Below, in pieces: positions 1-64,000 of a stretch of 64,000 nucleotides of DNA. The DNA comes from a virus (taxonomy: Duplodnaviria > Heunggongvirae > Uroviricota > Caudoviricetes), in IMG/VR virus record IMGVR_UViG_3300026484_000248, positions 34,711 through 98,710 of that record; one strand, written 5' to 3'. The notes below the pieces were generated by a model. That model was not told where the DNA came from. It saw only the letters and a list, made by a program, of their open reading frames with translations, and made no database searches. The translations under genes and the position numbers were made by a program. The number at the start of each line of letters is the position of its first letter. Position 1 is the first letter of the stretch.

Positions 1-283
1 TCCCATATCTGCAAATGGTGATATGGCACTAACAGCACCTGCCATCATAGGATTGTCTGTTCCATAGCTATTTTGTGAGCTATCCACTACTCCACCTTCG
101 GGCATCGGTAATACAAAACTTTTAAATGGTTGAGGAACGGCAGCAGGTAATGCTTCTGTTACAGATTTTGCCTTCATTATATCTGCTTCATATTCATAAG
201 CTATAAACATTATTGACGGTCTGATTCCACCACTTTGCGGCTCAGGTGTCAATAAATTAAGAGGATACATCATATCATAACTC
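1..283 (-). CDS. partial ORF (start ATG 281-283, C-terminus beyond window edge); unknown virion/baseplate-neighbourhood protein
   Basis: The open minus-strand frame begins MMYPLNLLTPEPQSGG and runs off the window; it lies immediately downstream of the tape-measure-like gene and was not in the ORF track because it is incomplete. Confidence 0.3.
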
Positions 284-295
284 CTTTTAGTTTAT

Positions 296-3200
296 TTATA
301 CAAGTCTACCTAAGTATGCTGTTTCCAACTCATTAAACGCCGAACCATGCAAATTAATATTGGCAGTTGGTGCTGGAGCCGGCACTTGTACTACAACTGG
401 TGCTGGTGCCTTTTCTACTTTAGGTGCCGGTACCGGTTTTGGGGTGACCGAACTTGCAGCCAACTTTTTAGTTTTGTTATCTAATTCAACTGGAGTTTCT
501 CTTTTAGGAGCTACACTTATTTTACCAGTTGATTTAGCGGTAGCACTTTTCTTAATAATTTCTGGGTTAGTCTGGTTAGCACTTAGACCAAAATCAGGCT
601 GTGTTTGGTTTGCAACTTGTGCTTCAACTGCGTCTCTGGTTTCTTTTACTTCTTTTTTGTCTGTATTGCCTACCAAACCTTTTAATTTATCAAACATTCC
701 AACAGACTTATCTTTAACAGAACTTAAACCATTCTTAGCAGCATCTTTTGTTTTATTAAATCCTTTTTTAACAGTATTTCCTATACCATCAGATTTAACT
801 GAACTTACAATAGATCCTATACCTTTACCCATAGATGAACCTGCTATAGCATCTGTCATATTCCCAAAATCTTTAGATGTAAAGTCAAGTGAAGCACTTC
901 CTTTAACCTTTTCACCTCTTGCCTTTTTATCCGCTAAAGTTTCAACTAACGATCCGTCTTCTCCCACAAATCCTAATTCCATTATCATATCTTGGAATCC
1001 ACCTAAAAATCCTTCATCAGCTTTTTTAAGTCCCATTTTCGCAGTTTCCATATCACTCATATCACCATCACCATTAGTGTCGAATTTTAAATCCAATCCT
1101 AAATTGTTTTCTTCATCAGTAGTTCTTCCACCTAACTCAGCAATTGCATCTTTTCTACCATCAATTTTAGTTTGGTGTAAAGTTGCTTTACTATCTAAAA
1201 CTTTCTTTTCTAGTTCTAATTTTTCTCTTTTCTTATTAGATTCGCCATCTGTTTTACCTTCTAATTCTTTTAATAAAGAAGCATTAGAGTTTTTTTCTTT
1301 ATTAATTTTATTTAATTCTATTTGAGAAGCGTTTATCTCTTTATCAATTTCATCCATTTCCGGATATTTGTCTAACTTAGCTTTTATTTCTTTAAGTTTT
1401 TTAATTTGTCCGTCTATTTTTTCTTTCTTTTCAACTGAGTCTTTATCTTTTTTGCCTTTTAGTCCTTCTGATACCACAGTATAAGATTCTATTCTACTGT
1501 CAAGTAAATCAAATCGTTTTTCAAAATCCTCTTCTTGTTTTAATTGTACCCCAGGCTTAAAACCTTTAACTGGTTTAACAATATCTGCTAAACTTTTGTC
1601 GTCTTCTTGTTTGGCAAGACCAGTTTCTATTTTTGATTCTTGTACTTGATTTTCAGCTTTCTCTTCTTCTTTAGGTAACTCTGCACTTAAACTCGATTGC
1701 TCGTCTTGTTTAATCGGAATAGCTTTCGCTTTTTTCTTTTCTACAAATAATTTAGTACCTGCAAATATTTTATCAATATCGTCTACTTGTGGATTCATAT
1801 TACTTAAATCAACTAAAGATAAATTTTGATTTTTAGCAATCTGTGCCATTGTTTCCCCTGGTTCAGAAATGTAAAACTTTCTATCGTCTTTATCTGTAGA
1901 ACTACTAATTATCTCTGCTGTAGTTTCAGATTTAGTAAAATCTCCGACTTTTTGTTTTGACTCTCCTTGCTCTACCAAACTAGGAGTTTCTGTTTGTTTG
2001 GGGGCTCTTCTTAAACTATTAGATAATTCCCTAGGCATGGACTCTGCTTTAGCATTTTCTTTTTTGTCTGCTAAAGTTTCTATAAGAGAACCATTATTAT
2101 TAGTTGCTCCAAGTGCCATCATTGTTTGTTGGAACATATCTAATGCATTTGTATCTACATTATGTAAAACAGCACCTGCTTTCTCATAACTTGAAACCTC
2201 TCCGTCACCATCTTTATCATTATTAATATCCTCAATTAATTCTTCGTCTTTTACAGTTGTTTCATATTCATCTTTTTCTAGATTAGTTTCTAAAGTTTTA
2301 AGTTTATTAATTTTATCTTTTAGATTTGTTAATCTTTCTTTACTAGGTTTGTCAGATAAACCAGTTAAGCTTTTAGCGATGTTTTCATACTGTTCTATTC
2401 TTGAAGGTAAAATATCAAATCTCTTATTGTATTCCTCTTTCATTCCTTGTCCGGCAGCAGTATCCGAAAAAACTTTTTTGGCTGCAATTTCAGGAGTTTC
2501 TCTTACTTCTGCTTTAGGCTCTCCTTTTATACTACTATCATTTGCTGGTTCTACTAAAGAGCTAATTCCTTCTCCTTTGGTTTCTTTTACGATTGTACTT
2601 CCTAATTTAAAACCATCTGCATTAATTTTTTCAATTTTACCTTTAGTAAACTTGCCCTCTGTAACTAATTTATCTACATTTAGTCCTTTTTTGCCAGCTT
2701 TTTTACCAGCTGCCCTTACATTTTTTCTATCTTGTTGAGTAAGAGAGTTTGGTTCCATATGCCAAGTCTCCAATTTTCCATCAGATTTATAAACATTTCT
2801 ATGAAAACCATATTTACCCATAATACCTGAACTCTCTGCTATAGCAAGTTGGTTACTTTGTGCATCAACTGCTAAACCATAATTGTGCATACTCCCACCT
2901 GGTACAGCTACAGAACCATCACTTTTTCCGTGATTCTTTTTAAGCATTTCTTTATAAAGTTTAGTTTGCTCTTGTACGCTTCTTCCTGTAGAGTTAAGTT
3001 GTAATTTTTGGCCAAACTCTTCTTTATATTCATATCCCATAGCAAGTAAATTATGTTTTACATCAGGGTTAAGATTTTTAATTTTAGTGCCCTTAAAAAC
3101 ATCTCCTTCTTTAATATCATCCACAGAAGTGATTTCTTTCTCTTCTTGTTCTGACGGTGTTGATGCTTTAACTTTTATAGGCTCAGGACTAAAAGTAGTT

Positions 3201-5524
3201 CCTGATTCGTTTAATATACCGCTATCTGTAGAAACTGTTCTCATTTCTGTTTTTAGAGGTTTTTTATCTCCTGAGACTGCTTTAGTATTTTTTGCTTTAT
3301 AAGAAACTTTATTGGCGTTTACATCTTTAAACTCTCCACTTGCCACTTGTTTAACAAATTCTTCTTTTGCCATAGCGTTATATTCATCTTCTGTTGTTTG
3401 AGCTATTTTATCATATTGTTCTTTTTGAGCATTAGTTAAAACAACAGACACTCCGTTAATTGTTACGGCATATCCTGATGATTTACTTCGTTCAAGTAAT
3501 TTGAAAATAGCATCCTCTGCATCTTTCCCTCTTCCCTCTGCTGCTTTTTTAACTAGTGCAGTTTTATCACCTTCTGTTTTTGCATCAGTTATATCTTTTA
3601 ACATACTTTCTGATAAAACAAATTCATTATAATGCACTAAACCAGCAACTTCATCTGATTTACCTTCACCAGTATATCCGCCCAATATAAATTGGTTCTT
3701 AGAAGCTTTCACTAAAGTGGCTATAGGATTATCGCTATCGTTTGCAGCTTTACCTAGCATTGATTCGTTTGCTTTAGGAAGTTTAAATTCTTGAGTTGCC
3801 TTTTCTTTATCTTTACTTAATTGAATAAGTTCGTCTAGTTTACTTTCGCTATCACTATCTAAAGATGCATTTTCTTTCATAGCCAGTAAATCTTTTAAAG
3901 TAACAGTTCCTTTTTCTAATCCTATTTGCACTTGGTCTGTATTTAAAGTATTGTACCCCATATCATCAGTCCACATTCCGTCTGCTTCCATTTTTGAAGC
4001 CCTTCCTTTGAAATCTTTTTCTTGTGCTTCTGCCGCTTGTGCTTTTGCTGTTTTACCAAAAATCATATCAGTAACTACATCGGGAACTAAGGGATTTGCT
4101 CTTAGCATATCTTCAAAAAATTGCCCTATACCTCTAAATTTATCAGCAACCCAATCTCCTATTTTAACAACCCCTGCCTTAACAGTTCCCCAAATACTTT
4201 TTCCAAGTTCTGCTATTTTTTCTACACTAAACATATTTTTAATTTCTTTAGTAAAATTAGGAAAGAATGTTTCTAGCAAATCCCATACCGTAACAATTAA
4301 ACCGAGGAAAGGTACTATTTTAGCAAGAGGTTTAAGTACTTTTAAAACACCACCTATTCCTTTACCTATTTTCACTGCTCCGCCTATGCCCTTTTCCAAT
4401 AAAGAGCTACCGATTTGTTTAACTTTAGAACTTACACCTGATAATTTTTCTCCCATGCCTGAAAATTTTTCACTCATATTTTCTTTAAAGGCAGCTAATT
4501 TACCTGTTGACTCTCCAAATCCTATTCCCATTTTTTCAAATAGTTTGCCTGAACCTTCTTTAAGGGCTGATACTGTAGAGCTTAATCCTTCTTTAACTTT
4601 ATCAGTAATTTTGCCTACGATAGGCCCAACTTTTGCCGATACAGTATCTTTGATTTTTATTAAACCATCTTTAGCAAGCTCAGTAACTTTACCAATACCT
4701 TTTCCTGCTAGTTCTTTTCCTTTGTTCCACGCTTTTTCAAGTCCTTCTTTACCCATACTTGCTAATTCTGAAACTCCTTCATATGCTAACTTTCCTACAC
4801 CTTTAATAAGTTTGAACATCCCTTTAACAGTGAAAGCCCCTATTTTTCCTACGTATTTGCCAAGTGTTTTAAATAATCCAGCACCCATACTAAAAAGAGA
4901 TTTAATAGTTTTTAAAGGATTAGCCAATAGTTTTGCAATTCCTAGGGTTCCTAAAATAGTTTTAAAATGTTTTTGAATAAACGGGAAAATTTTATCTTTA
5001 ATGAAGGGCCATAGTTTTTTCTTTATAAGAGGCCATAATGTTTTAATTAAATAACCAGCTGCAAGTAATTTGGAAATCATTAAAAGCATTCCGCCTTTTG
5101 GTTTATCTTTTACTTTCTGAATTACTGTTCTTGATTTTTCTTTAACTTTGGCAGCTGCTGCTTTTAATGATGCTTTATACTGATGTTTTCTATTATACTC
5201 TGCTTTTTTTTGTTCTTCAAGTGCTTCTTTTTGAACCGCAAGATTATCTTTATTGATTTCCATATTATGTCTGGTTATCTCAGCTATTACTTTTAATTTA
5301 GAAGTTTCACGCTTATCTTGAGAAATCATTTTACTGTCTAAATGTTTTTTTAATTTAGAGATTTCTTCTATAACAATATTATTTTTTGCTAAATTTCTTT
5401 TAACATTAGTCTTTAATTCTATTTCAGGTATTTTTTGATTAAGTGTTTTTTCGTTTCTTTGAATGCGCACCTCTGAAGCTGTTATTCGTTTTTGAATTTT
5501 GTCTTTTTTAAATAATTTAAACAT
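296..5524 (-). CDS. tail tape-measure / tail hub-like giant protein (1742 aa) with internal LAS/M15-type peptidoglycan peptidase motif and LysM domain
   Basis: The protein has long coiled-coil and Gly-rich hydrophobic segments typical of tape measure proteins; a SMHNYGLAVD motif (SxHxxGxAxD zinc site of M15/VanY-like peptidases, about nt 2740-2960); a LysM-like segment YISEPGETMAQIAKNQNLSLVDLSNMNPQVDDIDKIF (about nt 1745-1880); an RBS GGGGAAG upstream; and TATAAATA late-promoter motif upstream. Confidence 0.6.
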   Translation of the reverse strand: MFKLFKKDKIQKRITASEVRIQRNEKTLNQKIPEIELKTNVKRNLAKNNIVIEEISKLKKHLDSKMISQDKRETSKLKVIAEITRHNMEINKDNLAVQKEALEEQKKAEYNRKHQYKASLKAAAAKVKEKSRTVIQKVKDKPKGGMLLMISKLLAAGYLIKTLWPLIKKKLWPFIKDKIFPFIQKHFKTILGTLGIAKLLANPLKTIKSLFSMGAGLFKTLGKYVGKIGAFTVKGMFKLIKGVGKLAYEGVSELASMGKEGLEKAWNKGKELAGKGIGKVTELAKDGLIKIKDTVSAKVGPIVGKITDKVKEGLSSTVSALKEGSGKLFEKMGIGFGESTGKLAAFKENMSEKFSGMGEKLSGVSSKVKQIGSSLLEKGIGGAVKIGKGIGGVLKVLKPLAKIVPFLGLIVTVWDLLETFFPNFTKEIKNMFSVEKIAELGKSIWGTVKAGVVKIGDWVADKFRGIGQFFEDMLRANPLVPDVVTDMIFGKTAKAQAAEAQEKDFKGRASKMEADGMWTDDMGYNTLNTDQVQIGLEKGTVTLKDLLAMKENASLDSDSESKLDELIQLSKDKEKATQEFKLPKANESMLGKAANDSDNPIATLVKASKNQFILGGYTGEGKSDEVAGLVHYNEFVLSESMLKDITDAKTEGDKTALVKKAAEGRGKDAEDAIFKLLERSKSSGYAVTINGVSVVLTNAQKEQYDKIAQTTEDEYNAMAKEEFVKQVASGEFKDVNANKVSYKAKNTKAVSGDKKPLKTEMRTVSTDSGILNESGTTFSPEPIKVKASTPSEQEEKEITSVDDIKEGDVFKGTKIKNLNPDVKHNLLAMGYEYKEEFGQKLQLNSTGRSVQEQTKLYKEMLKKNHGKSDGSVAVPGGSMHNYGLAVDAQSNQLAIAESSGIMGKYGFHRNVYKSDGKLETWHMEPNSLTQQDRKNVRAAGKKAGKKGLNVDKLVTEGKFTKGKIEKINADGFKLGSTIVKETKGEGISSLVEPANDSSIKGEPKAEVRETPEIAAKKVFSDTAAGQGMKEEYNKRFDILPSRIEQYENIAKSLTGLSDKPSKERLTNLKDKINKLKTLETNLEKDEYETTVKDEELIEDINNDKDGDGEVSSYEKAGAVLHNVDTNALDMFQQTMMALGATNNNGSLIETLADKKENAKAESMPRELSNSLRRAPKQTETPSLVEQGESKQKVGDFTKSETTAEIISSSTDKDDRKFYISEPGETMAQIAKNQNLSLVDLSNMNPQVDDIDKIFAGTKLFVEKKKAKAIPIKQDEQSSLSAELPKEEEKAENQVQESKIETGLAKQEDDKSLADIVKPVKGFKPGVQLKQEEDFEKRFDLLDSRIESYTVVSEGLKGKKDKDSVEKKEKIDGQIKKLKEIKAKLDKYPEMDEIDKEINASQIELNKINKEKNSNASLLKELEGKTDGESNKKREKLELEKKVLDSKATLHQTKIDGRKDAIAELGGRTTDEENNLGLDLKFDTNGDGDMSDMETAKMGLKKADEGFLGGFQDMIMELGFVGEDGSLVETLADKKARGEKVKGSASLDFTSKDFGNMTDAIAGSSMGKGIGSIVSSVKSDGIGNTVKKGFNKTKDAAKNGLSSVKDKSVGMFDKLKGLVGNTDKKEVKETRDAVEAQVANQTQPDFGLSANQTNPEIIKKSATAKSTGKISVAPKRETPVELDNKTKKLAASSVTPKPVPAPKVEKAPAPVVVQVPAPAPTANINLHGSAFNELETAYLGRLV

Positions 5525-5574
5525 AACTTCCCCTATAATTTACAATTATTTATAAGGGAAGTAAAGTTTTAAAA

Positions 5575-6267
5575 TCAAGCCCAAAGTAGATTTGGTATGT
5601 AAGTGTAGTCTATAGTTTCTTTAGTTTCACATTCGGGACAAACCCAGTTATATTCTAATTCAACTTCGTCTACCATTTTTTGATATTTTTCAAATAATTC
5701 GTCAAATATCTTAGTTGGTAATTTATCTATAAATTTATTTAGTTCTCTGTGACTAAATTTATCTTGTAACTCACCATTTATTTCTATAGCGTGTATATGC
5801 AATAAAAAGTCCTGGAAAATGTACTCAACAACTCCTTTATCCATTTTTAAAAAGTCTTTTTCTTTGTTGGTCCTTATAGGGCCCATTACAAATTTTAGGT
5901 CTTTAATCTGCACTTCTTTATAATTTGCGGGTCTATAAGTCATTACTTCAGAAATTTTTACTTTTAAATCTATTTTCTTTCCACAACTTTTACACTCGTG
6001 CTCATCTTCTATAAAATTTGATATACTCTCACATCTGATATCTATAATTAATTTCTTTTGTTCTGATGCTGATAATACAATATCCTTCTCCTCTATAGCA
6101 GGTGCCAATAAAGTATCAAAAATAATTTTATCTGTTATTTCAGAATCGTCTTTTTCTAGAAGCTTAAGATAGTTTCTTTCATCTTTTGCTGTCCATTGTC
6201 TAAATTTAACTTGTTTATCTCCAATTACTGATGTGTAATCATAACCAGATTCATATATTAACGCCAT
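5575..6267 (-). CDS. zinc-ribbon protein (CxxC...CxxC), paralog of 6510..7205; possible tail/baseplate assembly factor
   Basis: The protein is collinear with and clearly similar to the neighbouring ORF (IGDKxxKFxxWTxKxExxYL; two Cys pairs); it sits directly upstream of the tape-measure-like gene on the same strand. Confidence 0.4.
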   Translation of the reverse strand: MALIYESGYDYTSVIGDKQVKFRQWTAKDERNYLKLLEKDDSEITDKIIFDTLLAPAIEEKDIVLSASEQKKLIIDIRCESISNFIEDEHECKSCGKKIDLKVKISEVMTYRPANYKEVQIKDLKFVMGPIRTNKEKDFLKMDKGVVEYIFQDFLLHIHAIEINGELQDKFSHRELNKFIDKLPTKIFDELFEKYQKMVDEVELEYNWVCPECETKETIDYTYIPNLLWA

Positions 6268-6509
6268 TGTTTTCCTTTTATATTATATAGTAATTATACT
6301 TTAATCCCACTTAATTTATTAGCCAAAATATTTAACATAACTGTTTATCTATTTATTCTTATTCTGTTCTTCTATTGTTTTACTTAAAAGTCCAAAATAA
6401 ATATCTCGTTCAAAAGGCAACATATCGTCAACTTCTTGAATACTATAATGTCCAAAATACTTCATATTGCTGTAGTATTGATATAGACTAGATAAATTTG
6501 ACTCTACAG

Positions 6510-7205
6510 TTATGTCCACAAAAAATTTGGCAAGTGATCAAATTCAACATTATTTTCCTCGTTACATACCATGCAGTATGTTTTCAATTCAAATTCTAAA
6601 GAACTTTTCATCCCTTGAAACTCTTTATATACTTTATCAAAAATAAATGTGGGCATTTCTTCTACAAATTCCTGAAGTTCATCAAAACTGAAAGTATCTT
6701 CTACTTCTCCGTCTATAGTTATACTTTGTATATGAAGTAAAAATTCTGTAAAAGCGTAATCAATATTTGTTTCTTGGTTATCTAGCCTACTTCTTAGTCT
6801 TTCAGAAACTATATCACCAAATTTGAAAATCATATTTTCTACTTCTACATCTTTGTAATTATCAGGAGTATATTTAACAATTGAATCAAAATTTACATCT
6901 ATATCATTTACTTGTTTACATTTTGTACAAGCGTATCTCATTGGAAAAGTAGATCCAAGAGATTTTTTTCTTATTTCTATAATAAGCATTTTTTGTTCAT
7001 TTTGTGAAAGTACAATATCGGGGTTTTCAAGACAAGGTTTAATTAATAAATCAAAAAGCATAGTATCTGTTACTTTAGTTTCTGATTCAACCGCTATTAA
7101 ATAGTCTTTTTCATTTTTAGTAGTCCAAGGTTTAAATTTATATTCTTTATCGCCTATTGTTGCTGTGTTGTTATATTCAACTTTGTATTTTAAAGCCATT
7201 TTCAT
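6510..7205 (-). CDS. zinc-ribbon protein, paralog of 5575..6267
   Basis: It is paralogous to 5575..6267; a bidirectional late-promoter motif GTATAAATATTTATAAA lies upstream. Confidence 0.4.
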   Translation of the reverse strand: MKMALKYKVEYNNTATIGDKEYKFKPWTTKNEKDYLIAVESETKVTDTMLFDLLIKPCLENPDIVLSQNEQKMLIIEIRKKSLGSTFPMRYACTKCKQVNDIDVNFDSIVKYTPDNYKDVEVENMIFKFGDIVSERLRSRLDNQETNIDYAFTEFLLHIQSITIDGEVEDTFSFDELQEFVEEMPTFIFDKVYKEFQGMKSSLEFELKTYCMVCNEENNVEFDHLPNFLWT

Positions 7206-7217
7206 TCCTTTATGTTT

Positions 7218-7234
7218 GTATAAATATTTATAAA
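7218..7234. promoter_or_regulatory. bidirectional T4-type late promoter motif GTATAAATATTTATAAA
   Basis: TATAAATA occurs on both strands between the divergent genes 6510..7205(-) and 7245..7826(+); an identical 17-mer is present at 61476..61492. Confidence 0.45.
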
Positions 7235-7244
7235 GGAGAAATAT

Positions 7245-7826
7245 ATGTCAGGACCAAAGAGCACCGAAGCAAAATTAATGAATTGGCAAGATCCAAGTAA
7301 ATTTAGAATTTTTATGACAGGAGCTGGTGCGGATGCATTAGAACTTCCTGACCCGGAACTTTTAACTATGGCGTGTAATGGTGTAGAAATGGCAAGTATC
7401 GCTACAACACCTATAGAAGATTATACAGCAGAAGAGTGGAGATTTGCTTCAGGTAGAACAGAAGCTTATCAGATAGCCATAACTTTTAAAGACTTTAATA
7501 ACTTTGAACTATACAGAGCTTGGAGTACTTCTATTCAAAAGTTTCAGCGATGGTACCCAGCTTCTCAATATTTTAATTTAGAAATCCATACTGCCTCAGA
7601 CTTTAGTATAGAAAAATTTGAAAAAATTCTAGAATTTAAAAAGTGTATATTGACTAATGTTAGTGGTCCTACTCTAAGTAATGACGCTGTTGCAAGTGTT
7701 GCAGAATTTTCAGTTCAACTTAAATCTAGTTATGTTGAAATAGAAGGAGGTAGTGGATTCCTTAAAAATATGATGGGCGGCCTAGGTGTTGCAAGTGCTG
7801 TAAAAGCAGTAGCGGGGTTATTTTAA
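7245..7826 (+). CDS. putative tail/baseplate structural protein
   Basis: It has the RBS AAAGGAG, a late promoter, and is translationally coupled to the following tail tube gene (ATGGG overlap at 7826). Confidence 0.35.
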   Translation: MSGPKSTEAKLMNWQDPSKFRIFMTGAGADALELPDPELLTMACNGVEMASIATTPIEDYTAEEWRFASGRTEAYQIAITFKDFNNFELYRAWSTSIQKFQRWYPASQYFNLEIHTASDFSIEKFEKILEFKKCILTNVSGPTLSNDAVASVAEFSVQLKSSYVEIEGGSGFLKNMMGGLGVASAVKAVAGLF

Positions 7827-8344
7827 TGGGAGTTATTAATGAATTATTAGATACTTTAGGTATGGGCGCTAGGTCCAACAAATATATGGTTAATATTAAT
7901 GGACTAGGAAAAAAATTTGAAGTAGGAAAAATGGGAGATACTTTGGCTAAAAGTACAACTATTCCGGGTAGAAGTTTTAATGAAGTAAGTATATGGAATC
8001 AAGGGAGATTGACAACTATAGCAGGGGATCCTGATTACAGTGGAACTTGGTCAGTTACTTTTAGAGATACAGAAGAACACAAATTAAGAACAATTTTTAT
8101 AGATTGGATGGAATTCATCGGAACAGTTCAGAGAAACGCAAGAGAAGCAAACTCGCATAATGACTATATGACAACTTCACAAGTTAGCCAATTAAGTACA
8201 GTTGATAACAGCGTTACCGCTACTTACGAGTTCTATGATATATGGCCTAAAAGTATTTCTGATAGCTCACTGTCTGATGATGCACAAGATATGTTAGAGT
8301 TTACAGTAGAATTTAATTTTTCTAGTTGGAGTAAAATATGTTAG
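7826..8344 (+). CDS. tail tube protein, T4 gp19-like (paralog 1)
   Basis: The C-terminal block ATYEFYDIWPKSISDSSLSDDAQDMLEFTVEFNFSSW matches the conserved gp19 C-terminus (GLWPTNV..L.WD..N.IQTFEVTLALDYWE); it is about 45% identical to 10183..10707. Confidence 0.7.
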   Translation: MGVINELLDTLGMGARSNKYMVNINGLGKKFEVGKMGDTLAKSTTIPGRSFNEVSIWNQGRLTTIAGDPDYSGTWSVTFRDTEEHKLRTIFIDWMEFIGTVQRNAREANSHNDYMTTSQVSQLSTVDNSVTATYEFYDIWPKSISDSSLSDDAQDMLEFTVEFNFSSWSKIC

Positions 8345-10113
8345 TATTCTTTTAAGAATACTTTATTGCCTGAATCATAAATTTTTCTATAACCGTTGTT
8401 AAACATATTTATGGTTTCAGTAACATCTGGATTAAAGATTTCTAATAATCCTTTTAACTTATGTTTTTGGAACTTGTTTCTAGACCATAGTATGTTTTCT
8501 TTAGGATGGAAATAAAAATAGTTAGGTGTAGTATTATATTTAAAAGTAAAGCCTGATTTTATATAAAAATTACCTGTACTCCATCTTCTATTAGCGTAAG
8601 ATAAAAGACTTTTAGGTTTATATGTTTTCTCGAAGTACTTAAGCATTCTAGAACCTCCACCTTGTATAGTATAACCTTTTTTAGTGCAGAACCTAATAAG
8701 TTCATAATCTATATCTTTATTAAACCTAGGCTTACCAAAAGTCATTATAGACATTAGACTGTCTTCATAATACATCCCTATTTTTATAGAAGAGTTACAG
8801 TATCCCTGCATATGGTTGTCATCAATAAATCTTCTAGCTTCCTTAGTTGGTACTTCTTTTATACTGCATTTTCTAGCTCCTATTTTTTTATTTTTATTTA
8901 ATTTATCTTCTATCATAGAAACCCATATAGACTTTTTATTTTTATCTAACCATTCATTTTCAAATATATGAAATAGTTGTATTCCTTTTTCTTCCGCTAA
9001 CTCCGTCTTTCTAAGATGTTTATTTCTATGTTCTATAGGTTTATTAAACATTGAATGCTTAGAATGACCGAAGCTATGCCACATAAGACCGTTATATTCT
9101 ATAGCAAAATTATGTTCTTTGGAATATAAGTCTAATTCAAGTGGTTTTATTAGTTTTCTATCGTTAATAGTAAAAATATTATTAAATTCTATGTTAATTT
9201 CCTTCTCTTTAGAGAATTTACTTTTAAAAGGTATAGTTAAATCTTTCATTTTCTTATATACAAACGAAGTAGATCTTTTATAATCTACTTTAATAGATTC
9301 TATGTCTATTTTTTCATCCCTCAAATATCTCTCTATTATGATTCTTTTATTGAAAGGTTTCCAATTTATATAACCATCACCCGTACCATTTTTTTTATTT
9401 TTAATTTCTACTATCGCTGCTCTACCTTCCTCTGAGCCAAAATATGTAGTTGCACCATATTTTACTAGGTTATTCGCTGCTCTTTTCTGAGGATTATTAT
9501 AGTTCTCATCACCGTATCTTTCTAGTTTAGTTTTCTTAGCTTTTATAATACTTTCTTCGAGCATTGCAAAGTTTTTTACGCCATATTTTTCCATATTGTT
9601 TAGTTGAGTTTTTAAAGTTCTTTTATTATAGTCTACTTTACTTTTAACTTTGGGTTTTTCTTTGGCGATAGAACATTTTATTTTGCATTTATTATCGCAT
9701 TTATTTTTATAACCTTTCTTAAATGAAATAAAGCTATGTTCTTTTAAACATATCACGCAATATTTGGGTTGATATAAGAGATCGTACACTTCTTTAATTG
9801 AAATATTATACATTTTGACTTTCCTTGAAGAAATCCCTTTACTTTTAGTTAATACTAAATTGATATTTTCTTTAGTAATTTTTATCGATTTTTTCTCTAT
9901 GGCCATTCTGCACTTAGGCTCCCCACAAGTTACTCTGTATCCTTTTTTAAAAGAATTAAAAAGTACATTTTTACCACATACGCACTTAGGGGTACTGGTA
10001 CCGTGGTATATATTATATAGTTCTTTTGTTGTAGTATTAAATTTTTTGTTTACGCCAGGTTTAGGGTTGCCTAAGGAATTAAGTAGATGGTTGTGAATGA
10101 AATTTTTGTCCAT
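8341..10113 (-). CDS. free-standing homing-endonuclease-like protein (N-terminal Cys4 zinc-ribbon repeats + conserved C-terminal module)
   Basis: The track ORF is extended; the likely start is the internal MDKNFIHNHL. It has repeated PKCxCG..FxSFKxGY...C...C modules and KYG..NYNN repeats, and an E-Y-N-G-x-x-W-H motif reminiscent of Vsr/PD-(D/E)xK nucleases. The C-terminal 200 aa are nearly identical to 19646..21274 (ARKCSIKEVPTKEAR..NHMQGY..GGGSRMLKYFEK..SYANRRWSTGNFY). It is inserted between the two tail tube paralogs. Confidence 0.55.
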   Translation of the reverse strand: MDKNFIHNHLLNSLGNPKPGVNKKFNTTTKELYNIYHGTSTPKCVCGKNVLFNSFKKGYRVTCGEPKCRMAIEKKSIKITKENINLVLTKSKGISSRKVKMYNISIKEVYDLLYQPKYCVICLKEHSFISFKKGYKNKCDNKCKIKCSIAKEKPKVKSKVDYNKRTLKTQLNNMEKYGVKNFAMLEESIIKAKKTKLERYGDENYNNPQKRAANNLVKYGATTYFGSEEGRAAIVEIKNKKNGTGDGYINWKPFNKRIIIERYLRDEKIDIESIKVDYKRSTSFVYKKMKDLTIPFKSKFSKEKEINIEFNNIFTINDRKLIKPLELDLYSKEHNFAIEYNGLMWHSFGHSKHSMFNKPIEHRNKHLRKTELAEEKGIQLFHIFENEWLDKNKKSIWVSMIEDKLNKNKKIGARKCSIKEVPTKEARRFIDDNHMQGYCNSSIKIGMYYEDSLMSIMTFGKPRFNKDIDYELIRFCTKKGYTIQGGGSRMLKYFEKTYKPKSLLSYANRRWSTGNFYIKSGFTFKYNTTPNYFYFHPKENILWSRNKFQKHKLKGLLEIFNPDVTETINMFNNGYRKIYDSGNKVFLKEY

Positions 10114-10125
10114 TGTTTTCCTTTT

Positions 10126-10170
10126 TATATAAATAACTGTAAATATTGTACAATAATATTTATAATTATA
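10126..10170 (+). promoter_or_regulatory. late promoter region (TATAAATA at 10128-10135; TATAAT at 10161-10166) upstream of tail tube paralog 2
   Basis: The motifs lie directly upstream of the RBS GGAGG and the ATG at 10183. Confidence 0.4.
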
Positions 10171-10182
10171 GGAGGAATACAA

Positions 10183-10707
10183 ATGGGTGTATTAGAAGAA
10201 TTAAAAACAAGTCTTGCAATGGGTGCAAGAGGTAATAAGTATAAAATTATGTTAGCTGCTCCAGTAGGGCCACAAGATGATTTTTTAATAGATACTATAG
10301 GTAAAGGTGGAGCGATTCCAGCCAAAACAATAGGACAAATCGAAATTTGGACACAAGGAAGAAAATTAATTGTTGCAGGTGATGCAGCGTTTGAAAATGC
10401 TTGGAATTTGACTTTCTGGAATACACAAGATCATGCTCTTAGAACAGCGTTTGATAAGTGGATGTTATATATTGATGATATGGACAATCACAATAGAACG
10501 GCGACTGATCATGCTTCATATATGACAGAAGGAGCTCAAATCCAACAACTTAATACAGCCGATAATGCGGTTACGGCTACTTATAACTTTTATAACTTAT
10601 GGCCTACAGGTATTTCGGCAATTGATATGGCAGATGACCAACAAGATGCTATTACAGAATTTTCTGTAGACTTTGCTTACTCTCACTGGGTTAGAACAGA
10701 CGCATAA
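10183..10707 (+). CDS. tail tube protein, T4 gp19-like (paralog 2)
   Basis: The start is assigned at the internal ATG after the RBS GGAGG; the C-terminus ATYNFYNLWPTGISAIDMADDQQDAITEFSVDFAYSHWV closely matches the T4 gp19 C-terminal motif. Confidence 0.75.
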   Translation: MGVLEELKTSLAMGARGNKYKIMLAAPVGPQDDFLIDTIGKGGAIPAKTIGQIEIWTQGRKLIVAGDAAFENAWNLTFWNTQDHALRTAFDKWMLYIDDMDNHNRTATDHASYMTEGAQIQQLNTADNAVTATYNFYNLWPTGISAIDMADDQQDAITEFSVDFAYSHWVRTDA

Positions 10708-10799
10708 TCTTAATATAAGTATATGTTTTATCCTGAAGTATTTTACTTCAGGTTTTCTTTCTCTTTCCTAATGTTATAAATAATATTAAAAGGAAACTT

Positions 10800-11612
10800 A
10801 TGCAGTACTTTAACCACAATTCAATCAAAAATTATACTATAGCTCTGTTAGATATGTTTAATGACATTCATATCCCTAGATATAATTCTAAAGGTGAGCG
10901 AATTAAAGATATTAATGTCCCTATTAAATTTGGTAATAGAGATAAAGCTTATATATTATCAGAACACGACCTAGAAAATCTTCATAATGGAAATGTTAAT
11001 ACACTTCCTAGAATGGTACTTGCTTTTAACGGGATGTCGAAAGCACCTCAACGAGATACCAACAAACTCCACAAAATTAACAAAAGAAAAGTAAATGGAG
11101 ACCCTTCCTCCCTAATGTATGAATATCATTATAATGCGGTCGCATACGATTTTACTTTTACTATATATCTTGCTACTAGAACTTTTACAGATGCTACTAT
11201 AATCATAGAGCAAATAGCTCCTATGTTTAGACCTGACATTACATTAAAAATTCAGGAATTGGACATTCAAGAAACTCCTACTTCTGTACCTGTTCAATTA
11301 GGAGATTTTGGAATAGAACTACCTGAAGATATGAGTGAAGAAGAAATTAGAATTATCGAAGTAGATTTCCCTTTAACACTAAAAGGTAATTTATATTTGC
11401 CAATTAAAGATGCTGAAATTATTAAAGAAATTGAAGTTAATATGCTTAATATTGAAAGTACCAGAAATAAAAAAGGAATTGCTTACGAGTTAGAATATAA
11501 AGATGCTATTATTACTGCTAAAAGTACAGAAGGGCAGACTGTTGAAAATATAGAAGAGATTAAAACAGAACTAGAAAATGTTATTCCTTCGTTTGAAGAA
11601 GAAAACAATTAA
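10800..11612 (+). CDS. hypothetical late (virion-associated) protein
   Basis: TATAAATA is present at 10775-10782 with an RBS; the ORF is 270 aa with no recognisable motif. Confidence 0.4.
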   Translation: MQYFNHNSIKNYTIALLDMFNDIHIPRYNSKGERIKDINVPIKFGNRDKAYILSEHDLENLHNGNVNTLPRMVLAFNGMSKAPQRDTNKLHKINKRKVNGDPSSLMYEYHYNAVAYDFTFTIYLATRTFTDATIIIEQIAPMFRPDITLKIQELDIQETPTSVPVQLGDFGIELPEDMSEEEIRIIEVDFPLTLKGNLYLPIKDAEIIKEIEVNMLNIESTRNKKGIAYELEYKDAIITAKSTEGQTVENIEEIKTELENVIPSFEEENN

Positions 11613-11651
11613 AAAAACTTCTTATAGTAAAATTAAAAAGGAAAAATAAAA

Positions 11652-12281
11652 ATGAATTTAGAAGAAAGAATAGAGCAATATGATAAAATAACTAATGAGT
11701 TTACAAAAAACGAGGATGCTATAACCAATAAAATATTAAGTAGCTCACCTGAGGAAGTTATTCGAGATAGTAAAAAATTTATGTCATTATGTGATGTATT
11801 TGAAATAGATGCAGGTGAAATGGAAGAAAATATGCTTAAAGAAAAGGAAAAAACACTTAAAGCCATAACTCCAGAACATTACAAAGAAGAAATAGAAGTA
11901 ACAAGTATTATTGAAACAGATGATTTAATGTTTGATTTTACTCTTATAAGAAAGAATTTAAGAAATAATATACAAAGTACATCTACTTTACTTGAGAAGT
12001 TTGGAGAAGATTTGGGTTCTAGTCACGCTGAAGATGTTTCAGGCCAAATGCTTTTAGGATATTCTGAGTTAATAAAAAGCGTAAATACTTCTATGAAATT
12101 GTTAATTGATAGCTACAGCTCTGTGGCCAAGACGCAGACAGAAATTAAAAAGTTAATCTCATTAAATAAAGATTTGGATGAGAAAAATAGTGAGGCTGAC
12201 GAAACTTCAAGTGTAACTAATATAGTAAATTTTGTTGGTACGCCAGCTGAGATGTTAGCAAATTTAAAAGGTGCTAAATAG
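11652..12281 (+). CDS. hypothetical protein
   Basis: The ORF is 209 aa with a coding-like composition and is preceded by an RBS AAAGGAAAAA. Confidence 0.35.
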   Translation: MNLEERIEQYDKITNEFTKNEDAITNKILSSSPEEVIRDSKKFMSLCDVFEIDAGEMEENMLKEKEKTLKAITPEHYKEEIEVTSIIETDDLMFDFTLIRKNLRNNIQSTSTLLEKFGEDLGSSHAEDVSGQMLLGYSELIKSVNTSMKLLIDSYSSVAKTQTEIKKLISLNKDLDEKNSEADETSSVTNIVNFVGTPAEMLANLKGAK

Positions 12282-12347
12282 CCCTGGCGTACTATTTTTT
12301 GCTTTTTCTTGGTCATTTATTTTATATAGTTCTTTATAAATAGAAAG

Positions 12348-13028
12348 TTATATACCCACTATTCCTTTCAATCTATTAATTGATTTAGTTCTTTTCTTTT
12401 TCTCTTTAAGAGCAAGAACATTATAAACAGTTGAAATTCTATCTTCATATTCGTTTATCCAAGTAGGGGCAAACAAATTTTCAAATTGTTTAAGAGTATC
12501 TGACATTTCTTTTTTGCTTTCATTTTGTTCTCTTTTTTCTTCCATTTCGTTTATTATCTGAACTGTTGGGTCTTTAGGATTAATTGCTTCATCTATATCC
12601 ATATCCCATTTTAATCCAAATCTTGAGTTTAAACCAGCGAAAGATGGTTCATCTCTATCTACAAAAGAATAAAAAATGCCCCCACCAAGAAAAAACTTAT
12701 CATGAATTTTATTAATTATTCTTTGAACAACAATATCAATGTAATAAACTTTTTCAAGCCCTATTTTACTTGTCGTAAGGACTTTATATGTTTCGTCTGT
12801 ATCTGGATTGTCATTTATTAATGCCAGTTTTAAGGCACTAGCATAATATCGTCTATAAAATGAAAATCTTTCATCATTTTCATTTCTTTGGAACTGTATT
12901 TTGTGTTTTTTACAAACAGATTCAATCCCTTGTTTAAATTCTAAGCATAAATAATCAATAATTTCAGTATAAGACTGATTGTTAATATCTACATCAACAT
13001 TTAAATTGTAAAAATCTATTCCTACCAT
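12348..13028 (-). CDS. hypothetical protein
   Basis: It is a 226-aa ORF in the minus-strand operon, translationally coupled to 13028..13579. Confidence 0.4.
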   Translation of the reverse strand: MVGIDFYNLNVDVDINNQSYTEIIDYLCLEFKQGIESVCKKHKIQFQRNENDERFSFYRRYYASALKLALINDNPDTDETYKVLTTSKIGLEKVYYIDIVVQRIINKIHDKFFLGGGIFYSFVDRDEPSFAGLNSRFGLKWDMDIDEAINPKDPTVQIINEMEEKREQNESKKEMSDTLKQFENLFAPTWINEYEDRISTVYNVLALKEKKKRTKSINRLKGIVGI

Positions 13029-13579
13029 TAATTCGCCAATCTATAATTATTTAAAGTATTAATTAAATCCATTTCAAAAGTACTAAATCTTCCATAGCTT
13101 TCAAGTATTTCAAAATCTGTTTTTGAAGTATATAAACAAATTGCTCTACCTAATTCTGGTTCCCATTTAAAATTTCCTGTTCTAAAAAGTGCTGCAGTTG
13201 TATAAATTTTTTCTGTAAGAACGATGCTTATTGCTGTTTTAATACCTTTAAGACTATATACATCTTCACAAAAATCAGACCAAGGATAAAAATTCTCAGG
13301 GTCTTGTAAAATATCATTTAAGTTATCTAAATCTTCAGATACTCCGGCATTTAAGCTAATTACAGTTTTATGATTACGACTCCAATCAAATAATATTTTA
13401 TACGCTTCTTCCTTTTCTAAATCAATTAAATCCAATTTATCTTTCTGAGATGGGTTTGGAACATATTTGTTGAAAATCTCAACTGTGCTATGTAATGTTT
13501 GGATTCCTTTTGCCATTGGCGACAACATAAAATGACTAAATGTATAGCATCTTTTCTCTAAATCTTTTGTATTTTTCAT
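13028..13579 (-). CDS. hypothetical protein
   Basis: It is a 183-aa ORF with overlapping start and stop codons with its neighbours. Confidence 0.4.
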   Translation of the reverse strand: MKNTKDLEKRCYTFSHFMLSPMAKGIQTLHSTVEIFNKYVPNPSQKDKLDLIDLEKEEAYKILFDWSRNHKTVISLNAGVSEDLDNLNDILQDPENFYPWSDFCEDVYSLKGIKTAISIVLTEKIYTTAALFRTGNFKWEPELGRAICLYTSKTDFEILESYGRFSTFEMDLINTLNNYRLAN

Positions 13580-13959
13580 TTCTTTCCTTTATTTTGTATT
13601 AAATCAAAAGTAATTATTTTAATATCTTTTATATTCATTGAGTTATTATTAGTAATTGCTCTTATGCCGAATTGATAATTAATTAAACCATTTTCCAATA
13701 AATCTTTTTTATCACCAATAAATTCTATATCTGCTACAAGATTTTCATCTTCAATTCTATAATTTTTACTAATACAAGCATTTATCGAATCAATTTGATG
13801 CTTAGTATTTCTTTTTCCTTTTGAGTCAATTCCACCATTTAATTCTTTATCTTTTAATTGTTTTAATTGTTTTTGAATTTCCTCAAGAACTTCTTTTGAA
13901 TATATTAAACCATTTGGCGAAATAGTTTGCTCATTTAGTTGTCTTATAACTACTTTCAT
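13576..13959 (-). CDS. hypothetical protein
   Basis: It is a 127-aa ORF and the first gene downstream of the non-coding island on the minus strand. Confidence 0.4.
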   Translation of the reverse strand: MKVVIRQLNEQTISPNGLIYSKEVLEEIQKQLKQLKDKELNGGIDSKGKRNTKHQIDSINACISKNYRIEDENLVADIEFIGDKKDLLENGLINYQFGIRAITNNNSMNIKDIKIITFDLIQNKGKK

Positions 13960-14925
13960 TTCTTTCCTTTATAAAAATAAAAATTCAATATTATTAATAA
14001 ATCTCTTTACAAGATTTAACTTTATTTGATATTGAATTTTTATATTTATTGAATATACTACCCTATGTTAAGGTATCGCTTCCTTAATGTTTTCGTTAAT
14101 TTTGCGACTTGAAATCCTCTTCATCCGGCCATAGTGATATTACTTTAGTAATTGTCTTAAAAAGTTATTTTTTTAAGAATTTACTTAATTTTATTTCTGG
14201 TTATTCTCACATAATTTGTATATTTACCTATTATCCTGCCTGGATAATAGGGGCTATATTTAGCCGCTTAGTGGTGAGTAACTAGCCTTTCATCCCTTTG
14301 GACTTCACTGCAAAACCTCAATCCATTCTCGCGCATTAATAGACACATTACAGCATTAACTGCTCCATTGCTGGACTACGCGTAGACGCCTACTTTAACT
14401 CTAAACTATCTGATAACCTGTGTCTTAATTGGGCGATAATTATAATAAAGCGAACTTTTCATTCTATTTTGTAAACACTAAGTTTAAGTACTTTTTGTAT
14501 TCTTTGTTATACCCTTATACCGTTACTCGACGTTATCTTTTACGATATTAATAGTTTATACTAAGATTTACTTAATAAATGATAGGAATGGAGAGATTTG
14601 AACTCATCAACCTTCGGATTTAAGTTCCGCCGCTCTACCTTTAGAGCTACATCCCTATAACTTTTAAGAGCATCTGTTTGTAAACTTCTCTTAAAATTAA
14701 GTGTTTAAGTGTTTAAAATATATCTTAATCTTTCATTGAAATCATTCTTCTGAGTAACTATACGGTGACTTTCTATAATTCTATCTTTTACTCTGTTAAT
14801 AAGATTTCATAATGTAATTTATACTACTGAGTCTGTTTCAACTCTAATATTTTTAGGTAGAGATTTGTTTCTAATTTTAGTCTTACCTATACTACCGTAT
14901 TCCTTATAAATATCTTTTGTTGTCT
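13960..14925 (-). other. ~1 kb non-coding island, locally GC-elevated and hairpin-rich; transcribed leader / candidate structured ncRNA(s) containing the tRNA-like gene
   Basis: No ORF of 60 aa or more exists on either strand; the composition shifts toward GC; it contains the perfect hairpins CCTATTATCC-TGCCT-GGATAATAGG (about 14230-14255) and GGCTA-TATT-TAGCC; an early-type promoter on the minus strand at 14926-14950 points into it. Confidence 0.4.
14583..14656 (-). tRNA. tRNA-like gene (acceptor 7/7 bp, D-arm 4 bp with GG, T-loop TTCAAAT, short variable arm); anticodon loop reads ACUUAAA, giving an apparent anticodon UUA (ochre-suppressor-like); possibly degenerate
   Basis: The minus-strand sequence is AGGGATG-TA-GCTC-TAAAGGTA-GAGC-G-(G)CGGA-ACTTAAA-TCCG(A)-AGGTTG-ATGAG-TTCAAAT-CTCTC-CATTCCT-A. 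The acceptor stem is fully paired with one G.U; the T-stem has only 3 Watson-Crick pairs; C33 is unusual. Confidence 0.5.
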
Positions 14926-14950
14926 AAGTATAATTATAACATAAATAAAC
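14926..14950 (-). promoter_or_regulatory. early-type extended -10 promoter (minus strand TGTTATAAT) driving the non-coding island/tRNA
   Basis: The plus strand reads ctaagtataattataacataaataaac, a palindromic TTATAATTATAA core shared with at least 8 other intergenic sites. Confidence 0.45.
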
Positions 14951-14955
14951 TTAAC

Positions 14956-15534
14956 TTAAACAGAACCTTTAGGATATTTTAATATTTTAGTGATACTTGT
15001 TAAATCTTTTCTCATATCTTTAACTGAATATTCTGAGTTTACTGCGTTTAGGAAATTATCTAGTCCAACATTTTTAATGAACTCTAAAGAACTAACAGCT
15101 ATTTTATTCCAAAATTCACTTGAATGGTATAACCATTCTTCAATTTTATCCGCTATATCATCTGTAGTGACTACTTTACCTCTAGCTATAACAGATGAAC
15201 AACTATACTCTAATAATGTTTCTACATCTTTAATATCTGAAACTTTTAAATAATTAGCAACTCTTGCCTTAACCAGCATTCTATCACCCACATAGCTTAA
15301 TAAAGTCTTATTATTTACTGCATAGCCTTTATAAGCATAAGGTATATTCTTTTTAAACATAACTCCAGTAACTTCTGAGTCGTTCGCAACTTTAACATTG
15401 CCTAAGTAATTCCAAGATTGATTTCTTGAGCCTTCCCAATAACCATCCGAAAATTGGCCTAATAATTCTGAATCTAATAACACCTTCTGAGCTTCGTTTT
15501 CTACTATAATTAACGCTTTGTTTGAGTTTATCAT
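14956..15534 (-). CDS. hypothetical protein
   Basis: It is a 192-aa ORF with a TGTTATAAT promoter 30 nt upstream (15561-15574). Confidence 0.45.
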   Translation of the reverse strand: MINSNKALIIVENEAQKVLLDSELLGQFSDGYWEGSRNQSWNYLGNVKVANDSEVTGVMFKKNIPYAYKGYAVNNKTLLSYVGDRMLVKARVANYLKVSDIKDVETLLEYSCSSVIARGKVVTTDDIADKIEEWLYHSSEFWNKIAVSSLEFIKNVGLDNFLNAVNSEYSVKDMRKDLTSITKILKYPKGSV

Positions 15535-15560
15535 TTTGTTACCTTTTAAGTTAGTCTATA

Positions 15561-15574
15561 CATAATTATAACAT
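15561..15574 (-). promoter_or_regulatory. early-type promoter TGTTATAAT (minus strand)
   Basis: The plus strand reads cataattataacat, about 30 nt upstream of the ATG at 15534. Confidence 0.45.
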
Positions 15575-15606
15575 AAGATTCTTAATATAACATTAAATCC
15601 GCAAGT

Positions 15607-15870
15607 TTATTGATTGATATAATCAGGCTCCACCTTAACTGTATTGTTGGCTACTAATTCGAAATTTTCAATACCTTCTTCAAGCTTCTGTAAAAGGGCA
15701 TTCTTAGCAACGCCAGCGATATTTAATCTCACTTGTTGGTGTTGTATTTCTGTATCGACTGTTCTTATATCGCCTAGTAATTTTTGTGAAGTTTCATCCA
15801 GTGAGTCTAAGTAATACTTGTTCTTGTTTATTGTGATAGTTTGTCTTTCAACTATTTTTGGTTCTGTCAT
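15607..15870 (-). CDS. hypothetical small protein
   Basis: It is an 87-aa ORF overlapping the start of the next ORF. Confidence 0.35.
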   Translation of the reverse strand: MTEPKIVERQTITINKNKYYLDSLDETSQKLLGDIRTVDTEIQHQQVRLNIAGVAKNALLQKLEEGIENFELVANNTVKVEPDYINQ

Positions 15871-16276
15871 TTGTTTCCTTTTTAATTTTTACTAAATCGC
15901 TTTTTGCTTTGATATTCATATATTCTCGATTCCAAGAAAAGAGTTCAAAGGTCATACTATCTTTTACTAAAGCGCTTAAATCCACTTTAGTGGGTTGCAC
16001 TCTTAATCCTATATAATTATTTTTATAAATTATCCAATTAAACAAGATGCCGTTCTTAATAAAAAATTTCTCAAGATTATCGAGCATATACATTTTAAAG
16101 ACCATATATTTTTTTATTTGAAAATTGTTATCTTGCCATTTGTCAAACATTATCTGATTAATATTGTTATCTTCACTTTCAAATGGTCTAACTGAAGCAC
16201 TTGAGAAAATATTAGAAATATTTTCAGCATTATAGTTTATATCTTCTAATAATATAAACCACATTTTAGTAGACAT
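15848..16276 (-). CDS. hypothetical protein
   Basis: It is a 142-aa ORF. Confidence 0.35.
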   Translation of the reverse strand: MSTKMWFILLEDINYNAENISNIFSSASVRPFESEDNNINQIMFDKWQDNNFQIKKYMVFKMYMLDNLEKFFIKNGILFNWIIYKNNYIGLRVQPTKVDLSALVKDSMTFELFSWNREYMNIKAKSDLVKIKKETNDRTKNS

Positions 16277-16597
16277 TTATCTACCTATTCTTTGAATATT
16301 TAAATGCTCCATACCTTTTCCGTCTATGAAAGGGATAATAATTACTTTTTCAGCAGATGCGAAATTTGCTGCCATTAGTCTGTAAATATTTGTAATATTA
16401 TCAAATAAAGTTCCTTTTGTATCATATCTCAATAAGACTTTTAATTTAGTAATTTCTTGTTCACTAAGGTTAATTCCTGTTACATCTTTTAAAATTTCAA
16501 ATACAAAAGTGTCGTTCTTTTGTATATCTTTAAAACCGTTTTGTAATATTTTTGGTTCTGTTATTTCCTCTGCTTTTTCAGTTTTTTTCTTTGCCAT
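16277..16597 (-). CDS. hypothetical protein
   Basis: It is a 106-aa ORF preceded by an RBS AAAGGAACAACAA. Confidence 0.4.
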   Translation of the reverse strand: MAKKKTEKAEEITEPKILQNGFKDIQKNDTFVFEILKDVTGINLSEQEITKLKVLLRYDTKGTLFDNITNIYRLMAANFASAEKVIIIPFIDGKGMEHLNIQRIGR

Positions 16598-16746
16598 ATT
16601 GTTGTTCCTTTTAATATTAGTATGTTGCCAACTTAATCTGTTTATTCCTAAGTACTTGCAATCACTTGTTGCTCAGTTAGTGCTTTACCCGTAATTGTAT
16701 TTCTTGCCCTTCATCAGAAACTAAAGTTGCTCTATACTCAATTAGA

Positions 16747-17355
16747 TTATTTGCCTTCTTTTTCTTTTTTATCTGAATCTTTTTCTTTTAACTTAAGTTT
16801 AGCCATCGCTTTACCTACTAATGTTCTGTATTCGTCTCTTGCCTCTGAACTACTGCCCCAATTAGTATCAAGTGATTCAACAGCTTCATCTTGAAATTTA
16901 AAAGCAAAATCCATAGCAGGAAGCAAATTTAAGTCCAGATTTTCTACACTATAACTTAATGTTATATGGGGTTTATAATCATCAAATTCCGAAATAAATT
17001 TATATTCTTGTACAAGCGCTTCATTTCGTTTAAGTAAATCTTGTGAATTTATTTCTGCAACTAATGCATCTTTATTTTCCCCAAATAGATTAAATTCTTT
17101 GAAAGTCCCTACTGCAGTATATTCAGCTGGTTCAATTTCCTCAACTTGTGGTTTCTTAGAATAAATTAAGCTGCAATGTAAATCCGTATTAATCTTTTGG
17201 CCTTTAAGATATTTTTCTTGATATTCTTTTACTGCCAGTTCAGTTTCCTCTGATAATTTAACCGATATATAAACCCCGTCCGGAAAATGAACCTCTTCAT
17301 GTTCTTCTCCGGTTTCTATATTATTTTCAGTAATATATTGTCTAAAGGTTACCAT
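16747..17355 (-). CDS. 2H phosphoesterase family protein (LigT / 2',3'-cyclic phosphodiesterase-like)
   Basis: It carries two H-x-T/S-x motifs (DLHCSLIY and KPHITLSY) with the spacing typical of the 2H superfamily. Confidence 0.5.
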   Translation of the reverse strand: MVTFRQYITENNIETGEEHEEVHFPDGVYISVKLSEETELAVKEYQEKYLKGQKINTDLHCSLIYSKKPQVEEIEPAEYTAVGTFKEFNLFGENKDALVAEINSQDLLKRNEALVQEYKFISEFDDYKPHITLSYSVENLDLNLLPAMDFAFKFQDEAVESLDTNWGSSSEARDEYRTLVGKAMAKLKLKEKDSDKKEKEGK

Positions 17356-17600
17356 TATAAATAGCCTTTATCGCCTGGTTTAAAATGTCCTTTGTTAATA
17401 TTTTTTTCCCAATAAGCTTTAATTTTATCATTAGTAGCTCTATCTGAAAGATTAAACCCTCTATTATTAGAATTTATTAATGATGAATAAGTAACATAAC
17501 CACTATACTTATCAGCATTTTTCAATATTTGCTCTAATTCCTCATCTGTTGGAACGGGTTTTTTTGATTTCTCACTTATGTATTCACTAAATTTTTGCAT
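17355..17600 (-). CDS. hypothetical small protein
   Basis: It is an 81-aa ORF with coupled start and stop codons. Confidence 0.35.
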   Translation of the reverse strand: MQKFSEYISEKSKKPVPTDEELEQILKNADKYSGYVTYSSLINSNNRGFNLSDRATNDKIKAYWEKNINKGHFKPGDKGYL

Positions 17601-17635
17601 TTTAATTCTCCTTTATTATTATTTATAGAAAGCTG

Positions 17636-18094
17636 TTACGAACAGCTTTCACAAATATAATTGTCTCCACCTTCTTTTTCTTGTTTTAAATAATAACTTG
17701 TTTTTACTCCTAATTTGAATCCATATAGATGCAATTGAGTTAATTCTAAAAGACTATCGGGTTTTGTGATATAAGTATTAATACTTTGCGCCTGGTCAAG
17801 CCATTTCTGCCTAACTGCTGCATTTTCAATTAAAATAAATTGATTACAACCAAAGCTTCTTTTGTAGAATCTATTATTTATTCTAAAATTTGGAACAAGA
17901 GTCGGTATTGTTTGGGTTCCTTCTTCTTTATAAAAGAAGTCGGCAATTGGTTCTATACTTTCTGTTGCATTACATGCTTTCCCACTTGTATTATGACTTA
18001 TACAACCATTACTTAGTGCATATTCATGCACTTCAGGAACCTTTATATCCCAAGTATGTTCTGTTAATCCATCTGTTATTTTTTTAATTTTCAT
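17636..18094 (-). CDS. nrdA: nrdA fragment 3: C-terminal intein-2 segment (about 35 aa, ..VHEYALSNGCISHN) fused to the NrdA C-terminal extein (TSGKACNATESIEP..HLYGFKLGVKTSYYL..CESCS)
   Basis: The extein aligns with the E. coli NrdA C-terminus (ESIEP, HFYGWKQGLKTGMYYL, terminal Cys pair); the intein blocks F/G end in HN followed by Thr +1; it is in the same frame as 18647..19630. Confidence 0.7.
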   Translation of the reverse strand: MKIKKITDGLTEHTWDIKVPEVHEYALSNGCISHNTSGKACNATESIEPIADFFYKEEGTQTIPTLVPNFRINNRFYKRSFGCNQFILIENAAVRQKWLDQAQSINTYITKPDSLLELTQLHLYGFKLGVKTSYYLKQEKEGGDNYICESCS

Positions 18095-18114
18095 ATATTT
18101 TCCTTTATTATACC

Positions 18115-18372
18115 TTATTGTTCTTGGGAGATTTCAACAATCTCCATATTTTCATCCAAGTCCGCGACTTGAACCCAACCCTCTGAACCATCTTTATATT
18201 TAACAAGTAATTTATGATTAAGTGTGAATTTATAAGAACTTCCATCTTCAAATTCAATTTCCCTAACAGGTTGTTTGCCATTATACCAGATTTTAGTTAC
18301 ATTTTTATCACCAAATCTCGTAGGAATAGTTATTCCCTTTTTTATATATTTACTAACTTTAATTACCTTCAT
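18115..18372 (-). CDS. Hint-domain (intein N-terminal splicing region)-like 85-aa ORF lying between nrdA fragments 2 and 3, in a different frame
   Basis: It has a block-B-like GSSYKFTLNHKLLV (G..h..T..H) and a GWVQVADLDENMEIV segment like intein 1 (GYVQAKELLKTDKL); it has its own RBS and ATG; it lacks an N-terminal Cys. Confidence 0.45.
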   Translation of the reverse strand: MKVIKVSKYIKKGITIPTRFGDKNVTKIWYNGKQPVREIEFEDGSSYKFTLNHKLLVKYKDGSEGWVQVADLDENMEIVEISQEQ

Positions 18373-18646
18373 ATTTTTCCTTTATAATATTTAATACTTC
18401 TTGACTTTTAAAAAATTATTCTCATTACTCCATATTTTAAAAATCTCAAAACTATTATCTTTCGCTAATTTTATTTTTTCATTTTGTATTTTTAAGATTT
18501 CTTCTGAACTTCTTTTACTTTAAGGACATTCCCATTCTTTTATATTTGGATGACAATGAATACATCATAATAATTATATTTAATCATTTTACGCCCACTT
18601 AACTTTATATCCATTTATAAAAATGAAGTAGTAGGCACAATTAAAA

Positions 18647-19630
18647 TCATATATATACTATATCCATACCTTCACAAATTTCCCCTGCTGTTATTTTTAC
18701 TTCTATATTATTTTTTAATATAGTTACTTCTTTATGAGTAGGTATATGCTTAATGTCTCCATTTTCTAAAACAATTCCTATATATTCGGTTTTAAAATCT
18801 AACCATTGTTGGGTTTCTTCATTCATTATTTTATTATAATCTATATTAAAATCATCCATAATATTTTGTAAGGATTTAATGCCTTCATTAGTTTTAATTT
18901 CAGTTTTCATTTCAGAACAGGCGGTTGGAGCTATGGCCATCAGAGCCGCATTTCTTAAACCAGTTACTTTAATTTTTTCTCTTAATTTGTTCCATCTGTC
19001 CATTTTAGGTAGATAATCAGTTAAATTAACTGTTTCTTTATTTGCTAAATCAATTGGTAAAATACCCTCAGCCCATTTTGTTTCGTAGAATTTTTCAAAT
19101 TTGCCTTTTTCCTCTGCTAATTCAGCACTAACTGAAATAATTATATAAGATAAATCATCAAATAATTTGTCTGTTTCTTCTAGTGCCTCTTGTGTATCAA
19201 TAATAATTTCTTTTAACGCTAAGTAATTTGCAAAGTTAAGAACTCCAATACCCAAATATCTATACATTAAGTTTGAATTTTTACCTTCTTTTACTGGATA
19301 GTTAGCAACATCTACAGTATTATCGAGTCCTCTTACAAGAGTTCTAATTAATTGCCATTTTTGTCCTTCATCCATATAAAACCATCTTTCAAGATTTACT
19401 GAACTAAGGTTACATAAAGCAATTTCACCTGCTGTATATCTTTTAACAATTCTTTTTTCTCCATTTTCCATTGTAAATAATTCTTCATTAATTAATTCCG
19501 ACGGTCGTGATGGAAGTACTATCTCTGTGCAGTTATGTACCAGTATATCATTTGCATAAAAATTATGGTTATCTTCTACAGTAATATCATATACAGGCAT
19601 TTCCTCTTCTAAATATTCTATTTTAATCAT
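18647..19630 (-). CDS. nrdA: nrdA fragment 2: C-intein-1 (MIKIEYLEEEMPVYDITVEDNHNFYANDILVHN) + middle extein (CTEIVLPS...LMAIAPTA, about 204 aa) + N-terminal piece of intein 2 (CSEMKTEIKT..., about 90 aa, ends TGA)
   Basis: The extein matches NrdA CLEIALPT..LCTLS.NL..LGIGV.NFA..GILPID..GLRN..ALMP; intein block F/G lies before the catalytic Cys; the start codon has an RBS. Confidence 0.75.
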   Translation of the reverse strand: MIKIEYLEEEMPVYDITVEDNHNFYANDILVHNCTEIVLPSRPSELINEELFTMENGEKRIVKRYTAGEIALCNLSSVNLERWFYMDEGQKWQLIRTLVRGLDNTVDVANYPVKEGKNSNLMYRYLGIGVLNFANYLALKEIIIDTQEALEETDKLFDDLSYIIISVSAELAEEKGKFEKFYETKWAEGILPIDLANKETVNLTDYLPKMDRWNKLREKIKVTGLRNAALMAIAPTACSEMKTEIKTNEGIKSLQNIMDDFNIDYNKIMNEETQQWLDFKTEYIGIVLENGDIKHIPTHKEVTILKNNIEVKITAGEICEGMDIVYI

Positions 19631-19645
19631 CTTTTTTCCTTTATT

Positions 19646-21274
19646 TTATTTATATTCTTTAACATAAACCTTGTTGCCTGAATCATATATTTTTCTATAA
19701 CCATTATTATGCATATTTTCTGCTTCAGTAACATCTGGATTAAAAGTTTCTAATAATCCTTTTAACTTATGTTTTTGGAACTTATTTCTAGACCATAGTA
19801 TGTTTTCTTTAGGATGGAAATAAAAATAGTTAGGTGTAGTATTATATTTAAAAGTGAAGCCTGATTTTATATAGAAATTACCTGTACTCCATCTTCTATT
19901 AGCGTAAGATAAAAGACTTTTAGGTTTATACGTTTTCTCGAAGTACTTAAGCATTCTAGAACCTCCACCTTGTATAGTATAACCTTTTTTAGTGCAGAAC
20001 CTAATAAGTTCATAATCTATATTTTTATTAAACCTAGGCTTACCAAAAGTCATTATAGACATTAGGTTGTCTTCATGATACATTCCTATTTTTATAGAAG
20101 AGTTGCAGTATCCCTGCATATGGTTATCATCAATAAATTTTCTAGCTTCCTTAGTTGGTACTTCTTTTATACTACATTTTCTAGCTCCTATTTTTTTATT
20201 TTTACTTAATTTATCTTCTATCATAGAAACCCATATAGATTTTTTATTTTTATCTAACCATTCATTTTCAAATATATGGAATAGTTGTATTCTTTTTTCT
20301 TCACAAGCTTCAGTTTTAATAAGATGGTAGTTTTTATTTTTAAATTTATTAGAATGCCAATATAAACCATTATATTCAATGGCAAAATTATATTCTTCAG
20401 AATACATATCTAATTCATAAGGTTTTATTATTTTTCTATTATCATATATAAATAAATCCTTAAATAGGGCCTTCATATTATCTGACACCTGTCTACCTAT
20501 TCTTGAAACACTAGAAGCATAAAAACTCATGTTTTTAAAAGCATTATAAGTGCAATTAAAATATTCACATGCAGTATAAATATCAAAATTTTTATTTAAT
20601 ACAAAGTGTTTAATTATAAATGTTTCATTAAAATTATTTAAATTATTAAAATGTTTTCTGGAAGAATTTTTATTTCCACTAAAATCTTTTTTAAAAGAAT
20701 CTAATTGAGCATAACTAGAAACACCATATTTTTCCATCATAGTATTATGAATTTTCTCTTTATTATTATAGTTTTTATCACCATATTTTTCTAATTTAGT
20801 TTTCTTGCTTTTTTCTATATTATTATAGTTTTTATCACCATATTTTTCTAATTTAGTTTTCTTGCTTTTTTCTATATTATTAATACTTGACTGATGGGTA
20901 TTATTAGATATCATAGTATCTTGTGCTTTTTTTCTTGATTCTTTAGACTGTGCTTTTTTAATCACCTTATTATGAATAGTCTTATCCTGAAAAACACTTA
21001 CATATCCGTACTTTTCTAACATTGTTTGTTGAGTCTTTTTAATTCTATTAAGTTTACTACATTCTTTACAAGTTTTATTATACCCTTTATTTAATGAAAT
21101 AAATCGTTTTTTATTGCCACAAGAACATAAACTATCATTATTATAAAAGTCCCATATGAACTTACTAGGTTCTTTCATATAATTTTTTTCTTCTAATGTA
21201 AAAGTGTGATTATTATATCTTCTGCTTTTTTTATTCCAAATAAGATCTATTTTTTCTTTTAATTCTTTTGTCAT
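19646..21274 (-). CDS. free-standing homing-endonuclease-like gene inserted inside nrdA intein 1 (same family as 8341..10113 and 57414..59135)
   Basis: It has N-terminal Cys4 zinc-ribbon modules, a 57-bp tandem in-frame duplication (KTKLEKYGDKNYNN x2), EYNGLYWHS, and a C-terminal module about 90% identical to 8341..10113; it is in the same frame as both flanking nrdA pieces but separated from them by TAA codons. Confidence 0.6.
   Translation of the reverse strand: MTKELKEKIDLIWNKKSRRYNNHTFTLEEKNYMKEPSKFIWDFYNNDSLCSCGNKKRFISLNKGYNKTCKECSKLNRIKKTQQTMLEKYGYVSVFQDKTIHNKVIKKAQSKESRKKAQDTMISNNTHQSSINNIEKSKKTKLEKYGDKNYNNIEKSKKTKLEKYGDKNYNNKEKIHNTMMEKYGVSSYAQLDSFKKDFSGNKNSSRKHFNNLNNFNETFIIKHFVLNKNFDIYTACEYFNCTYNAFKNMSFYASSVSRIGRQVSDNMKALFKDLFIYDNRKIIKPYELDMYSEEYNFAIEYNGLYWHSNKFKNKNYHLIKTEACEEKRIQLFHIFENEWLDKNKKSIWVSMIEDKLSKNKKIGARKCSIKEVPTKEARKFIDDNHMQGYCNSSIKIGMYHEDNLMSIMTFGKPRFNKNIDYELIRFCTKKGYTIQGGGSRMLKYFEKTYKPKSLLSYANRRWSTGNFYIKSGFTFKYNTTPNYFYFHPKENILWSRNKFQKHKLKGLLETFNPDVTEAENMHNNGYRKIYDSGNKVYVKEYK
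20764..20877. repeat. 57-bp tandem in-frame duplication inside endonuclease gene 19646..21274
   Basis: tattatagtttttatcaccatatttttctaatttagttttcttgcttttttctatat is repeated twice and encodes IEKSKKTKLEKYGDKNYNN x2. Confidence 0.8.
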
Positions 21275-21322
21275 TCTTTTGATATCCTGGCAATTATTTT
21301 ATATTTTACTAACTTTGGGCAT

Positions 21323-23014
21323 TTATTCTTTTATATTTAATTTATCTGTTTTAAGCAATTCTTTTGCTTGGACATAACCCCTATTTTCAGTCCATATTTT
21401 ATGTTCGGGAGTACAAACAATATTTTTACCCGTTTTTTCATCAATAATTTTCATTACTCTTGTTTTGGGGTTTGTCATAGCAAAATCTGTAACTATTTTA
21501 TATTCAACTTTTTTAAGTTTTGTATTATATGATTTCACTTTGTCGCCTATTTTAATGTCCTTAAGTTCTTTTGTCCCTTTTTCGGTTTGTACTTTAGTAT
21601 CACCTTTTAAACATAAATTTGAACTACCAATATATCTATTAAGCATTGAAGTGTTATTAACATTTTCTTCATGGAACAAATATATATTACCAGTTTCTGT
21701 TCTTTCTTTCATCATCTTTTCCCAAAGATCTCTCGCTTTAATTTTTTTCTTTTTGATATTTGTTTTATTACTGTACATTTCATAATTTTTATTAAATTCT
21801 TCTCCAAATACACCAACCAATAACGGAGTATCTTTAGGGTCAAATAACCACACTTCTTCATCCATTTCAACTGCATCCAGAAAGTTTTGATTCATTTTCA
21901 TTGCATATTGTAAACCTCTTGCCCTATTTTCATCAGTACCACCATTACTTTTAAGTGATAAAATATCAGTAACATCTAAATGCCACCAAGAGAAGTAAAT
22001 TGCAAGGGCACCTTGCCTTTTCCCGCCTTGATTCCAAGCTTTCATAATACTTTCAAAGAATTTCATAAATGGTACAGGCCCAGAACTATAACCTTGAGTT
22101 CCTTCAATATAACTTCCCCCAGCTCTCATCGCTGTAATATCTAATGCTGTTCCACCTTTAAATTTTGAATAAATTCCCAGGTTTTTACCAGTATCTAAAA
22201 TATTATGACTATCATCTGCTAAAGTATTTAATACACAAGAACTTAATTGCTGCCCAGGAGTTAAAGCATTTAACATAATTGGAGTAGCAACAGTATATTG
22301 ATGTTGTGAAATAGCATCATATAATTCAATCATTTTTTGAACTCTGTTATCCTTTTCGTCAATAGTAAGTGCAATAGCAACTCTCATATAAGATATTTGG
22401 GGTAATTCTAATTTATTTCTTTTACTATAATTAAGACAATACTTATCAAAAAATGTTACAAGTGCTTTATAATTAAAAATTAAATCTCTTTCAGGGTTAA
22501 TTGCAGTATTTAATTGCTGTATTTCATCTTCAGTTAGTTTATTAACTGTAAATTTATCGTAAATTTTCTTTTCAATCCCTTTAGTGAGGATATCTTTTAA
22601 TTCTGGATAAGTATTATGGTCACTTATGTTATAAGTTTCTTTATAATATTCAAGTAATTGTAATTTTGCCGCTACTTCTTCCCACATTGGATTAAGCATA
22701 CTGATTTTATTAACTGCAGTAATGATTAATTGCTTGTACATATCTTTAATATGAATTTCTTTATGTAATTTAACCTTAGTATCTCTGAGTAATTCCTCTT
22801 TCATATATTGATTTGGGCAAGACCAATCAACTACTTTATCTAATTTCTTTGGATGGAAAGGTTCTTTATGTCCTTTCCTTTTTATAATAATTATTTTTGA
22901 TGCTTTTATTTCTTCTTGATTTGAAATATCAATATTTTCCTTATTTTCTACTGCCTGAGACAAAGTGCCTAAAGGCACTTTGTTATATCTTTTTGCTTTA
23001 TTCTTATTACTCAC
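21323..23014 (-). CDS. nrdA: nrdA fragment 1: class I ribonucleotide reductase alpha N-terminal extein (about 467 aa, ends ...IGSSNL) fused to the N-terminal half of intein 1 (CLKGDTKVQT...GKNIVCTPEHKIW..., 96 aa)
   Basis: It has the ATP-cone and RNR large-subunit motifs; SNL is followed by an intein block A (CLKGDTKV) and block B (TPEH) and then a TAA stop; the following catalytic Cys (CTEI) lies in the next fragment. Confidence 0.8.
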   Translation of the reverse strand: MSNKNKAKRYNKVPLGTLSQAVENKENIDISNQEEIKASKIIIIKRKGHKEPFHPKKLDKVVDWSCPNQYMKEELLRDTKVKLHKEIHIKDMYKQLIITAVNKISMLNPMWEEVAAKLQLLEYYKETYNISDHNTYPELKDILTKGIEKKIYDKFTVNKLTEDEIQQLNTAINPERDLIFNYKALVTFFDKYCLNYSKRNKLELPQISYMRVAIALTIDEKDNRVQKMIELYDAISQHQYTVATPIMLNALTPGQQLSSCVLNTLADDSHNILDTGKNLGIYSKFKGGTALDITAMRAGGSYIEGTQGYSSGPVPFMKFFESIMKAWNQGGKRQGALAIYFSWWHLDVTDILSLKSNGGTDENRARGLQYAMKMNQNFLDAVEMDEEVWLFDPKDTPLLVGVFGEEFNKNYEMYSNKTNIKKKKIKARDLWEKMMKERTETGNIYLFHEENVNNTSMLNRYIGSSNLCLKGDTKVQTEKGTKELKDIKIGDKVKSYNTKLKKVEYKIVTDFAMTNPKTRVMKIIDEKTGKNIVCTPEHKIWTENRGYVQAKELLKTDKLNIKE

Positions 23015-24133
23015 TTATAATCCTTTTGCTCTTGTATATGATTCTAATTTACCGTCTGGTATATCATTTTTCATAATACCGATTGAATAAATTGACATAT
23101 CTGATTCTTGTTGCGCTACATTAGATATATTTAAATCCTTTTCGCCTTCAAAATATTGAACTGTATCTGTTTTAATAATATTAAATGGTTTTGCTACACC
23201 TATTGATGATAGTCTATCATCAACATAATATTTCATAAAATCTTCTACAACTCTTTTAGTCAATGTTGGTATATCACCAAAACTTGCTAAATAATCATAA
23301 AACTCTAATTCATCTCTAAGTACATCCAAAAATGTTTTAGTTGCCATATTACTAAACCATTTAGAATTAATTAACTCACTAAATCCTTCTGATTTTGTTT
23401 TTTTGAGTATTTGAATTGTTCCCGATACCATACTTGTATGAATATCTTCATCAAAATTAATTAATTTAATGATTCTTGTAGCACCTTGGATTTTATTATT
23501 ATAATTATTGTTAATAACATAAGTTACCAAAAATGATACATAAAATTTAACACCTTCAAGTGCTAATATACCAACAAGTAATTCTAAAATTATTTTTTTC
23601 TTTTCAGTTTCATCGCTAATACTATCAATATTTTTAACTCTTTTATATAATTCAATTTCATTATTTACTCTTTTTTGAATTTCCGGATAATCAGCAATTC
23701 TATCAAATATTGCTGAAGCATCACTAAAAATACCTCTTAATATATGAGAGTAAGATAAACTATGAATTAATTCAAAATAGCCCTGTGTCTTAAACATCGC
23801 TTCAAACTCAGGATTTGTGCATAAACTAGCTAATATTTCTTCAAGTCCACTATTTTGAGCAGAGTCCATTAATGTTTGAAATAACCAAACCCTAATCATA
23901 ATTTCCTGAATGTATTCAGGCATTTCAAAAAATTTAAGTGCATCATTTGTCATACTTATTTCTTTTGGATTCCAAAAAGCATTTCTTTGTTTTTCTTCCA
24001 TCGCTACTGCAAATGGAAATTTCGGATTATCGTATCTTTGGAAACCTGAATAGGAACCGAAAAATATTCTTTCCTTTGCATTCTTTGGTACTAAATTTTC
24101 AGTGCAAAGAATTCGTTCACATGAACTGCCCAT
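23015..24133 (-). CDS. nrdB: ribonucleotide reductase small subunit (NrdB)
   Basis: The protein shows IFFG...RYD, the ferritin-like di-iron motifs (E..H, FYVSF, EDIHT) and collinearity with E. coli NrdB. Confidence 0.8.
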   Translation of the reverse strand: MGSSCERILCTENLVPKNAKERIFFGSYSGFQRYDNPKFPFAVAMEEKQRNAFWNPKEISMTNDALKFFEMPEYIQEIMIRVWLFQTLMDSAQNSGLEEILASLCTNPEFEAMFKTQGYFELIHSLSYSHILRGIFSDASAIFDRIADYPEIQKRVNNEIELYKRVKNIDSISDETEKKKIILELLVGILALEGVKFYVSFLVTYVINNNYNNKIQGATRIIKLINFDEDIHTSMVSGTIQILKKTKSEGFSELINSKWFSNMATKTFLDVLRDELEFYDYLASFGDIPTLTKRVVEDFMKYYVDDRLSSIGVAKPFNIIKTDTVQYFEGEKDLNISNVAQQESDMSIYSIGIMKNDIPDGKLESYTRAKGL

Positions 24134-24136
24134 ATT

Positions 24137-24532
24137 CTACCCTTTACTTTGTTTAATTGAAATACCATTTGGGTTATAATCATCTGCTAACTCTTTTAAC
24201 ATTCTTCGTCTGTCGGCTTCTGTTTGCTTTTCAATTTCTTCTTTTCTATCTAAATACCTTTTCTCTTCAATATAGTCTTCAAAATTATGGTCATAAGCAT
24301 ATCTATTCGTTTCATAATCTGTTAAAATTGTTTTAATCATATTTTCTTCTGGCTTCTGAAATGTACATTTTTTATTTTTAATATACATCTTCTTAAACTC
24401 TTTCTTGTTGTAACTTAATATTTTGCCGCCAGTTGTAACACCATCTTTATCGTACTCAAAAATTATTGACCTTTTTGAATCACTCTTTACTAATAACACT
24501 ATCTGCTTCGTTTCTTTGTTTTTATAGAACAA
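24137..24532 (-). CDS. hypothetical protein
   Basis: It is a 131-aa ORF directly upstream of nrdB. Confidence 0.4.
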   Translation of the reverse strand: MFYKNKETKQIVLLVKSDSKRSIIFEYDKDGVTTGGKILSYNKKEFKKMYIKNKKCTFQKPEENMIKTILTDYETNRYAYDHNFEDYIEEKRYLDRKEEIEKQTEADRRRMLKELADDYNPNGISIKQSKG

Positions 24533-24576
24533 CCTAATTTCCTTATCTTTTATATTATTTATATTATACTGGGTTT

Positions 24577-25860
24577 TTACTTAATTACTTCAATAAGTGT
24601 TCTAACACCAAAACCTGTTGCACCTTTAACATTACTACCAAAACCTTTATCTACAAAACTAGGCCCTGCAATATCAATATGAATAAATTTATTTTTATTT
24701 TTCTTTTTAACCGCTTCTGTTAGAAATAATCCTGCTTTTTGACAACCCATTGTAGGAGTTCCTGTATTACTTAAATCAGCAACATCATCTTTCACACCAT
24801 CTAACATATATTTATGGAAAGGAGCATCTAAAAATATTTCACCTTGTTTATCTCCAGCTTTTTGAATTTTTCTTTTTAATTTATTGTTAAAAGAAACTAA
24901 TCCTGCTGCTTCATTTCCAAATTGAGCCACTGCACTTCCGGTTAATGTTGCTATTGAAGTCATTGTATCAAACTTTTTATTTTGTTCTTGTGCTAAACAG
25001 ATATTATCAAAAAGTACTAATCTTCCTTCTGCATCTGTGTTATTAATTTTAACAGTTTTGCCGTTTTTCATTGTAAGAATATCGCCTGGTCTGTAAGCAT
25101 TTTCATTAATCATATTTTCTGCTAATGCAATATAACAAATAACTTCTGAATTCCCACCATTTAATCTTAGGTATTCCATTAAACCAATAAGGGTCATTGC
25201 TCCTGCTTTATCTGCTTGCATTTTTACCATTGAGTTTGTTGGTTTTATTGAAAGTCCTCCTGAATCATATGTTAAACCTTTTCCAACAAAAATATGTCTT
25301 TTTGTATTTTGGTCTTGATTTTCTGGAGTATAAGTCATTTTAATTGTCATTGCTTCTTGATTACTTGCAGCATTTACCGCTAAATGACCATTCATATTTA
25401 ATTGTTCTAATTTATCTTTTCCATATAATTCAATAGTAATGCCGGAATTAACAAAAATATCTAAAACTAAATCTAAAACATATTCAGCATTTGCAATATT
25501 TGGTGGTGTGTTTACTAAATCTCTTGTAAGGTATTGTGCTTTAATAATATTTCTAGCATTTGCTAATTCAATTGCATTAGCATTATATTCAATTTCTATT
25601 TTTTTATAGTTATCTTTTTTCTTAATACTGTATTGATAATCACCTAAAATAGTTCCTTCAATAAATGCTTGTGAACCGTTCGGAATAGTCATTTCTATTT
25701 TTTTAATTTTTTCATTAATACAAAATTGAGTTACTTTAAATCCAAGAACTCGCCAATCTTCATCTGTTTTAGTATCTTTTGTTCCGACTACAAGGAACAA
25801 ACCTTGTTTTTTTATTCCTGTCTTGTTTTTTTTAAATTCAGTTATAAGTACTTTTTTCAT
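24577..25860 (-). CDS. pepA: M17 leucyl aminopeptidase (PepA-like)
   Basis: The NTDAEGRLVLFD signature of cytosol aminopeptidases is present; the length is 427 aa; the start overlaps the ClpP stop codon. Confidence 0.75.
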   Translation of the reverse strand: MKKVLITEFKKNKTGIKKQGLFLVVGTKDTKTDEDWRVLGFKVTQFCINEKIKKIEMTIPNGSQAFIEGTILGDYQYSIKKKDNYKKIEIEYNANAIELANARNIIKAQYLTRDLVNTPPNIANAEYVLDLVLDIFVNSGITIELYGKDKLEQLNMNGHLAVNAASNQEAMTIKMTYTPENQDQNTKRHIFVGKGLTYDSGGLSIKPTNSMVKMQADKAGAMTLIGLMEYLRLNGGNSEVICYIALAENMINENAYRPGDILTMKNGKTVKINNTDAEGRLVLFDNICLAQEQNKKFDTMTSIATLTGSAVAQFGNEAAGLVSFNNKLKRKIQKAGDKQGEIFLDAPFHKYMLDGVKDDVADLSNTGTPTMGCQKAGLFLTEAVKKKNKNKFIHIDIAGPSFVDKGFGSNVKGATGFGVRTLIEVIK

Positions 25861-26441
25861 TAAGAACCCACAATCATATCAATTAAACCAATTTCCATTG
25901 CTTCTTCAGGGCTTAAAAATTTATCTCTATCTGTTAATACACAGATTTCTTCATAAGAAGTTTTGCCTTTTGTATATTCCGACATTTGTCTCATAAGTTT
26001 TTCTTGTAAATATTTTGACTCATTATAATCAATTTCCATATCTTGGAATTTACCTTGTGTTCCGCCTGCTAATGAATGAATCATAATTCTCGCGTTTGGC
26101 ATAGCACTTCTTGTACCTGTTCCTGCTGCTAGGATTTGATTTCCCATACTCATTGCAATGCCAGTACAAATTGTATTAACTGGAGTTTTAATATGACGCA
26201 TAACATCAATAATTCCGTTACCAGCATAAATACTTCCGCCACCACTTGAGATGTACATATTGATTTCTTTGCAGTCTTCTTTACTATCTAAGTATAATAA
26301 TTGTGCTTTAATTGTTGTTGCTAAATCATCACCAATACCATTTTCCAAAATGACAATATTTTCCTCAAATAGCTTGTCTATCATTGTATATTGTCTATCA
26401 CTTCTTCCGTCTTTTTCTGCCACATTTGGTAAAAATATCAT
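25860..26441 (-). CDS. clpP: ClpP-family serine protease subunit
   Basis: YISSGGGSIYAGNGIIDVMRHIKTPVNTICTGIAMSMGNQIL..ARIMIHSLAGG aligns with the ClpP catalytic Ser/His region (INSPGG..AG..IYD....TIC.G.AASMG...MIHQP.GG). Confidence 0.75.
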   Translation of the reverse strand: MIFLPNVAEKDGRSDRQYTMIDKLFEENIVILENGIGDDLATTIKAQLLYLDSKEDCKEINMYISSGGGSIYAGNGIIDVMRHIKTPVNTICTGIAMSMGNQILAAGTGTRSAMPNARIMIHSLAGGTQGKFQDMEIDYNESKYLQEKLMRQMSEYTKGKTSYEEICVLTDRDKFLSPEEAMEIGLIDMIVGS

Positions 26442-26474
26442 TTTTAATCCTTTAAATTTTGTTATATTTGTGTT

Positions 26475-26663
26475 TTATATTGCTCTGTATTCTTGAGCTG
26501 TAAGTATATCCATTCTTAAGTTTTCCACATCTTTTAAATCCAGTTTTTCAAGTGATTTCAGAAGATAAGTTATTTCTTTTACGGTGGGATATGTTTTTGA
26601 TTTGTGTGCTTCTTTGATATTAAATTTTGAATCAAAGAATACTATGTAGTATTCTTCATCCAT
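26475..26663 (-). CDS. hypothetical small protein
   Basis: It is a 62-aa ORF. Confidence 0.3.
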   Translation of the reverse strand: MDEEYYIVFFDSKFNIKEAHKSKTYPTVKEITYLLKSLEKLDLKDVENLRMDILTAQEYRAI

Positions 26664-26666
26664 TTT

Positions 26667-27332
26667 TTATCCTAGCATTTGTAAGATTAAACTTGTTTGC
26701 TTTCGAACTTTTTTCTCAAAACTTTTAGTACTAATATTTAGGATTCTAGCATTATCTAGCATTAAGTCTAATTGTGCTTTTCTTTTTTCAAGATTTGTTC
26801 TTTGTGCTGTTGTAATTTCTGTAACAGTTGCCGTCTCTTGAGTGGTTTCGATTGAGTCCATAAATGATTGTAATCTGTCTCTATTTTCAAAAGATTTAAT
26901 TGCGTCCTTAATTTTTAAACCTTGGGGTTCAATAATTTCCTTAAGTGAAGTACCTGTCTGTTCTACTTCTTTTGTAATATTTACAAATAAATCATTTAAC
27001 TTTAACACTGCTTTTTTAACTTCTGGTTTTGAGGTTATTTCAGCTAGATATTCATTAAAAATATCATTAACTTCATTAAGTGCTTCTTCCTCAGTATTAT
27101 CTTCTGGTTCTTGAATATCTTTATCTGCTTTTGATTTTGTTTCTTCATAATCATCTACTAATGAATCCCACAGCGAACCTGGAATTAAACCTTGTAGATT
27201 ATTCATTCTGTTTTTAATAACATTAACTTTATAATCATCTTTTATAAGAATTCCAACTAAATCACATTTTAACATAATTTCATTTGTAACCTCTAACTCA
27301 TCTTCTAATAATTGTATTTTATTTAATTCCAT
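26667..27332 (-). CDS. hypothetical acidic coiled-coil protein
   Basis: It is a 221-aa ORF. Confidence 0.4.
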   Translation of the reverse strand: MELNKIQLLEDELEVTNEIMLKCDLVGILIKDDYKVNVIKNRMNNLQGLIPGSLWDSLVDDYEETKSKADKDIQEPEDNTEEEALNEVNDIFNEYLAEITSKPEVKKAVLKLNDLFVNITKEVEQTGTSLKEIIEPQGLKIKDAIKSFENRDRLQSFMDSIETTQETATVTEITTAQRTNLEKRKAQLDLMLDNARILNISTKSFEKKVRKQTSLILQMLG

Positions 27333-27523
27333 TTTCTTTCCTTTTATTGTTTATATATTATAACATTTTCTTTCTTAAAGTCTTATTAATTTTAAAGCAT
27401 TCATTAGGGATGTAACATTTTTCACCATTATCAAACATGATGTAAGAATCATTCTTACCAGTTGATAATATTCGACCAGTTAAATCTTCTATAACATCAT
27501 ATTTATTTGGGATAGTAATTATT

Positions 27524-28042
27524 TTAGTCACGCTCAGACCCGTTTTTGTTTTTTTTAGAAATTACTCCATCATCAACTGCATTAAACATATCAACTTCTG
27601 CTTTATGCCCATCTTGTGTAGTTGTACTAAAAACCTCAACTCCTTCTATTGATTCTAATCTTTTATTAAAATCATTTATATCATTTCCTCTTTTTAAGAT
27701 CATAAATTCATCTCCACCAATTCTAAAAATTATACTATCTTCAAACTTTTCTTTCAAATCATTAGCAACTTTTTGAATAAATTCATCACCCGCTTCAAAT
27801 GAAACATCTCTATTTAATGCATGCAATCCATTTAAGTCTACCATTGCCAATATAAATCTATGTCCGAATTCTTTATAGGAGTACCACATTTCATCAAATC
27901 TATCATTAAAATCTGATCGTCTTAATAATCCTGTCAAACTATCATACTTATAATTTTTGATTATAAGTCGCAATTTTTGTACTTCCTGTTTTAATTTTGT
28001 ATTTGTCTTTTCCAAATACTCATTCTTTTCCTTCTGTGTCAT
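27524..28042 (-). CDS. GGDEF-domain protein (putative diguanylate cyclase; N-terminal coiled coil)
   Basis: YDSLTGLLRR..F...F......AMVDLNGLHALNRDVSFEAGDEF...RIGGDEFMIL carries all GGDEF catalytic-core hallmarks with an intact GGDEF; no RxxD I-site is present. Confidence 0.6.
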   Translation of the reverse strand: MTQKEKNEYLEKTNTKLKQEVQKLRLIIKNYKYDSLTGLLRRSDFNDRFDEMWYSYKEFGHRFILAMVDLNGLHALNRDVSFEAGDEFIQKVANDLKEKFEDSIIFRIGGDEFMILKRGNDINDFNKRLESIEGVEVFSTTTQDGHKAEVDMFNAVDDGVISKKNKNGSERD

Positions 28043-28076
28043 ATTGATTTCCTTTTAATTTTATTTATAGAAATGG

Positions 28077-29528
28077 CTATGATAAATTCATAGCCATTTC
28101 TTTCATTTCTAAACATCTTTCAAGTGTATCTGTTGTATCTTTGTCGCTTCTAAATTCAATAAATCTTGGATGAGATAATGCGTATGTTTCAGATCCTCTT
28201 GCTTTAGTAATATCATTAAATTGAACTGTAAAAACTTTTCCAATATAATTGTTTCTATTATTGTTAATTTCTTCAAGCATTTCATCAGTAAAACCTGAAG
28301 TGCTTCCTTTAATTGTTCCTTCATCATTTTCAAAAACTAAAGAACCGAATGTTTTCTCCCTTTTAGTACCTGGTGTTCCTTCAATAAAACCTACTACTCT
28401 CATTTCAGCATCAATCTCAAGTTTTAATTTTAGTTGCGTTTTGCTAGTTCCATCTTTATAAACATTTCCAAAATCTTTAAGAATTGCTCCTTCTAAACCT
28501 TCTTTCATTTTTTCTGAAGTAAATTCATAAGCTTCTTTAAGATTATTTACATTTTTATGTTCTATAACTCTTATTTGATTAGAATCAACTCTTGAAATAA
28601 TACTTTTCAATTTTTCAAATCTTTCAGAATAAGGTACTTTAGGTAAATTTTTCTTATCTTTTAATCCAGCTAATTGATAATCTCCAGAAGTTACAAAATC
28701 CCAAACCTCAAAAACTATATTTTCATAAGGAACTTTATCAGAATTAAGTAATCCATTACCTAAACTTCTTGGTAAAATATATTCCTTATTATTTGCTTTA
28801 TGTTCATTATAATTATTAATTAATGTTTCAGCATCGTTTGTACCATTCTTTTTATCAGCTTTTTTCATTTTAGGTAAGACTAATTTTAAGATATCTTTAT
28901 CACAAATTACTGTCATTTCACCATGCAGGTATCCTTCTTCAATATTCTTTAAAACTTCTTCCAATGAAGGATATGAATAACTTTCACCACTTCTTGAAAT
29001 AAATGATGCAGAAGTTCCTGTAGTTGAACATTCTCTATATGTACCATCGGCTTTTAATTCAACAATAGCAGGAAAAGAAATATTTTTCTCAATGTTCTTC
29101 TTTGTTCCAATATCACATCTCATATAAATTGGTTTTGTTATTAAACCTTTCATTACTTTGTTGATGTTTGTTCTACCCATATTAATTTTTAAATCTCTAC
29201 CTAAAATTAATTTGATAATCTCTCTATCTGCTTCTGACATATCTTCTAAAATATCTTCAACTAATGCTATTGCAGCATTTCCAGTAACTTCTCTTCTTGC
29301 TAGTTTTTCTAATCTATCTAAACCATCTGATAAATCTCTTCTATTTTCTGAAGTACCAGCTTTTACATTTTTCATTGTAACACCAAATGAATATACTACT
29401 TTATCATAAGTCATTTTAAGTACTCTTCGCACTAAAGTGTCTGATTTATAAGCTGTTAAAGTAGCTATTTTGTCATTAGTTGAGTTTGTTTTGTTAATTT
29501 TCTCTATAAAGTTTGTGATATTTGTCAT
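28077..29528 (-). CDS. ATP-dependent DNA ligase (T4 gp30-like)
   Basis: Motif I reads ELKADGTYRE (KxDG); the length of 483 aa is close to T4 ligase (487 aa); a TGTTATAAT promoter lies 25 nt upstream. Confidence 0.7.
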   Translation of the reverse strand: MTNITNFIEKINKTNSTNDKIATLTAYKSDTLVRRVLKMTYDKVVYSFGVTMKNVKAGTSENRRDLSDGLDRLEKLARREVTGNAAIALVEDILEDMSEADREIIKLILGRDLKINMGRTNINKVMKGLITKPIYMRCDIGTKKNIEKNISFPAIVELKADGTYRECSTTGTSASFISRSGESYSYPSLEEVLKNIEEGYLHGEMTVICDKDILKLVLPKMKKADKKNGTNDAETLINNYNEHKANNKEYILPRSLGNGLLNSDKVPYENIVFEVWDFVTSGDYQLAGLKDKKNLPKVPYSERFEKLKSIISRVDSNQIRVIEHKNVNNLKEAYEFTSEKMKEGLEGAILKDFGNVYKDGTSKTQLKLKLEIDAEMRVVGFIEGTPGTKREKTFGSLVFENDEGTIKGSTSGFTDEMLEEINNNRNNYIGKVFTVQFNDITKARGSETYALSHPRFIEFRSDKDTTDTLERCLEMKEMAMNLS

Positions 29529-29540
29529 TTGTTTCCTTTT

Positions 29541-29569
29541 TTGTTATATATAATTATAACATAATAACC
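29541..29569 (-). promoter_or_regulatory. early-type promoter (TGTTATAAT on minus strand)
   Basis: The plus strand reads ttgttatatataattataacataataacc, directly upstream of the ligase ATG. Confidence 0.45.
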
Positions 29570-29584
29570 TTATGCTAAAATTAA

Positions 29585-29800
29585 TTATTCAATCTTATCT
29601 TGTGTTAATAATGGTGCTGGTGTTTTTGCTTTTAAACTTCTTCTTAATATAATCACTGGTTCACTACATATATTTATTAATCCTTTTTCCAGAAAACCAG
29701 AATCAGGATTAAATCCTTGTTCTTCAAATAATATATTACAACACAAGTTGAATAAGTTACTTCCATCTACATCTAAGTTTTTAGTATCTAAAAATCCCAT
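29585..29800 (-). CDS. hypothetical small protein
   Basis: It is a 71-aa ORF. Confidence 0.3.
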   Translation of the reverse strand: MGFLDTKNLDVDGSNLFNLCCNILFEEQGFNPDSGFLEKGLINICSEPVIILRRSLKAKTPAPLLTQDKIE

Positions 29801-29894
29801 ACATCATCTTCAGTGAAAAAGTGTGTATAACCTTTTGCCAATTCTAAAGCTATTTCTTTTATTAATTTTTTATTTGAAAGTATTCCCATTTTTT

Positions 29895-30161
29895 TTATTC
29901 CTCCTCTTCTATATCACAACAATATTCTGCATCAAACTCATTATCATATTCACATCCACATTCATCACAAGTGTATACATTTTCTTCATAATCATGTTCT
30001 GATTTTAAAGCATCATAATCATTTGGTCTCATTTCTTTTAAGATTTCTGAAGGCCAAAATCTAGTTCCTGCTATTGTAACTTCACCTTGTTCATCTAATA
30101 TCTCGTCAAATTCACTATCTGAAATTTCTTTAATTATTGTTGATTCTGTAACTGTTGCCAT
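29895..30161 (-). CDS. small acidic zinc-ribbon protein
   Basis: It has the C-terminal cluster YTCDECGCEYDNEFDAEYCCD; a promoter lies at 30175-30200. Confidence 0.4.
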   Translation of the reverse strand: MATVTESTIIKEISDSEFDEILDEQGEVTIAGTRFWPSEILKEMRPNDYDALKSEHDYEENVYTCDECGCEYDNEFDAEYCCDIEEEE

Positions 30162-30212
30162 TTTATATCCTTTTTGTTATATAATTATAACATTAATATC
30201 TTTAAAACAATA

Positions 30213-30509
30213 TTAAATAAAGTATTCTGGATTAAGCATTTCAAATATTTTTAAAGCTTTTTCCAAATTTTGAGATATTTGGATGTTAAAGTCAGCTTTT
30301 TGTGCAGAAAAAGCAATAACACAAATATCATTTTGAATTACTGGAATATCATATTCTCTTAATTTTTTTACTGAAAAATTAATAATTCTATCACTAATAT
30401 CATTATCAAAATTAATCAACTCAAATAAGAACTCATTTATTATTTCCGTTCCTATTAAATCTACAAATAATCTACTATTTTGATAACCAGCTTGTGTGTA
30501 AAAATTCAT
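30213..30509 (-). CDS. small protein of the PEYFI-tail family (ends ...LNPEYFI)
   Basis: It shares the conserved C-terminal pentapeptide with 4 paralogs. Confidence 0.45.
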   Translation of the reverse strand: MNFYTQAGYQNSRLFVDLIGTEIINEFLFELINFDNDISDRIINFSVKKLREYDIPVIQNDICVIAFSAQKADFNIQISQNLEKALKIFEMLNPEYFI

Positions 30510-30949
30510 AGGAAATATTCTGGATTTTTTCTTTCAAATAACGGTACAAAAATACTTTTGAAATCGTTCTTTAGTTCCCTTAATAAAATTGAACGCTGTT
30601 TGGCAATTGCTTTTTCTTGTTCTCTAAGTTTTTTATATAAATTCATTTTATTATAAATCTCTATATTTTCTTGAAATAATTGAAGAGCTTCTTCCTCAAA
30701 TTCAAAGGCTTCATTACTTTGAGCTACTCCAAATTCAGCAGGTCTTGTTTCATTAGTCGCTTGATATTCTTTAAATACTAAGTGCATATTTTTCCTTTTT
30801 TCTAAATTATTCCATAAACCGAGCTTTATTTCACATTCTATACAAATTTTATAATTATGTTGACTTCTCCAATTATAAGTAAATGAAGTATTTTGTTTTT
30901 CTGTATTACAAACTTTACATTTATAACTCTTACATTTTGGTATAAACAT
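30506..30949 (-). CDS. PEYFI-tail family protein with N-terminal Cys4 zinc ribbon (ends ...KNPEYFL)
   Basis: It has CKSYKCKVC...CIEC and the C-terminal NPEYFL; it overlaps the next gene by 4 nt. Confidence 0.45.
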   Translation of the reverse strand: MFIPKCKSYKCKVCNTEKQNTSFTYNWRSQHNYKICIECEIKLGLWNNLEKRKNMHLVFKEYQATNETRPAEFGVAQSNEAFEFEEEALQLFQENIEIYNKMNLYKKLREQEKAIAKQRSILLRELKNDFKSIFVPLFERKNPEYFL

Positions 30950-30958
30950 TTTCTTTTC

Positions 30959-31153
30959 CTATATAAAATATTCCGGATATTTAATTTCAAAATCACTGAA
31001 TGTTTTTCTGCCGTATTCTGTTAAAGTAATCCACCTATCTTTTTTATCATTTATTTTTATTTCATTATTTCTAATAAGATAACCTTTATTTTTAAAAAAT
31101 TTCCTCATTGCCGCTTTTGTTAAAAGTACATTTTTATATTTTCTTTTGAACAT
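30959..31153 (-). CDS. PEYFI-tail family small protein (ends ...KYPEYFI)
   Basis: It has the C-terminal motif. Confidence 0.4.
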   Translation of the reverse strand: MFKRKYKNVLLTKAAMRKFFKNKGYLIRNNEIKINDKKDRWITLTEYGRKTFSDFEIKYPEYFI

Positions 31154-31222
31154 AAATTATCTAAATCCAAATCAAATTCTTTTCTTTTATATAAATTATC
31201 TAATAATGTAATAAGTTTTAAA

Positions 31223-31504
31223 TTAAATCCCATATTCTGGATAATCCTCTTCAACTTTTTTAAGTGTTAAGCCATTGTAATTTGTACAAAGATAATCACT
31301 AACCATCGCTCTCACCAAATCTTCCGGACTTTTTAAATTATTAATTAAATGTCTTCTAACCAATAAATTCATTTCAACCGTTACTTTTGGACTTCCAAAT
31401 TCATTTGCATAAAAACTTGACGAGATTTCATTTTCTCTTACTGTTAATTCTTTTAAATAAAAACTTTCCATTAATGGTGACAAAGCTAAATCTATCGTTG
31501 ACAT
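31223..31504 (-). CDS. PEYFI-tail family small protein (ends ...DYPEYGI)
   Basis: It has a variant of the C-terminal motif. Confidence 0.4.
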   Translation of the reverse strand: MSTIDLALSPLMESFYLKELTVRENEISSSFYANEFGSPKVTVEMNLLVRRHLINNLKSPEDLVRAMVSDYLCTNYNGLTLKKVEEDYPEYGI

Positions 31505-31526
31505 CTTACTCTCCTTTATAAAAGTC

Positions 31527-32405
31527 TTATTTTACACTAAATATAAAACTTGATTTTTCATTCCCTACAGTTGTAGGAGTAACTCCATTCCATTTTTTAA
31601 TACTTTCTAACTTCAGTAATTTATCTGTAACACTTTTTGAAACAGTTTTATTTGCATAAGCCTCACTATCAGCTTTAATTTTTACAGCTTCTGCCTCACC
31701 TTTTGCTTTAGCTATTACAGCTTGAGCTTCGTTTTCCGCTTTCTTAACTAACTCAAGACTTGCTAGGGCGGTTTGTTTTGCGACTTGAACTTCTAACATT
31801 TTTTGGGTAATTTTCTCTGGTACCAAAATGTCTTTTAAATTAATTCCTACTAATGTAAAATATGGGTTTTTACTATATGAACTTTTTAATAAATCCGTTA
31901 ATGTTTTCTCTACTTCTGCCCTATGGTCCATAATTGTATCTACACTAAATTTAGAAATTGTACTTTGAACAGCTTCTCTATTTACTTGAAGGACTTTCTT
32001 ATAGAAACTGTTTTCAAAATCCCCATCTTCTCTGTACATTAAGGGCAAATTTTCTGCATTCGGTCTAACTTCAATACTTAATGCCAGCCCTACCGGAATA
32101 CCTTTCTTATCTAAACCTTTAAGTGGCGTTTCATATTGTAAAAGCTCAGTGTCTTGTTTTCCCGATTCTGACTTACTATAATTAATTAAAATAGGTCTAA
32201 TTGTCTTAATGTCCATTGTCTGATAAATTGGCACAAAAATGTGATAACCAGGTTGAACTGCTTGCATATCATACTTAGTTCCTGTTTTCATAATACCTCT
32301 ATCTCCGTCATTTACAATTGCTACTCCAGTTTTAGTTGCTATCATAATCCCTAAAATTAATAGTAAAGTAAACATTGCTCCTGTTATATAACCTAAAATT
32401 CTCAT
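31527..32405 (-). CDS. SPFH/band-7 (prohibitin / HflK/C-like) membrane protein
   Basis: It has an N-terminal transmembrane helix, an SPFH core, and an Ala/Glu/Lys-rich coiled coil (EAQAVIAKAKGEAEAVKIKADSEAYA). Confidence 0.6.
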   Translation of the reverse strand: MRILGYITGAMFTLLLILGIMIATKTGVAIVNDGDRGIMKTGTKYDMQAVQPGYHIFVPIYQTMDIKTIRPILINYSKSESGKQDTELLQYETPLKGLDKKGIPVGLALSIEVRPNAENLPLMYREDGDFENSFYKKVLQVNREAVQSTISKFSVDTIMDHRAEVEKTLTDLLKSSYSKNPYFTLVGINLKDILVPEKITQKMLEVQVAKQTALASLELVKKAENEAQAVIAKAKGEAEAVKIKADSEAYANKTVSKSVTDKLLKLESIKKWNGVTPTTVGNEKSSFIFSVK

Positions 32406-32892
32406 TTTCTTTCCTTTTTTTATTATTACATTATCTAAATGTATGTTGTTTAATGTTCTTATTTGGAAATTTTAATACCCAAATAATCCAAAACTTGATT
32501 TCTTAATAGTAAAATTGTATTTCTCTTTAATAAACTATTAGTTTTTAAAAGTAAGTTGCCTTACTAAATGGTAGTCAAACATGCTATATTTTTCTACTTT
32601 AAAACATAAAGCCATATCAAATAATTCTAGTTAATTTAATAATTTCTCCTTTTCTGTATTATATCACTTTATTTTCTATCATTAACAATACTATTAAAAC
32701 ATAATCGTCACTACAAATGTGATTCCAAATGTCTGTACTGCCCTGTTAAATAAATTTTCTGTTATTTTAATCTTTCTTTTTGTTTTAATTTCTTAAGATA
32801 ATCTCTGTTATCTTGAACCTGTTTTTCTTGAATTTTGATTATATTTTCAAGTGCCTTAATTTGTCTTTCATTCTTTTCTCTTTCTGTCTCCA

Positions 32893-33423
32893 TTATGCGC
32901 CCACCATTATTTCTCCTTCTTTAGACTTACAAATTTCCATAATTTTCCTCATTATTTTTGTTTGTCTATCAGTTACTTCTTTTCTCTCTTCTATCAAATA
33001 TTCTATTAATTCAACAGTATTCTTAACGTATTTTTTAGTTGGTCCGTCTATAACATTAGATAATCTATCTAAAAGTTTAAGCGTAAAGGCATATCGTGAC
33101 ATCTTTTCCATTTTATCTTTAAGATATTCATTCTTACCCATTAATTTACTCTGTTTTTTATCGCTTGTTAATTCAATAACTATACTTGAAACTAATGGGC
33201 CAAATTCCCTTTCTAGTTCATGATAAGTCGTTTCTGTGTCCTCTAAAGTATCATGAAGTAATGCAGCACATTTTAGCTCGTCTATATGTTTTGAAGTTCC
33301 CTTATATTTTTGAACTAATTCCATAACAATAATGGGATGCGTTACATAAGGCAATCCTGTACTTCTTCGTTCTTGACCTTTATGCTTTTCCGATGCAAAT
33401 TGAATTGCTTTAATTACTAACAT
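32893..33423 (-). CDS. HD-domain (p)ppGpp hydrolase-like protein (RelA/SpoT HD; small alarmone hydrolase-like)
   Basis: AIQFASEKHKGQERRSTGLPYVTHP...AALLHDTLEDTETTYHELEREFG matches the hydrolase-domain consensus of RelA/SpoT/Mesh1. Confidence 0.6.
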   Translation of the reverse strand: MLVIKAIQFASEKHKGQERRSTGLPYVTHPIIVMELVQKYKGTSKHIDELKCAALLHDTLEDTETTYHELEREFGPLVSSIVIELTSDKKQSKLMGKNEYLKDKMEKMSRYAFTLKLLDRLSNVIDGPTKKYVKNTVELIEYLIEERKEVTDRQTKIMRKIMEICKSKEGEIMVGA

Positions 33424-33507
33424 TTTGTGCCTTTATATAATTTTATAATAAAATAAGATGAATATCTTTCTTTAAAAAATTCTTTCTAAATTTAAATATT
33501 CTCTTTC

Positions 33508-33927
33508 TTACTTTTTTTCTTTAATTTGTTTAATAAGACTTATGCACTCATTTTCAACATATCTCAGATCTTTAACTGTATCATCTGCGTCTGCAAAATC
33601 TCTCCACATTTGAATTCGTAAAGATGCAGCGTTTCTCAATTTTTCATCGATTTTATTATCTTCTAGTAATTTTTTAGTAAAATCAATGTCTGGCGCGTCT
33701 CCACAATGACCGCAATCAAAACCAATCCATCTAATTTTATCTGGTGTAGAAATTGGATAACCTGAATTTCCACCAGTATAAGTTATCCCGCCGTGACAAC
33801 TTAATTCATCTTCATTTATTTCTACATTTAACGGAACCGCCACATACCCCATTCTAAAACCTAGGGATTTTTTAATAGCAACAACATATTGAATTCCTTC
33901 ACTAGCATCAACTTTTTCTATAATCAT
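33508..33927 (-). CDS. hypothetical protein (HGG..Y.GG...W.GFDCGH.GD motif)
   Basis: It is a 139-aa ORF with a conserved-looking His/Asp cluster of unknown family. Confidence 0.35.
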   Translation of the reverse strand: MIIEKVDASEGIQYVVAIKKSLGFRMGYVAVPLNVEINEDELSCHGGITYTGGNSGYPISTPDKIRWIGFDCGHCGDAPDIDFTKKLLEDNKIDEKLRNAASLRIQMWRDFADADDTVKDLRYVENECISLIKQIKEKK

Positions 33928-33938
33928 TATTTTCCTTT

Positions 33939-34274
33939 TTAATCTCTTAATTCTGTATATCCAAAAGCATCAACCATGAATGAAGCTCCTCTTATTTGAA
34001 TTATATCACCAACTGAGGTACTTCTACACCCATCTTTAAACTCATTTGCCACTTCTATTCTTGAGTCTAAATACCATGCATTACTTAAATTCTGAGTAAT
34101 ACTAAAAGCTGTTTCATATGGGTTTTCTCCTTTTTGAATATCTATATCACAAACTTTAATATAATTATTATGTTTTAATTGATCCATTGCGAAATCAAAT
34201 CTTTCTTTTTCATTATATATACACATCATTTCTCCAAATTGTTCTCTTGGTAAATGTCTTACAGTAACTAACAT
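33939..34274 (-). CDS. hypothetical protein
   Basis: It is a 111-aa ORF with a promoter at 34296-34318. Confidence 0.35.
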   Translation of the reverse strand: MLVTVRHLPREQFGEMMCIYNEKERFDFAMDQLKHNNYIKVCDIDIQKGENPYETAFSITQNLSNAWYLDSRIEVANEFKDGCRSTSVGDIIQIRGASFMVDAFGYTELRD

Positions 34275-34338
34275 TTTAAGTCCTTTTGTTTTATTAAATA
34301 ATTATAACACTTTAACCTTAAACTAAAATTAAATGTAA

Positions 34339-34911
34339 CTATGCATACCAACTTCTGTAAAATGTTTTATTTTCATCTTTATTAATTTTGTTGGCACTTC
34401 CACAAGGTCTTTTGAAACTGTCTCCATTTAATCTTACAGTAATCTCTTCACCTCTAAAATCATTTGCTACCGGTTTAACATTTTCTGATGCCCAACTTGT
34501 AGTTTCCACGCTTTCATAACTAATTAGTCTAACTTTAATTGTCGCTGCAGTTTTCTTTTCAGTTACCTGATAAAAATCTAAGTTAGTTTGTTCCCATCCC
34601 CAAGAATAACAAAATATATCTCCAACTTGAACATTTTTAGCATCTTCTGTTTTTTGGAGTTTTTGCTTTGCTTTTCTCTCTTTTTCTTTTACCTCGTTTG
34701 AAATTTTATTATTGTACCATTCTAAACAATATTCCAACATTCTATCTTCATCTTTAAATCTTGTATAAAATACAGTTTTTGTGCCATATTTGCTTCTTTT
34801 AGCAATCCTGTTAAGTTTAGCAATTCTTTTATCTTCTATAGTTAATATATAGCCTTCTTTACCTAATGTTAAAAATGCTTCTGTAAGTTGTTTTATTTTA
34901 TCAGTATTCAT
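34339..34911 (-). CDS. hypothetical protein
   Basis: It is a 190-aa ORF with a promoter at 34938-34962. Confidence 0.35.
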   Translation of the reverse strand: MNTDKIKQLTEAFLTLGKEGYILTIEDKRIAKLNRIAKRSKYGTKTVFYTRFKDEDRMLEYCLEWYNNKISNEVKEKERKAKQKLQKTEDAKNVQVGDIFCYSWGWEQTNLDFYQVTEKKTAATIKVRLISYESVETTSWASENVKPVANDFRGEEITVRLNGDSFKRPCGSANKINKDENKTFYRSWYA

Positions 34912-34978
34912 AATGTTTTCCTAATGTTAAATGTTTTCTTATATAATTATAACATCCTAACCTTAAATAACATTAAAA

Positions 34979-35590
34979 TCATTTATAATTTTCTAAGATT
35001 TTCAAACCTTCTAATGCCTTAACATTAAAACTTCTACGATGTTGTTCAGTATAACCATATTTTTTAATTGCTTCTATATGTCCTTTTGTTCCGTAACCTG
35101 CATTATTTTTCCAGTCATACATAGGATATTTTTCATCCCATTCTTTCATTCTTTTATCTTTTTCAACCTTAGCAATAATACTTGCTGCAGCAACAATACT
35201 AACTTTAGCATCTGCTTTTACAAGAGTTTCAATACCAGTTTCATAATTACATTTGCCATCATAGAGTATTTTTGTTCTATTATTTTCTTTAAAATAATCT
35301 TTAATATAAGTCAAACTATAATTACAAGCATCTGATAGTCCATTATCATCAATATAATTTGCATAGATTTCAACTACCTTGTAATCCACTATTTTAACTA
35401 CTTCTTCATAAAGTGCTTCTCGTTTTTTCTTTGACATACTTTTACTATCATTCGCAAAAGCAATATCTTTAATTGTTTTGCCTTCTTTTAAAACTGCACC
35501 AACAAAAATAAGTGAGCCTGCCAAATTTCCTCTGCCCGCTTCATCTATTCCAACATAATCCTGATACTGCGCATCTAATTCCTTAAGCAT
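34979..35590 (-). CDS. rnhB: ribonuclease HII
   Basis: It has GIDEAGRGNLAG, DSK, the IIAKVEKDKRM region and GYGTKGH..AI..YG.T..HR.SF; the start is reassigned to the internal ATG (35590) with an RBS, because the track N-terminus is a spurious extension. Confidence 0.7.
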   Translation of the reverse strand: MLKELDAQYQDYVGIDEAGRGNLAGSLIFVGAVLKEGKTIKDIAFANDSKSMSKKKREALYEEVVKIVDYKVVEIYANYIDDNGLSDACNYSLTYIKDYFKENNRTKILYDGKCNYETGIETLVKADAKVSIVAAASIIAKVEKDKRMKEWDEKYPMYDWKNNAGYGTKGHIEAIKKYGYTEQHRRSFNVKALEGLKILENYK

Positions 35591-35604
35591 TATTATCCTT
35601 TGTA

Positions 35605-35631
35605 TTTTATAAATAATTATAACTAAAATAC
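35605..35631. promoter_or_regulatory. promoter-like TATAAATAATTATAAC element between divergent rnhB and endonuclease VII genes
   Basis: A palindromic -10-like motif lies about 20 nt from each start codon. Confidence 0.35.
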
Positions 35632-35648
35632 ACTTAAAAAGGCTTTTA

Positions 35649-36173
35649 ATGGAAGAATTAAAACAACTAAAAAGCAAAGATATTACAAAAATAAGAGATG
35701 AAATCCTATATTTTCAGCAAGGTAAATGTGCATTATGTCATAATCCAATAACAGAAAAATCTGGAACTTCATTAGACCATCAACATAGAACAAAAGATTC
35801 CATAATCGGTGAAAATGGAGGTGGATTAGTTCGTGGAGTGCTCTGCAGAAGCTGTAATGTCTTTGAAGGTAAGATATGGAATAATAGTAAAAGATTTGGA
35901 TTGCACGATAATTTATCAAATTGGTTAAGAGATTTAGCAGATTATTTAGATAAAGAAAATTATCCTTTGATTCATCCTTCAGAAGAGCCTAGGGAACCGA
36001 AGGTATCAAAAAGAAATTATAATAAATGTAAAAAATTATACAATGAAGAGGAATTTATACCTAAAAGAAAAAATCAGAAGAAAAAACCTATGATAGAATA
36101 CCCTAAGACAGGTAAACTAACAAAAGGACTTCGTGAATTATTTGAGAGGTTTGGAATAAGTCCTTATAATTAG
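35649..36173 (+). CDS. endonuclease VII-like Holliday junction resolvase (T4 gp49 family)
   Basis: GKCALCHNPI...SLDHQHRTKD...GLVRGVLCRSCNVFEGK matches the Endonuclease_7 zinc/HNH-like core (DHDH.TG.VRGLLC..CN..LG). Confidence 0.65.
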   Translation: MEELKQLKSKDITKIRDEILYFQQGKCALCHNPITEKSGTSLDHQHRTKDSIIGENGGGLVRGVLCRSCNVFEGKIWNNSKRFGLHDNLSNWLRDLADYLDKENYPLIHPSEEPREPKVSKRNYNKCKKLYNEEEFIPKRKNQKKKPMIEYPKTGKLTKGLRELFERFGISPYN

Positions 36174-36188
36174 GACTTATTCCCAAGA

Positions 36189-36623
36189 TTACATATCTGC
36201 TACTAACTCTTTAGCATTTTCTCTAGCTAATTTTAAATCATATTTACCAGCATATTTTGCTTTCATATAACTCATAAGTTGTGCAACTTTCATTTTACCA
36301 GATTCAGCCATTGCTTGTCTAATAGCATCTTCGTCCATATCGTATTCTTTTTCATTAATAGCTTCGTTCATTGCTTTTTTATGTTTTTTAATCATATCAT
36401 TATAAAATTTAGCAATCATGTTACTATCGTTTTCTTTATCCAAAAGTTCAACGAACTCTTCAGGTGTAGCATCACCACCATAAATAGGTGCATCAGGATA
36501 GTTATCTTGGAACCAGTCATACATATCTTGTGTAAATTTATTGTCCTCTGTACCTTTGTATAATGCGTTTATCATATTGTCTTGTGACGCCTTTTCGTTT
36601 AAGTAATCTTTAAATGTTTTCAT
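36189..36623 (-). CDS. hypothetical acidic protein
   Basis: It is a 144-aa ORF. Confidence 0.35.
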   Translation of the reverse strand: MKTFKDYLNEKASQDNMINALYKGTEDNKFTQDMYDWFQDNYPDAPIYGGDATPEEFVELLDKENDSNMIAKFYNDMIKKHKKAMNEAINEKEYDMDEDAIRQAMAESGKMKVAQLMSYMKAKYAGKYDLKLARENAKELVADM

Positions 36624-36715
36624 TTCATTCTCCTGTTTTATTAATATTTATAAATTTCATTATACTAAATTACACTAAATTTGTACTAAATTTGTACTAA
36701 ATTGTACTAATCCTT

Positions 36716-39436
36716 CTATAACTTTTTACTAAATTTCAAAATATCTTCGTCTTGAAAATATTTGGCTTCACCTTTAATATAACCTATACTTTTAATGAAT
36801 TTTAAGAATTTTGTTTTGACATTTAACTCAGAATCTATTTTTGCTATTTCATTTATACTATATCTACTCTTTAATTTTAAAGTTCCTGATAGAAGACTAA
36901 TGTAACTAAGAAATTCTGTATAAGACTTATTCTGTAAACTCGACACATCTCCCGAAATAGTTTGAGATAACAAATAAAGGCTGTAAGTTTGTGAATTAAA
37001 AGCCTTTTTAGCTATGCGTAATTTAGTTATCATTCCTAGATATTTAAAATTTGTTTCTAATTGCTTTTCAGTTAAAAATAAAATCTCATCTTTTGTTAAA
37101 TTACCTTTAAATTTTTCTTGTATCTCAAGTGCTAGAAGTTCTACAGTTTCAGACTTAGAAAGTTCAACAGTTTTATTCCTTAAAGCATCAATATCAGCAA
37201 GGCTAAAATCTTTGTTTTCCCATTCTTTGAGAACTTTTATTTGATCTTGTTTCTCTTGATTTTTGATTTCTTTAATTGTTTCTTTTAAGTCAAATTTTTT
37301 ATCTTCAATATAGATATTGAAGATATTACCAGTAAACTGATGTTCTAATAATATCTTAAAAGCATTTGCATGGTTATTTTTAGTAATATTAAAAAAAGCT
37401 TCTATTTTGTTTACATAAGAACCCAATTTGGTTAATTTTAGTTTACCGGTTTTATAATCCACATCAACTAGCAATGTAGCGTCTTTATTGGTATAAAAAT
37501 TATTAATGTTTGTCTCTGCGATTGAGTTGATACTTTTAACATCAGTATCAAAATAAAATTGCCTTTCCTCTAAAAAATAATGAATTTCTTCTGCTGTTCT
37601 ACTTCTTTTAATCATCTGAAGACTCGAAACCACATCTGTACTCATCCCTGAGTCATAATGAAAATGTTTTCTAACATTATTAAGATTGGAAACTCCAACA
37701 GTTAAAGTGGGTGAATATAAAATAACTTCATAAGCATTATGTTTAAATTCTTTAAATTTTTTGAAGATTATCTCTTTAGTATAAGAAGGGGTCTCAGCAT
37801 TAAGCATAATTACTTTTACTCCTGCTCTTTTTAACTTTAAATCTATTGCTTTCATTATGTTATTACTTGTAAAAGATGCAGTTAAATGAGTTCCTTTTTC
37901 TAATAACTTGGATTCTTCTATTAAAGTACTTGCAAAATGTTCTTTGTTTTTGTATTCAAATAATTTAATATCATCACGGTAAACATTATCAATCATAGAA
38001 ATAGACCTCTTATTGAAAAAAATATCTTCATAACCAGTTAAAAATGCATCAGCCACTAAAGTTCTTTTAGTATCAAGTAAGATTTTAAACTTAACAATAT
38101 TAATATTAGAGTTTGGAGTAAGATTACTTCGATGGTGAAATAAAAGTGATATAAACTCATCAAGAATAACAACATCAAATTTATCAATATCAAATCTGTG
38201 CAAACTATCAAATTGCACTACAAGGCTTTGATTTTGCTTCCAAGCATCCTTATCTTTGTACCACATCATATCATATTTTTCGGCAAAATCTTGTGCCACT
38301 GATACTCTATTAGAAATTAAAATTACTCTTTCTTTTCTTTTGTGGGCTTTCTGTATGCATACTTCTATTCCGTTAGATTTGGCAGTCCCCATTGCTGATT
38401 TAATCTTTAAAATATCTTTATTACTTTCTAAAAATTTATCAATTATCTCGGACTTTCTACTATCACTAAAATCTAAATAACGCTCGTCACATTTATAATA
38501 AGTATTATATTTAAAAGTATTTTCTTTAATTAACTGATGTCTCTGTTCATCTTTTGTTTTGTTTTTAAGCCATTTCTTACCCACCGGAGTAGTTTTAAGT
38601 AAATTAAAAATACTTACAGTTCGATCTTTATTATGATGATTCATTACTAAAGGTTGAGTACTAAACCAAAAGAAGCCACCTGGTGATTTAACTTCACTTG
38701 TATGAGTAAAATTAATTGCACCTTCTGTAGATAAAGAATTTCTGATAGGACTATAACCTAAAGTAGCAAAAATTGAAATACATTCATCTATAACCTCATT
38801 ATTATAAGAAACTTCTACTTTATAATTATTACCCATAGATTCTTTTATGTTTTCAATATGCACATCTTTGTCAGTAAATTTGATGCCTTTTTCATTATAA
38901 TGAACTATCATTTTAGAATGGCTAGGTGCCTGATACGATTGTAGACTCCCGACTGTTAAATCAACTTTACATTTAGAACCCAATTCAATCTGTAGTTGAG
39001 TCAAAGCAACTTTTATTATTTCATATTTATTCTCAAAAGAAACCCTTAATATTCCTTTCATATTAAAACAATCTTTACCATTCCAACTTCTTGACTTACC
39101 AAGAATGCAACTAAAATTTTTATCTTTAAAATATTCTATAGTTTCTAAATAATCTTCTTTGGTAGTTATCTTATCCAAATCTAAGATTATATTTTTTAAT
39201 CTCTTATATGCGTATGGTTTGAGGTGCTTTTGATCTCTGATTATTTGAGTGGGTTCTTTAAGATTAAGTGGTTGAGAAAGTGTAAAATGATTAGTCATCA
39301 TTTGAAATGCTACACTTAAAGTTTCACTTTCTTTATTGGCAAAAAGGAAAGATTCGTCTACATATTTCGAAACAACATGCTTTGCTTTTTTCGGGTTTTC
39401 AGTACCATTAAACATAGTTATCTGTATTGCTGCCAA
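36716..39436 (-). CDS. large P-loop NTPase (Walker A SAMGTAKS, Walker B VVILDEF) - putative replicative primase/helicase-like protein
   Basis: It is 906 aa with a central NTPase core and N-terminal and C-terminal extensions of unknown family; a 545-bp AT-rich non-coding region lies upstream. Confidence 0.45.
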   Translation of the reverse strand: MAAIQITMFNGTENPKKAKHVVSKYVDESFLFANKESETLSVAFQMMTNHFTLSQPLNLKEPTQIIRDQKHLKPYAYKRLKNIILDLDKITTKEDYLETIEYFKDKNFSCILGKSRSWNGKDCFNMKGILRVSFENKYEIIKVALTQLQIELGSKCKVDLTVGSLQSYQAPSHSKMIVHYNEKGIKFTDKDVHIENIKESMGNNYKVEVSYNNEVIDECISIFATLGYSPIRNSLSTEGAINFTHTSEVKSPGGFFWFSTQPLVMNHHNKDRTVSIFNLLKTTPVGKKWLKNKTKDEQRHQLIKENTFKYNTYYKCDERYLDFSDSRKSEIIDKFLESNKDILKIKSAMGTAKSNGIEVCIQKAHKRKERVILISNRVSVAQDFAEKYDMMWYKDKDAWKQNQSLVVQFDSLHRFDIDKFDVVILDEFISLLFHHRSNLTPNSNINIVKFKILLDTKRTLVADAFLTGYEDIFFNKRSISMIDNVYRDDIKLFEYKNKEHFASTLIEESKLLEKGTHLTASFTSNNIMKAIDLKLKRAGVKVIMLNAETPSYTKEIIFKKFKEFKHNAYEVILYSPTLTVGVSNLNNVRKHFHYDSGMSTDVVSSLQMIKRSRTAEEIHYFLEERQFYFDTDVKSINSIAETNINNFYTNKDATLLVDVDYKTGKLKLTKLGSYVNKIEAFFNITKNNHANAFKILLEHQFTGNIFNIYIEDKKFDLKETIKEIKNQEKQDQIKVLKEWENKDFSLADIDALRNKTVELSKSETVELLALEIQEKFKGNLTKDEILFLTEKQLETNFKYLGMITKLRIAKKAFNSQTYSLYLLSQTISGDVSSLQNKSYTEFLSYISLLSGTLKLKSRYSINEIAKIDSELNVKTKFLKFIKSIGYIKGEAKYFQDEDILKFSKKL

Positions 39437-39865
39437 TTCCTTTCCTTCTTTTTTTATTATTATAACTTTTTTATACTTAATTTAATTAAAAAATAGTTGT
39501 ATTACCTATCCGAAACTATTCTAATTTAGTTCCGTATTTTTATAAAGACATTATGTTATAACTTTTTAATTTGTTGAATTTTCATTTCTAAAATACCACT
39601 CTTTAAATGGTATTTATTTTTATATTAAGTAATTTTAATATATTTTTCTCTATAAATAGAAAGTTATAATACTTTATAAAACCTCATCATAAGTAAAAAT
39701 TGGAATGAATAAAACACTAAAAGTTGTTCTTTTAAAACTTTGCATTTTCTTTGTTTTATAAGGTTTAACTAAAACGCTTCTTCCCTTTGTCAAAATACTA
39801 ATATTTTTTCTAATTATTTTTTCTTTTCTTGTGATTATCATTGTATATCCTTAAAATTTATAATA

Positions 39866-39990
39866 TAATTGTATCATAATAAACTTAAAATAGGTTTAAA
39901 TAAAATACTCTGGAAATTCAGTTCTAATATCTTCTAATCTTTTTGAAAAGAACTTATTGTTTTATGTTATTTTCAATGTATTCTAACAAT
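39866..39990 (-). pseudogene. duplicated fragment: promoter + 3' end of a PEYFI-family gene (copy of 40229..40377 with a 24-nt internal deletion)
   Basis: A near-identical 125-bp direct repeat includes the ...TEFPEYFI-encoding end and the taatataattgta(a/t)cataataaac promoter motif. Confidence 0.5.
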
Positions 39991-40198
39991 TATATTGATT
40001 ATTTAATGCTGTTTCATAAGCTACTTCAGAAACAAGTTCCATTAATTCAGCCATATCGTCTTTATTTAATTCGCACACATTATTAGATAAATATCTTCCG
40101 TAAAATTCTTCTGGTGTAACTCCAGCTACTCTTAATAAAGCATCTTTATCAACTGGTAACCAATTATAAAATTCCTCTTGTGTATTAAATACTAACAT
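39983..40198 (-). CDS. hypothetical small protein
   Basis: It is a 71-aa ORF with a promoter at 40211-40245. Confidence 0.35.
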   Translation of the reverse strand: MLVFNTQEEFYNWLPVDKDALLRVAGVTPEEFYGRYLSNNVCELNKDDMAELMELVSEVAYETALNNQYNC

Positions 40199-40262
40199 TT
40201 GTTTCTCCTGTAATTATAATGTTTTGTTAATATAATTGTAACATAATAAACTTAAAATAAGT

Positions 40263-40550
40263 TTAAATAAAATACTCTGGAAATTCAGTTCTAATATCTT
40301 CTAATCTTTTTGAAAAGAACTTATTGTCTTCTTTTATTTTCCAATTTATGTTATTTTCAAGGTATTCTAACAATGCTCCGAGATTGTCAAAAATCTGATA
40401 CTCTTTCGCTTGTATTTTAACGCCACCGTAATAAGTTTCGTAATTTCCCATATTGGAACTTATTTTAATAACCTCTTTTGCTATATTAAAAATAGCTGGG
40501 GTTACTTCACCGTATGTGTTTTCCGGGTTAAAATATATATAGGTTTTCAT
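40263..40550 (-). CDS. PEYFI-tail family small protein (ends ...TEFPEYFI)
   Basis: It has the C-terminal motif and is the fifth family member. Confidence 0.45.
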   Translation of the reverse strand: MKTYIYFNPENTYGEVTPAIFNIAKEVIKISSNMGNYETYYGGVKIQAKEYQIFDNLGALLEYLENNINWKIKEDNKFFSKRLEDIRTEFPEYFI

Positions 40551-40813
40551 ATGTCTAAAAAGCTTAATTTATAGGGATTTTCATCTATAAAATATAAACT
40601 TTTATTAACCCACATTCTTGTATTATTTTTATCCAATTCCCAAGTTATTATATTATTAATATTTGCTTTATACATTATAATAGTATCTGATTTCAAATCA
40701 AAACAACAGCTTGATTCTAATATATCTTCAGGCCTAATTTCACCCTGAAAACATTCATTTTCAGAAATAAATTTTAAAATATTTTTTGGCATTTGTATTG
40801 CGTATTCTTCCAT
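40547..40813 (-). CDS. hypothetical small protein
   Basis: It is an 88-aa ORF with a 4-nt overlap. Confidence 0.35.
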   Translation of the reverse strand: MEEYAIQMPKNILKFISENECFQGEIRPEDILESSCCFDLKSDTIIMYKANINNIITWELDKNNTRMWVNKSLYFIDENPYKLSFLDI

Positions 40814-40821
40814 AACAACTA

Positions 40822-42183
40822 CTATAGTAAAATATGAACATTTTGCTTAGATCTAGTACAAGCAACATAAAACAATCGTAACAAATCTGTATCATTTACA
40901 TAACCCAGGTTACTCATATCAACAAAGACATCTATATAGCTTGAGCCTTGTAGTTTGTGCGTAGTACTAGAAAACTGTGGTTTTACTTCCAAAAATACTG
41001 CTAATAAGTCAAAGTACATTTTCCAAGCCATCCTATCTTTTTGTTTAATGGCATTCGCTTTTAATAGTGCACAAGCATGTTCGTAATCTACTTTTGATTC
41101 TTCAGCCAACATATTAAACTTCCTACCATCGGTAGTTGTGCACTTGTATCCTTTAAAAATCTTACCTTTAAAATCAAAATCCGTAAAAGTACTTTGCTTA
41201 AGACTTAAAACTTCAGAATTAACAAACCCGTTTTGCCCAAATTCTAAATTATCTTGAGTACTTTGCTGCACTACAAATAAATCTAAAGGATGGATTTCTG
41301 GAATTTCCCCATTTTCATCTTTAGTATAATAACTTCTGATACTTGTATTATATTTTTCAACATTAGCATTCGTAAATGTTGCTATTACATCGTCATCATT
41401 TCCTAATCTATCTTTTTTAATAAACTCACCGATAAATTCTTTTTTAGTTTTGTAGAATTTTATTTTATTATGGGCACCAGCATCTCGTTCTTTTACTAAG
41501 TAATTAAATAAATCATATTTAGTCATATTAGAACTTATCATAGAACGGATTTTTGTTACGAAATTTATAACTTCCATATCTGTATTTCTAATAAGTTCTG
41601 ATAGATTATAGTGATTTATCGAACTATTATCATATATGGCGTGATTAGTGTGTGTTTCTCCCACTGGTAAAAGTTGAAACTCGTCGCCTATAAACAGAAA
41701 AGAACTAATTCTAGAATTTTGATACATTTCTTCTTTAAGAAATTTAAACATTTCTTTCGACACCATCGAACTCTCATCTAGAATACAAATATCAAATTTT
41801 TCTTTTGCTAATGAGCTCATTGTTTTATTACTTGTATCTTTTACAAATTTTTGCTCTCCTGTTTCCACATTAACTTTACCAGGCTTTAAACCTAAAAATG
41901 AATGTAAAGACGCAAAACTCAATTTCTTATGTTGGATTCCTATTGTATTCCTAATAACTTTTGTGGCCTGGTGCGTAGGAGCCACTACTGCTATCTTAAA
42001 ATTCATATTCAATAAGGTTTGAACTATCTTTTTTGATAAAAAGGTTTTGCCTGTCCCTGCTGGGCCTTTCAAAGATACCCAAGAATGTTCAGCAAATATA
42101 TCACCATTTCTAACTTCCTTAATATCTTCTATTATACTATTATAAGCATGTTCTTGCTCTTCTGTTAATTTAATATTTTCCAT
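40822..42183 (-). CDS. dda: Dda-like SF1B DNA helicase
   Basis: It has GPAGTGKT, ILDESSM, THKLQGSSYIDVFV and YVACTRSKQNVHI and is collinear with T4 Dda (439 aa); a promoter lies at 42191-42219. Confidence 0.75.
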   Translation of the reverse strand: MENIKLTEEQEHAYNSIIEDIKEVRNGDIFAEHSWVSLKGPAGTGKTFLSKKIVQTLLNMNFKIAVVAPTHQATKVIRNTIGIQHKKLSFASLHSFLGLKPGKVNVETGEQKFVKDTSNKTMSSLAKEKFDICILDESSMVSKEMFKFLKEEMYQNSRISSFLFIGDEFQLLPVGETHTNHAIYDNSSINHYNLSELIRNTDMEVINFVTKIRSMISSNMTKYDLFNYLVKERDAGAHNKIKFYKTKKEFIGEFIKKDRLGNDDDVIATFTNANVEKYNTSIRSYYTKDENGEIPEIHPLDLFVVQQSTQDNLEFGQNGFVNSEVLSLKQSTFTDFDFKGKIFKGYKCTTTDGRKFNMLAEESKVDYEHACALLKANAIKQKDRMAWKMYFDLLAVFLEVKPQFSSTTHKLQGSSYIDVFVDMSNLGYVNDTDLLRLFYVACTRSKQNVHILL

Positions 42184-42190
42184 ACCCTTC

Positions 42191-42219
42191 CTTTATAATA
42201 AATTATAACATTTTTTTAC
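42191..42219 (-). promoter_or_regulatory. early-type promoter (TGTTATAAT on minus strand)
   Basis: The plus strand reads ctttataataaattataacatttttttac, 20 nt upstream of the dda ATG. Confidence 0.45.
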
Positions 42220-43145
42220 TTAAAAGGATTAATAATTTCCCCAATATACAATCCAACTAAGTTAAGTTTTTTCTTGATGTTCAAACTAACCCTGGATCGT
42301 TTAGAAAAACCTAAAGGTTTAGAAGAAGAAGTTTTTAATAGTGCTTCTGATATAACTTTAACATCCTTAGTAGAAAGATTGGAGTAAATCACGTCTCCTT
42401 TTCGGAGAACATTAAAAAATTTAGATTGTTTTAATTTAGTAATAGCCACTTTTTTATCGTGTTCTTTTCTTATAGTAGATATTTCACCGTTGATTAAAGT
42501 TATTTCTTTATCTTTAGTTATCTCACTTTTTTTGGTAATTTCTTTTTGAATAGAAGAGTGCTCTCCATTTTCAAGTTGAAAAATTTTCCTTCTGGTTTTG
42601 GCCATTTTTTTATGTCCTTCTTGATACGAAGTAGTTTTCATGCCTTCTTTGTTTATATACGATTCTTTCCTTTTAGATGCACCTTTAATGGCACCTATTT
42701 GTGCTTTAGAAAATTTCCTTCCGTCTTTGTAAACTATTTCACTAAGCATTTTACTATGTTTTATACTTCTATTTTCCATTTTCTTTTGAAATTCTTCTGG
42801 GGCAATTAAATCTTCCTTTTTTATTTTCTTTTTTGCAATATCTTGTGTATGCATCCTAGTAAAAGCACTTAATTGACTATAGTTATCTATGGCTTCGGTA
42901 AGCATCCAATGAGCGTGATAATGGTCTGAGTGTTTTAGGTGCGTTCCGTTCCACGGATGTTCTTTAAGATTACTGTATTCTGGAAAACAAGACTTAGCTT
43001 TGGGTAAAATATGGTGATGAGATGTTTTACCTTTTATTTTTTCTTGATTTTTTTCTATACAGTAATTTATATACTGTATTAGTTTTCTTTGTGATTTTAT
43101 TTTAATACTTGAGGCTAAGAACTTTTGTAGTATTTTATTTTTCAT
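42216..43145 (-). CDS. HNH homing endonuclease with NUMOD3-like C-terminal repeats
   Basis: It has an N-terminal HHHILPK...NL....WNGTHL..DHYHAHW (HNH core) and C-terminal T/S-K-E repeats; it is paralogous to 44007..45128 and 50558..51481. Confidence 0.65.
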   Translation of the reverse strand: MKNKILQKFLASSIKIKSQRKLIQYINYCIEKNQEKIKGKTSHHHILPKAKSCFPEYSNLKEHPWNGTHLKHSDHYHAHWMLTEAIDNYSQLSAFTRMHTQDIAKKKIKKEDLIAPEEFQKKMENRSIKHSKMLSEIVYKDGRKFSKAQIGAIKGASKRKESYINKEGMKTTSYQEGHKKMAKTRRKIFQLENGEHSSIQKEITKKSEITKDKEITLINGEISTIRKEHDKKVAITKLKQSKFFNVLRKGDVIYSNLSTKDVKVISEALLKTSSSKPLGFSKRSRVSLNIKKKLNLVGLYIGEIINPFK

Positions 43146-43259
43146 TATGTTATCCTATAATTTAATAAACGAAGTGTCGAGCTTCTGGAAACTCGGCGTA
43201 ACAATTTTCTATATAGTATATAACCATTATAGAAATAAAGTTAGATTGTTACTTAAGAG

Positions 43260-43985
43260 TTAAAATACATATATTCCAAGTGGTTCAAATAATCCTTCTA
43301 ATTCTTCTTCTGATTTATCTATTAAGGCTTCACCTTTACTTTGCATATCAGCATAATTTATTTCTGAACCATTTACTAATTGGCTGTTATATTTTCCCAT
43401 TACTGTACTCCACATTACCCAAGCTTCACCCTCTGCCCTTTTTTTAATCCATTGATTACCGTAAATATTATCTATTTCCATCGGTGAATATTCTAATCCC
43501 ACTTCGAGTACCGCTACACTTGACATTGGTTGTTCATAAAATCTAAGTATCTTTGTATTAAAATTAAAATCGAAATTAACTTGAACATCAAAGATACTTC
43601 TAAGGTTAGACATTTTAGCCATTCTTTGTGTCATACTTTGAATATCTATATTAGAAACATTATCTTGCATATCTAATGAAATAGGATTCATGGCCAAGGT
43701 ATAACCAGCAGGTATGTTAATAAATGTAGAATAAGTACTTGATGCTTGCAGGCCAGTTACTGCTATAATATCGTCTGATAACTTATAATCCAATTTACCT
43801 GGTTCTAAGTTCACTAATAATGTTTCTTGTGTACAACCATCATATGCATACTCCGAATAAACCTCTATACTTTTATCTATACAATCATTAAGCATATCTT
43901 CTGTAAGTTCGACTTTTAATAGGGGTGCCCCAAGCCTTCTTTTAATATACTCTCTTAATGCTTCTGCTGTTTTAATTTTCGCCAT
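43260..43985 (-). CDS. neck protein, T4 gp13-like
   Basis: The N-terminus IKRRLGAPLLKVELTEDMLNDCIDKSIEVYSEYAYDG matches T4 gp13 ([35 protein letters not shown]); a TATAAATA late promoter lies at 44003-44014. Confidence 0.65.
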   Translation of the reverse strand: MAKIKTAEALREYIKRRLGAPLLKVELTEDMLNDCIDKSIEVYSEYAYDGCTQETLLVNLEPGKLDYKLSDDIIAVTGLQASSTYSTFINIPAGYTLAMNPISLDMQDNVSNIDIQSMTQRMAKMSNLRSIFDVQVNFDFNFNTKILRFYEQPMSSVAVLEVGLEYSPMEIDNIYGNQWIKKRAEGEAWVMWSTVMGKYNSQLVNGSEINYADMQSKGEALIDKSEEELEGLFEPLGIYVF

Positions 43986-44002
43986 AGGTTACCTCTTTAA
44001 TA

Positions 44003-44014
44003 TTATTTATATAC
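44003..44014 (-). promoter_or_regulatory. late promoter TATAAATA (minus strand) for gp13-like gene
   Basis: The minus strand reads gtatataaataata, about 20 nt upstream of the ATG at 43985. Confidence 0.4.
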
Positions 44015-45128
44015 TCACTTCTTCAACATATAAACCCACTAGATGACTCAAGTCCTTCTTAATTAGCCAATTCTTAGATTTAGTAGATTTGCCTAACCAA
44101 TTGTTTTTAGTAAATCTTACTAGAGTACTATATATTTCTTTTAATTTAATTTGGGGAACATTTTCGCTGACCAAAACCCCTTTATTAAAAATGTTAAAGA
44201 AACGCCCTTTCTCAATTTTGGTTTTCAATTCTTTCTTTTTGGCTTCTTTAGCTACAGTAGTTAAATTACCATTTTCATTATAAAACTCTTTATTCATAGC
44301 TTTCGAAATTAACTTGCCTCTTATTTTTTCCCTCGATAATTTTTTTCCTTCGTACATCTGCTCTTTCTGCATAGTTATGTTTCTCGCCTTAATAGATTCT
44401 TTGGCTATAGAAGTTGCTACTCCATCTTCATTTATAAACATTTGAGTCCTAGTGAAAGCACTTTTTCTAGCTGATTCTATAAATCTATTTATCGGTTGGC
44501 TGTTACCGTCTAGTATTTTTTTAGTCATAGTATTGAAACGGTTACTCACCATTAGTACTTCTGCCCCGCTTGCCTTTCTAGTTTTTGCACCTTTCTTGGA
44601 AGCTTCTTTGGATATTGAAGTGAGCCTACCTTTATCGTCAAAATAAGGTTTGGTTAGTTTTTCTACCCGTTTCCTACAAGCTTCTTTTTTTCTTGTGGTA
44701 TGTAACCCTCCTACTTCTATAGGTCTTCTCAAAAAATCTTCCCTATCTTTATAAGCCTTTTCTAATTTAACTTGGAACTCACCTTCAGGAATTAGGTCTA
44801 CTTCTGTTATTCTTTTATTCTTAATATCACAGTTATGCATTTTTGTGAATGCCAATAATTGACCATAATCATCTATAGCTTCGGTAAGTAACCAGTGAGC
44901 CTTGTAGTGTTTGCAGTACATTAAATGAACTCCATTCCACGGATTTTCTTTAAGGTTATTATAAGTTTCAAAAAGTTTATTTGGTAGAATGTGATGATGG
45001 CTGGTTTCACCTTTTATTCTATTTTCTTGATTATTTCTTAAACAATAATCTATATACTTCTTTATTTTTTCTGTTGATTTTATTTTAATATCTGAGTCTA
45101 AGAACTCTTGTAGTATTTTATTTTTCAT
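44007..45128 (-). CDS. HNH homing endonuclease with NUMOD3-like repeats
   Basis: It has HHHILPNKLF..NL....WNGVHL..KHYKAHW and repeated ..S/TIAKE..KKG.KTR.. modules. Confidence 0.65.
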   Translation of the reverse strand: MKNKILQEFLDSDIKIKSTEKIKKYIDYCLRNNQENRIKGETSHHHILPNKLFETYNNLKENPWNGVHLMYCKHYKAHWLLTEAIDDYGQLLAFTKMHNCDIKNKRITEVDLIPEGEFQVKLEKAYKDREDFLRRPIEVGGLHTTRKKEACRKRVEKLTKPYFDDKGRLTSISKEASKKGAKTRKASGAEVLMVSNRFNTMTKKILDGNSQPINRFIESARKSAFTRTQMFINEDGVATSIAKESIKARNITMQKEQMYEGKKLSREKIRGKLISKAMNKEFYNENGNLTTVAKEAKKKELKTKIEKGRFFNIFNKGVLVSENVPQIKLKEIYSTLVRFTKNNWLGKSTKSKNWLIKKDLSHLVGLYVEEVSI

Positions 45129-45200
45129 GATGTTATCCTATAATTTAATTTTATAAACTAAATTTCCCAGGTTATGCTCCAACTTGCTTTTAATCTCCTA

Positions 45201-45683
45201 TTATTCTGTTTCTATTCTAACATCAAAGTCTTCTGATACTTTCTGAAGGTCCGATACTAAATCCTCTATAGCCTCTACTTCAGCAGGAGTGTCGACAGAT
45301 TTTTTTACAGTTGATAAGAAATTATCTGATATTTCTTTTAATTCGTCCACTTCTTTTTGTATATTTTTCTTTATTACTTTTTTGGGTTTTTCTTTTCTTC
45401 TCTTAGCTTCTTTTGCCATAAATTCTTCAATTCCGTTAGGTATAAATACAGGAGTTGCTAGATAAGATGAAAATCCAGTCACTTCACCAATCATAACAAA
45501 GTGCTGAGGGTAAAATTTGGTGTAAGCATCTTCAGTAACTACTTGCTCTTTTTTAAATGTTTTTTCTCTTCCCATTAAACTTAAAGTTATTTCGGGTTGA
45601 TTAATTAATACTTTGTATTTTAGCATTTTGTATCCTTCTTTTATAGTATTTATAGTATATTTAAAGTTTAATTTATACCTCAA
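45201..45683 (-). CDS. hypothetical protein
   Basis: It is a 160-aa ORF. Confidence 0.35.
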   Translation of the reverse strand: MRYKLNFKYTINTIKEGYKMLKYKVLINQPEITLSLMGREKTFKKEQVVTEDAYTKFYPQHFVMIGEVTGFSSYLATPVFIPNGIEEFMAKEAKRRKEKPKKVIKKNIQKEVDELKEISDNFLSTVKKSVDTPAEVEAIEDLVSDLQKVSEDFDVRIETE

Positions 45684-45719
45684 TCTTTATCGACACCTTA
45701 GTATTCTTGGCTATGCATA

Positions 45720-45970
45720 TTTTCCCTTTTTCTTTAGGAACTCCTGGCGTTATTAAGTCGACTTTTGTTATACATAGCGTAAAAAGCACTTAACTGGCTA
45801 TATTTACTCACTGCTTCAGTAAATAACTAATGAGTATAATAGTGGCCAGAGTACTAAGAATCCGCTTTGGGAGTATATGATGATGTAAAAATTTGCTAAG
45901 TCCTTTATCGTTTAATATTCTTTTTCCTTGATTATTTACTAAACAGTGATCTATATACTTTTTCATTTAT
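45720..45970 (-). pseudogene. decayed N-terminal fragment of an HNH homing endonuclease (MKKYIDHCLVNNQGKRILNDKGLSKFLHHHILPKRIL..stop)
   Basis: The translation matches the N-termini of 44007..45128 and 50558..51481 and then hits stops. Confidence 0.5.
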
Positions 45971-46055
45971 AAGAGTGTGAAATTAGCGCCTTCACATTAT
46001 ATGCTATTCAGAGACCACTAAGAGTGGATAGTATATATTATCTCTCATTTGTTTT

Positions 46056-46063
46056 ATAAATAA
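46056..46063 (+). promoter_or_regulatory. late promoter TATAAATA upstream of the sheath gene
   Basis: gttttataaataatatt lies about 155 nt upstream of the ATG at 46218; a hairpin GTGCTTATTTAAGCAC precedes the RBS. Confidence 0.3.
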
Positions 46064-46217
46064 TATTAGACAAGACGAAGTATATATACCTTGGTTAACC
46101 ATATCCTGAGGGTTATATGGATCTCCCAAGCGAACTTTTGGTTACTAAGTTCTTAAAAATATATACTCTTGTACTTTCAAGTAACTAGTGCTTATTTAAG
46201 CACAAAGGAGAATTATT

Positions 46218-46420
46218 ATGGCACAAATGTCGCCGGGCGTTCAAGTGAATGAGATTGATTTATCAATCGTAGTACCAATGTTAGGAAATGCAACTGCATG
46301 TTTCGCAGGTGTTTTTACAAAAGGTCCAAGTGATAAATTTTTATTAATCACAAATGGAGAAGAATTAATTCAATATTATGGAGGCCCTACTAACGCAAAT
46401 TATAATGACTGGTCAGTTTT
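46218..46420 (+). CDS. tail sheath protein (T4 gp18-like) exon 1 (3' boundary approximate, somewhere between 46417 and 46431)
   Basis: MAQMSPGVQVNEIDLS..GNATACFAGVFTKGP..ITNGEELIQYYGGPTNANYNDW aligns with the T4 gp18 N-terminus (SPGIELKET...ALAGKF.WGP..I..VTNE.DLV..FG.PT...ADYF); the RBS is AAAGGAGAA. Confidence 0.75.
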
Positions 46421-46992
46421 AAAGGCAGCTTAATAATGACAAAAACTGATATAGAAGAATTTGTTAATCCTAATACAGGAAGACTATCAACAAGAATTAA
46501 GTCATATACCGACTTAAGTATTGAAGAATTATACTGTATATATAATGAAATAGAAAAATTTTACTTATAACAAAGTTAGGTTGATTGTAAACAAACTATG
46601 TCAAGTTAATTTTAATGTAAATGTTCTATTACATTAGAAAAATTATTAAGCTCTTTTAATAAGAGCCGTTCTATATAGTAATATATAGAATAATTAACTA
46701 TTGAATTGCTGGGATCACTTGTTAGGTTCTAATACCACAATATATCTGAAAAGAGTATATGAAGGTTTAAAAAATTAGAAATAGAGTCAATCAGCAGCCA
46801 AGCTACTAAGTCCATATAGGATATGTAGAAGGTTCAACGACTATTCCGAAAGGAAGTACACTAGAAGTCTAGTGGAAGTGGTAGTTGCCCAATGTTTGGG
46901 CAAAGATATAGTCTAGTCTTTATGGAGACATAAAGCAGTTCATAAGAGAACGGGATAAGATTAACGACCTTATTCGAATAAATCGTCCAATG
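46421..46992 (+). mobile_element. group I intron 1 (A element 46700-46813, B element 46831-46945; 5' region holds a decayed endonuclease ORF)
   Basis: GAATTGCTGGGATCACTTG...AATCAGCAGCCAAGCTACTAAGTCC (P3-P6/J6-7-like, compare Tetrahymena CAGCCAAGUCCUAAGUC) is followed by GGTTCAACGACTATTCCGAAAGGAAGTA...GATATAGTC...GGAGACATAAAGCAG (P7 ACGACUA/UAGUC G-site, P9); the terminal ...CCAATG precedes the exon. Confidence 0.7.
46436..46570 (+). pseudogene. truncated endonuclease N-terminal module (44 aa) inside intron 1
   Basis: MTKTDIEEFVNPNTGRLSTRIKSYTDLSIEELYCIYNEIEKFYL matches the N-terminal IY..Y..IE module of 63104.. and 60099.. but stops before the zinc ribbon. Confidence 0.45.
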
Positions 46993-48298
46993 TTATAACT
47001 TTTTACAATATGCTAACAAGTTATTAGTTTCAAGAGCAGTAGATGCGAATGGTACGTTTAAGGATTCAGGAAATAAAATTTATGCAGTAAATGAAGACGG
47101 AAAAGTGGAAGTTACAAACGCTCCATATTATATCCAAGTCGGTTCTGTTGTTAAATTTAATCCAGATCAAGAAAACGAATATACTGTAACTGCTATTGAA
47201 GAACCAACAAAGGCTGTAAAGCAAGTTGATAAAATTAAAATTAATGCTGCTGAAGAAGTAGATTATACTGTTAAAAATAGAAATGAAAGTGTAACTTATT
47301 CTGCTGGTTCTGATGACACAGTTGAAGATATTGCGTCTAACTTAGGTTCTTTAATCGAAAGTATAGATACAAATGCTACTAATGTTGCTGTAGATGGTGC
47401 TGTTATTACAGTTACTGCTTCAATTGCAGGTGTTGCTATGACTAATGAAATTATTGCTGGTAATATGACTGTAACTACTACTACTGAAAATAGTGAAGGT
47501 GAGTCTTACGAGCTAGTATTTGCAGATGTTAATGGTCAAACTGTTGATTTTACACAAAAAGATCCTGATGGGAATATTATAAGTGGTGCTGATATAGGGG
47601 CTCCTGTACTTGTTAAATATGCGGCTCAAAATGCATTAGTATGTGCTCCAAGAGACGGTGCCACTTTAAAAAGTGCTCACGAGTTAAAACCTGAAGCAAT
47701 TCATATTGCAAATGAAGCAGATTATGAAGTACAAGAAATGAGTATTCCAGTTACTGGAAATTCAAAACTTAAATTTATGGCCAAATCAAGTGGTGCATTA
47801 ATGAATGGTATTGAAATTGCTATCGCAAGAGAAGCAGATTTCGCAAGTGGTTCACAAAATGTTTTTAACGGACTTGTATTAAATGATTTCTTTGAAGCTA
47901 AACCTTTAGAGTCTAAGAAAGAGATTGCAATTGTAATAAGAAAAGATAAAAAAGTTACTGCTTCTTACATTGTTTCATTAATTCCGGGTTCAAAAGATTA
48001 CAGAAATAAATCAAATTATATTGAAGATATTATCAACAAATATGATGAGTTAGTTTTTGTTAAAGATAATACAAGTATTAATGATTTACCAGATTCAAGA
48101 TTATATACTGCTGCTAAATTAGCATTAGACGGTACTATAATTACTCCTGCAAGTAATAAAGTTCTTTATACTTCAAATGGTGGAGACGGTTATGTAAACT
48201 TTGGTGATATTGAATTCGCATATGGTTCAGTTTCTGATAATACTATCTTTGGTAAAAGTGCTAATAATACGGATTCTTCTCCTATTAGCTATGCTGCT
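46993..48298 (+). CDS. tail sheath protein exon 2 (about 435 codons; begins within ..YNFLQYANKLLVSRAVDANG..)
   Basis: The open frame starts at 46982; FLQYANKLLVSRAVD matches T4 gp18 FLQYGNDLRVVRAVDR directly after the exon-1 homology; it ends ...SPISYAA followed by TAA and an intron A element. Confidence 0.75.
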
Positions 48299-50272
48299 TA
48301 ATCAAGTAATTGATTAATGAACATTCATCTAATTGCTGGAAACACTCGGTAAGTTTTGGGTACTCGTTTATGAAAATAAGCAGTGATAATCCTAAAAATA
48401 GAGTCAATCAGCAGCCAAGTTAATTCAAATAATAAAATAACAAACAAAAATTAAAAGATACTTTTGGTAGGGTATCTTTTAATTACTACTTTTTTCCTAT
48501 AATTCAATATTTGTAAATTTTTAACAGAAATGATATGGTATATCTATATGCATTTTTATATATGGTGCCTTCTTGAGAGTGTGAAAGTTTTAATTCTTGA
48601 ATTAAAGCATTGTAGTTAGAATCTAATTGTAAAGTGTCAGTAGTCATGGGGTGATTAACCTCTTATCTTTTGATTAATAATAGTCCTGTCACTGAAGTTT
48701 TATCTTAATTAAGCTCTCAACCGTGACTGAGAAAGAGCTTAATTAATATAAAACCTCTTATTTGTTTTATTTAAAAAAGTTATTTTAATCCAAATTCTTC
48801 TTTATCATATGCCTTTTGTAAAGCGTTAAAATATTCCTCTTTTGTATAATCTCCATATTCTTCACTATGTCTTTCTATATGTAATTCGGAATTTAATTAG
48901 ACTTTAAGACTTTTTAATGTATAATTATAATATATAAAGAGATATTTAAATTATTATTGTTAAAAATGTTAATTCAATGATATTGCTAATCCCTAATAAG
49001 GACTACGGAGTATTTAAGAAGAAGTAAGTTAAAAATGTTAATTCAATGATATTGCTAATCCCTAATAAGGACTACGGAGTATTTAAGAAGAAGTAAGTTA
49101 GACTGTTTAAGAAACAAACATTGACTTTTTGGATAACTTAAAATATTGCTAATCCCTAATAAGGACTACGGAGTATTTAAGTAGAAGTAAGTTAAAAATG
49201 CTAATTCAATGATATTGCTAATCCCTAATAAGGACTACGGAGTATTTAAGAAGAAGTAAGTTAGACTGTTTAAGAAACAAACATTGACTTCTTTGACTTC
49301 ATTGAATTGATATTTTTAACTATAATAATTTAATTCATCTAAAGTTTTTTTGAGATTGTGTTGCATCATAATTTTTAAACATTTTGTTCCTTTGAGTAGT
49401 ATTGGAAAATACTTAATTTTTAATGGCTAACAAGCGGATTTTATCTTCAATTATTTCTATGCTTTTCATTGCTTCTTCGGTATCCATTTCCCTTAATTCC
49501 TTTATTTTATCGTAATATCCCTTAAGTTTTATCTCAAAACTGCTTTCTAATAAAATTCCCTAAATGTTTTCATGATTTACCCTTTTATAGATATTATAAA
49601 TAATAATGTAGTGATAATATATGTATATGTATTATCCTCAAGTTATTTGAAATTAAAAGGTTCAACGACTATCCCGAGAGGGAGTAGGGCCAAGTGGTCC
49701 GAAATGGTGAATATCCTCACTACCAAAATAGAGGATAAAGATATAGTCTGATCTATATGGAGACATATAGCAATCTAATTTGTTATCAACGATTAGATTT
49801 TGGTATAAGAATTAACGAGCTTATATGAACATAAATGAACAAAGAAGAAGTTGATCAAAAAGAAATAATATACTAAAGGTAGTAGGTATATTTTTTTGTG
49901 GTCCTACTATATAGTAATATATAGAAAGAATTATTTGAATTGCTGGAACATCTTGATAGTTCCAAGTAGGATATTAGGCAGTGATGACCTAACGACCCCT
50001 AAAAATCTTGGAAATAGAGACAATCAGCAGCTAAGTTAATTAAAACGTTTTCAACAGAAGATAATTTACAAATTATACTCTTTGATAAATAGAAAAATGG
50101 ATTAATTAAAAAGTTCAACGACTATCCCGAGAGGGAGTAGGGTGCAAGTGCATTCGAAGCGGATAACATCCTGTATATCTAACAGGATGATGATATAGTC
50201 TAGTCTTTATGAAGACATAAAGCAGTTCATAAGAGAACGGGTTTGAAGTAACGACTCAAATTGAATACAACG
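48299..50272 (+). mobile_element. composite intron region: intron copy 2 (A 48328-48428, B 49659-49775, with 310-bp tandem repeats and ORF debris) followed by or nesting intron copy 3 (A 49935-50040, B 50112-50225)
   Basis: There are two full sets of A/B core blocks; no credible coding exon lies between B2 and A3 (stops in all frames within about 30 nt), suggesting a nested twintron-like arrangement or a decayed copy. Confidence 0.55.
48960..49290. repeat. tandem repeat inside intron 2: four copies of core ATATTGCTAATCCCTAATAAGGACTACGGAGTATTTAAGAAGAAGTAAGTT arranged as two ~125-bp double-units
   Basis: The repeat is visible directly: ...gttaattcaatgatattgctaatccctaataaggactacggagtatttaagaagaagtaagtt... 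occurs 4 times. Confidence 0.8.
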
Positions 50273-50366
50273 ATAGATATAGTTATTGCAAATGAAGCAG
50301 CGCGTACTCAGGCGGGAGCATTAGCATCAGATAGAGCGGATCAAAATTACGGTTCGGTTGCGGCGT
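50273..50366 (+). CDS. tail sheath protein small exon (..IDIVIANEAARTQAGALASDRADQNYGSVAA; boundaries approximate)
   Basis: It is a GC-richer coding island between intron B3 and A4; the frame is open only here; it ends AA followed by TAA like the other exons. Confidence 0.45.
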
Positions 50367-51676
50367 AAGCCTCAATGTAAAACTTATTTAATTGCCGGAA
50401 CATCTTGTTAGGTTCTAAGTACAATATTATCCTGAAAAGAGATAACGACCTGTAAAAATCTTAGAAATAGAGAAAATCGGCAGCGAAGATTCCAAAACAT
50501 AAAAACTTTGAGTTTGGTAGCCAAAGTTTTTATAAATAAATTAAAAAGGAGAATATTATGTTTAATAGAATATTAAATATTTTTAAACAATCTAATTTAG
50601 AAATAAAATCTATACAAAAATTAGAACAGTATATAAAATATTGTATTAAGAATAATAATCAAAAAAGAATAAAATTTGAAACTGCTCATCACCATATTCT
50701 ACCAAATGCATTATTTCCGGAGCTGAGCAATTTAAGAGATACTCCGTGGAACGGAGTATATCTTATGCATTTTGATCATTATTATGCTCATTGGTTGCTT
50801 ACTGAAGCATTATATTCTCCAAGTATGCTATTTGCTTTTTGTGCTATGCATAATAAAGATATAAAAAATAATAGATTGGAGGAAAAAGATCTTATAGCAA
50901 AAAGCGATTTTCAACTTAAAATGGAAGAAAGAGGGATTTATATTTCTTTAAACAATAAAAGAAGAGCAAAAGAAGGAACCTTATTCGGCGGATATAAATT
51001 TTGTAGACTTGAATCTGAGAAGAAAAGACAACAAACTCTAAGAAAAAACCCGGACATACAGCGTCAAATGACACAAAATCAGAAAAAAACTCTCAACGAC
51101 CCTGCTTGGAAAAGTTCTAAAGGAAAGGATAAAGTATCTAAATGGCAAGCTACCAGAAAATTAAAAACTGAGGATGACGAACTAAGAAGAATAGAGAAAT
51201 TTAAGGTATCGTTTGCCAAAAGTTTCGATAAAGAAAAGCACTATCAAAAAACATTAAAAGCAGCAAAGTTTAAAAATTTTTGTATATTTGACAAAAATGA
51301 TAATCTAGTTTACCAATATGAGGGTTTGCTGACAGAATTTTGTAAGAATAACAATCTACCAATACAAGCTCTTAAGAAATCAAGTAGAAATAGTCCTATT
51401 TATGCATCTAAAGCAGGACTACGAAACGCTAAAATTAAAGGTTGGGATAAATACGAAGGATATTACTTAGTTTTGGCATAACAATAGTCCGAAATGACTA
51501 TAAACTAGGAATAACGTTCAACGACTATCCTCAAAGGAGGAGTACACTAGAAGTCTAGTGGAAAAGGTAAGCATCCTTTTGCTACCAAAATAAAAAGGAT
51601 GAAGATATAGTCTAATCTATACTGAGAAGTATAGCAGTCGCTAAAACGACGGTATTATATGTAACGATATAATATG
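50367..51676 (+). mobile_element. group I intron 4 (A 50390-50492, HNH endonuclease ORF between core halves, B 51514-51648, terminal ...ATAATATG)
   Basis: It has the A variant AATTGCCGG...ATCGGCAGCGAAG and the B block CGTTCAACGACTATCCTCAAAGGAGGAGTA...GATATAGTC...GAGAAGTATAGCAG. Confidence 0.65.
50558..51481 (+). CDS. intron-encoded HNH homing endonuclease (paralog of 42216..43145 and 44007..45128)
   Basis: It has HHHILPNALF..NL....WNGVYLMHFDHYYAHW; the late promoter TATAAATA at 50531-50538 and an RBS AAAGGAG are upstream; it is located between the A and B halves of intron 4. Confidence 0.65.
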   Translation: MFNRILNIFKQSNLEIKSIQKLEQYIKYCIKNNNQKRIKFETAHHHILPNALFPELSNLRDTPWNGVYLMHFDHYYAHWLLTEALYSPSMLFAFCAMHNKDIKNNRLEEKDLIAKSDFQLKMEERGIYISLNNKRRAKEGTLFGGYKFCRLESEKKRQQTLRKNPDIQRQMTQNQKKTLNDPAWKSSKGKDKVSKWQATRKLKTEDDELRRIEKFKVSFAKSFDKEKHYQKTLKAAKFKNFCIFDKNDNLVYQYEGLLTEFCKNNNLPIQALKKSSRNSPIYASKAGLRNAKIKGWDKYEGYYLVLA

Positions 51677-51877
51677 AATATAAAGTGTATCTGTTTCATT
51701 GGAGCAAGGTTCGAAGATGTTGTTGGTTTACAAAGTGCTAAAATAGTTGAAAATCTTATTAAAGATGCTCAAACTGGTGAATTAAATAGTGGTAATACTG
51801 CTAACTCATTCAACGCATTTTTTGGTAACTACAAATATCAATACGACAAATTTAATGATAAATTCAGATGGGTTTTA
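51677..51877 (+). CDS. tail sheath protein exon (NIKCICFIGARFEDVVGLQSAKIVENLIKDAQTGELNSGNTANSFNAFFGNYKYQYDKFNDKFRWVL; boundaries approximate)
   Basis: It is the only open frame between intron 4 and intron 5; it is flanked 3' by TAA TAG and an A element. Confidence 0.45.
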
Positions 51878-52257
51878 TAATAGAAGCTCCGGTTTATAGT
51901 AATATAAACTTGAAAACGAATCTAATTGCTGGAACATCTTGTTAAACTTATATACCACAATATACCTGAAAAGAGTATATGACGGTTAGAAAAATATAAG
52001 GTAGAGACAATCAGCAGCCAAGCTACTAAGTTATATAAGGTAGATATAATATGTAGAAGGTTCAACGACTATTCCTGAAGAGGAAGTACAGTGCAAGTTT
52101 AATGGCGCTGGAAATGGTTCGCATCCCGAAACGGATGAAGATATAGTCTAAACTATGTGGGGACATATAGTGGTATATAAAAACAAGGACCAAAAAAAGT
52201 TTTTATATAAACCAGATCTTAAAGTTGCGTTTAAGATTGGAATATTTTTTATAATTC

Positions 52258-53520
52258 TTATTTCTCAAAAGAAGACAAGAGCTCTTCTTTTGTTATACTA
52301 CATTTTCTATTTTTAGATAAATTTTTGCCAGACACCAACATCTCCAAATTACATATATTACCTATAATATTAGCAGGCATATTTTCTTTAAATCCCTGAA
52401 AAATAGAGTACTTATGATCTAGATGATAATTGTCTACTTGTATGCCTCTTTTTTCTATGTTTTCGAGGACACTTAAATCATTTTGATTTGTATATCTCCA
52501 AACCAACCTAGTATAATCTTTAAAATCTTTTACTTGATCCTCAGTTATCCAATTACCTAGTTTTTCATTAGTTTCTTTCATCTTTAATGCACTTCTTTCA
52601 TAACTGTTTAGGCCATTTTCGTCTATGTTGTTTAGTTTTGATACTTTCGCTTTTAATGCCCCCCTTTCGTAACTGTTTAATCCTTTTTCGTCTATGTTGT
52701 TTAGTTTTGTTTGGTGTTTCTTTTGTAATGCAGATTTAGATGTGCATTTTTTTCTAGTGCTTTCCATTTGAAAGGAATTTTCAACTCCATATTTAAGTAA
52801 CATTGTTTGTTTTCGTAATTCTAAGTTTAATGAATGTTTTGAAGCGCACTGTCTTGAGCAATATTTTTTATATCCTTTTGCTACGGATACAAATTTTGAT
52901 TCCTTATTACAAAATAAACATTTATTTTTTTCTTGTGTATTCGTATTTTCCTTAAAGAAAATATGATAAATTTTTTCTTTAATTAATTTTTGTTGTAATA
53001 ATTTATGATTATTAATATATGGCATATATAATTTATATTCTTGTTCTAAATAATTTTTATAAAACCATTTTTTATTTAAGCGTTGTGTCTCTATTATAGT
53101 TCTACTATTGTTTGTACCAATTAAATGGTTTAAAACAAGTTCTTTAAATGAAATTAATGCTTTATTTTTCTTTATGCCTTTATTTCTTCCTTTTGTGTTA
53201 AATTTTGCTGAACAAGAAAGATTACAAAATTTCTTATAGCCCTTATTTACATCTATAAACTTTGTTTTTTCATCACAATATTTACAAGTAGAATATATAT
53301 AGTTTCTATCATTGGGATTTTCTCCAGAACTATTTTGTAATTTTTCTTCTAACAATTTATTTTCTCTCATAAACACAAAAAGTTTTTCTTGATTTTGAAA
53401 AATTTCAGAAAATTCTAGGGAATTTTTTATAAAAAATTCTTTGTTTAGTCTTTTAGTATTTATCTTGTTTTTTACATTATATAAATAATTTTGTATTATA
53501 TAAATTTTATTGGTAATCAT
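52258..53520 (-). CDS. HNH homing endonuclease (C-terminal HNH YHLDHKYSIFQG..N..NLEMLVSGKNLSKNRK; N-terminal zinc-ribbon repeats), encoded antisense within intron 5
   Basis: It has Cys4 modules (KFIDVNKGYKKFCNLSCSAKF; KFVSVAKGYKKYCSRQCASKH) and a 66-bp tandem in-frame duplication (KLNNIDE.GLNSYER.ALK x2) at about 52585-52720. Confidence 0.6.
   Translation of the reverse strand: MITNKIYIIQNYLYNVKNKINTKRLNKEFFIKNSLEFSEIFQNQEKLFVFMRENKLLEEKLQNSSGENPNDRNYIYSTCKYCDEKTKFIDVNKGYKKFCNLSCSAKFNTKGRNKGIKKNKALISFKELVLNHLIGTNNSRTIIETQRLNKKWFYKNYLEQEYKLYMPYINNHKLLQQKLIKEKIYHIFFKENTNTQEKNKCLFCNKESKFVSVAKGYKKYCSRQCASKHSLNLELRKQTMLLKYGVENSFQMESTRKKCTSKSALQKKHQTKLNNIDEKGLNSYERGALKAKVSKLNNIDENGLNSYERSALKMKETNEKLGNWITEDQVKDFKDYTRLVWRYTNQNDLSVLENIEKRGIQVDNYHLDHKYSIFQGFKENMPANIIGNICNLEMLVSGKNLSKNRKCSITKEELLSSFEK
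52585..52720. repeat. 66-bp tandem in-frame duplication inside HNH gene 52258..53520
   Basis: It encodes KLNNIDE(K/N)GLNSYER(G/S)ALK.K twice. Confidence 0.7.
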
Positions 53521-53580
53521 TTTGTTGGTCCTTAATTTTTACTTTTACTTATATAATCAAAAAGAATTATAAAAAAATTG

Positions 53581-53800
53581 TTCTGTAGCAGGTGATGTTG
53601 CTGGTCTTAGAGCTGATACAAATACTTCATTAAATACTTGGTGGGCATCTGCTGGTCTTGATAGAGGTCAAATAAAGAATGCACAAAAAATTTCTTTCAA
53701 TCCTAATTTGGGGCAAAGAGATTTCTTATATAAAAATAAGATTAATCCAATTGTTTCTTTTCCGGGTCAAGGGAATGCTATAAAATATTGTAGCGCAGCA
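53581..53800 (+). CDS. tail sheath protein exon (..SVAGDVAGLRADTNTSLNTWWASAGLDRGQIKNAQKISFNPNLGQRDFLYKNKINPIVSFPGQGNAIKYCSAA; boundaries approximate)
   Basis: It is an open frame between intron 5 and intron 6 with the sheath C-terminal-domain flavour (NPIVSFPGQG); it ends AA followed by TAG and an A element. Confidence 0.5.
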
Positions 53801-54150
53801 TAGTAATATGTTGTATAAATGAATCGAATTGCTGGGACATCTTGAAGATATAGTACACCACAATAATCAAGAAATTAGATTATGAAGGTTAGAAAAGATG
53901 CTATATAGAGAAAATCAGCAGCCAAGCTACTAAGTCCAATGGATAAGTAGAAGGTTCAACGACTATTCCGAAAGGAAGTAGGAATCAAGTGATTCCGAAG
54001 CGGTTCACATCCTAATATTAAGTTAAGGATGAAGATATAGTCTGACCTATGTGGAGACATATAGAAAATTAAATAAATGAAAAAATAAGGGATTTAATTT
54101 GGTTGTAAGTAACGATTACAATTTAACATATTTGAGTATGGGGTCAAAAG
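53801..54150 (+). mobile_element. group I intron 6 (compact, ORF-less; A 53825-53937, B 53953-54065)
   Basis: A and B blocks are adjacent; the 3' end is tentatively placed at ...TATTTGAGTATG by analogy with other copies. Confidence 0.55.
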
Positions 54151-54329
54151 ACTTTACAGAGTAAACCAAGTGCGTCTTTGAAAATGGTTTATATACATAA
54201 TTATAAAATTGGGGAGTTTTATAATTATGCAGAAGCAAGTAATAACTTTCTATTTATAAAGAATGATAAAATAAGCGTGATTACTTTCTCTTTTTACGCA
54301 AAAATAATCAGGCAGATATAGTATATAAA
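54151..54329 (+). CDS. tentative tail sheath exon (..GQKTLQSKPSASLKMVYIHNYKIGEFYNYAEASNNFLFIKNDKISVITFSFYAKIIRQI)
   Basis: It is a 60-codon open frame immediately after intron 6; it ends with GGCAGATAT|AGTATATAAAAATG, resembling the 5' junction of intron 6 (GCGCAGCAT|AGTAATATG); there is no homology support. Confidence 0.3.
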
Positions 54330-54573
54330 AATGATTAAAAAATGTAATGATTATAAAGTAATTAGTTGTAAATGTTAATTTCAAGACAAAATCGTTCTAA
54401 AATTAGAAATTATTAAGTAATATTTTGTTATAATAATTTTACTTTTATAAATACTATTATATATTTTAATTATGATATTTAGGGGTTTTGTCAGGCTCAC
54501 TCTAAATATCATAATTAAGATATAAAAAAATTAAACGAGCCTGACAGCCGTTTATAATTAACGGAGATTAACA

Positions 54574-55917
54574 ATGAGGCAAAATTTTATCAATTTATAT
54601 ACTGCAGAATTAAAAAGATTAAAAGATTCAGACGTACTAAATTTTGCTGACTTTAACAAAGATAAAATTCAAGCTATCAAAAAAATGCTGATTTTTTTCA
54701 ACACAACATCAGATAACGAGCTTAATAAATTGCCTTCTATCATATTAAAATTCAACAAAGATAATTATATTTCTAATCACGAGCTAAAATTTATACAAAC
54801 AAGATACTATCATCTAATTAAACATAATTCCATCAAAAATTCTAAGTCAAACAAAATTAACAAATCTTATTTATTTGGTTTTGTTGAAGAAACAATTAAA
54901 GGTTTTTGTGTTATAAAGGGTAATAAATTGCATAAAAATAATTCAGTTTATGAAAAAACAAAAGAATGTAAAAATTTTATGAGTAAAATAGTACATATGC
55001 TAAAGAGTTATGAAGATATCATTAAAGAACAAGACGAGAAACTTTTTATTAGAAGTATTAAGAAATTCAATAATGCTAAAATTCAACGTATAGAGCCAAA
55101 TAAAGATTACAAAGCACCGTTCTATTTTGAAAAAGATAGAATAGAAGCCATAAATTATCTACAAAATACAAATTTACTTATTCAAATACCGTCAAAAAAT
55201 GCTAACGGGAGATTATATAACCGATACTGGAATAAATTAAAAAAAGAAGACAAAATAAATTTACTGCCTTCTTATACTTCTTATGATATTAATACATCTT
55301 TATATCAATTTTTGTTGCTGGAGGCAAAGAAGCATAATTTAGGATACAGCAATGTAAAACACTATATAGAAAACAAACAAGAATTAAGACAATTCATCTC
55401 TAAAGATACATTTAATAGTTTGCCTTATCATATAGAAAAAGGATATAAAATTTATGGCCAACAGTATATACTAGATTTAAGTGAAGAAATAAAATGTATA
55501 TTAAATACTATATTAAAAGGTGATTCATTATTTAGTATGTATGAATCATGGGAATCAACGATTATACAAGATTTTATAGATAAAAATGGTTTAGATAACT
55601 ATGTTACAAACCATGATGAAATTCTAGTTCATAGTAAAGAGAAAGTATCTTATGTGCCTGGTATATTTGGTATAGAAACAGCCGAAGAAAGAAAAGAAAT
55701 AGTTAAGGTATATAATAGCAAAACTCAAGAAGATTTTATAAGAGAAAGAGAAGAAAGAATAAAAGAACAAGATAGAAGAAGTATTATTATTCATTACAAA
55801 GGTGTCTTAAAGAGAACAAAGAATTTTTATAAGAGACAAGGATACATATATAAAATTGAATCATTAAAGGTTTCTTTTAATGAAAATTTATTAACTGAAT
55901 CATTATTAATTTTCTAA
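54574..55917 (+). CDS. intron-associated ORF of unknown family (447 aa, Lys/Asn-rich)
   Basis: It is preceded by a strong hairpin GTCAGGCTCAC...CGAGCCTGACAGCC (54490-54548) and an RBS GGAG; no HNH, GIY-YIG or LAGLIDADG motif is recognisable by eye. Confidence 0.4.
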   Translation: MRQNFINLYTAELKRLKDSDVLNFADFNKDKIQAIKKMLIFFNTTSDNELNKLPSIILKFNKDNYISNHELKFIQTRYYHLIKHNSIKNSKSNKINKSYLFGFVEETIKGFCVIKGNKLHKNNSVYEKTKECKNFMSKIVHMLKSYEDIIKEQDEKLFIRSIKKFNNAKIQRIEPNKDYKAPFYFEKDRIEAINYLQNTNLLIQIPSKNANGRLYNRYWNKLKKEDKINLLPSYTSYDINTSLYQFLLLEAKKHNLGYSNVKHYIENKQELRQFISKDTFNSLPYHIEKGYKIYGQQYILDLSEEIKCILNTILKGDSLFSMYESWESTIIQDFIDKNGLDNYVTNHDEILVHSKEKVSYVPGIFGIETAEERKEIVKVYNSKTQEDFIREREERIKEQDRRSIIIHYKGVLKRTKNFYKRQGYIYKIESLKVSFNENLLTESLLIF

Positions 55918-55918
55918 A

Positions 55919-56236
55919 TTAATCTTCTAACGACAAAAATCCTTCATTACCCAAATAACATAAGAAATCTCTATAATCTAATTCATCTAGCCTTCCTTCT
56001 CTTTTCATATAATTTAGGTAAGTAAACATCAATTCCCTACTATATAAATTATAATCTTCTGGGTTCCTTGGGTTTTTTCCTGATTGTAAAAGTAAAAGCA
56101 ATTCTTTTAACCTTAATGAATTTTCTTCATCTATATTTGAATTCGAGTCTATATTTTTCATTATTTCTTTAATTTTTTTATCACTTATATTCTTTTCTAG
56201 ATTAAAAATATAATCCTCCATTTCGTTTTCTAACAT
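55919..56236 (-). CDS. hypothetical small protein encoded antisense in intron 7 region
   Basis: It is a 105-aa ORF convergent with 54574..55917. Confidence 0.3.
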   Translation of the reverse strand: MLENEMEDYIFNLEKNISDKKIKEIMKNIDSNSNIDEENSLRLKELLLLLQSGKNPRNPEDYNLYSRELMFTYLNYMKREGRLDELDYRDFLCYLGNEGFLSLED

Positions 56237-56639
56237 TATAAATCCTTTTTTAATATTTATAAATAATTATAAGTTATGTAGAAATATATAATGTGTTCTT
56301 TGTAAAAAGAAGCCTTTCATTATCTGTCAGGCGCACTTAAAACCCATTGAATTGCTGGGACATCTTGAAGATATAGTACACCACAATAATCAAGAAATTA
56401 GATTATGAAGGTTAGAAAAGATACTATATAGAGAAAATCAGCAGCCAAGCTTCTAAGTTATAGTATATAATACGAAGAAGGTCCAACGACTATCCTGAAA
56501 AGGAGTAGGAAACAAGTGTTTCCGAAGTGGTGGGAATTATTATATTATCTCCCCAGATAAATTTTATAATAATTGTGATATAGTCTGAACTTCTAAGGAG
56601 ACTTAGAGAATTTGTTTAACGAACAAATGTAACATAATG

Positions 56640-56986
56640 TTGACAGAATAAACTAATTGTTCTGTATAAATCCATTGAATTGCTGGGACATCTTGTTAGA
56701 CTTTAGTACCACAATATATCTGAAAAGAGTATATGAAGGTTAGAAAAACTAAAGGTAGAGAAAATCAGCAGCCAAGTTGTTAAGTAGAACTATTATTTAA
56801 TAATTCTATATACAAAAGGTTCAGAGACTATCCGAAAGGAGTAGGAACTAAGCAGTTCCGAAGTGGTGGACATCCAAAAGGGTGAAGATATAGTCCAATC
56901 TTTATGGAGACATAAAGCAAAAATTAATTAATTAATGAATAATTAATTTTTGATATTTGTGTTGCGAACAAATATTAATATGAATG
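56640..56986 (+). mobile_element. group I intron 8 (compact; A 56676-56785, B 56818-56920; terminal ...ATATGAATG)
   Basis: It has B variant GGTTCAGAGACTATCCGAAAGGAGTA; only about 37 nt separate it from intron 7, with stops in all frames, so a coding exon 8 is doubtful. Confidence 0.5.
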
Positions 56987-57110
56987 AAATGTTAGAGGTT
57001 TATTTAATACTTTAGAGCGAGCAATTAGTCGTATGGCTAAATATTACCTGAATTATAACGGGTACGGAATTAGTAATAATACCGAAGATTGTAACTATAA
57101 GCTAGTTGCA
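56987..57110 (+). CDS. tail sheath protein exon (..NVRGLFNTLERAISRMAKYYLNYNGYGISNNTEDCNYKLVA; boundaries approximate)
   Basis: It is a GC-richer open frame between introns 8 and 9; it ends A followed by TAG and an A element. Confidence 0.45.
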
Positions 57111-59408
57111 TAGATATAAATCGAATTGCTGGGACATCTTAATAGGTTGTAGATAGGATATTATCTCGAAAGAAGATAACGAACCCTTAAAATTCTACAG
57201 ATAGAGACAATCAGCAGCCAAGCTTCTGTAAAATGAAGAAGGTTCAACGACTATTCCGAAAGGAAGTACACTAGAAGTCTAGTGGAAGTGGTTTACATCC
57301 TAAAAGTTAGGATGAAGATATAGTCTAATCTTTATGGAGACATAAAGCAGAAAAATTAATTAATTTTATAATATAATTATATTATAAAAACTTACTCAGG
57401 AGCAGTAAAAAAAATGAAAAAAGAAGAAATTCAAAGAAACTTATTAGATATTAAAGGAAATTTAAAATTTACTAAATTAAAAAAAGAATATCCTGGGATA
57501 TCCAAAGAAGATTGTTATAAAATCTTCTTTAATAAAACTGGTTTATGTCTAAAAGGACATAAACTAAAATTTATATCTTTTAAACAAGGCTATAGAGAAT
57601 GTAAAGTTTGTCAGGACTTAAATAACTTCTATAGTATTAATAATCTAAAAGAATACAGCAAAAATAACTTATTTACAAGTACGCAAATAAAAAAAATTTT
57701 CGAATATCATAATCTAAGCACAAAAGACATATATTTATGGAATAATAGTAAAAAATATTGCCCTATATGCAACAAAGAAAGAAAGTTTATAAATCAAGTA
57801 GGTTATGCTAAAACTTGTTCAGCTAAATGTGGAGCTAAACTTTTAAGACCAAAATTAAGCCAAGAACAAGAAAAAGAAAGACAGTTAAAGAAACAGAAAA
57901 CTTGTATAGAGAAGTATGGGGTAAAATGTACACTTGAATTAATAGATAATTCAGGCCCAAATAATGCTATGGCCAAAGCAGATTCTATAGGTAATATTAA
58001 GAAAAAGAAAACTATGCTAGAAAGGTATTATGTAGAATATCCTACTCAAAATAAAGATATATTAAAGAAAATTAAAGAAACTAGGAACAAAAACAAAAAG
58101 GATGATACTTTTGGGTATCATCATACTAGGAGACATTTTACTAATATAGGAGATTTTAATGAAGATTTTATAAAAGTAAATTTTATAAAAGAATATTTCC
58201 TTGAAAAGGCTTTTGAGGAATATTTCAATTGTAGTAGGAATACTACTTTAAGAATAAAAAGATTCTTTAATATGTGGGATGAACATTTATCCTTTCCGGA
58301 ACAAATAATTAAAAAACATCTTAAAGATTTTATTAAGACAAAGAAAGTAATACCTCCATATGAAATAGATTTTTATAACGAAAAGTTAAAATTTGGTGTA
58401 GAAGTTCATGGAGACTACTGGCATTCAATAGAATCAGGAACTGATAAAAATTATCATAAAATGAAGTCAGATATGTGCAAAGAAAAGGGAGTTGTCCTTT
58501 ATCAATTTTTCGAAAATGAAATTATAAATGATGAAGATATTGTAGCCTCAATGATCTCGTCTAAGATGGGTAATAATAGAAGGGTGTACGCCAGAAAATG
58601 TATTATAAAAGCGGTAAATGTAAAAGACTCTAAGGATTTTTGTAAGAAAACACATTTGCAAGGTTACGCAAAGTCTAAATTTAAGTTGGGTTTATACTAT
58701 AATAATGAATTAATACAATTAATGACAATAGGTAAACCCAGATACACTAAAGAAGCAGAATATGAAATAATAAGATTTAGTTCGAAATTAAATACCACTG
58801 TAGTGGGGGGATTTTCAAAACTATTAACTTATTTTGAGAGAAAATATAAACCCAAAAATATTATATCTTATGCCAATAGAAGATGGAGCGAAGGAGATGT
58901 GTATGAAAAGACAGGTTTTACTAAAATTAGAATAACTCCTCCTGGTTTTAGGTATTTTAAAGGAGGTAAATACTTTGCAAGGGAAGAGCTTCAAAAACAT
59001 AAATTAGAAGGAAAACTTAATATCTATAATAACAAAATTAGCACTAAAGAAAATATAAAAAATAACGGATACTTAACACTATATGATAGCGGGAATATAG
59101 TATATATAAAAAAAGGAGAAGATATTGAAAGATGATAAACAATATAGACTGAGATTAAAAATACCATTAGTCAACAAATGTACAGAAGATATTAATTTGA
59201 CTATTTTAGTTTCCAGTTTGTTGAAAGAATACAGTAAAAATAAGAATTTAAGAAGCAAGATTTTAAAGAACATAAATAAATAAATATATAAATAAATATA
59301 TAATTTATAATAACATTACTTAATAATACAGAGGAAGTTATAAAAAACGGTCTAAGGTACAATAGTATATTAATTTTTCGGTATTTGTTTAACGAACAAA
59401 TATGAATG
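57111..59408 (+). mobile_element. group I intron 9 (A 57122-57232, B 57241-57360 nearly identical to B1; endonuclease ORF after P9; terminal hairpin ATTTGTTTAACGAACAAAT followed by ATGAATG)
   Basis: Core blocks are present; the 3' end ...TATTTGTTTAACGAACAAATATGAATG is shared with introns 7 and 8. Confidence 0.6.
57414..59135 (+). CDS. intron-encoded homing-endonuclease-like protein of the zinc-ribbon + shared C-terminal module family (third member)
   Basis: It has a CLKGHKLKFISFKQGYRECKVC zinc ribbon, EVHGDYWHS, and the ARKCIIKAVNVKDSKDFCKKTHLQGY...VGGFSKLLTYFERKYKPKNIISYANRRWSEGDVY module, about 45% identical to 8341..10113 and 19646..21274. Confidence 0.6.
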   Translation: MKKEEIQRNLLDIKGNLKFTKLKKEYPGISKEDCYKIFFNKTGLCLKGHKLKFISFKQGYRECKVCQDLNNFYSINNLKEYSKNNLFTSTQIKKIFEYHNLSTKDIYLWNNSKKYCPICNKERKFINQVGYAKTCSAKCGAKLLRPKLSQEQEKERQLKKQKTCIEKYGVKCTLELIDNSGPNNAMAKADSIGNIKKKKTMLERYYVEYPTQNKDILKKIKETRNKNKKDDTFGYHHTRRHFTNIGDFNEDFIKVNFIKEYFLEKAFEEYFNCSRNTTLRIKRFFNMWDEHLSFPEQIIKKHLKDFIKTKKVIPPYEIDFYNEKLKFGVEVHGDYWHSIESGTDKNYHKMKSDMCKEKGVVLYQFFENEIINDEDIVASMISSKMGNNRRVYARKCIIKAVNVKDSKDFCKKTHLQGYAKSKFKLGLYYNNELIQLMTIGKPRYTKEAEYEIIRFSSKLNTTVVGGFSKLLTYFERKYKPKNIISYANRRWSEGDVYEKTGFTKIRITPPGFRYFKGGKYFAREELQKHKLEGKLNIYNNKISTKENIKNNGYLTLYDSGNIVYIKKGEDIER

Positions 59409-59670
59409 TAAATGGTTTGAATTCAATGATGTATATACAAGAAATAGATTTGTTGCTACTATTAAACCTTTCTTAGAAAGTGTTAAAGCTGGTAGAGGAG
59501 TTTATGACTTTTATGTTAGATGTGATGAAACTAATAATACACCACAAATTATTGATGCTAATCAGTTTGTTTGTGATATTGCTGTTAAACCTACAAGAGT
59601 TGCAGAGTTTATTACTCTAAATTTTGTGGCCATAGGAACTGGCGTAGAGTTCAGCGAGATTTTTGTATAA
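59409..59670 (+). CDS. tail sheath protein terminal exon (..KWFEFNDVYTRNRFVATIKPFLESVKAGRGVYDFYVRCDETNNTPQIIDANQFVCDIAVKPTRVAEFITLNFVAIGTGVEFSEIFV*)
   Basis: It has the conserved sheath C-terminal signature (..VKP.R.AEFI.L.FV..G.GV.F); TAA at 59668-59670. Confidence 0.7.
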
Positions 59671-59788
59671 GTAATTATACATTATCTTTACTTAAAAAAA
59701 GGAGGAAAATATTTTCCTCCTAATTAAGTAAAAATCCTATATAATAGGTTATATTAATTATATAAGTTCAAAAGTTTTTCTTCGCGGT

Positions 59789-60010
59789 TTGTACTTTTGG
59801 CTTTATATAAATAATATAAAAGACCGCGAACTTGTCTTATTCCGCAAGGACAAAATTATGAAAATCACAAAACAATACATAACAGAAAACCTTTTAACTA
59901 AAAAGAAAGGCCTAAATGCACAAAAATTAAGAAAATACAATATAACTATATCTATAGAAGAAATATATTGCATATTTAACGATTTGGATTATATTAAAGA
60001 AAAAAAATAA
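59789..60010 (+). pseudogene. truncated duplicate of an endonuclease N-terminal module (73 aa)
   Basis: ITKQYITENLL...IEEIYCIFNDLDYIKEKK duplicates the start of 60099..60899 (ITKQYIENYLIKKNGS... begins in its upstream region). Confidence 0.4.
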
Positions 60011-60098
60011 TATTAAGCAAAAATTCAAAGCTTTTGGTGTAGGTTATATTATCAACCATAAAAATGCAACAGTCACAAAACAATACATAGAAAACTAC

Positions 60099-60899
60099 TT
60101 GATTAAGAAAAATGGGTCGTTAAATCCGAATATAATGAAACAAATTTATACAAGTGCTAAAGATGTGTATCTGATATATTACGATATAGAAGTCCCCAAA
60201 TGTGTATGTGATAAAGAGCTAAGTTTTATTAGTTTCAAAGCAGGGTTTGTTAAACTTTGTAACTCCTGTTCTAGAAAAGACCCAGAAAGAAAAGCCAAAG
60301 TTTTAGAATCCCTAAAGAAAACTAATCTAGAAAGATATGGTGTTGAACATTACTTTAATAAAAAACAAGGCCAAAAAACAAGGATAGAACGATATGGTGA
60401 GCCCTTTTATAACAACCGTGAAAAAGCAGTCAAAACTTGTAAAGATAACGATTTATATGCTAAAGGTAGGCAAAAATTCAAAGATAGTTTAACCGAAGAA
60501 GAATATAAGGAACATTATAAAAAAGTATTTGAAAAAGTTTATGAAACTAAACTAGCTAAATATGGCGATAGGAACTACAACAACTCACTAAGTGGTCAAG
60601 AAGGTAAAAGGAAAACTATGGAATCTCAAGGATTATGGATTCCTCTCGACCAAATATCAGATTGGGAGCTTTATAAAAGAACTGTAAGAAAACAAACAGA
60701 AATTAATTATTCTCTTTATAAAGATAAAATAAACCCAAGTAATTATAATAGAGTTCTTTGTGGGAAAGACGGTCATCAACTCGATCATATTATTTCTGTA
60801 CAAGAAGGATTTTTAAATAATGTTCCTTCTTATATAATAGCTTCAGAAGATAATTTGCAGATGCTTACTTGGTCTGAAAATAGAGCCAAATGGGCATGA
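60099..60899 (+). CDS. HNH homing endonuclease (N-terminal PKCVCDKELSFISFKAGFVKLCNSC zinc ribbon, KYG repeats, C-terminal HNH GHQLDHIISV..NLQMLTWSENRAK)
   Basis: The motifs can be read directly; it lies between the sheath end and the portal gene. Confidence 0.65.
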   Translation: MIKKNGSLNPNIMKQIYTSAKDVYLIYYDIEVPKCVCDKELSFISFKAGFVKLCNSCSRKDPERKAKVLESLKKTNLERYGVEHYFNKKQGQKTRIERYGEPFYNNREKAVKTCKDNDLYAKGRQKFKDSLTEEEYKEHYKKVFEKVYETKLAKYGDRNYNNSLSGQEGKRKTMESQGLWIPLDQISDWELYKRTVRKQTEINYSLYKDKINPSNYNRVLCGKDGHQLDHIISVQEGFLNNVPSYIIASEDNLQMLTWSENRAKWA

Positions 60900-61164
60900 A
60901 GATTATGCCCCTAATTTTTCTATAGGATAAGTATTCACCGTTATAATTATGAAGAATATTTGCCCGCTTTTTCAATAGAGGCTTCTTTTAAGGGTGCTGT
61001 ATATCAAGCATATGTTCTAATGTATAAATTTGTTTAGCAGGGAGTTGTTTGTTGGAGATATTGTGAGGTTTGATGAAGTTAGTAATTGTCTAAGTTTAAT
61101 CCTTTTAAGTTATAATTATAACAAATTAAACTTAGACACACTTTAGAAATTTAAAAAATTTCTA

Positions 61165-61446
61165 TTATTTTTTACTTCTTTTTCTTTTTGGTTCCTCATC
61201 CACTTCTTCAGTAACTTTTAGAGCTGCAACTGGTGCTTCCACCAATAGTTCTTCTTTTGGTTTTTCAATTTTCTTTTCTACTTTTTTAGGAGCAGCTTTT
61301 TTAGGAGCTTTAGCAACTTTAATAGTAACAAATTTATCAGCATTCGCTAAAACAATAGGAGCGTCGTCTTTATATTCTACTCCTGCTATAATTGTTTGGC
61401 TCATTCCATTAAAATAAACCTTTGTATCCATTAGTACTTTTTTCAT
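61165..61446 (-). CDS. hypothetical small protein with Lys/Pro/Ala-rich basic tail
   Basis: It is a 93-aa ORF with a bidirectional late promoter upstream. Confidence 0.35.
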   Translation of the reverse strand: MKKVLMDTKVYFNGMSQTIIAGVEYKDDAPIVLANADKFVTIKVAKAPKKAAPKKVEKKIEKPKEELLVEAPVAALKVTEEVDEEPKRKRSKK

Positions 61447-61475
61447 ATTTAAATCCTCTTTTATTTTTTTTGTTT

Positions 61476-61492
61476 GTATAAATATTTATAAA
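61476..61492. promoter_or_regulatory. bidirectional late promoter GTATAAATATTTATAAA (identical to 7218..7234)
   Basis: It lies between the divergent genes 61165..61446(-) and the portal gene (+). Confidence 0.45.
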
Positions 61493-61508
61493 ATACAAAA
61501 GGTAAAAT

Positions 61509-63038
61509 ATGGCAGATAATAACAAAAATTTACTAATGGAAATGCTTGAAAAGCCTTTCCTAACGAAAAATTCAGATGACAACATTAAATTAACTTCTGA
61601 ACCTCGTATAGATGATATTGAACATTCTTTAGAAGATATGGTGCCCACTGGTTTCTTTGATACTGGTGATACCAACATTTATAGTGGGCAAGGTTCTAAA
61701 AAACAAAAGCAAACTCAATTACAAAATGAGTTAATATCAAGTTACAGAAGAATTGCTTCGACAGCTGAAGTAGCAGACGCCGTTAATGAAATAGTTGATG
61801 AGGCAATTTTTAGTCCAGGTTCTGCTGACATACTTAATATAGATTTTCTACTAGAAACCCCTCAGGAAGTTAAAGACAAATTCGCCGAAGAACTACGCGA
61901 TATTTTAAATAAAGTTAATTTAAGAAAAAATATATATTCTATGTTCTTAACTTTTTATATAGACGGTCAATTAAATATTCATTGTGCATATGATGAGGCT
62001 GACTTAGGTGGGGGCATCAAAAAATTAAATATCTTAAGTCCTTTTGGGTTAAACTTTAATTATTCCAAAGAAAGATGGGAATATGTTGATCTATCACATT
62101 CGCAAAATCAATTTACTACAACTACTAGAAAAGAATCTCGACATTTCGATAGAGAAGAAATTATTAGAATAGATTCAGGTATTTATTCGGATAATGTTAT
62201 TTTGAGTAATCTACATACAGCTATTAAACCGGCAAATATGCTAAGTACACTTGAAGATATGTTAATTCCTATGAGATTTACCCGTTCCGTTTCAAGAAGA
62301 GTTTTTAATGTAGATGTTTCAAATCTTAATAACAAAAAAGCAGAAGAAGTTATGAAGAAAAATCAAGCAAAGTTTAAATACAAAAAATTCTACGATTTAC
62401 AATCCGGAACAATATCCAATCAGCAACATATTAGTTCACTTACTGAAGATTATTGGTTCCCTAATAGGGGTGGTGAAAAAGGAACAACGGTAGATACAAT
62501 AGACGAAACCGGTAATCTAGGTGAATTGGGTGATGTTCTGTATTTTAAAAGAAAACTATATAGTACACTTAAAGTACCTACAAATAGAATTAATGATGAA
62601 GGCCCAGGAGAAGGGGGATTTGATTTTGACACTACTTCTATTAATAGAGAAGAACTTAAATTTTTTAACTTTATATCTAGACTAAGGAACCAATTCCTTG
62701 AATTATTTTATGAATTACTTAAAAGACAAGTAATTACAAAAGGAATTGCTACTGAAGAAGAGTGGGAAGATTTATTAAAAAATATGAAAATTAAATTTGT
62801 TTCTGAGAATAAATTCTTTGAAAAAATGGAAAGAGAGCATATTACAGAATCGTTAAGTTTATATAATGATATTGAAGATATGATAGGAAAATATTTTAGT
62901 CACTCCTATGTATTTAAAAAGGTACTAAAAATGAGTGATGAAGAAATCACTGAGATGAGTGAACAGATAGAACAAGAAAAGAAAGACCCGTTATATGCTA
63001 GGTTTTATAGTGATGGGGACAATGGTGACGGGTGGTAA
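61509..63038 (+). CDS. portal vertex protein, T4 gp20-like
   Basis: ELISSYRRIASTAEVADAVNEIVDEAIFS matches T4 gp20 ([29 protein letters not shown]); its 509 aa compare with 524 aa in T4. Confidence 0.75.
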   Translation: MADNNKNLLMEMLEKPFLTKNSDDNIKLTSEPRIDDIEHSLEDMVPTGFFDTGDTNIYSGQGSKKQKQTQLQNELISSYRRIASTAEVADAVNEIVDEAIFSPGSADILNIDFLLETPQEVKDKFAEELRDILNKVNLRKNIYSMFLTFYIDGQLNIHCAYDEADLGGGIKKLNILSPFGLNFNYSKERWEYVDLSHSQNQFTTTTRKESRHFDREEIIRIDSGIYSDNVILSNLHTAIKPANMLSTLEDMLIPMRFTRSVSRRVFNVDVSNLNNKKAEEVMKKNQAKFKYKKFYDLQSGTISNQQHISSLTEDYWFPNRGGEKGTTVDTIDETGNLGELGDVLYFKRKLYSTLKVPTNRINDEGPGEGGFDFDTTSINREELKFFNFISRLRNQFLELFYELLKRQVITKGIATEEEWEDLLKNMKIKFVSENKFFEKMEREHITESLSLYNDIEDMIGKYFSHSYVFKKVLKMSDEEITEMSEQIEQEKKDPLYARFYSDGDNGDGW

Positions 63039-63103
63039 AAAATAAGTTATAAATAAAAGTATATAAGGGGTTATACTCTTATAATTTTAATTCAAGTGAA
63101 TGT

Positions 63104-64000
63104 TATGACAAAGATAGAAATTCAAAATATTATAAATCCTAGAACTAATAGACTCCAATTATCAAAACTAACAATATCACTAGAAAAGGCTTACTGCATA
63201 TATAATAGTATAGAGACGCCTCCTTTATGTAAATGTGGTAAATCTTTACCTTTTATTAACTTTAAAAGTGGTTATAGAAAAAGTTGTGGTAATAGCAAAT
63301 GCAAAAATAAAAAACTTACAATGGAACCTAAAATATTAACAGATAAAGTTATAAACGAAATATTCAAAGGAAAAGGTTTTAATTATAAGTTGGCTCAAAA
63401 GTACGGTATAACCCAAAAAGATTGTTATGATTATAAGTTTCCTGGTAAAGAGATGTGTTCCTGTTCAACAAAGAAAAAATTTATAAATTTTAAAATAGGT
63501 TACAGACAAGTCTGTAATTGCAAAAAATCAGTGACATTAACTAAAGAGTTTATAATTGAAAATAACGGGGTTATTAATAATAAACTGAATCCCTCTTTTA
63601 TGAGAAAATATGACGTTACTGTAAATGAAGTATATTCAGTGTATAACAATATCTCTATACCCAAATGTCAATGTGGCGAGGAGTGTAAAGTATCTATCTT
63701 TAGTAAAGGACCTTCTTACTATTGTGGCAGGAAAGAATGTAAAAATTCTATATTAACTAGAGATTGGATATTATTTCCTGAAAATATTAATAGAGACTTT
63801 TGGATTAAAAACTTTTCTCAAGATGGATTTATAGATGTTTCTAAAGTTCATGAATATCATAATTTATCTTATACAGGAATTTATTTGAGAATTAAAGAAT
63901 TTAATCTTAAAATTAAAAAAGTAAATAAAGCGGAAGCTTTACTCTTAAACTTAGTGCATGGAGCAGAACTTAATACCAGGAAAATTATTACGCCTTTTGA
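63104..64000 (+). CDS. homing-endonuclease-like protein with four N-terminal Cys4 zinc-ribbon modules (partial, continues beyond window)
   Basis: It has the repeated PLCKCGKSLPFINFKSGYRKSCGNSKC / EMCSCSTKKKFINFKIGYRQVCNCK / PKCQCGEECKVSIFSKGPSYYCGRKEC modules; TATAAATA lies at 63048-63055. Confidence 0.5.

Follow-up and report, generated by a model that had tools for sequence, protein, structure and literature searches.

The window, as we call the whole stretch of 64,000 nucleotides of viral DNA analysed, carries four genes that are very probably homing endonuclease genes (HEGs) of the Hef type, from a T4-like myovirus with a distant relationship to Campylobacter phages; their products would be three-part proteins acting in homing. 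Hef1, Hef2 and Hef3 are complete, and Hef4 is cut by the window end. Family membership, domain folds, residue conservation, genomic settings and empty sites in relatives are observed.

Hef genes of the window

The genes and their parts are as follows.

8341..10113, (-) strand: Hef1, 590 aa, free-standing Hef-type HEG; zinc ribbons 9910-9984 and 9673-9759, KYG repeats 9493-9588, Vsr-like domain ~8944-9195, Mom-like GNAT domain ~8344-8883
19646..21274, (-) strand: Hef2, 542 aa, Hef-type, between two split-intein halves in nrdA; zinc ribbon 21059-21127, KYG repeats 20702-21013 (= Pfam DUF7487), Vsr-like domain 20255-20473, Mom-like GNAT domain 19649-20194
57414..59135, (+) strand: Hef3, 573 aa, in tail-sheath group I intron 9, 3' of the ribozyme core; zinc ribbons 57546-57611 (degenerate, C..H) and 57759-57830, Vsr-like domain 58305-58526, Mom-like GNAT domain 58581-59132
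63105..64000, (+) strand: Hef4, cut by the window end, directly after the portal gene; three zinc-ribbon units, 63228-63302, ~63453-63518 and 63666-63740

Hef1, Hef2 and Hef3 match PHROG 3339 'homing endonuclease' over nearly their full length (E from 1e-102 to 1e-118; Hef1 E=1.2e-114, Hef3 E=1.5e-102). Genes annotated as Hef in Campylobacter phages are ~40% identical to the window copies over 91% of the length (tblastn; IBB_35), and the Mom-like part alone matches genes annotated as 'Hef' or 'Hef-like homing endonuclease' in Campylobacter, Shigella and Klebsiella phages. These matches bear out the link to Hef of Campylobacter and T4-like phages proposed in the initial annotation. Jumbo phages RaK2, K64-1 and MIJ3 are also among the matches. 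The window copies are less than 60% identical to any phage record.

The three large ORFs exist as initially annotated and share the C-terminal motifs E-Y/V-N/H-G-x-x-W-H, ARKC and ANRRW, each present once per ORF. The shared module is longer than the 200 or so residues first given to it: it covers ~290 aa and consists of two domains. Its family is very widespread, with 9,538 clusters at 50% identity (E<=1e-30), and the module is always C-terminal in the 150 best matches listed of these 9,538 clusters. Over ~540 nt (8442..8981, (-) strand), which take in most of the Mom-like domain of Hef1, the DNA of Hef1 and Hef2 is 97% identical (windowed pairwise alignment), compared with 50-80% in the flanks.

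Hef4 had been taken for an HNH-type gene starting at 63104. The ORF starts at 63105, and the C-terminal-most residues within the window align with the beginning of the Vsr-like module (translation, tblastn). Residues 24-325 of Hef1 match positions 63165-63998 with E=8e-15 (tblastn).

Domain architecture

The N-terminal part, the predicted DNA-recognition region, is a variable array in which KYG repeats (DUF7487) are combined with one to three zinc ribbons of the Cys4 type. Six ORFs together have at least 11 copies of the zinc-ribbon unit C-x-C...F-x-S-F-x-x-G-Y...C-x(2-5)-C, and in five of these ORFs KYG-x3-Y-x-N repeats are present as well. Two ORFs with HNH-like C-termini have the same cassette.

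52258..53520, (-) strand: HNHb1, 420 aa, antisense in sheath intron 5; zinc ribbons 53212-53286 and 52846-52920, one KYG repeat, C-terminal H-L-D-H...N...N at ~52309-52425
60099..60899, (+) strand: HNHb2, 266 aa, free-standing between the sheath and portal genes; zinc ribbon 60201-60269, three KYG repeats, C-terminal H-Q-L-D-H...N...N at 60774-60881

The N-terminal regions of the Hef ORFs are significantly similar to those of HNHb1 and HNHb2 (tblastn E from 1e-9 to 5e-6), and the cassettes are highly variable among Hef homologues. The initial suggestion that a DNA-binding cassette is common to different nuclease types holds; of the HNH-type genes named as carriers, 52258 and 60099 stand, and 63104 is the fourth Hef. 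The label of these two ORFs is HNH-like, as it derives only from the H-x-D-H...N...N motif seen by eye; their isolated C-termini gave no Pfam HNH match even at E=10. Among PHROGs both match only families of unassigned function, apart from a weak match of HNHb1 to PHROG 3339, and HNHb2 matches DUF7487 (E=0.0011).

On sequence, the region around E-Y-N-G-x-x-W-H-S is a Vsr-like nuclease domain with conserved catalytic residues, in agreement with the resemblance noted at the outset. A profile of 76 homologues matches I-Bth0305I (3r3p_A) in PDB with E=3.2e-6 over 97 profile positions, and D196 and H213 of I-Bth0305I, mutated in the crystal, align with D33 and H51 of the profile. D33 is conserved in all 76 homologues, and the acidic 'x' (E44) and H51 in 75 each. 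Of the EDxHD motif, the initial E is present in 54 of the 76 and missing in Hef2, and the final D has no clear counterpart: conserved H61...K64 occupy the region aligned with it. Pfam DUF559 is below threshold for Hef3 (E=0.0027, 18 bits, cut-off 20.6).

The last ~180 aa of the module are a Mom-like GNAT domain. The AF2 model has pLDDT 96, and its best Foldseek match is Mu Mom (8bv8). With phmmer the domain matches glyphosate N-acetyltransferase (E=0.0014). The Pfam Mom family PF25680 is found in Hef1 below the cut-off (E=4.6e-5, 23.6 bits, cut-off 27.1) and gave no match for Hef2 or Hef3; precomputed PF25680 matches are present on many Hef homologues. A known non-nuclease fold had been named as grounds for rejecting the nuclease assignment. 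Such a fold is indeed found in this last part; however, N-terminal of it lies a nuclease domain whose catalytic residues are conserved, and thus the proteins remain nucleases.

Residues of Mom, among them the essential R111, S124, D149 and R151, were mapped onto Hef by a weak hhalign alignment (E=0.061) backed by the fold match. H58 and R111 correspond to H and R in 76/76 homologues, S124 to S in 70/76, R151 to R and Y159 to Y in 74/76 each. The position of D149 is N in every window copy and in 56 of the 76 homologues, the other 20 having D. A G-G-A/G stretch lies where GNAT proteins have the cofactor-pyrophosphate site (alignment to 2bsw); we take it to be that binding site, partly on the basis of GNAT motif A.

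The reaction that characterises Mom is tRNA-dependent glycyl transfer to N6 of adenine in dsDNA. The chance that the Mom-like domain is a working transferase appears roughly even, judging from sequence and the model. Conservation of the catalytic serine and tyrosine alongside both arginines and the histidine speaks for it, as does the position of the G-G-A/G stretch. On the other hand, the alanine mutant of D149 in Mu Mom is strongly impaired, and the N at this position makes the case for catalysis weaker. One possibility, with a somewhat less than even chance, is that the domain is catalytically dead and would serve the nuclease solely in DNA binding, base flipping or dimerisation. DNA binding alone could account for the retention of several conserved residues, which are basic, and dimeric working is common to I-Bth0305I and Mom.

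Genomic settings and mobility

Hef3 resides in the tail-sheath gene.

46218..59670, (+) strand: tail-sheath (gp18) gene, 10 exons and nine paralogous group I introns
46218-46413, 46986-48253, 49838-49855, 50273-50341, 51686-51873, (+) strand: exons 1-5
53581-53781, 54135-54175, 56640-56649, 56987-57049, 59415-59670, (+) strand: exons 6-10
54574..55917, (+) strand: ORF447, orphan 447-aa protein in intron 7
55919-56236: small ORF convergent with ORF447

The shortest exons have 10 and 18 nt. The spliced ORF of 769 aa aligns end-to-end with the intron-less sheath protein of the related contig L004 (74.7% identity, one gap). At all nine junctions T (U) precedes the 5' site, the intron ends in G and the frame is restored. 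Seven of the nine introns score 73-91 bits with RF00028, above the Rfam gathering score, and the other two, whose cores are split by ORF-sized insertions, score 40-43 bits; all nine belong to one core family. In intron 4 the pieces, separated by the HNH-type gene HNHa3, are at intron positions 37-154 and 1158-1342, and there is a sub-threshold Rfam match at 51390-51634 (39.7 bits). On this sequence evidence the introns are assigned to group I and predicted to be self-splicing. The host of Hef3 is a bona fide group I intron, with its core at 57044-57347 (87.6 bits).

ORF447 has no Pfam, PHROG or NCBIfam match, and its AF2 model (pLDDT 75) has no fold match in PDB. Besides itself, only five homologues were found in 5.8 billion proteins; they are free-standing, and one, in L005, adjoins the sheath gene. 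It is a candidate mobile gene.

Hef2 lies within nrdA.

17636..23014, (-) strand: nrdA, split into three ORFs by two split inteins
21323-23014, 18647-19630, 17636-18094, (-) strand: the three ORFs, with PHROG RNR matches in consecutive profile ranges
21326-21610 and 19532-19630: IntN-1 and IntC-1
18650-18847 and 17990-18094: IntN-2 and IntC-2

On the (-) strand the order is the 21323-23014 ORF, a 48-nt spacer, Hef2 and the 18647-19630 ORF. Pfam Hint/PT-HINT is found at aa 466-559, and the next ORF has the C-terminal end of Pfam Intein_splicing at aa 2-33. The catalytic residues are present (Cys1, block B T-x-x-H, terminal H-N, +1 Cys; CLKGDT...TPEH and ...LVHN|CTEIV), and the intein halves and exteins are in frame. 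In relatives L011, L012, L014 and L015 nrdA is uninterrupted. The locus has the published 'fractured gene' layout, namely N-extein with IntN, a spacer of 27-51 nt, an endonuclease ORF, and IntC with C-extein, all on one strand (Dassa 2009, PMC2677866); the 48-nt spacer conforms to it. The hairpin that belongs to this layout in the 5' UTR of the endonuclease gene was not found for Hef2 (fold of 21265-21335 on the (-) strand -0.8 kcal/mol, z=0.94).

Hef1 lies between two tail-tube (gp19) paralogues, 7826-8344 and 10180-10707. The two tube genes are adjacent in relatives L018 and L019, with no Hef between them, and in L020 a Hef follows the second tube gene. L004 has a full-length Hef after the portal gene, the place of Hef4. 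Related contigs have empty alleles at three places, the sheath gene, nrdA and the junction of the tube genes. This context supports mobility of the Hefs.

Nuclease and homing activity of the four proteins are predicted by analogy with family members in the literature. In a co-infection a Hef would use the Vsr-like 'EDxHD' domain to cleave the empty allele close to where its gene is inserted, and recombinational repair would then copy the gene into the cleaved allele. In the sheath gene it would travel with the group I intron, in nrdA between the split-intein halves, and in the tail-tube region and after the portal gene as a free-standing gene. We infer the role of the Mom-like domain, and likewise the target sites, the latter guessed solely from position.

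Fusions of Mom to restriction-endonuclease-fold nuclease domains are known from jumbo phages (Iyer et al. 2021, PMC7824862), probably belong to the same protein family as the window Hefs, and were predicted to be restriction-modification-like conflict systems. Accordingly, Hefs could be single-chain weapons and not homing endonucleases: adenines across the phage's own DNA would be modified by the Mom-like domain, and the nuclease would degrade unmodified host or competitor DNA irrespective of the gene's own insertion site. Conservation of Mom-essential residues across the family and the several paralogues per genome fit such a role. We nevertheless consider it unlikely, as one copy is in a group I intron and another exactly between split-intein halves, in the arrangement known for Vsr-like HEGs; relatives have or lack each copy in a site-specific manner; and N-terminal arrays that vary and read sequence suit targets that are long and specific. 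Homing is favoured by the intron, the split intein and the empty sites, and the two readings are compatible with each other, not mutually exclusive.

The remaining HEG-like features are of the HNH type or remnants.

42216..43145, (-) strand: HNHa1, free-standing HNH-type HEG (PHROG 655 'homing endonuclease', E=2.8e-9)
44007..45128, (-) strand: HNHa2, free-standing HNH-type HEG (PHROG 12434 'HNH endonuclease', E=2.9e-9)
50558..51481, (+) strand: HNHa3, HNH-type HEG in sheath intron 4 (PHROG 655, E=3.3e-15)
45749..45966, (-) strand: HNHa-type remnant, a 52-aa ORF with frameshifted continuation (tblastn with HNHa1-3, E from 2e-10 to 3e-7)
46436..46555, (+) strand: remnant of a zinc-ribbon HEG leader in sheath intron 1

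HNHa1 has the motif HHHILP...N...H and is flanked by the genes of a Dda-like helicase and a head-tail adaptor; it is missing at this place in L004 and L006. HNHa2, 37-55% identical to its paralogues HNHa1 and HNHa3, is missing in L004. HNHb2 is likewise missing in L004 and has a 52%-identical homologue at the same place in L003. The leader remnant is 47.5% identical to residues 1-37 of Hef4 (E=1.8e-5, tblastn), and the L003 homologue of sheath intron 1 has an intact ORF with zinc ribbon and HNH-like motif. The window thus contains nine apparently intact HEG-like ORFs (four Hef, three HNH, two with zinc ribbon and HNH-like motif), two clear remnants and two or three doubtful ones; the count of at least 13 given initially is reached by generous counting only. 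Nor is the density, initially described as extraordinary, without precedent: single Campylobacter Fletchervirus-type genomes of 132-135 kb contain up to 11 places matching the Mom-like query.

Relation to known systems

A new, unclassified class of homing endonucleases, as the initial annotation had proposed, is highly improbable. In its favour, Hef1-3 match no GIY-YIG, LAGLIDADG or HNH family of Pfam, in keeping with the reported lack of these canonical motifs; the only Pfam family above the cut-off is DUF7487, matched by the N-terminal repeats of Hef2; and no NCBIfam model matches the proteins. However, both parts of the supposedly unclassified module can be placed, as a Vsr-like EDxHD domain matching the solved I-Bth0305I and a Mom-like GNAT. 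The family has a name, is annotated in PHROGs and in hundreds of phage genomes, and has been discussed since 2005-2011. Hef of phage U5 ('homing endonuclease-like function') was named in 2005 (Sandegren et al. 2005), and Taylor et al. 2011 place phage Hef-type endonucleases in the Vsr-like 'EDxHD' family (PMC3239194). Together with the identity to Campylobacter Hefs and PHROG 3339, this led us to reject a new class.

Hefs of U5, Campylobacter, Acinetobacter, Dickeya and Shigella phages are homologous to the window Hefs over the full length (~40% identity to Hef of IBB_35 and CP220). Like the window copies, known Hefs have a C-terminal module of Vsr-like and Mom-like domains, occur in several copies per genome and stand free beside tail-tube and RNR genes. 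Unlike them, one window copy is intron-encoded and one lies between split-intein halves; the literature searched describes Hefs as free-standing.

Like the window Hefs, I-Bth0305I and other EDxHD enzymes (PMC2677866; PMC3239194; PDB 3r3p) are bipartite, with a separate N-terminal DNA-binding region, and in their Vsr-like catalytic domain D, the acidic 'x' and H are conserved. EDxHD enzymes have likewise been found in group I introns, and also between split-intein halves, where the spacer has 27-51 nt. However, in the Hefs the final D of the motif has no clear counterpart, and I-Bth0305I (266 aa) ends with the nuclease domain and binds DNA by NUMOD/HTH motifs, whereas the Hefs have zinc ribbons and KYG repeats, and a Mom-like GNAT domain of ~180 aa after the nuclease. 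Mu Mom (8bv8; PMC13219725; PMC7261163), the best structural match, shares with that domain the GNAT fold, the equivalents of H58, R111, S124, R151 and Y159, and an insertion between the last strands. The Hef domain differs in its low identity (~16%), in N for D149 and in a glycine-rich loop resembling CoA-using GNATs. Moreover, it forms one protein with a nuclease and a DNA-binding array, whereas the Mu Mom domain stands alone.

It is extremely improbable that the fragmented genes and dense HEGs are artefacts of chimeric assembly: although the window comes from a metagenomic contig and the phage collection holds no near-identical genome, all nine sheath junctions, each with U at -1 and a terminal G, restore one uninterrupted conserved ORF, the nrdA intein halves and exteins are in frame, an identical ORF447 segment is present in an independent Logan assembly, and some insertion sites are common to relatives such as L003 and L006.

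Group I introns with HNH and other HEGs in essential phage genes are also known from Twort, with one gene containing three introns (Landthaler & Shub 1999), and from Jug phages, with ~18 introns per genome and genes in two or three pieces (PMC12880540). In the window nine introns of one paralogous family occupy a single coding sequence of 2.3 kb. This is more than in any case found in the literature searched, and is the main by-product of the analysis. As for the Hefs themselves, if the Mom-like domain is a working transferase, adenine in DNA would be modified at or near the recognition site, and the carrier genome may be protected by this modification.

Hef genes and related endonuclease genes

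The window contains nine apparently intact ORFs resembling homing endonuclease genes (HEGs), namely four Hef copies, three HNH-type genes (PHROG 655/12434) and two genes combining zinc ribbons with an HNH-like part. Two clear remnants were also found.

8341-10113, minus strand: Hef1
19646-21274, minus strand: Hef2
57414-59135, plus strand: Hef3
63105-64000, plus strand: Hef4, cut by the window end
42216-43145, minus strand: HNHa1, HNH type
44007-45128, minus strand: HNHa2, HNH type
50558-51481, plus strand: HNHa3, HNH type
52258-53520, minus strand: HNHb1, zinc ribbons and HNH-like part
60099-60899, plus strand: HNHb2, zinc ribbons and HNH-like part
45749-45966: remnant
46436-46555: remnant

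Two further cases are doubtful, a Vsr-like relic at about 18400-18560 and the ORF-less 1.2-kb insert of intron 2 of the tail-sheath gene. The initial annotation was right that HEG-like genes are many, but its figure of at least 13 genes or remnants comes down to nine and two. The EndoVII-like ORF 35649-36173, considered as an HEG of the F-CphI type, looks like an ordinary gp49 homologue and was not counted.

Hef1, Hef2 and Hef3 match PHROG 3339 'homing endonuclease' over nearly their whole length (E-values 1e-102 to 1e-118). The suggested survey of Campylobacter and T4-like phages proved productive: genes annotated as Hef in Campylobacter phages are about 40% identical to these three, and relatives occur in 417 phage records. 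Hef ('homing endonuclease-like function') was described in the T-even-like phage U5 where, according to papers citing that description, it takes the place of mobE between nrdA and nrdB and has nrdB as its target. Among the free-standing HEGs of T4-related phages, Hef-like genes are counted as a third group, and Taylor et al. 2011 (PMC3239194) assigned phage Hef-type enzymes to the Vsr-like 'EDxHD' family with the prototype I-Bth0305I. Judged by sequence, the Hef ORFs are homing endonucleases of this known, named and large family, and therefore the claim of a novel class has to be dropped. The density is not extraordinary either. A Mom-like domain query matches up to 11 places per Campylobacter Fletchervirus-type genome of 132-135 kb, and thus four Hef copies in 64 kb are unexceptional for such phages. 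The original observation was largely correct and its reading as a novel class wrong. What remains of interest is that a validated homing endonuclease family has a conserved Mom-like domain, that the sheath gene is exceptionally fragmented and that one intron holds an orphan ORF.

The common C-terminal region of the three large ORFs is real, and each motif by which it had been recognized occurs exactly once per ORF. In the last 286 residues Hef1 is 83% identical to Hef2, and Hef3 44%. The N-terminal cassette is indeed shared between the Hef ORFs and HNHb1 and HNHb2 (E-values 1e-9 to 5e-6). At least 11 zinc-ribbon units are spread over six ORFs, and KYG repeats are present in five. The ORF at the window end, previously taken for an HNH gene, starts at 63105 and encodes three zinc ribbons, and its end aligns to the start of the nuclease module; it is a fourth Hef copy. 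NCBIfam has no model for any HEG-like protein of the window. The HNH-like C-termini and the N-termini of the HNHa proteins are not recognized by Pfam even at E=10, and phmmer against PDB returned nothing for them.

The C-terminal module had been called unclassified. It consists of two known domains, a Vsr-like nuclease (profile match 3r3p) and a Mom-like GNAT domain (best Foldseek match 8bv8). We collected 381 homologues at E<=1e-5 and aligned 76 as a profile, which matches the catalytic domain of I-Bth0305I in PDB (3r3p, E=3.2e-6). Residues D196 and H213, mutated in the I-Bth0305I crystal, correspond to D33 and H51 (numbered, here and below, within the C-terminal module of 286 aa), and D33, E44 and H51 are each present in 75 or all 76 of the homologues. 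A phmmer search of PDB with full-length Hef2 found neither 3r3p nor Mom: the former needed the 76-sequence profile, the latter a fold search.

In an exhaustive HMMER search the module was found in 21,469 clusters (50% identity) with the threshold E<=1e-3, and in 9,538 with E<=1e-30. Among the best 150 matches listed, the module is always C-terminal and is preceded by regions of very different lengths. According to precomputed Pfam assignments, the N-termini of homologues carry many alternative DNA-binding domains, among them DUF7487, DUF723, HTH families and zinc ribbons. These observations favour a constant catalytic unit whose recognition cassettes can be exchanged. A tract of about 540 nt, spanning most of the Mom-like domain, is 97% identical at the DNA level between Hef1 (8442-8981, minus strand) and Hef2 (about 19720-20259, minus strand). 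On both sides of it the identity is 50-80%, and the N-terminal arrays differ. The tract is direct evidence of module movement between these genes, and suggests that two copies 11 kb apart recently underwent gene conversion or exchanged a segment.

Genomic settings

Hef2 lies inside the ribonucleotide reductase gene nrdA, between the halves of a split intein. A second split intein parts the last two nrdA ORFs.

21323-23014, minus strand: nrdA ORF ending in an N-intein (CLKGDT...TPEH; Pfam Hint/PT-HINT, residues 466-559)
18647-19630, minus strand: nrdA ORF starting with the C-intein (ending in VHN, then Cys); IntN of the second intein at 18650-18847
17636-18094, minus strand: nrdA ORF with IntC of the second intein at 17990-18094

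A 48-nt spacer separates the first of these ORFs from Hef2. The layout matches the 'fractured gene' of Dassa et al. 2009 (PMC2677866), as does the spacer length (27-51 nt in their cases). However, their fractured genes have a hairpin upstream of the endonuclease gene, and none was found before Hef2. In four related contigs nrdA is uninterrupted, with neither inteins nor Hef; such an allele (L014-type) reads SSNL before the insertion point and CTEIV after it. The 550-nt gap between the halves of the second intein contains an additional Hint-like ORF of 85 aa (about 18115-18372) and a stop-riddled stretch (about 18400-18560) similar to the end of a Vsr-like nuclease.

Hef3 resides in group I intron 9, the last in the tail-sheath gene. 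Hef1 is flanked by two tail-tube paralogues, tube1 and tube2, which are encoded on the other strand. The tube genes are adjacent in the related contigs L018 and L019, and in L020 a Hef gene follows the second of them. Hef4 is downstream of the portal gene, and L004 has a Hef gene at the same place. The HEGs at 42216, 44007 and 60099 are missing from the matching places in L004. Such settings, and such presence and absence, are what one expects of endonuclease genes that are mobile. The window amounts to a small natural catalogue of the ways in which one endonuclease family enters genes: as a free-standing gene, inside an intron and between the halves of a split intein, with matching empty sites in relatives. 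In the most probable mechanism, the N-terminal array would read a long target, the Vsr-like domain would cut the empty allele during co-infection, and repair would copy the gene in, together with the intron that carries it or between the two parts of the intein. For nuclease and homing activity we rely on published work on members of the family.

The window is AT-rich (26-33% G+C) and contains T4-like structural and replication genes (tail tube, sheath stabiliser, ribonucleotide reductase, ligase, helicases). The portal protein matches Pfam Portal_T4 (E=2e-119) and is 44% identical to Campylobacter phage portals. Megablast with 57414-63038 found no near-identical relative in the phage collection; the source contig is present in at least two independent assemblies. 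Other features were observed as well.

7826-8344 and 10180-10707, plus strand: paralogous gp19-like tail-tube genes (tube1, tube2), also duplicated in L018-L020
5575-6267 and 6510-7205, minus strand: paralogous genes for Cys-rich 230-aa proteins, also duplicated in L018-L020
14583-14656, minus strand: tRNA-like cloverleaf (Rfam 46.5 bits; not detected by ARAGORN) with anticodon loop ACUUAAA, so that the anticodon could be UUA (ochre suppressor), and an unusual C at position 33
24577-25860, minus strand: complete M17 leucyl aminopeptidase gene (Pfam PF00883, E=1.7e-93), unusual in a phage, adjoining the head maturation protease gene
30213-31504 and 40263-40550, minus strand: small ORFs with a common C-terminal motif (N/Y/F)-P-E-Y-(F/G)-(I/L), which may form a family of small early proteins

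The tail-sheath gene and its introns

Nine group I introns, 11.1 kb in total, divide the sheath gene (46218-59670, plus strand), whose exons amount to 2.3 kb.

Introns of the sheath gene (plus strand)
Intron 1: 46414-46985, HEG remnant; intact counterpart in the related contig L003
Intron 2: 48254-49837, ORF-less 1.2-kb insert
Intron 3: 49856-50272
Intron 4: 50342-51685, HNH gene
Intron 5: 51874-53580, antisense zinc-ribbon and HNH-like gene
Intron 6: 53782-54134, Rfam 90.6 bits when searched alone
Intron 7: 54176-56639, ORF447
Intron 8: 56650-56986
Intron 9: 57050-59414, Hef3

The whole-window Rfam scan identified six group I introns on the plus strand; two more scored below the threshold. 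Intron 6 was missed until its region was searched alone, and thus such a scan undercounts introns. The ten exons were placed using the intron-less L004 homologue as a guide. The spliced ORF encodes 769 aa, in collinear alignment with the L004 protein of 770 aa (74.7% identity, one gap). All exons preceding introns end in T, and all introns end in G. At the junction of exons 9 and 10 the intron-less (L004-type) allele reads AAATATTACCT followed by GTTTGAATTC. The shortest exons are of 18 nt (49838-49855) and 10 nt (56640-56649); the latter bears on the minimum length of an exon still spliced at both sides.

The nine ribozyme cores are paralogous (70-90% identity), which suggests that one intron family spread to nine sites within the gene. 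Among relatives, L004 and L005 have no sheath introns, L003 has only the first, and in L006 roughly the first two sites are occupied. HNHb1 is antisense in intron 5; its relative in L003, encoded by intron 1, runs in the sense direction. Three introns in one Twort gene were considered remarkable (Landthaler and Shub 1999, as cited in later work), and in the intron-rich Jug phages genes are in two or three pieces (PMC12880540), whereas the sheath gene has nine introns and ten exons. It is an extreme case for a phage and bears on intron spread within a gene.

ORF447 (54574-55917, plus strand) in intron 7 has no match in Pfam, PHROG or NCBIfam, and a search of 5.8 billion proteins yielded only five relatives. 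The structure model reaches moderate confidence (pLDDT 75), with no fold match in PDB. A faint resemblance of the motifs GR.YN...D...YQFL...NHDE to family A polymerases was dismissed, as T7 DNA polymerase appeared only at E=5. The relatives are free-standing genes of phage contigs and are often encoded opposite to the genes around them, and that of L005 is directly beside the sheath gene. In this behaviour ORF447 resembles a homing gene. It is conceivable, although rather unlikely, that it founds a new family of homing enzymes, a possibility independent of any second activity of Hef. A small convergent ORF next to it (55919-56236, minus strand) is also present in an independent Logan contig.

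The Mom-like domain

The domain following the nuclease matches the GNAT protein 2bsw (phmmer against PDB, E=0.0014), and Pfam Mom below the threshold. The fold search recommended for the C-terminal module led to Mom: with the AlphaFold2 model of this domain (pLDDT 96, pTM 0.91) the best Foldseek match in PDB is Mu Mom (8bv8, E=7e-8). Mom transfers glycine from Gly-tRNA to N6 of adenine in double-stranded DNA; R111 and S124 are essential to it, with H58, D149, R151 and Y159 also important (PMC13219725). These residues were mapped to Hef through a profile alignment which, taken alone, is weak.

Mom residues and their counterparts in the Hef module (76 homologues)
H58: H129, conserved in 76
R111: R169, conserved in 76
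S124: S183, conserved in 70
D149: N203, N in 56 and D in 20; N in every window copy
R151: R205, conserved in 74
Y159: Y212, conserved in 74

The domain is clearly under strong constraint. We give about an even chance to an active transferase that would modify adenine at or near the recognition site. Alternatively, the domain may be a non-catalytic DNA-binding or dimerisation module. Its role is directly testable: publications of 2026 report the structure of Mom, the residues essential to it and the tRNA-dependent chemistry.

No link of Hef to Mom or GNAT was found in the literature searched. Iyer et al. 2021 (PMC7824862) described Mom fused to a nuclease of the restriction-endonuclease fold and read it as a restriction-modification system. 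What is probably the same protein goes under two descriptions, a Hef/EDxHD homing endonuclease and a Mom-nuclease fusion, and an active transferase would reconcile its reading as a homing enzyme with that as a restriction-modification system.

It is conceivable, although we consider it rather unlikely, that Hef-type enzymes are bifunctional, the Mom-like domain covalently modifying adenine by acyl or aminoacyl transfer in the enzyme's own recognition sites. If so, the HEG-bearing genome would be immune by modification, and unmodified co-infecting genomes would be cut. A homing endonuclease would then embody restriction-modification logic, and this would account for the retention of the Mom catalytic residues in more than 9,500 sequence clusters.

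Follow-up and report, generated by a model that had tools for sequence, protein, structure and literature searches.

A questionable UUA-anticodon tRNA and a putative new family of structured RNA in the tRNA-array slot of a T4-like phage lineage

Introduction

Can a phage that keeps the standard genetic code carry a tRNA that reads UAA? The question is raised by a 64,000-nucleotide stretch of tailed-phage DNA (hereafter the window), in which a non-coding island of about 1 kb holds a tRNA-like gene with the anticodon UUA. Ochre suppressors are well known from the laboratory, namely supG/supL (tRNA-Lys, UUU changed to UUA), supB (tRNA-Gln) and supC (tRNA-Tyr) of E. coli and psu1 (tRNA-Ser) of T4; they are weak and tolerated, and have a canonical tRNA body with U33. 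As in these, a single substitution separates the UUA anticodon from a sense anticodon, whereas the gene in the window is natural, has C33 and could be assigned no parent tRNA. The original prediction described a phage-encoded, UAA-reading tRNA, possibly degenerate, within a GC-elevated, hairpin-rich island transcribed from its own promoter. The locus is ordinary in kind; it contains a stop-anticodon tRNA that is questionable, together with a new family of structured RNA.

Results

Layout and synteny of the island

The island and its two flanking ORFs lie on the minus strand, to which upstream and downstream refer throughout. As predicted, no ORF of at least 60 aa is found in 13960-14955; an ORF of 192 aa (14956-15534) precedes the island and one of 127 aa (13576-13959) follows it. 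The expected perfect hairpins are also present, with 10 bp at 14227-14251, 9 bp at 14155-14178 and 9 bp at 14662-14696, as well as a 21-nt inverted repeat, 95% complementary, at 13971-14049. The claimed GC elevation does not extend to the island as a whole, whose mean of 28.8% is that of the window (28.6%), but holds for 14200-14499 (36-41%) and for the tRNA-like gene (45%), the flanks being at 21-25%. Single-sequence folding energies are ordinary for the tRNA (z=-1.28), the GC peak (z=-1.39) and the leader (z=+0.08), the sole outlier among the segments being the AT-rich 3' end of the island (z=-3.75).

Concerning the promoter, a site composed of GTTTAA, a 17-nt spacer and an extended -10 element, TGTTATAAT, is indeed present at 14961-14933(-), upstream of the tRNA-like gene, and may function as such. 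Its -35 element is similar to that of T4 early promoters, and TGTTATAAT(TATA) is found again between genes in three related loci (L003, L004 and L010; blastn with island positions 47-101), but generic promoter-like matches are no commoner than chance. The AT-rich leader that follows (14657-14932) is neither conserved nor structured, except for the 9-bp hairpin at 14662-14696, immediately 5' of the tRNA.

The 192-aa ORF provides the synteny anchor. Its homologs (46-82% identity) are followed by 1 to 17 tRNAs in L003-L006, L010-L015 and L018-L024, the array slot lying downstream of this ORF and of Acb1, which in the window is found at 16747-17355. T4 displays the same order, 57B(Acb1) followed by the tRNAs, rnaD and rnaC, and the likeness to its tRNA cluster comprises Acb1/57B, small ORFs, co-oriented tRNAs, stable RNA(s) and the next genes, as well as the production of non-coding RNAs without assigned role from the tRNA region (PMC3014915, PMC9697503). 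By synteny, the island is thus identified as the putative tRNA and stable-RNA operon slot of a deep-branching T4-like phage. Searches of the island for remnants of the relatives' small ORFs or of other tRNAs found none, comparison of the island DNA (versions of the window, L006 and L008) with isolated phages, near and distant, gave no match, and IMG/VR protein-anchored scans with either flanking ORF alone returned nothing. Some relatives encode tRNA-repair-type genes, a Thg1-like protein and a member of the CCA-adding-enzyme family.

A conserved, covarying RNA downstream of the tRNA

The GC-rich part of the island is not explained by the tRNA, and here the original prediction missed a conserved multi-helix RNA of about 290-310 nt (14227-14514), present in four phage lineages. 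Its nucleotide identity is 72-74% across lineages, with the flanking protein 54-64% identical. At least 11 helices make up its fold, among them a hairpin capped by a GNRA loop and a long-range helix that covaries. In a hand-made model of 36 core pairs, 95.5% are paired and 13 of the 36 are compensatory, compared to 0-1 in slide controls. A covariance model built on the family retrieved the fourth lineage, L023, which raises the compensatory pairs to 18/36 with an alignment fitted to the model; the family rests on these four lineages, and the L023 copy is truncated and weak (25 bits). A sister strain, 99% identical to the phage of the window, shows no substitution in 14175-14596, against 8 in the remaining island.

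The RNA starts with the P0 hairpin (14486-14514), formed by GGGUA/UACUU around an A-rich loop, UAACAAAGAAUACAAAAAG, and replaced by GUGCAU/AUGCAU in L006, GAGUG/CACUC in L023 and AGUAC/GUAUU in L008. Next, within 14471-14483, comes the 5' strand of the long-range helix, ACUUAGU (14483-14477), with a conserved GUUUAC behind it; ACUUAGU pairs with 14266-14272, some 210 nt downstream, with 6-7 of 7 pairs formed in each of the four lineages and 3 positions showing compensatory change. Covariation is thus seen in all four lineages for both P0 and the long-range helix. The core, which corresponds to the GC peak (14249-14429), contains P1 (14419-14425 with 14341-14347), the GNRA hairpin UCCA-GCAA-UGGA, a hairpin with a UAAU loop and a P5-P8 arm with the invariant GGUUUUGC and GCUAGUUAC. 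The long-range helix has its 3' strand here as well (14266-14272), and the P9 hairpin lies next to it (14252-14265). RNAalifold had proposed a long-range helix GCCYR/UAGSC, which we replaced by the local P9 hairpin, since the latter fits the window and covaries. The last element is P10 (14227-14251), in which CCUAUUAUCC/GGAUAAUAGG form a perfect hairpin of 10 bp; no U-tract follows, and the hairpin is kept as structure only, reading CCAAAUAAA/UUUAUUUGG in L006 and CCAUAAAU/AUUUAUGG in L008.

Several known identities were considered. RNase P RNA, suggested by GAAGUCC and GGCUAGUUAC, was rejected because the GUCC/GGAU hairpin covaries, and is therefore not a P4 helix, and because there is no Rfam match. 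An 11-nt motif complementary to E. coli tmRNA is probably due to chance, as neither ARAGORN nor Rfam finds a tmRNA. A group I intron (RF00028) gives no match in the island at E<=10, while six introns, scoring 73-88 bits, occur elsewhere in the window. The large RNA has no Rfam match up to E=10 in the island, nor up to E=1 in L006, L008, L015 and L023, and an IMG/VR scan with patterns of its motifs recovered only the already known contig L015. Taken together, conservation and covariation identify it as what appears to be an undescribed structured RNA family; it is the selected product of the locus and accounts for the GC peak.

In each of the four lineages, at least one co-oriented tRNA precedes the RNA. 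The two are 50 nt apart in the window, whereas the L006 group has a gap of about 140-160 nt and both L008 and L023 one of about 600 nt.

Elements at the 3' side

Beyond P10, an AT-rich spacer (14136-14226) contains the 9-bp hairpin at 14155-14178 and is highly variable, from about 5 nt in the L006 group to about 160 nt in L008. It is followed by a second conserved element (14061-14130), which, read by eye from the sequences, is tentatively assigned as an H-type pseudoknot. The candidate reads (G)UCGC ... UUAAGG-AA-GCGA(U)-A-CCUUAA in the window, GCCG ... UUAGG-GAAA-CGGC-AA-CCUAA in L015 and CCGU ... CUAGGG-UUCACC-ACGG-AUAG-CCCCAG in L008; the sister strain differs by U14107C, which would weaken stem 1. 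A reading of this element as a riboswitch or group I intron was dropped, given the lack of Rfam matches and the promoter that precedes the next gene in relatives.

In relatives an intrinsic terminator lies directly 3' of the candidate pseudoknot, and in L012 the RNA and terminator are followed by an ORF whose N-terminus is homologous to that of the 127-aa ORF. In the window, the AT-rich 21-nt inverted repeat with its U-run (13971-14049) is terminator-like in appearance; most of it is removed in the sister strain by a deletion of 13976-14053.

Anatomy of the tRNA-like gene

The predicted cloverleaf is found at exactly 14583-14656(-), where Rfam RF00005 scores 46.5 bits (E=9.5e-7 over the whole window; gathering threshold 29 bits) in a full-length match to model positions 1-71, the only match of any Rfam family in the island at E<=10. 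The gene has a length of 74 nt, a short variable arm and no encoded CCA. As described beforehand, the acceptor stem has 7 of 7 pairs (one of them G-U) with discriminator A, the D-arm pairs GCUC with GAGC and has G18G19, UUCAAAU forms the T-loop, and a CGGA/UCCG stem closes the loop ACUUAAA, which yields the anticodon UUA with C33 in both Infernal and relaxed ARAGORN. The T-stem has three Watson-Crick pairs in ARAGORN, as originally predicted, but five with one bulged U in the Infernal fold, which keeps all four stems and 20 of 21 pairs. Detection by ARAGORN depends on its settings, as default and -ps call no tRNA in the window, whereas from -ps90 onward it reports tRNA-Stop(tta). Regarding the near-universal core, U8, G18G19, UUC and A58 are present, while U occupies position 14 and C position 33; G27·A43 is a mismatch.

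The relatives' tRNAs score 34-75 bits, so that with a score inside this range the UUA gene does not look heavily decayed, and since no other tRNA remnants occur nearby it may be maintained or recently acquired rather than a relic. In the sister strain, G10A turns the G10:C25 pair of the D-stem into A·C and lowers the score to 36.6 bits, the anticodon loop being the same in both strains; two differences in 74 nt do not suffice as evidence of relaxed constraint.

A counterpart was found in none of about 60 related loci, and no tRNA of the relatives has a UUA anticodon. Among 44 distinct tRNAs of the relatives, the best candidate parent matches about 51 of 74 positions (~69%), which is the background level, and neither an exact 36-mer of the tRNA nor a 19-mer of its D-arm occurs in IMG/VR, while two matches of the 19-mer in GTDB genomes are chance matches and not tRNA homologs. 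Parentage from tRNA-Ser(UGA), suggested by the T-arm, or from tRNA-Leu(UAA), suggested by the CUUAAA loop and the UUCAAAU T-loop, was dropped because the D-arm and acceptor stem mismatch and the variable arm is short. The UUA tRNA hence appears specific to one phage lineage.

Use of UAA in the phage

Reading of UAA by this tRNA, the central claim of the original prediction, is unsupported by the genes of the phage: TAA ends 43 of 62 curated genes (~70%). Read-through tails are alike after all three stop codons, with a median of 7 codons after TAA, and show no excess of back-up stops. We found no conserved gene interrupted by TAA in the window or the 10 kb beyond it, out of a contig of 117 kb; ORFs are dense under the standard code and late genes are intact, including those of the outer 10 kb, with uninterrupted baseplate genes of 1742, 1320 and >1563 aa. 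The only in-frame series of ORFs, nrdB / nrdA-N / HEG / nrdA-mid, which could suggest TAA read-through, is instead a split-intein nrdA, as its junctions carry canonical split-intein motifs (SSNL|CLKGDTKV ... ILVHN|CTEIVLPS). Degeneracy of the gene, the fallback offered with the original prediction, fits better than UAA reading, given G10A in the sister strain and the absence from relatives; most likely it is a weak or decaying tRNA, presumably of low activity, and not a device for UAA reassignment.

Discussion

On balance, we consider it somewhat probable that the island is a tRNA and stable-RNA operon combining a weak or decaying UUA tRNA with the conserved RNA family of about 300 nt. Direct observations are the cloverleaf and the anticodon it carries, the syntenic position and, for the large RNA, conservation together with covariation; transcription, processing and low tRNA activity would complete the picture as follows. 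Transcription from the early-type promoter (14961-14933) would yield a polycistronic non-coding RNA, from which host RNase P, together with RNase Z or exonucleases, would cut two products. One would be a 74-nt tRNA-derived RNA with anticodon UUA, sub-canonical and under no visible constraint, and the other the RNA of about 290-310 nt (14514-14227), followed by the candidate pseudoknot and the terminator.

That the gene is instead a working ochre suppressor seems rather unlikely. It would read UAA, and UAG by U34 wobble, after charging by a host synthetase that recognizes U35 and A73 (LysRS and GlnRS being candidates), and low-level read-through of the dominant stop would extend particular proteins or rescue nonsense mutations; because of C33 and the odd T-arm such a suppressor would be weak. 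An intact cloverleaf well above the Rfam threshold, an unambiguous 7-nt loop that is unchanged between strains, and the location of the gene, in the slot of the relatives' functional tRNAs, on their strand and behind a good promoter match, are in its favor, and with TAA tails as short as a median of 7 codons weak suppression would be cheap. There is also precedent, since tRNA-Sup-TTA has been predicted in the Klebsiella phage phiKp24, which like the phage of the window uses the standard code (PMC8386662), and Borges et al. proposed that the gain of a suppressor can come before recoding (10.1101/2021.08.26.457843). However, TAA ends ~70% of genes, read-through is needed by no gene, U14, C33, G27·A43 and the T-stem bulge are each unfavourable to decoding, the gene is unconserved beyond one phage, with G10:C25 broken in the sister strain, and phage surveys report recoding of TAG and TGA and none of TAA (PMC13037316). 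It is unlikely, too, that the cloverleaf is kept for a non-translational role to which the anticodon is incidental, be it as tRNA 'punctuation', through which RNase P and RNase Z would release and stabilise the downstream RNA, or as a decoy that diverts an anticodon nuclease or a tRNA-sensing defence of the host. Such a role is suggested by the co-stranded tRNA(s) upstream of the RNA in all four lineages, by the loss of all ordinary tRNAs from the slot while one cloverleaf stayed beside the RNA, by the origin of T4 RNAC and RNAD from the tRNA-region transcript (PMC3014915) and by the Thg1-like and CCA-adding-enzyme family genes of relatives, but the spacing between tRNA and RNA ranges from 50 to 600 nt, processing sites that would release the large RNA are hypothetical, G10A would weaken a structural signal as well, and the ACUUAAA loop is linked to no known nuclease specificity.

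A chance fold in AT-rich non-coding DNA is effectively refuted already. Its ordinary folding energy (z=-1.28) and the missing call by default ARAGORN would be compatible with one, but not so an Infernal match 17 bits over the gathering threshold, with E=9.5e-7 for 64 kb searched with all Rfam families, nor U8, G18G19, UUC, A58 and a 7/7 acceptor stem all in register at exactly the position of the relatives' tRNA arrays. We regard as highly improbable a more ambitious proposal, in which the large RNA would be a new tRNA-island class of complex-folded phage RNA, functionally akin to GOLLD and ROOL but smaller, and would act with a working, deliberately weak UAA/UAG tRNA as an early module that tunes termination at the stop codon dominant in phage and host. 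Such a module, were it real, would make this phage the first with the standard code to have a natural ochre-suppression system; similarly, if the UUA tRNA were active, the commonest stop would for the first time have a natural reader in such a phage, and the evidence argues against that.

With the preferred reading of a weak or decaying tRNA beside a conserved RNA, it should be noted that a stop anticodon by itself is insufficient to establish recoding. The gene shares a stop-matching anticodon with the predicted Sup-CUA and Sup-UCA tRNAs of crAss-like, Lak and jumbo phages (10.1101/2021.08.26.457843), but differs from phage Sup tRNAs in that the targeted codon is the most used stop and not a rare one, and in its several non-canonical core positions, invisible to default ARAGORN. 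Phages recoded at TAG or TGA display in-frame stops and a low coding density under the standard code, neither of which is seen here.

More likely to last is the finding of a new family of multi-helix RNA with strong covariation, which ends the tRNA arrays of an uncultured T4-like clade. The new RNA differs from the stable RNAs of T4: its covariance model (R1) has no match in T4 68500-74500 at E<=10, and by eye it is dissimilar to rnaC/rnaD. RNAC (species 1) and RNAD (species 2) are two RNAs, of 139 and 119 nt, the former with a tRNA-like 3' end, whereas the new one is a single RNA of about 300 nt without such an end; T4 also has eight ordinary tRNAs, compared to one stop-anticodon tRNA here. 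GOLLD and ROOL are likewise phage or prophage RNAs of complex fold, often located by tRNA islands (PMC12286853, PMC5737381), but the new RNA has no match to their Rfam models in the island up to E=10, is smaller (~300 nt, against ~580 nt for ROOL and >800 nt for GOLLD) and has other helices and conserved motifs. For GOLLD and ROOL the structures are known and the role is not, and T4 RNAC and RNAD are likewise without assigned role; a third, smaller tRNA-island RNA may offer an additional and more tractable way to learn the role of RNAs of this kind. A final point concerns the neighbouring tRNA, since a tRNA-Met is located upstream of one GOLLD example (PMC12286853, PMC5737381), and tRNA-Met also precedes the conserved RNA in the L006/L012/L015 lineage.

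Genomic context of the island

The phage from which the window derives, through a 117-kb metagenomic contig (ENA ERZ27262648), is T4-like, with the sheath stabiliser gp15 (10800-11612), the anti-CBASS gene Acb1/57B (16747-17355, minus strand), the gp20 portal (61509-63038) and baseplate genes just past the window end. Its gp15 shows less than 40% identity to any isolate, with Vibrio and Campylobacter T4-likes as top matches. Immediately upstream of the non-coding island is a 192-aa ORF (14956-15534, minus strand). It has 24 homologs in metagenomes, and the closer ones harbor a tRNA array in the DNA directly downstream: L003 has Thr-Val-Met, L004 and L005 carry seven or eight tRNAs, L012 and L015 have Trp-Met-Arg-Arg-Ser-Met, and L008 has one tRNA, Arg (L numbers denote related metagenomic loci). 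L010 has 17 tRNAs around its homolog. The T4 gene order is alike (57A, 57B, ipI, trna.4-.2, eight tRNAs, rnaD, rnaC). This matching slot in the relatives and in T4 argues for the island being the tRNA and stable-RNA operon of the phage, cut down to one tRNA-like gene, i.e. a locus of an ordinary, T4-type kind with two unusual contents. Acb1 lies ~1.8 kb upstream of the island and is adjoined in relatives by an Acb2/Tad1-like gene (L004 1515-1739, L006 1542-1778), which places the RNA operon in an early, anti-defence-rich region.

As originally predicted, the island (13960-14955) contains no ORF of at least 60 aa, and its perfect hairpins are real: 10 bp at 14227-14251, and 9 bp at 14155-14178 and at 14662-14696. 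There is also a 21-nt inverted repeat at 13971-14049. The elevated GC content holds for parts of the island, 36-41% at 14200-14499 and 45% in the tRNA-like gene, but not for the whole (mean 28.8% versus 28.6% for the window), both ends being low (21-25%); the peak is due to the large RNA described below. The promoter proposed to drive transcription into the island can be recognized as GTTTAA-17-TGTTATAAT at 14961-14933 (minus strand), with GTTTA(C/A) resembling the T4 early -35 element, although such matches occur at chance frequency in this AT-rich DNA. Its TGTTATAATTATA motif is found again at intergenic sites of relatives. The inverted repeat is AT-rich and terminator-like, and it separates the RNA operon from the next gene; in L017 (Ga0256842_1017024), a sister strain with 99% identity, most of it is lost through a 78-nt deletion relative to window positions 13976-14053.

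A large structured RNA

Comparison of the island with the related loci (blastn) yields 72-74% identity between 14254-14445 and non-coding DNA of L008, L006, L012 and L015, against just 54-64% for the flanking protein, and nhmmer confirmed the RNA in three lineages. The window and L017 do not differ by any substitution in 14175-14596, whereas the island outside this stretch has 8 substitutions and 2 indels. Since ORFs are lacking and indel lengths are not divisible by three, a coding explanation is excluded. The case for a structured RNA is comparative; its single-sequence folding energy is unremarkable (z=-1.39). RNAalifold proposes 39 pairs, 11 with compensatory changes, and the hand-curated core model comprises 8 helices and 36 pairs: P1 (AGACACA/UGUGUCU), a GNRA-capped hairpin (UCCA-GCAA-UGGA in the window, CUCC-GCGA-GGAG in L006, UCUC-ACGA-GGGA in L008), a hairpin whose UAAU loop is invariant, the P5-P8 arm with invariant internal-loop sequences GGUUUUGC and GCUAGUUAC, and the P9 hairpin. 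The model is 95.5% paired and both sides are changed in 13 pairs, whereas registers slid by 1-3 columns give 0-1 and none of 500 shuffles reaches the observed value. A covariance model built from the core alignment retrieved a fourth member, L023 2295-2459 (25.3 bits, E ~1e-3), which is truncated at the 3' end and diverges more than the others. It retains P1, the GCAA and UAAU hairpins, P6 and P8 and shows new compensatory pairs, bringing these to 18 of 36, a count biased toward structure since the L023 alignment was fitted to the model.

The RNA reaches past the core on both sides. Upstream is the P0 hairpin, whose loop is A-rich (window GGGUA/UACUU, L006 GUGCAU/AUGCAU, L023 GAGUG/CACUC, L008 AGUAC/GUAUU); next comes a conserved (C/U)UUAGUGUUUAC, whose first 6-7 nt pair with a segment just 3' of P5, ~210 nt off. 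This long-range helix (window CUUAGU/ACUAAG, L006 UCCUAGU/ACUAGGA, L008 GUUUAGU/ACUAAAU, L023 ACUUAAU/AUUAAGU) covaries at three positions. Downstream, the 10-bp hairpin at 14227-14251 is kept as structure alone (L006 CCAAAUAAA/UUUAUUUGG, L008 CCAUAAAU/AUUUAUGG). The RNA hence spans at least 14514-14227, with at least 11 helices, and measures ~290 nt, possibly ~310. Beyond a variable AT-rich spacer lies another conserved element (14130-14061), which in relatives precedes an intrinsic terminator; it may form an H-type pseudoknot with covarying stems in three lineages, a tentative assignment because U14107C in L017 would weaken one stem.

No Rfam family other than tRNA is detected in the island at E<=10 or in the relatives at E<=1; the same library finds six group I introns elsewhere in the window (73-88 bits). 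T4 RNAC and RNAD, which still have no assigned role (PMC3014915, PMC9697503), are positional counterparts, but the sequences look unrelated and the new covariance model has no match in the T4 tRNA-rnaD-rnaC region. The genomic context also resembles that of GOLLD and ROOL, two large ornate RNAs that phages and prophages encode, often beside tRNA islands; they have no known function but have recently been found to assemble into RNA cages (PMC12286853, PMC5737381). The present RNA is smaller and has no detectable membership in either. It has no match in 50,697 isolated phage genomes and is found in one contig only of IMG/VR. This ~300-nt RNA, so far undescribed and strongly covarying, is common to a small clade of uncultured T4-like phages, and it is the part of the locus most worth follow-up.

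The conserved 5' motif of the core (14431-14441) is GCCUGAUUAAG in relatives and GCCCAAUUAAG in the window. In L006 and L008 GCCUGAUUAAG is perfectly complementary to an 11-nt stretch of E. coli tmRNA (CUUAAUCAGGC), as read from a probe printed in PMC9697503, and AGGCUAGUU is common to the 3' arm of the RNA and the adjacent tmRNA sequence. This complementarity is probably chance, and E. coli is not the host.

The tRNA-like gene

The Rfam tRNA model matches 14583-14656 (minus strand), exactly where a cloverleaf had been predicted, with 46.5 bits (gathering score 29; E = 9.5e-7 for the whole 64-kb window and all 4227 Rfam families). The Infernal alignment shows an acceptor stem of 7 pairs, one of them G-U (AGGGAUG/CAUUCCU), U8 and A9, a D-arm with stem GCUC/GAGC and loop UAAAGGUA, an anticodon stem GCGGA/UCCGA with a G·A mismatch at 27·43, the anticodon loop ACUUAAA, a variable region AGGUU, a T-stem GA(U)GAG/CUCUC, the T-loop UUCAAAU and discriminator A, CCA not being encoded. 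Standard numbering gives C33 and U34-U35-A36, in agreement with the proposed UUA anticodon. ARAGORN finds no tRNA across the window by default and tRNA-Stop(tta) at 14583-14656 with the threshold relaxed to 90%; its fold has an optional eighth acceptor pair and the weaker T-stem of the original prediction, with only 3 Watson-Crick pairs, whereas Infernal finds 5 pairs plus one bulged U. Four near-universal tRNA features are departed from: U14 replaces A14, C33 replaces U33, 27·43 is mismatched and the T-stem is irregular. No further tRNAs occur in the window (ARAGORN, Rfam) or in 10 kb beyond, and Rfam reveals no tRNA remnants in the island with the cutoff relaxed to E<=10. The perfect hairpin at 14662-14696 (minus strand, UUUUAAGAG ... 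CUCUUAAAA) stops 5 nt short of the 5' end of the tRNA and might influence its processing by RNase P; relatives do not conserve it.

The best identity to the 44 distinct tRNAs of relatives is ~51/74, and none of the relatives' tRNAs has a tta, cta or tca anticodon. Patterns derived from the gene (36-mer, D-arm 19-mer) find no homolog in IMG/VR, and the 19-mer yields two chance matches only in GTDB genomes. The L017 copy keeps the anticodon loop and differs at 2 of 74 nt, compared with none of the adjoining 422 nt: G10A replaces the G10:C25 pair by A·C and A59C changes the T-loop, together reducing the score to 36.6 bits. We conclude that the gene stems from a genuine tRNA, most likely in a weak or decaying state.

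Is a suppressor needed?

While the original observation is largely correct, its reading as a UAA-decoding tRNA is unsupported, nothing found in the window or the 10 kb beyond it requiring a suppressor. Coding density is high under the standard code, TAA is the stop in 47 of 67 automatically chosen and 43 of 62 curated ORFs, and late genes of 1742, 1320 and >1563 aa are unbroken. Read-through tails are short after all stops (median 7 codons for TAA, 4 for TGA, 8 for TAG) and the next in-frame stop is usually TAA once more, so the genes do not look adapted to ochre suppression. Phages recode TAG and TGA, with no TAA recoding in a large jumbo-phage survey (PMC13037316), and suppressor tRNAs go with recoded codons (10.1101/2021.08.26.457843). 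A stop-anticodon call in a phage does have precedent, since the standard-code Klebsiella phage phiKp24 has a predicted, unvalidated tRNA-Sup-TTA (PMC8386662). A weak working suppressor seems unlikely, and a non-translational role of the cloverleaf, as processing signal or decoy, about equally so. This lone, sub-canonical ochre-anticodon tRNA probably has little function and is of modest interest.

TAA read-through was also considered for the single conspicuous in-frame ORF series, 24580-18647, and rejected: the series shows split-intein junctions (...SSNL/CLKGDTKV... and ...ILVHN/CTEIVLPS..., slashes marking the junction), so trans-splicing suffices and read-through is unneeded. It comprises nrdB and then nrdA, in pieces (17636-24133, minus strand). 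After the nrdA N-extein, with its final ...SSNL, come an intein N-fragment (CLKGDTKV...) terminated by TAA at 21323, a free-standing HNH homing endonuclease gene between the halves (542 aa, 19646-21274, minus strand) and the intein C-fragment fused to the next extein (18647-19630, minus strand), whose own end appears to be another intein N-fragment (APTA/CSEMKT...). nrdA is a 'fractured gene' with split inteins.

Other features of the window and its relatives

The six group I introns lie within ~11 kb (46645-57347, plus strand), between an ORF for an N-terminal fragment of the Gp18 tail sheath (46218-46433) and the portal gene. The sheath/tube gene region seems split into many exons, and large ORFs without Pfam match (47105-48301, 50558-51481, 54574-55917, 57414-59135) are candidates for intron homing endonucleases or for exons. 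In L008, a tRNA at 5669-5773 (Rfam, 57 bits) with a ~32-nt insertion in the anticodon loop, called by ARAGORN in intron mode only as Leu(taa) with intron, may be an intron-containing phage tRNA. FliM-, FliN- and FliG-like (flagellar switch) proteins and a Thg1-like enzyme are encoded upstream of the 192-aa ORF homolog in L007 (2416-4226) and L062 (2676-4833), and L064 encodes a PolyA_pol/CCA-adding-type enzyme. The Rfam model of HPnc0260, a Helicobacter antisense RNA, gives sub-threshold matches of 48-52 bits (gathering score 59) in L006 (4211-4354, minus strand) and L015 (2374-2528, minus strand). These matches overlap the phage tRNA-Met together with its 3' flanking sequence; combined with the 28.6% GC and the gp15 similarity to Campylobacter phages, they hint at a Campylobacterota host.

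Follow-up and report, generated by a model that had tools for sequence, protein, structure and literature searches.

The fractured nrdA locus

The window, by which we mean the whole 64,000-nucleotide stretch of DNA that was analysed, comes from an uncultured myovirus-like phage, in which nrdA is carried as three extein-bearing genes and one free-standing intein gene on a single strand. The coding sequence of nrdA is distributed over three separately terminated ORFs on the minus strand, namely fragment 1 (21323..23014, 563 aa), fragment 2 (18647..19630, 327 aa) and fragment 3 (17636..18094, 152 aa). The exteins and the adjoining nrdB are located as follows:

23015..24133, minus strand: nrdB, small subunit of RNR, directly upstream of nrdA (Pfam Ribonuc_red_sm, E 1e-40)
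21614..23014, minus strand: nrdA extein 1, 467 aa, ending ..IGSSNL (Pfam; continuous alignment with solved NrdA structures)
18920..19531, minus strand: nrdA extein 2, 204 aa, CTEIVLPS..LMAIAPTA, starting at the thiyl-radical Cys
17636..17989, minus strand: nrdA extein 3, 117 aa, TSGKACNATESIEP..CESCS and stop (Pfam Ribonuc_red_lgC positions 461-523; alignment with solved NrdA)

Fragment 1, whose extein comprises the ATP-cone, the all-alpha domain and the first part of the barrel, continues from ..IGSSNL into a 96-aa N-intein and ends with TAA. Fragment 2 opens with its own RBS and ATG, reads MIKIEYLEEEMPVYDITVEDNHNFYANDILVHN directly into CTEIVLPS, proceeds to LMAIAPTA and then into CSEMKTEIKT, and closes with TGA; fragment 3 reads MKIKKITDGLTEHTWDIKVPEVHEYALSNGCISHN directly into TSGKACNATESIEP...CESCS. 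All of the sequence features that the original prediction had named for a nrdA in three ORFs were found on the minus strand; its list missed an 85-aa ORF (18115..18372) and an endonuclease relic (18359..18587), both described below. The predicted junctions SNL/C and PTA/TS hold: joined at SSNL/CTEIV (intein 1) and APTA/TSG (intein 2), the exteins give 788 aa whose alignment with solved NrdA structures covers the full length and is gap-free at both junctions. The nrdA gene contains two inteins, both split, as had been predicted. At both sites all catalytic intein residues are kept (Cys1, block-B His, terminal HN, and +1 Cys or Thr), and each nrdA or intein piece is preceded by a strong RBS of its own.

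The stops are not sequencing errors, since the same region was found in six independent assemblies (ENA ERZ27262648, ERZ27262631 and ERZ27262656; Logan SRR7968107 and SRR7968125; JGI 3300026512), in which the sequence around the fragment 2 stop and the 85-aa ORF stop recurs with a DNA identity of 99.2-100%; the whole locus, including the fragment 1 stop and its endonuclease, is spanned only by the 117-kb ERZ27262648 contig. The same layout is present in a second lineage, about 75-79% identical in DNA to the window and with both interrupting endonucleases intact, which was pieced together from L027 and L008, two non-overlapping contigs of one assembly. In the extein and intein pieces of the window lineage and of the L027/L008 lineage, no stop or frameshift was found.

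Intein 1, a two-piece split intein with its endonuclease

Intein 1 is a conventional split intein in two pieces, of the NrdJ-1/gp41-1 type, and its halves flank an intact endonuclease gene:

21323..21613, minus strand: intein 1 N-piece, 96 aa, CLKGDTKV..CTPEH..NIKE and TAA (Pfam Hint, PT-HINT)
19646..21274, minus strand: free-standing Hef-type homing endonuclease, 542 aa, own ATG, within intein 1 (PHROG 3339)
19532..19630, minus strand: intein 1 C-piece, 33 aa, MIKIEYLEEEMPVYDITVEDNHNFYANDILVHN, own RBS and ATG (Pfam Intein_splicing positions 124-155)

The split-intein similarity that had been expected is borne out, the joined N- and C-pieces matching the NrdJ-1 intein (8ubs, E 8e-14) and gp41-1 (6qaz, E 3.5e-13) as their nearest solved relatives. 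The endonuclease matches PHROG 3339 'homing endonuclease' at E 1e-118 and is about 40% identical to Campylobacter phage Hef genes; Hef-type enzymes have been placed in the Vsr-like/EDxHD family (PMC3239194).

The arrangement is the known fractured-gene type (Dassa et al. 2009, PMC2677866), the study from which NrdJ-1 and gp41-1 themselves come. Intein 1 directly precedes the thiyl-radical Cys, at the site also used in the seven GOS NrdA loci (NrdA-1 to NrdA-7), and there as here a free-standing endonuclease stands between the halves, with the genes on one strand, and supplies the stop and start signals; endonuclease-less derivatives are also known in both. A hairpin bearing a TATAAATA-like element upstream of an endonuclease start is common to both as well, here at the relic within intein 2; RNA fold analysis found no such hairpin upstream of the intein 1 endonuclease. 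The window differs from the GOS loci in that the intein 1 endonuclease is a large Hef-type protein, and in that a second split intein, itself broken twice, occupies another site in the same gene. The locus does sit, together with its endonuclease, in a phage genome that is contiguous; this is less special than had been implied, as split inteins at both nrdA sites, with or without endonucleases, are found on several IMG/VR phage contigs.

Intein 2 and the 85-aa ORF

Intein 2 belongs to a phage-restricted mini-intein family, whose profile matches Npu DnaE intein structures at E about 1e-6; the AlphaFold model of one family member, P0007 (pLDDT 83), finds inteins only among its structural matches. 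The family is contiguous in L004 and in the Campylobacter Fletchervirus phages L001 and L002, two-piece with an endonuclease in L003, L009, L010 and L013, and two-piece without one in L011 and L021. In the window its parts are arranged as follows:

18785..18919, minus strand: intein 2 N-piece, block-A half, residues 1-45, CSEMKTEIKTNEG..QQWLDFKTE (family HMM)
18647..18784, minus strand: intein 2 N-piece, divergent 45-residue tail, YIGIVLENGDIKHIPTHKEVTILKNNIEVKITAGEICEGMDIVYI and TGA (weak HMM match)
18589..18640, minus strand: RNA hairpin, loop containing UUUAUAAAU, just 5' of the relic HE_A start codon
18359..18587, minus strand: pseudogene relic of endonuclease HE_A (tblastn, DNA alignment, three-frame translation)
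18115..18372, minus strand: intein 2 middle piece, a free-standing 85-aa ORF with its own RBS AAAGGA and ATG (Pfam, family HMM)
17990..18094, minus strand: intein 2 C-piece, 35 aa, MKIKKITDGLTEHTWDIKVPEVHEYALSNGCISHN, own RBS and ATG (aligns with the C-pieces of nine relatives)

Fragment 2 carries 90 aa of intein after APTA. Residues 1-45 match family HMM positions 1-45 (42.9 bits, dN/dS 0.05); the tail weakly matches positions 68-112 (7.9 bits), skipping positions 46-67, and is put at the same place by MAFFT. It ends where the canonical N-pieces of the family end, and is 68% identical to that of L027 with a dN/dS of 0.35 (Fisher p 0.013). An alignment-guided AlphaFold model of the N-piece (pLDDT 84) gives the tail five block-B-like beta strands at pLDDT 85-92, and against N-inteins the model of this piece alone yields no significant superposition (E 0.23, TM 0.35).

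Intein 2 had been taken for a simple two-piece split, which does not hold, as block B and a 22-residue hairpin sit in the separate 85-aa ORF. Comparison with the contiguous and two-piece relatives shows that this ORF contains the true middle of the intein, with its beta-hairpin and block B (TLNHKLLV); it runs from a MKVIKVSKYIKKG head through the hairpin ITIPTRFGDKNVTKIWYNGKQP and block B (FTLNHKLLV) to the N-lobe end ..DENMEIVEISQEQ, matching Pfam Intein_splicing positions 35-92 and family HMM positions 42-114 (113.9 bits), and by our reading of the alignments it retains 17 of the 17 family-invariant residues within its range. Between the window and the second lineage its dN/dS is 0.28 (p 2e-4), its RBS and ATG are conserved, and the probability that it would stay open after 25% random substitutions is 0.02. 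The C-piece (dN/dS 0.11) has its ATG 20 nt past the middle-piece stop. Only when N(1-42), M(12-85) and C were joined was the Pfam Intein_splicing gathering score reached (36.9 against 35.8 bits); N and C joined without M gave no match in Pfam. The tail end and the M head have net charges of -2 and +5, and the M end and the C head of -6 and +1; in intein 1 the polarity is reversed.

Between the N-piece and the 85-aa ORF lies the HE_A relic, about 230 nt long, in which the start (MIKYN..) is followed by a large internal deletion and then by the final ~60 codons, which contain in-frame stops and a frameshift; it matches the intact HE_A of L008 in tblastn at E 1e-20. HE_A shares homology with the endonucleases that occupy the family's canonical split site, and its 3' end, which in the relic overlaps the start of the 85-aa ORF, overlaps MK(V)IK just as the canonical-site endonucleases overlap MKIKKI. 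The hairpin upstream of the relic is of the kind that PMC2677866 describes; its fold z is -2.2 for the window and -4.0 for L027, and its stem changes preserve pairing.

Purifying selection acts on the 85-aa ORF in both lineages, whereas the endonucleases are decaying or missing; within the same span of divergence the window's HE_A was reduced to a relic. Since dS is lower in the tail, M and C than in the exteins, the tail/M/C cassette may have spread horizontally, and the conservation of the exteins is therefore not strictly later than the insertion.

Discussion

Anatomy, homology, junctions and recurrence in a diverged lineage are shown, and purifying selection acts on every piece. From these we infer, with a probability of roughly 0.6, that intein 2 is naturally split into three pieces (N/M/C), that splicing takes place and that the M-piece is required; the three-piece layout was seen in two lineages only. 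Intein 2 would have been broken twice by free-standing endonuclease genes, once between blocks B and F, which is the canonical site, and once inside the N-lobe, in the first strand of the long beta-hairpin. The N-piece would then consist of extein 2, block A and the divergent tail, the M-piece of the 85-aa ORF with the hairpin and invariant block B, and the C-piece of blocks F and G followed by extein 3. The three pieces would assemble non-covalently into one Hint fold and ligate extein 2 to extein 3, so that mature NrdA would be produced via two protein trans-splicing reactions; judged from sequence, the earlier expectation that active NrdA should require two such events is supported. The N-piece tail and the M-piece head (MKVIKV..) resemble flanking sequence that the invading endonuclease brought from a canonical split site, and they probably form a second docking interface, a negative strand against a positive one. 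That one complex would then contain two block-B-like segments counts against this three-piece reading.

A different pairing would have the N-piece as a chimera, in which block A is joined to a foreign block-B half, and would pair it directly with the C-piece, leaving the 85-aa protein outside the catalyst as a leftover, a competitor or a regulator that, for example, holds the C-piece until the right time. The tail does stop exactly at the canonical N-piece end, its His aligns with the block-B His, its ..EGMDIV.. end resembles family members, and its conservation and predicted strands fit such a half. N and C together total 125 aa, and the gp41-1 intein is about 125 aa in size. We nevertheless consider this pairing doubtful: by our own count the tail agrees with the family at only about 4 of 10 invariant positions, and it misses the T and N of TxNHKLLV, the N-piece lacks the 22-residue hairpin found in every compared family member, and Pfam recognises the joined three pieces as an intein but not N and C. 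Moreover, a dispensable 85-aa protein with the surface of a C-piece partner would act as an inhibitor, and therefore should be lost; yet it is conserved while HE_A decayed.

Alternatively, one or both sites may not splice, the NrdA pieces being held together non-covalently by intein- or element-derived sequence. The precedent is Aeromonas phage Aeh1 nrdA/mobE (Friedrich et al. 2007; Crona et al. 2011, PMC3045599), where, as here, endonuclease invasion led to separately translated pieces and mobile-element-derived sequences assist their assembly; a passage of PMC2677866 cites the Aeh1 NrdA split by mobE as active without an intein. In Aeh1, however, there is no intein, and the pieces remain separate and assemble non-covalently, whereas in the window the catalytic intein residues are retained, the intein pieces show dN/dS of 0.02-0.11, as for working catalysts, and the insertions lie in active-site segments (SNL/C.E, APTA/TS) where ~130-210 extra residues would be hard to tolerate. 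This makes loss of splicing improbable.

A shade more improbable still is that nrdA is degenerating into a pseudogene that propagates selfish elements, as Dwivedi et al. (2013) read the highly interrupted nrdA genes of Campylobacter phages. The window does hold many endonuclease genes, and the L027 protein is one residue short after the catalytic Cys (CEIVLPS), but extein 2 has a dN/dS of 0.09 over 203 codons against L027, the pieces are free of stops and frameshifts in both lineages, strong RBSs precede them and an intact nrdB adjoins. Removal of the N/M interruption from RNA, as a group I intron with an endonuclease ORF, or its translational bypass, giving a normal two-piece intein, is the least credible, for although such homing endonucleases also occupy group I introns of phage genes (PMC2677866), Rfam gives no match to any family, intron or other, at E<=1 in window positions 17500..23200, L008 or L027, substitutions in the tail and in the M-piece head follow a coding pattern, and the M-piece has a conserved RBS and ATG of its own.

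Two inteins in a single phage nrdA have been reported before. The contiguous relatives, including those of Fletchervirus, are of the same family and at the same insertion site as intein 2; being contiguous, they therefore splice in cis. In Fletchervirus the N and C parts of nrdA lie ~65 kb apart, without an intein at that break.

The three-piece reading of intein 2 has its precedent in synthetic inteins, which work: Ssp DnaB S1/S0 (Sun et al. 2004), Rma DnaB, Npu DnaE and gp41-1 (Weis et al. 2023, 10.1101/2023.01.30.526203). In these, as in the window, N, M and C are on separate polypeptides, the M-piece has no extein, and the extra break interrupts the N-terminal fragment, either between beta strands or within one. 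The window differs from the designs in two additions that they lack, a divergent block-B-like tail on the N-piece and a C-intein-like head on the M-piece. The same preprint (10.1101/2023.01.30.526203) states that inteins of more than two pieces have not been shown in nature, and the literature we searched reports none from there; three-piece split inteins have been engineered in the laboratory, and intein 2 of this phage nrdA would be a natural one.

The nrdA locus and its junctions

The nrdA gene lies on the minus strand with nrdB directly upstream and, as the original prediction held, is encoded as three separately terminated ORFs (fragments 1, 2 and 3). An ORF listing and direct reading of the sequence bear out the features described for them, and an AAAGGA-type ribosome binding site stands ahead of each downstream piece. 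In the motifs below, a slash marks a splice junction.

Features of the nrdA locus, read from the ORF listing and directly from the sequence (window positions)
21323..23014, minus strand: fragment 1, 563 aa, with 467 aa of NrdA to ..IGSSNL and a 96-aa N-intein (CLKGDTKV..CTPEH..NIKE), ending in TAA
19646..21274, minus strand: Hef-type endonuclease ORF, 542 aa, own ATG
18647..19630, minus strand: fragment 2, 327 aa, with a 33-aa C-intein (..NHNFYANDILVHN), a 204-aa extein (CTEIVLPS..LMAIAPTA) and 90 aa from CSEMKTEIKT, ending in TGA
18115..18372, minus strand: M-piece ORF, 85 aa, own ribosome binding site, between fragments 2 and 3
17636..18094, minus strand: fragment 3, 152 aa, with a 35-aa C-intein (MKIKKITDG..NGCISHN) and a 117-aa extein (TSGKACNATESIEP..CESCS)

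The joined exteins form a protein of 788 aa that aligns over its full length to solved NrdA (Aquifex 7agj, E 9e-114; E. coli R1), with no gap at SSNL/CTEIV or APTA/TSG against either structure. Removal of the elements at both sites thus leaves a continuous conserved host protein, and the junctions proposed earlier, SNL/C and PTA/TS, are correct. The nearest exteins belong to intein-less Vibrio phage NrdA (~71% identity); megablast of the locus against phage records returned no close cultured relative. An Aeh1-type NrdA, in pieces without inteins, does not describe this gene, as intein motifs flank both breaks.

Sequencing error, the case that the original prediction named against itself, is ruled out, as is assembly error. 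The stretch that runs from the last part of fragment 2 into fragment 3, 85-aa ORF included, recurs at 99.2-100% DNA identity in contigs of six independent assemblies, one of which spans the whole locus (117-kb contig), so the stops are real; the sole length difference among these near-identical contigs is one 19-aa repeat unit in the endonuclease, and a diverged lineage has the same layout. Near the locus, a 202-aa ORF downstream of nrdA (16747..17355, minus strand) has a precomputed Pfam match to Acb1 (PF23474), an anti-CBASS phosphodiesterase family, and an M17 leucyl aminopeptidase-like gene (427 aa) and a ClpP-like protease gene (193 aa) adjoin the nrd genes at 24577..26441 (minus strand).

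Intein 1 and its Hef-type endonuclease

Intein 1, at SSNL/CTEIV, is of class 1 (Hint fold), as judged by a Cys or Ser at position 1, a block B TxxH, a block F Asp and a C-terminal HN followed by Cys, Ser or Thr: it carries C1 (CLKGDTKV), CTPEH, VYDITVED and ..ILVHN/C. Its joined halves match the solved inteins NrdJ-1 (8ubs, E 8e-14) and gp41-1 (6qaz, E 3.5e-13), which are split inteins of the "fractured genes" of Dassa et al. 2009 (PMC2677866). As in those genes, an intact endonuclease gene, here of Hef type (19646..21274), lies within the intein; it has a 15-nt spacer to the downstream start and no stable hairpin. This arrangement is already known, and by sequence and layout intein 1 is a putative split intein, predicted to splice in trans.

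The 542-aa protein falls in PHROG 3339, "homing endonuclease" (E 1e-118), and is ~40% identical by tblastn to Campylobacter phage genes annotated Hef. Hef-type enzymes have been placed in the Vsr-like/EDxHD family (PMC3239194), to which the protein would belong through its Hef membership only; when solved structures were searched by sequence, no nuclease came up. Its C-terminal region (residues 393-475) has weak sequence similarity to a GNAT-fold acetyltransferase (2bsw, E 0.0014). The Hef homologue of Campylobacter phage CPt10 lies outside nrdA. A 19-aa unit, IEKSKKTKLEKYGDKNYNN, occurs twice in the endonuclease (20740..20860, minus strand), and an otherwise identical contig (L005) encodes a 523-aa endonuclease, 19 aa less, consistent with a single copy; this looks like copy-number variation within the population.

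In the second lineage (contig L027, 165..1145, protein P0003), the C-extein after intein 1 starts CEIVLPS, versus CTEIVLPS in the window. Either the C-x-E active-site spacing is broken there, or intein 1 is shifted by one residue towards the C-terminus, to the insertion point that Dassa 2009 describes for the NrdJ type (PMC2677866). Fragment 1 of this lineage was not found.

Intein 2 appears to be encoded in three pieces

The original prediction of two split inteins stands in part: the second, at APTA/TSG, has to be extended by the 85-aa ORF, which had been missed. Its meaning is clear from contiguous relatives. Campylobacter Fletchervirus phages and an IMG/VR contig (L004) carry a contiguous mini-intein of ~150 aa exactly at APTA/TSG, whose first ~45 residues match the piece on fragment 2, whose end matches the C-intein of fragment 3, and whose middle (..IPTRFGDK..IWYNGKQP..FTLNHKLLV..MEIV..) matches the 85-aa ORF; Pfam places this ORF on Intein_splicing positions 35-92. 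We refer to the 90 aa on fragment 2 (a block-A half and a 45-residue tail), the 85-aa ORF (head MKVIKVSKYIKKG) and the 35 aa on fragment 3 as the N-, M- and C-piece; each has its own ribosome binding site and ATG.

On a family HMM built from ten loci, N-piece residues 1-45 cover positions 1-45 (42.9 bits) and residues 10-82 of the 85-aa ORF cover positions 42-114 (113.9 bits). The 45-residue tail that closes the N-piece gives a weak match (7.9 bits) to positions 68-112 and skips a 22-residue hairpin (positions 46-67); MAFFT gives the tail the same placement. By manual count, 17 of 17 family-invariant residues are kept in the range of the 85-aa ORF and ~4 of 10 in the tail. Three pieces, each predicted to be translated separately, thus together cover one Hint domain, with an extra block-B-like tail on the N-piece, and the class 1 motifs are spread over three ORFs: C1 on the N-piece, TLNH on the M-piece and ..CISHN/T on the C-piece. 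Joined as N(1-42)+M(12-85)+C, the pieces are recognised by Pfam as an intein above the gathering score (36.9 bits); N and C joined give no Pfam intein match.

The family profile matches Npu DnaE intein structures (E 1e-6), and it is needed for this, since a contiguous member alone finds no match among solved structures by sequence search. The AlphaFold model of one contiguous member, P0007 (pLDDT 83), has inteins as its only structural matches, and in it the break between N- and M-piece sits inside the first strand of a long beta-hairpin. P0007 is a JGI protein (190 aa, 2.3-kb contig) with an upstream flank (MIRINNTMNPVKSAYA/C..) unlike NrdA and a downstream flank (TSGKSINAIESIEPIHDFF) that is NrdA-like; it may be what is left of a truncated or decaying nrdA that has kept its intein.

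Proposed endonuclease invasions at intein 2

The 274 nt from the N-piece stop to the M-piece start hold a hairpin with UUUAUAAAU in its loop, then ATG and MIKYN.., and the last ~60 codons of an endonuclease (HE_A), decayed by in-frame stops and a frameshift. In a diverged relative (assembly GCA_029935855.1, contigs L027 and L008) HE_A is intact. L027 runs from C-intein 1 through extein 2 and the N-piece with its tail to the same hairpin, whose stem changes keep pairing, and the endonuclease start. L008 holds the rest of HE_A (at least 419 aa) and an M-piece of 81 aa whose ATG overlaps the HE_A end; next come another endonuclease gene, of HNH type (HE_B), and a 58-aa ORF, then the C-piece with extein 3. 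The two contigs are probably linked, as they come from one assembly, are collinear with the window and have diverged equally. Both breaks of intein 2 are occupied in L008; in the window, the first holds the relic and the second has no endonuclease.

The fractured genes of Dassa 2009 have two further traits: the 3' end of the endonuclease provides the downstream start or runs over it, and the endonuclease start is preceded by a hairpin bearing a late-promoter-like TATAAATA. The picture here is mixed. HE_A and its relic overlap the M-piece ATG with their 3' end, and the upstream hairpin is kept in the window and L027, but the Hef gene of intein 1 has neither trait. In other phages, the endonucleases that occupy the canonical split site of this intein are homologous to HE_A; the 3' end of HE_A overlaps MK(V)IK, as the canonical-site endonucleases overlap the C-piece start MKIKKI, and the N-piece tail ends where a canonical N-piece ends. 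These features lead us to propose that HE_A brought along short flanking stretches of a donor split intein when it inserted ectopically in the N-lobe, in keeping with the Dassa model, where the upstream stop and downstream start come from the invading element (PMC2677866).

Three contigs from different samples (L024, L025 and L026) start at window positions 18669, 18606 and 18591, so that all three begin close to the N-piece stop and hairpin (~80 nt or less). The assembly graph thus seems to branch there, possibly from population variants that differ upstream, for instance with an intact HE_A.

Neither a tail donor nor a further M-piece locus was found beyond the two lineages by word-indexed protein search with the N-piece, by degenerate DNA patterns in viral and genome collections, or with HE_A in viral contigs. 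A full HMMER scan to the same end returned P0003 only, and a search for the intein 2 family in bacterial and archaeal genomes gave no further M-piece locus; the free-standing M-piece occurs in two lineages only in all collections searched.

Selection on the pieces

dN/dS, window against L027/L008 (75-79% nucleotide identity)
C-intein 1: 0.02
Extein 2: 0.09
N-piece block-A half: 0.05
N-piece tail: 0.35 (Fisher p 0.013)
M-piece: 0.28 (Fisher p 2e-4)
Intein 2 C-piece: 0.11

After 25% random substitution, the ORF would stay open in 2% of cases for the M-piece and 17% for the tail. Across the same divergence HE_A has decayed to a relic in the window, and the second break holds an endonuclease in one lineage and is empty in the other. 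Selection thus keeps the intein pieces, the free-standing one included, while endonucleases come and go.

Proposed mechanism and alternatives

Beyond the observed anatomy, homology, junctions and selection, we infer that NrdA matures by two trans-splicing reactions, the second involving three polypeptides and ligating extein 2 to extein 3, with ..MAIAPTATSGKAC.. as the predicted junction peptide. The M-piece would be required for splicing, as two indirect signs suggest: it is under purifying selection, and N+C shows no intein signature. Splicing from three pieces is chemically feasible, since it works in engineered forms of Ssp DnaB (Sun et al. 2004), of Rma DnaB, and of Npu DnaE and gp41-1 (10.1101/2023.01.30.526203). 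The charges (tail end -2 versus M head +5; M end -6 versus C head +1) would suit two serial docking interfaces, and the pattern recurs in ordinary members of the intein 2 family. In intein 1 the polarity is reversed, a difference that would tend to limit cross-reaction between the two inteins.

The main alternative is that the tail could make the N-piece self-sufficient, with no need of the M-piece. AlphaFold, guided by the family alignment, does build the tail as block-B-like strands, but the model of the N-piece on fragment 2 alone has no significant superposition on N-inteins and no significant global fold match. In the three-piece reading, the conserved tail so modelled could be a docking module. 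A degenerating nrdA, a reading that exists for some Campylobacter phage nrdA genes (Dwivedi et al. 2013), is argued against by the purifying selection on the intein pieces. RNA-level repair of the interruption between N and M is unlikely, as no Rfam family, group I intron or other, matches the window region, L008 or L027 at E<=1. A nested intein, in which tail and head re-join N and M, is ruled out, as the tail is without block A and the head without block F/G or HN/C, S or T.

On balance, we give slightly better than even odds, roughly 0.55, that intein 2 is the first natural three-piece split intein: that two successive homing-endonuclease invasions cut it, that its N-, M- and C-pieces must all assemble for NrdA ligation, and that its N-M interface reuses sequence which flanked the endonuclease at its former site, namely the last part of a donor N-intein and the first part of a donor C-intein.

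Other interrupted nrdA genes and endonucleases

The phage genome is riddled with homing endonuclease elements, with further genes at 8341..10182 (minus strand), 57525..59111 (plus), 60072..60896 (plus) and 52279..52977 (minus). One Hef-type paralogue, 59% identical to the nrdA copy, sits between a pair of tail-tube-like genes that resemble each other (7826..8344 and 10087..10707), on the opposite strand. Also present are a third Hef-type copy and two genes of HNH type, similar to HE_B of L008.

In Fletchervirus phages (NCTC12673 and F207; NC_015464, 128140..129390), the N- and C-terminal parts of nrdA lie ~65 kb apart. The C part starts near ..GEIALCNL, contains the contiguous mini-intein and has two Hef genes upstream. 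Intein motifs are absent at the break, and together with the ~65-kb separation this makes it a dislocated gene in pieces. Two IMG/VR contigs (Ga0257141_1000096 and Ga0265593_1001130, 1..7008) carry an nrdA that is apparently interrupted three times: by a split intein at ..VHT/C..N/CNL with a 341-aa endonuclease, by a break with a 146-aa endonuclease-like ORF, and by a split intein at APN/../TSS with a 471-aa endonuclease.

Novelty and implications

Two inteins in one phage nrdA have been reported before (IBB_35), and in several IMG/VR contigs a single nrdA has two of the split kind. As far as could be determined, the three-piece state of intein 2 is without precedent: a full-text literature search of incomplete coverage returned no natural intein in more than two pieces. 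A 2023 preprint asks whether such inteins exist and notes that none had been shown, partly since short fragments are hard to recognise (10.1101/2023.01.30.526203). The locus is a concrete, testable natural candidate: its middle piece of 85 aa is defined, a second lineage allows comparison, and relatives with the intein contiguous or in two pieces can serve as controls.

If the three-piece reading is true, nature reached the same three-input splicing device that protein engineers build by hand, and a natural N/M/C intein beside a possibly orthogonal intein in the same gene would be available for multi-input ligation tools. The gene-breaking model of split-intein evolution would extend to repeated invasion of one intein, and endonuclease flanks would be reusable as protein docking modules. 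Strong purifying selection is possible in heavily interrupted phage nrdA genes, which are sometimes dismissed as degenerating.
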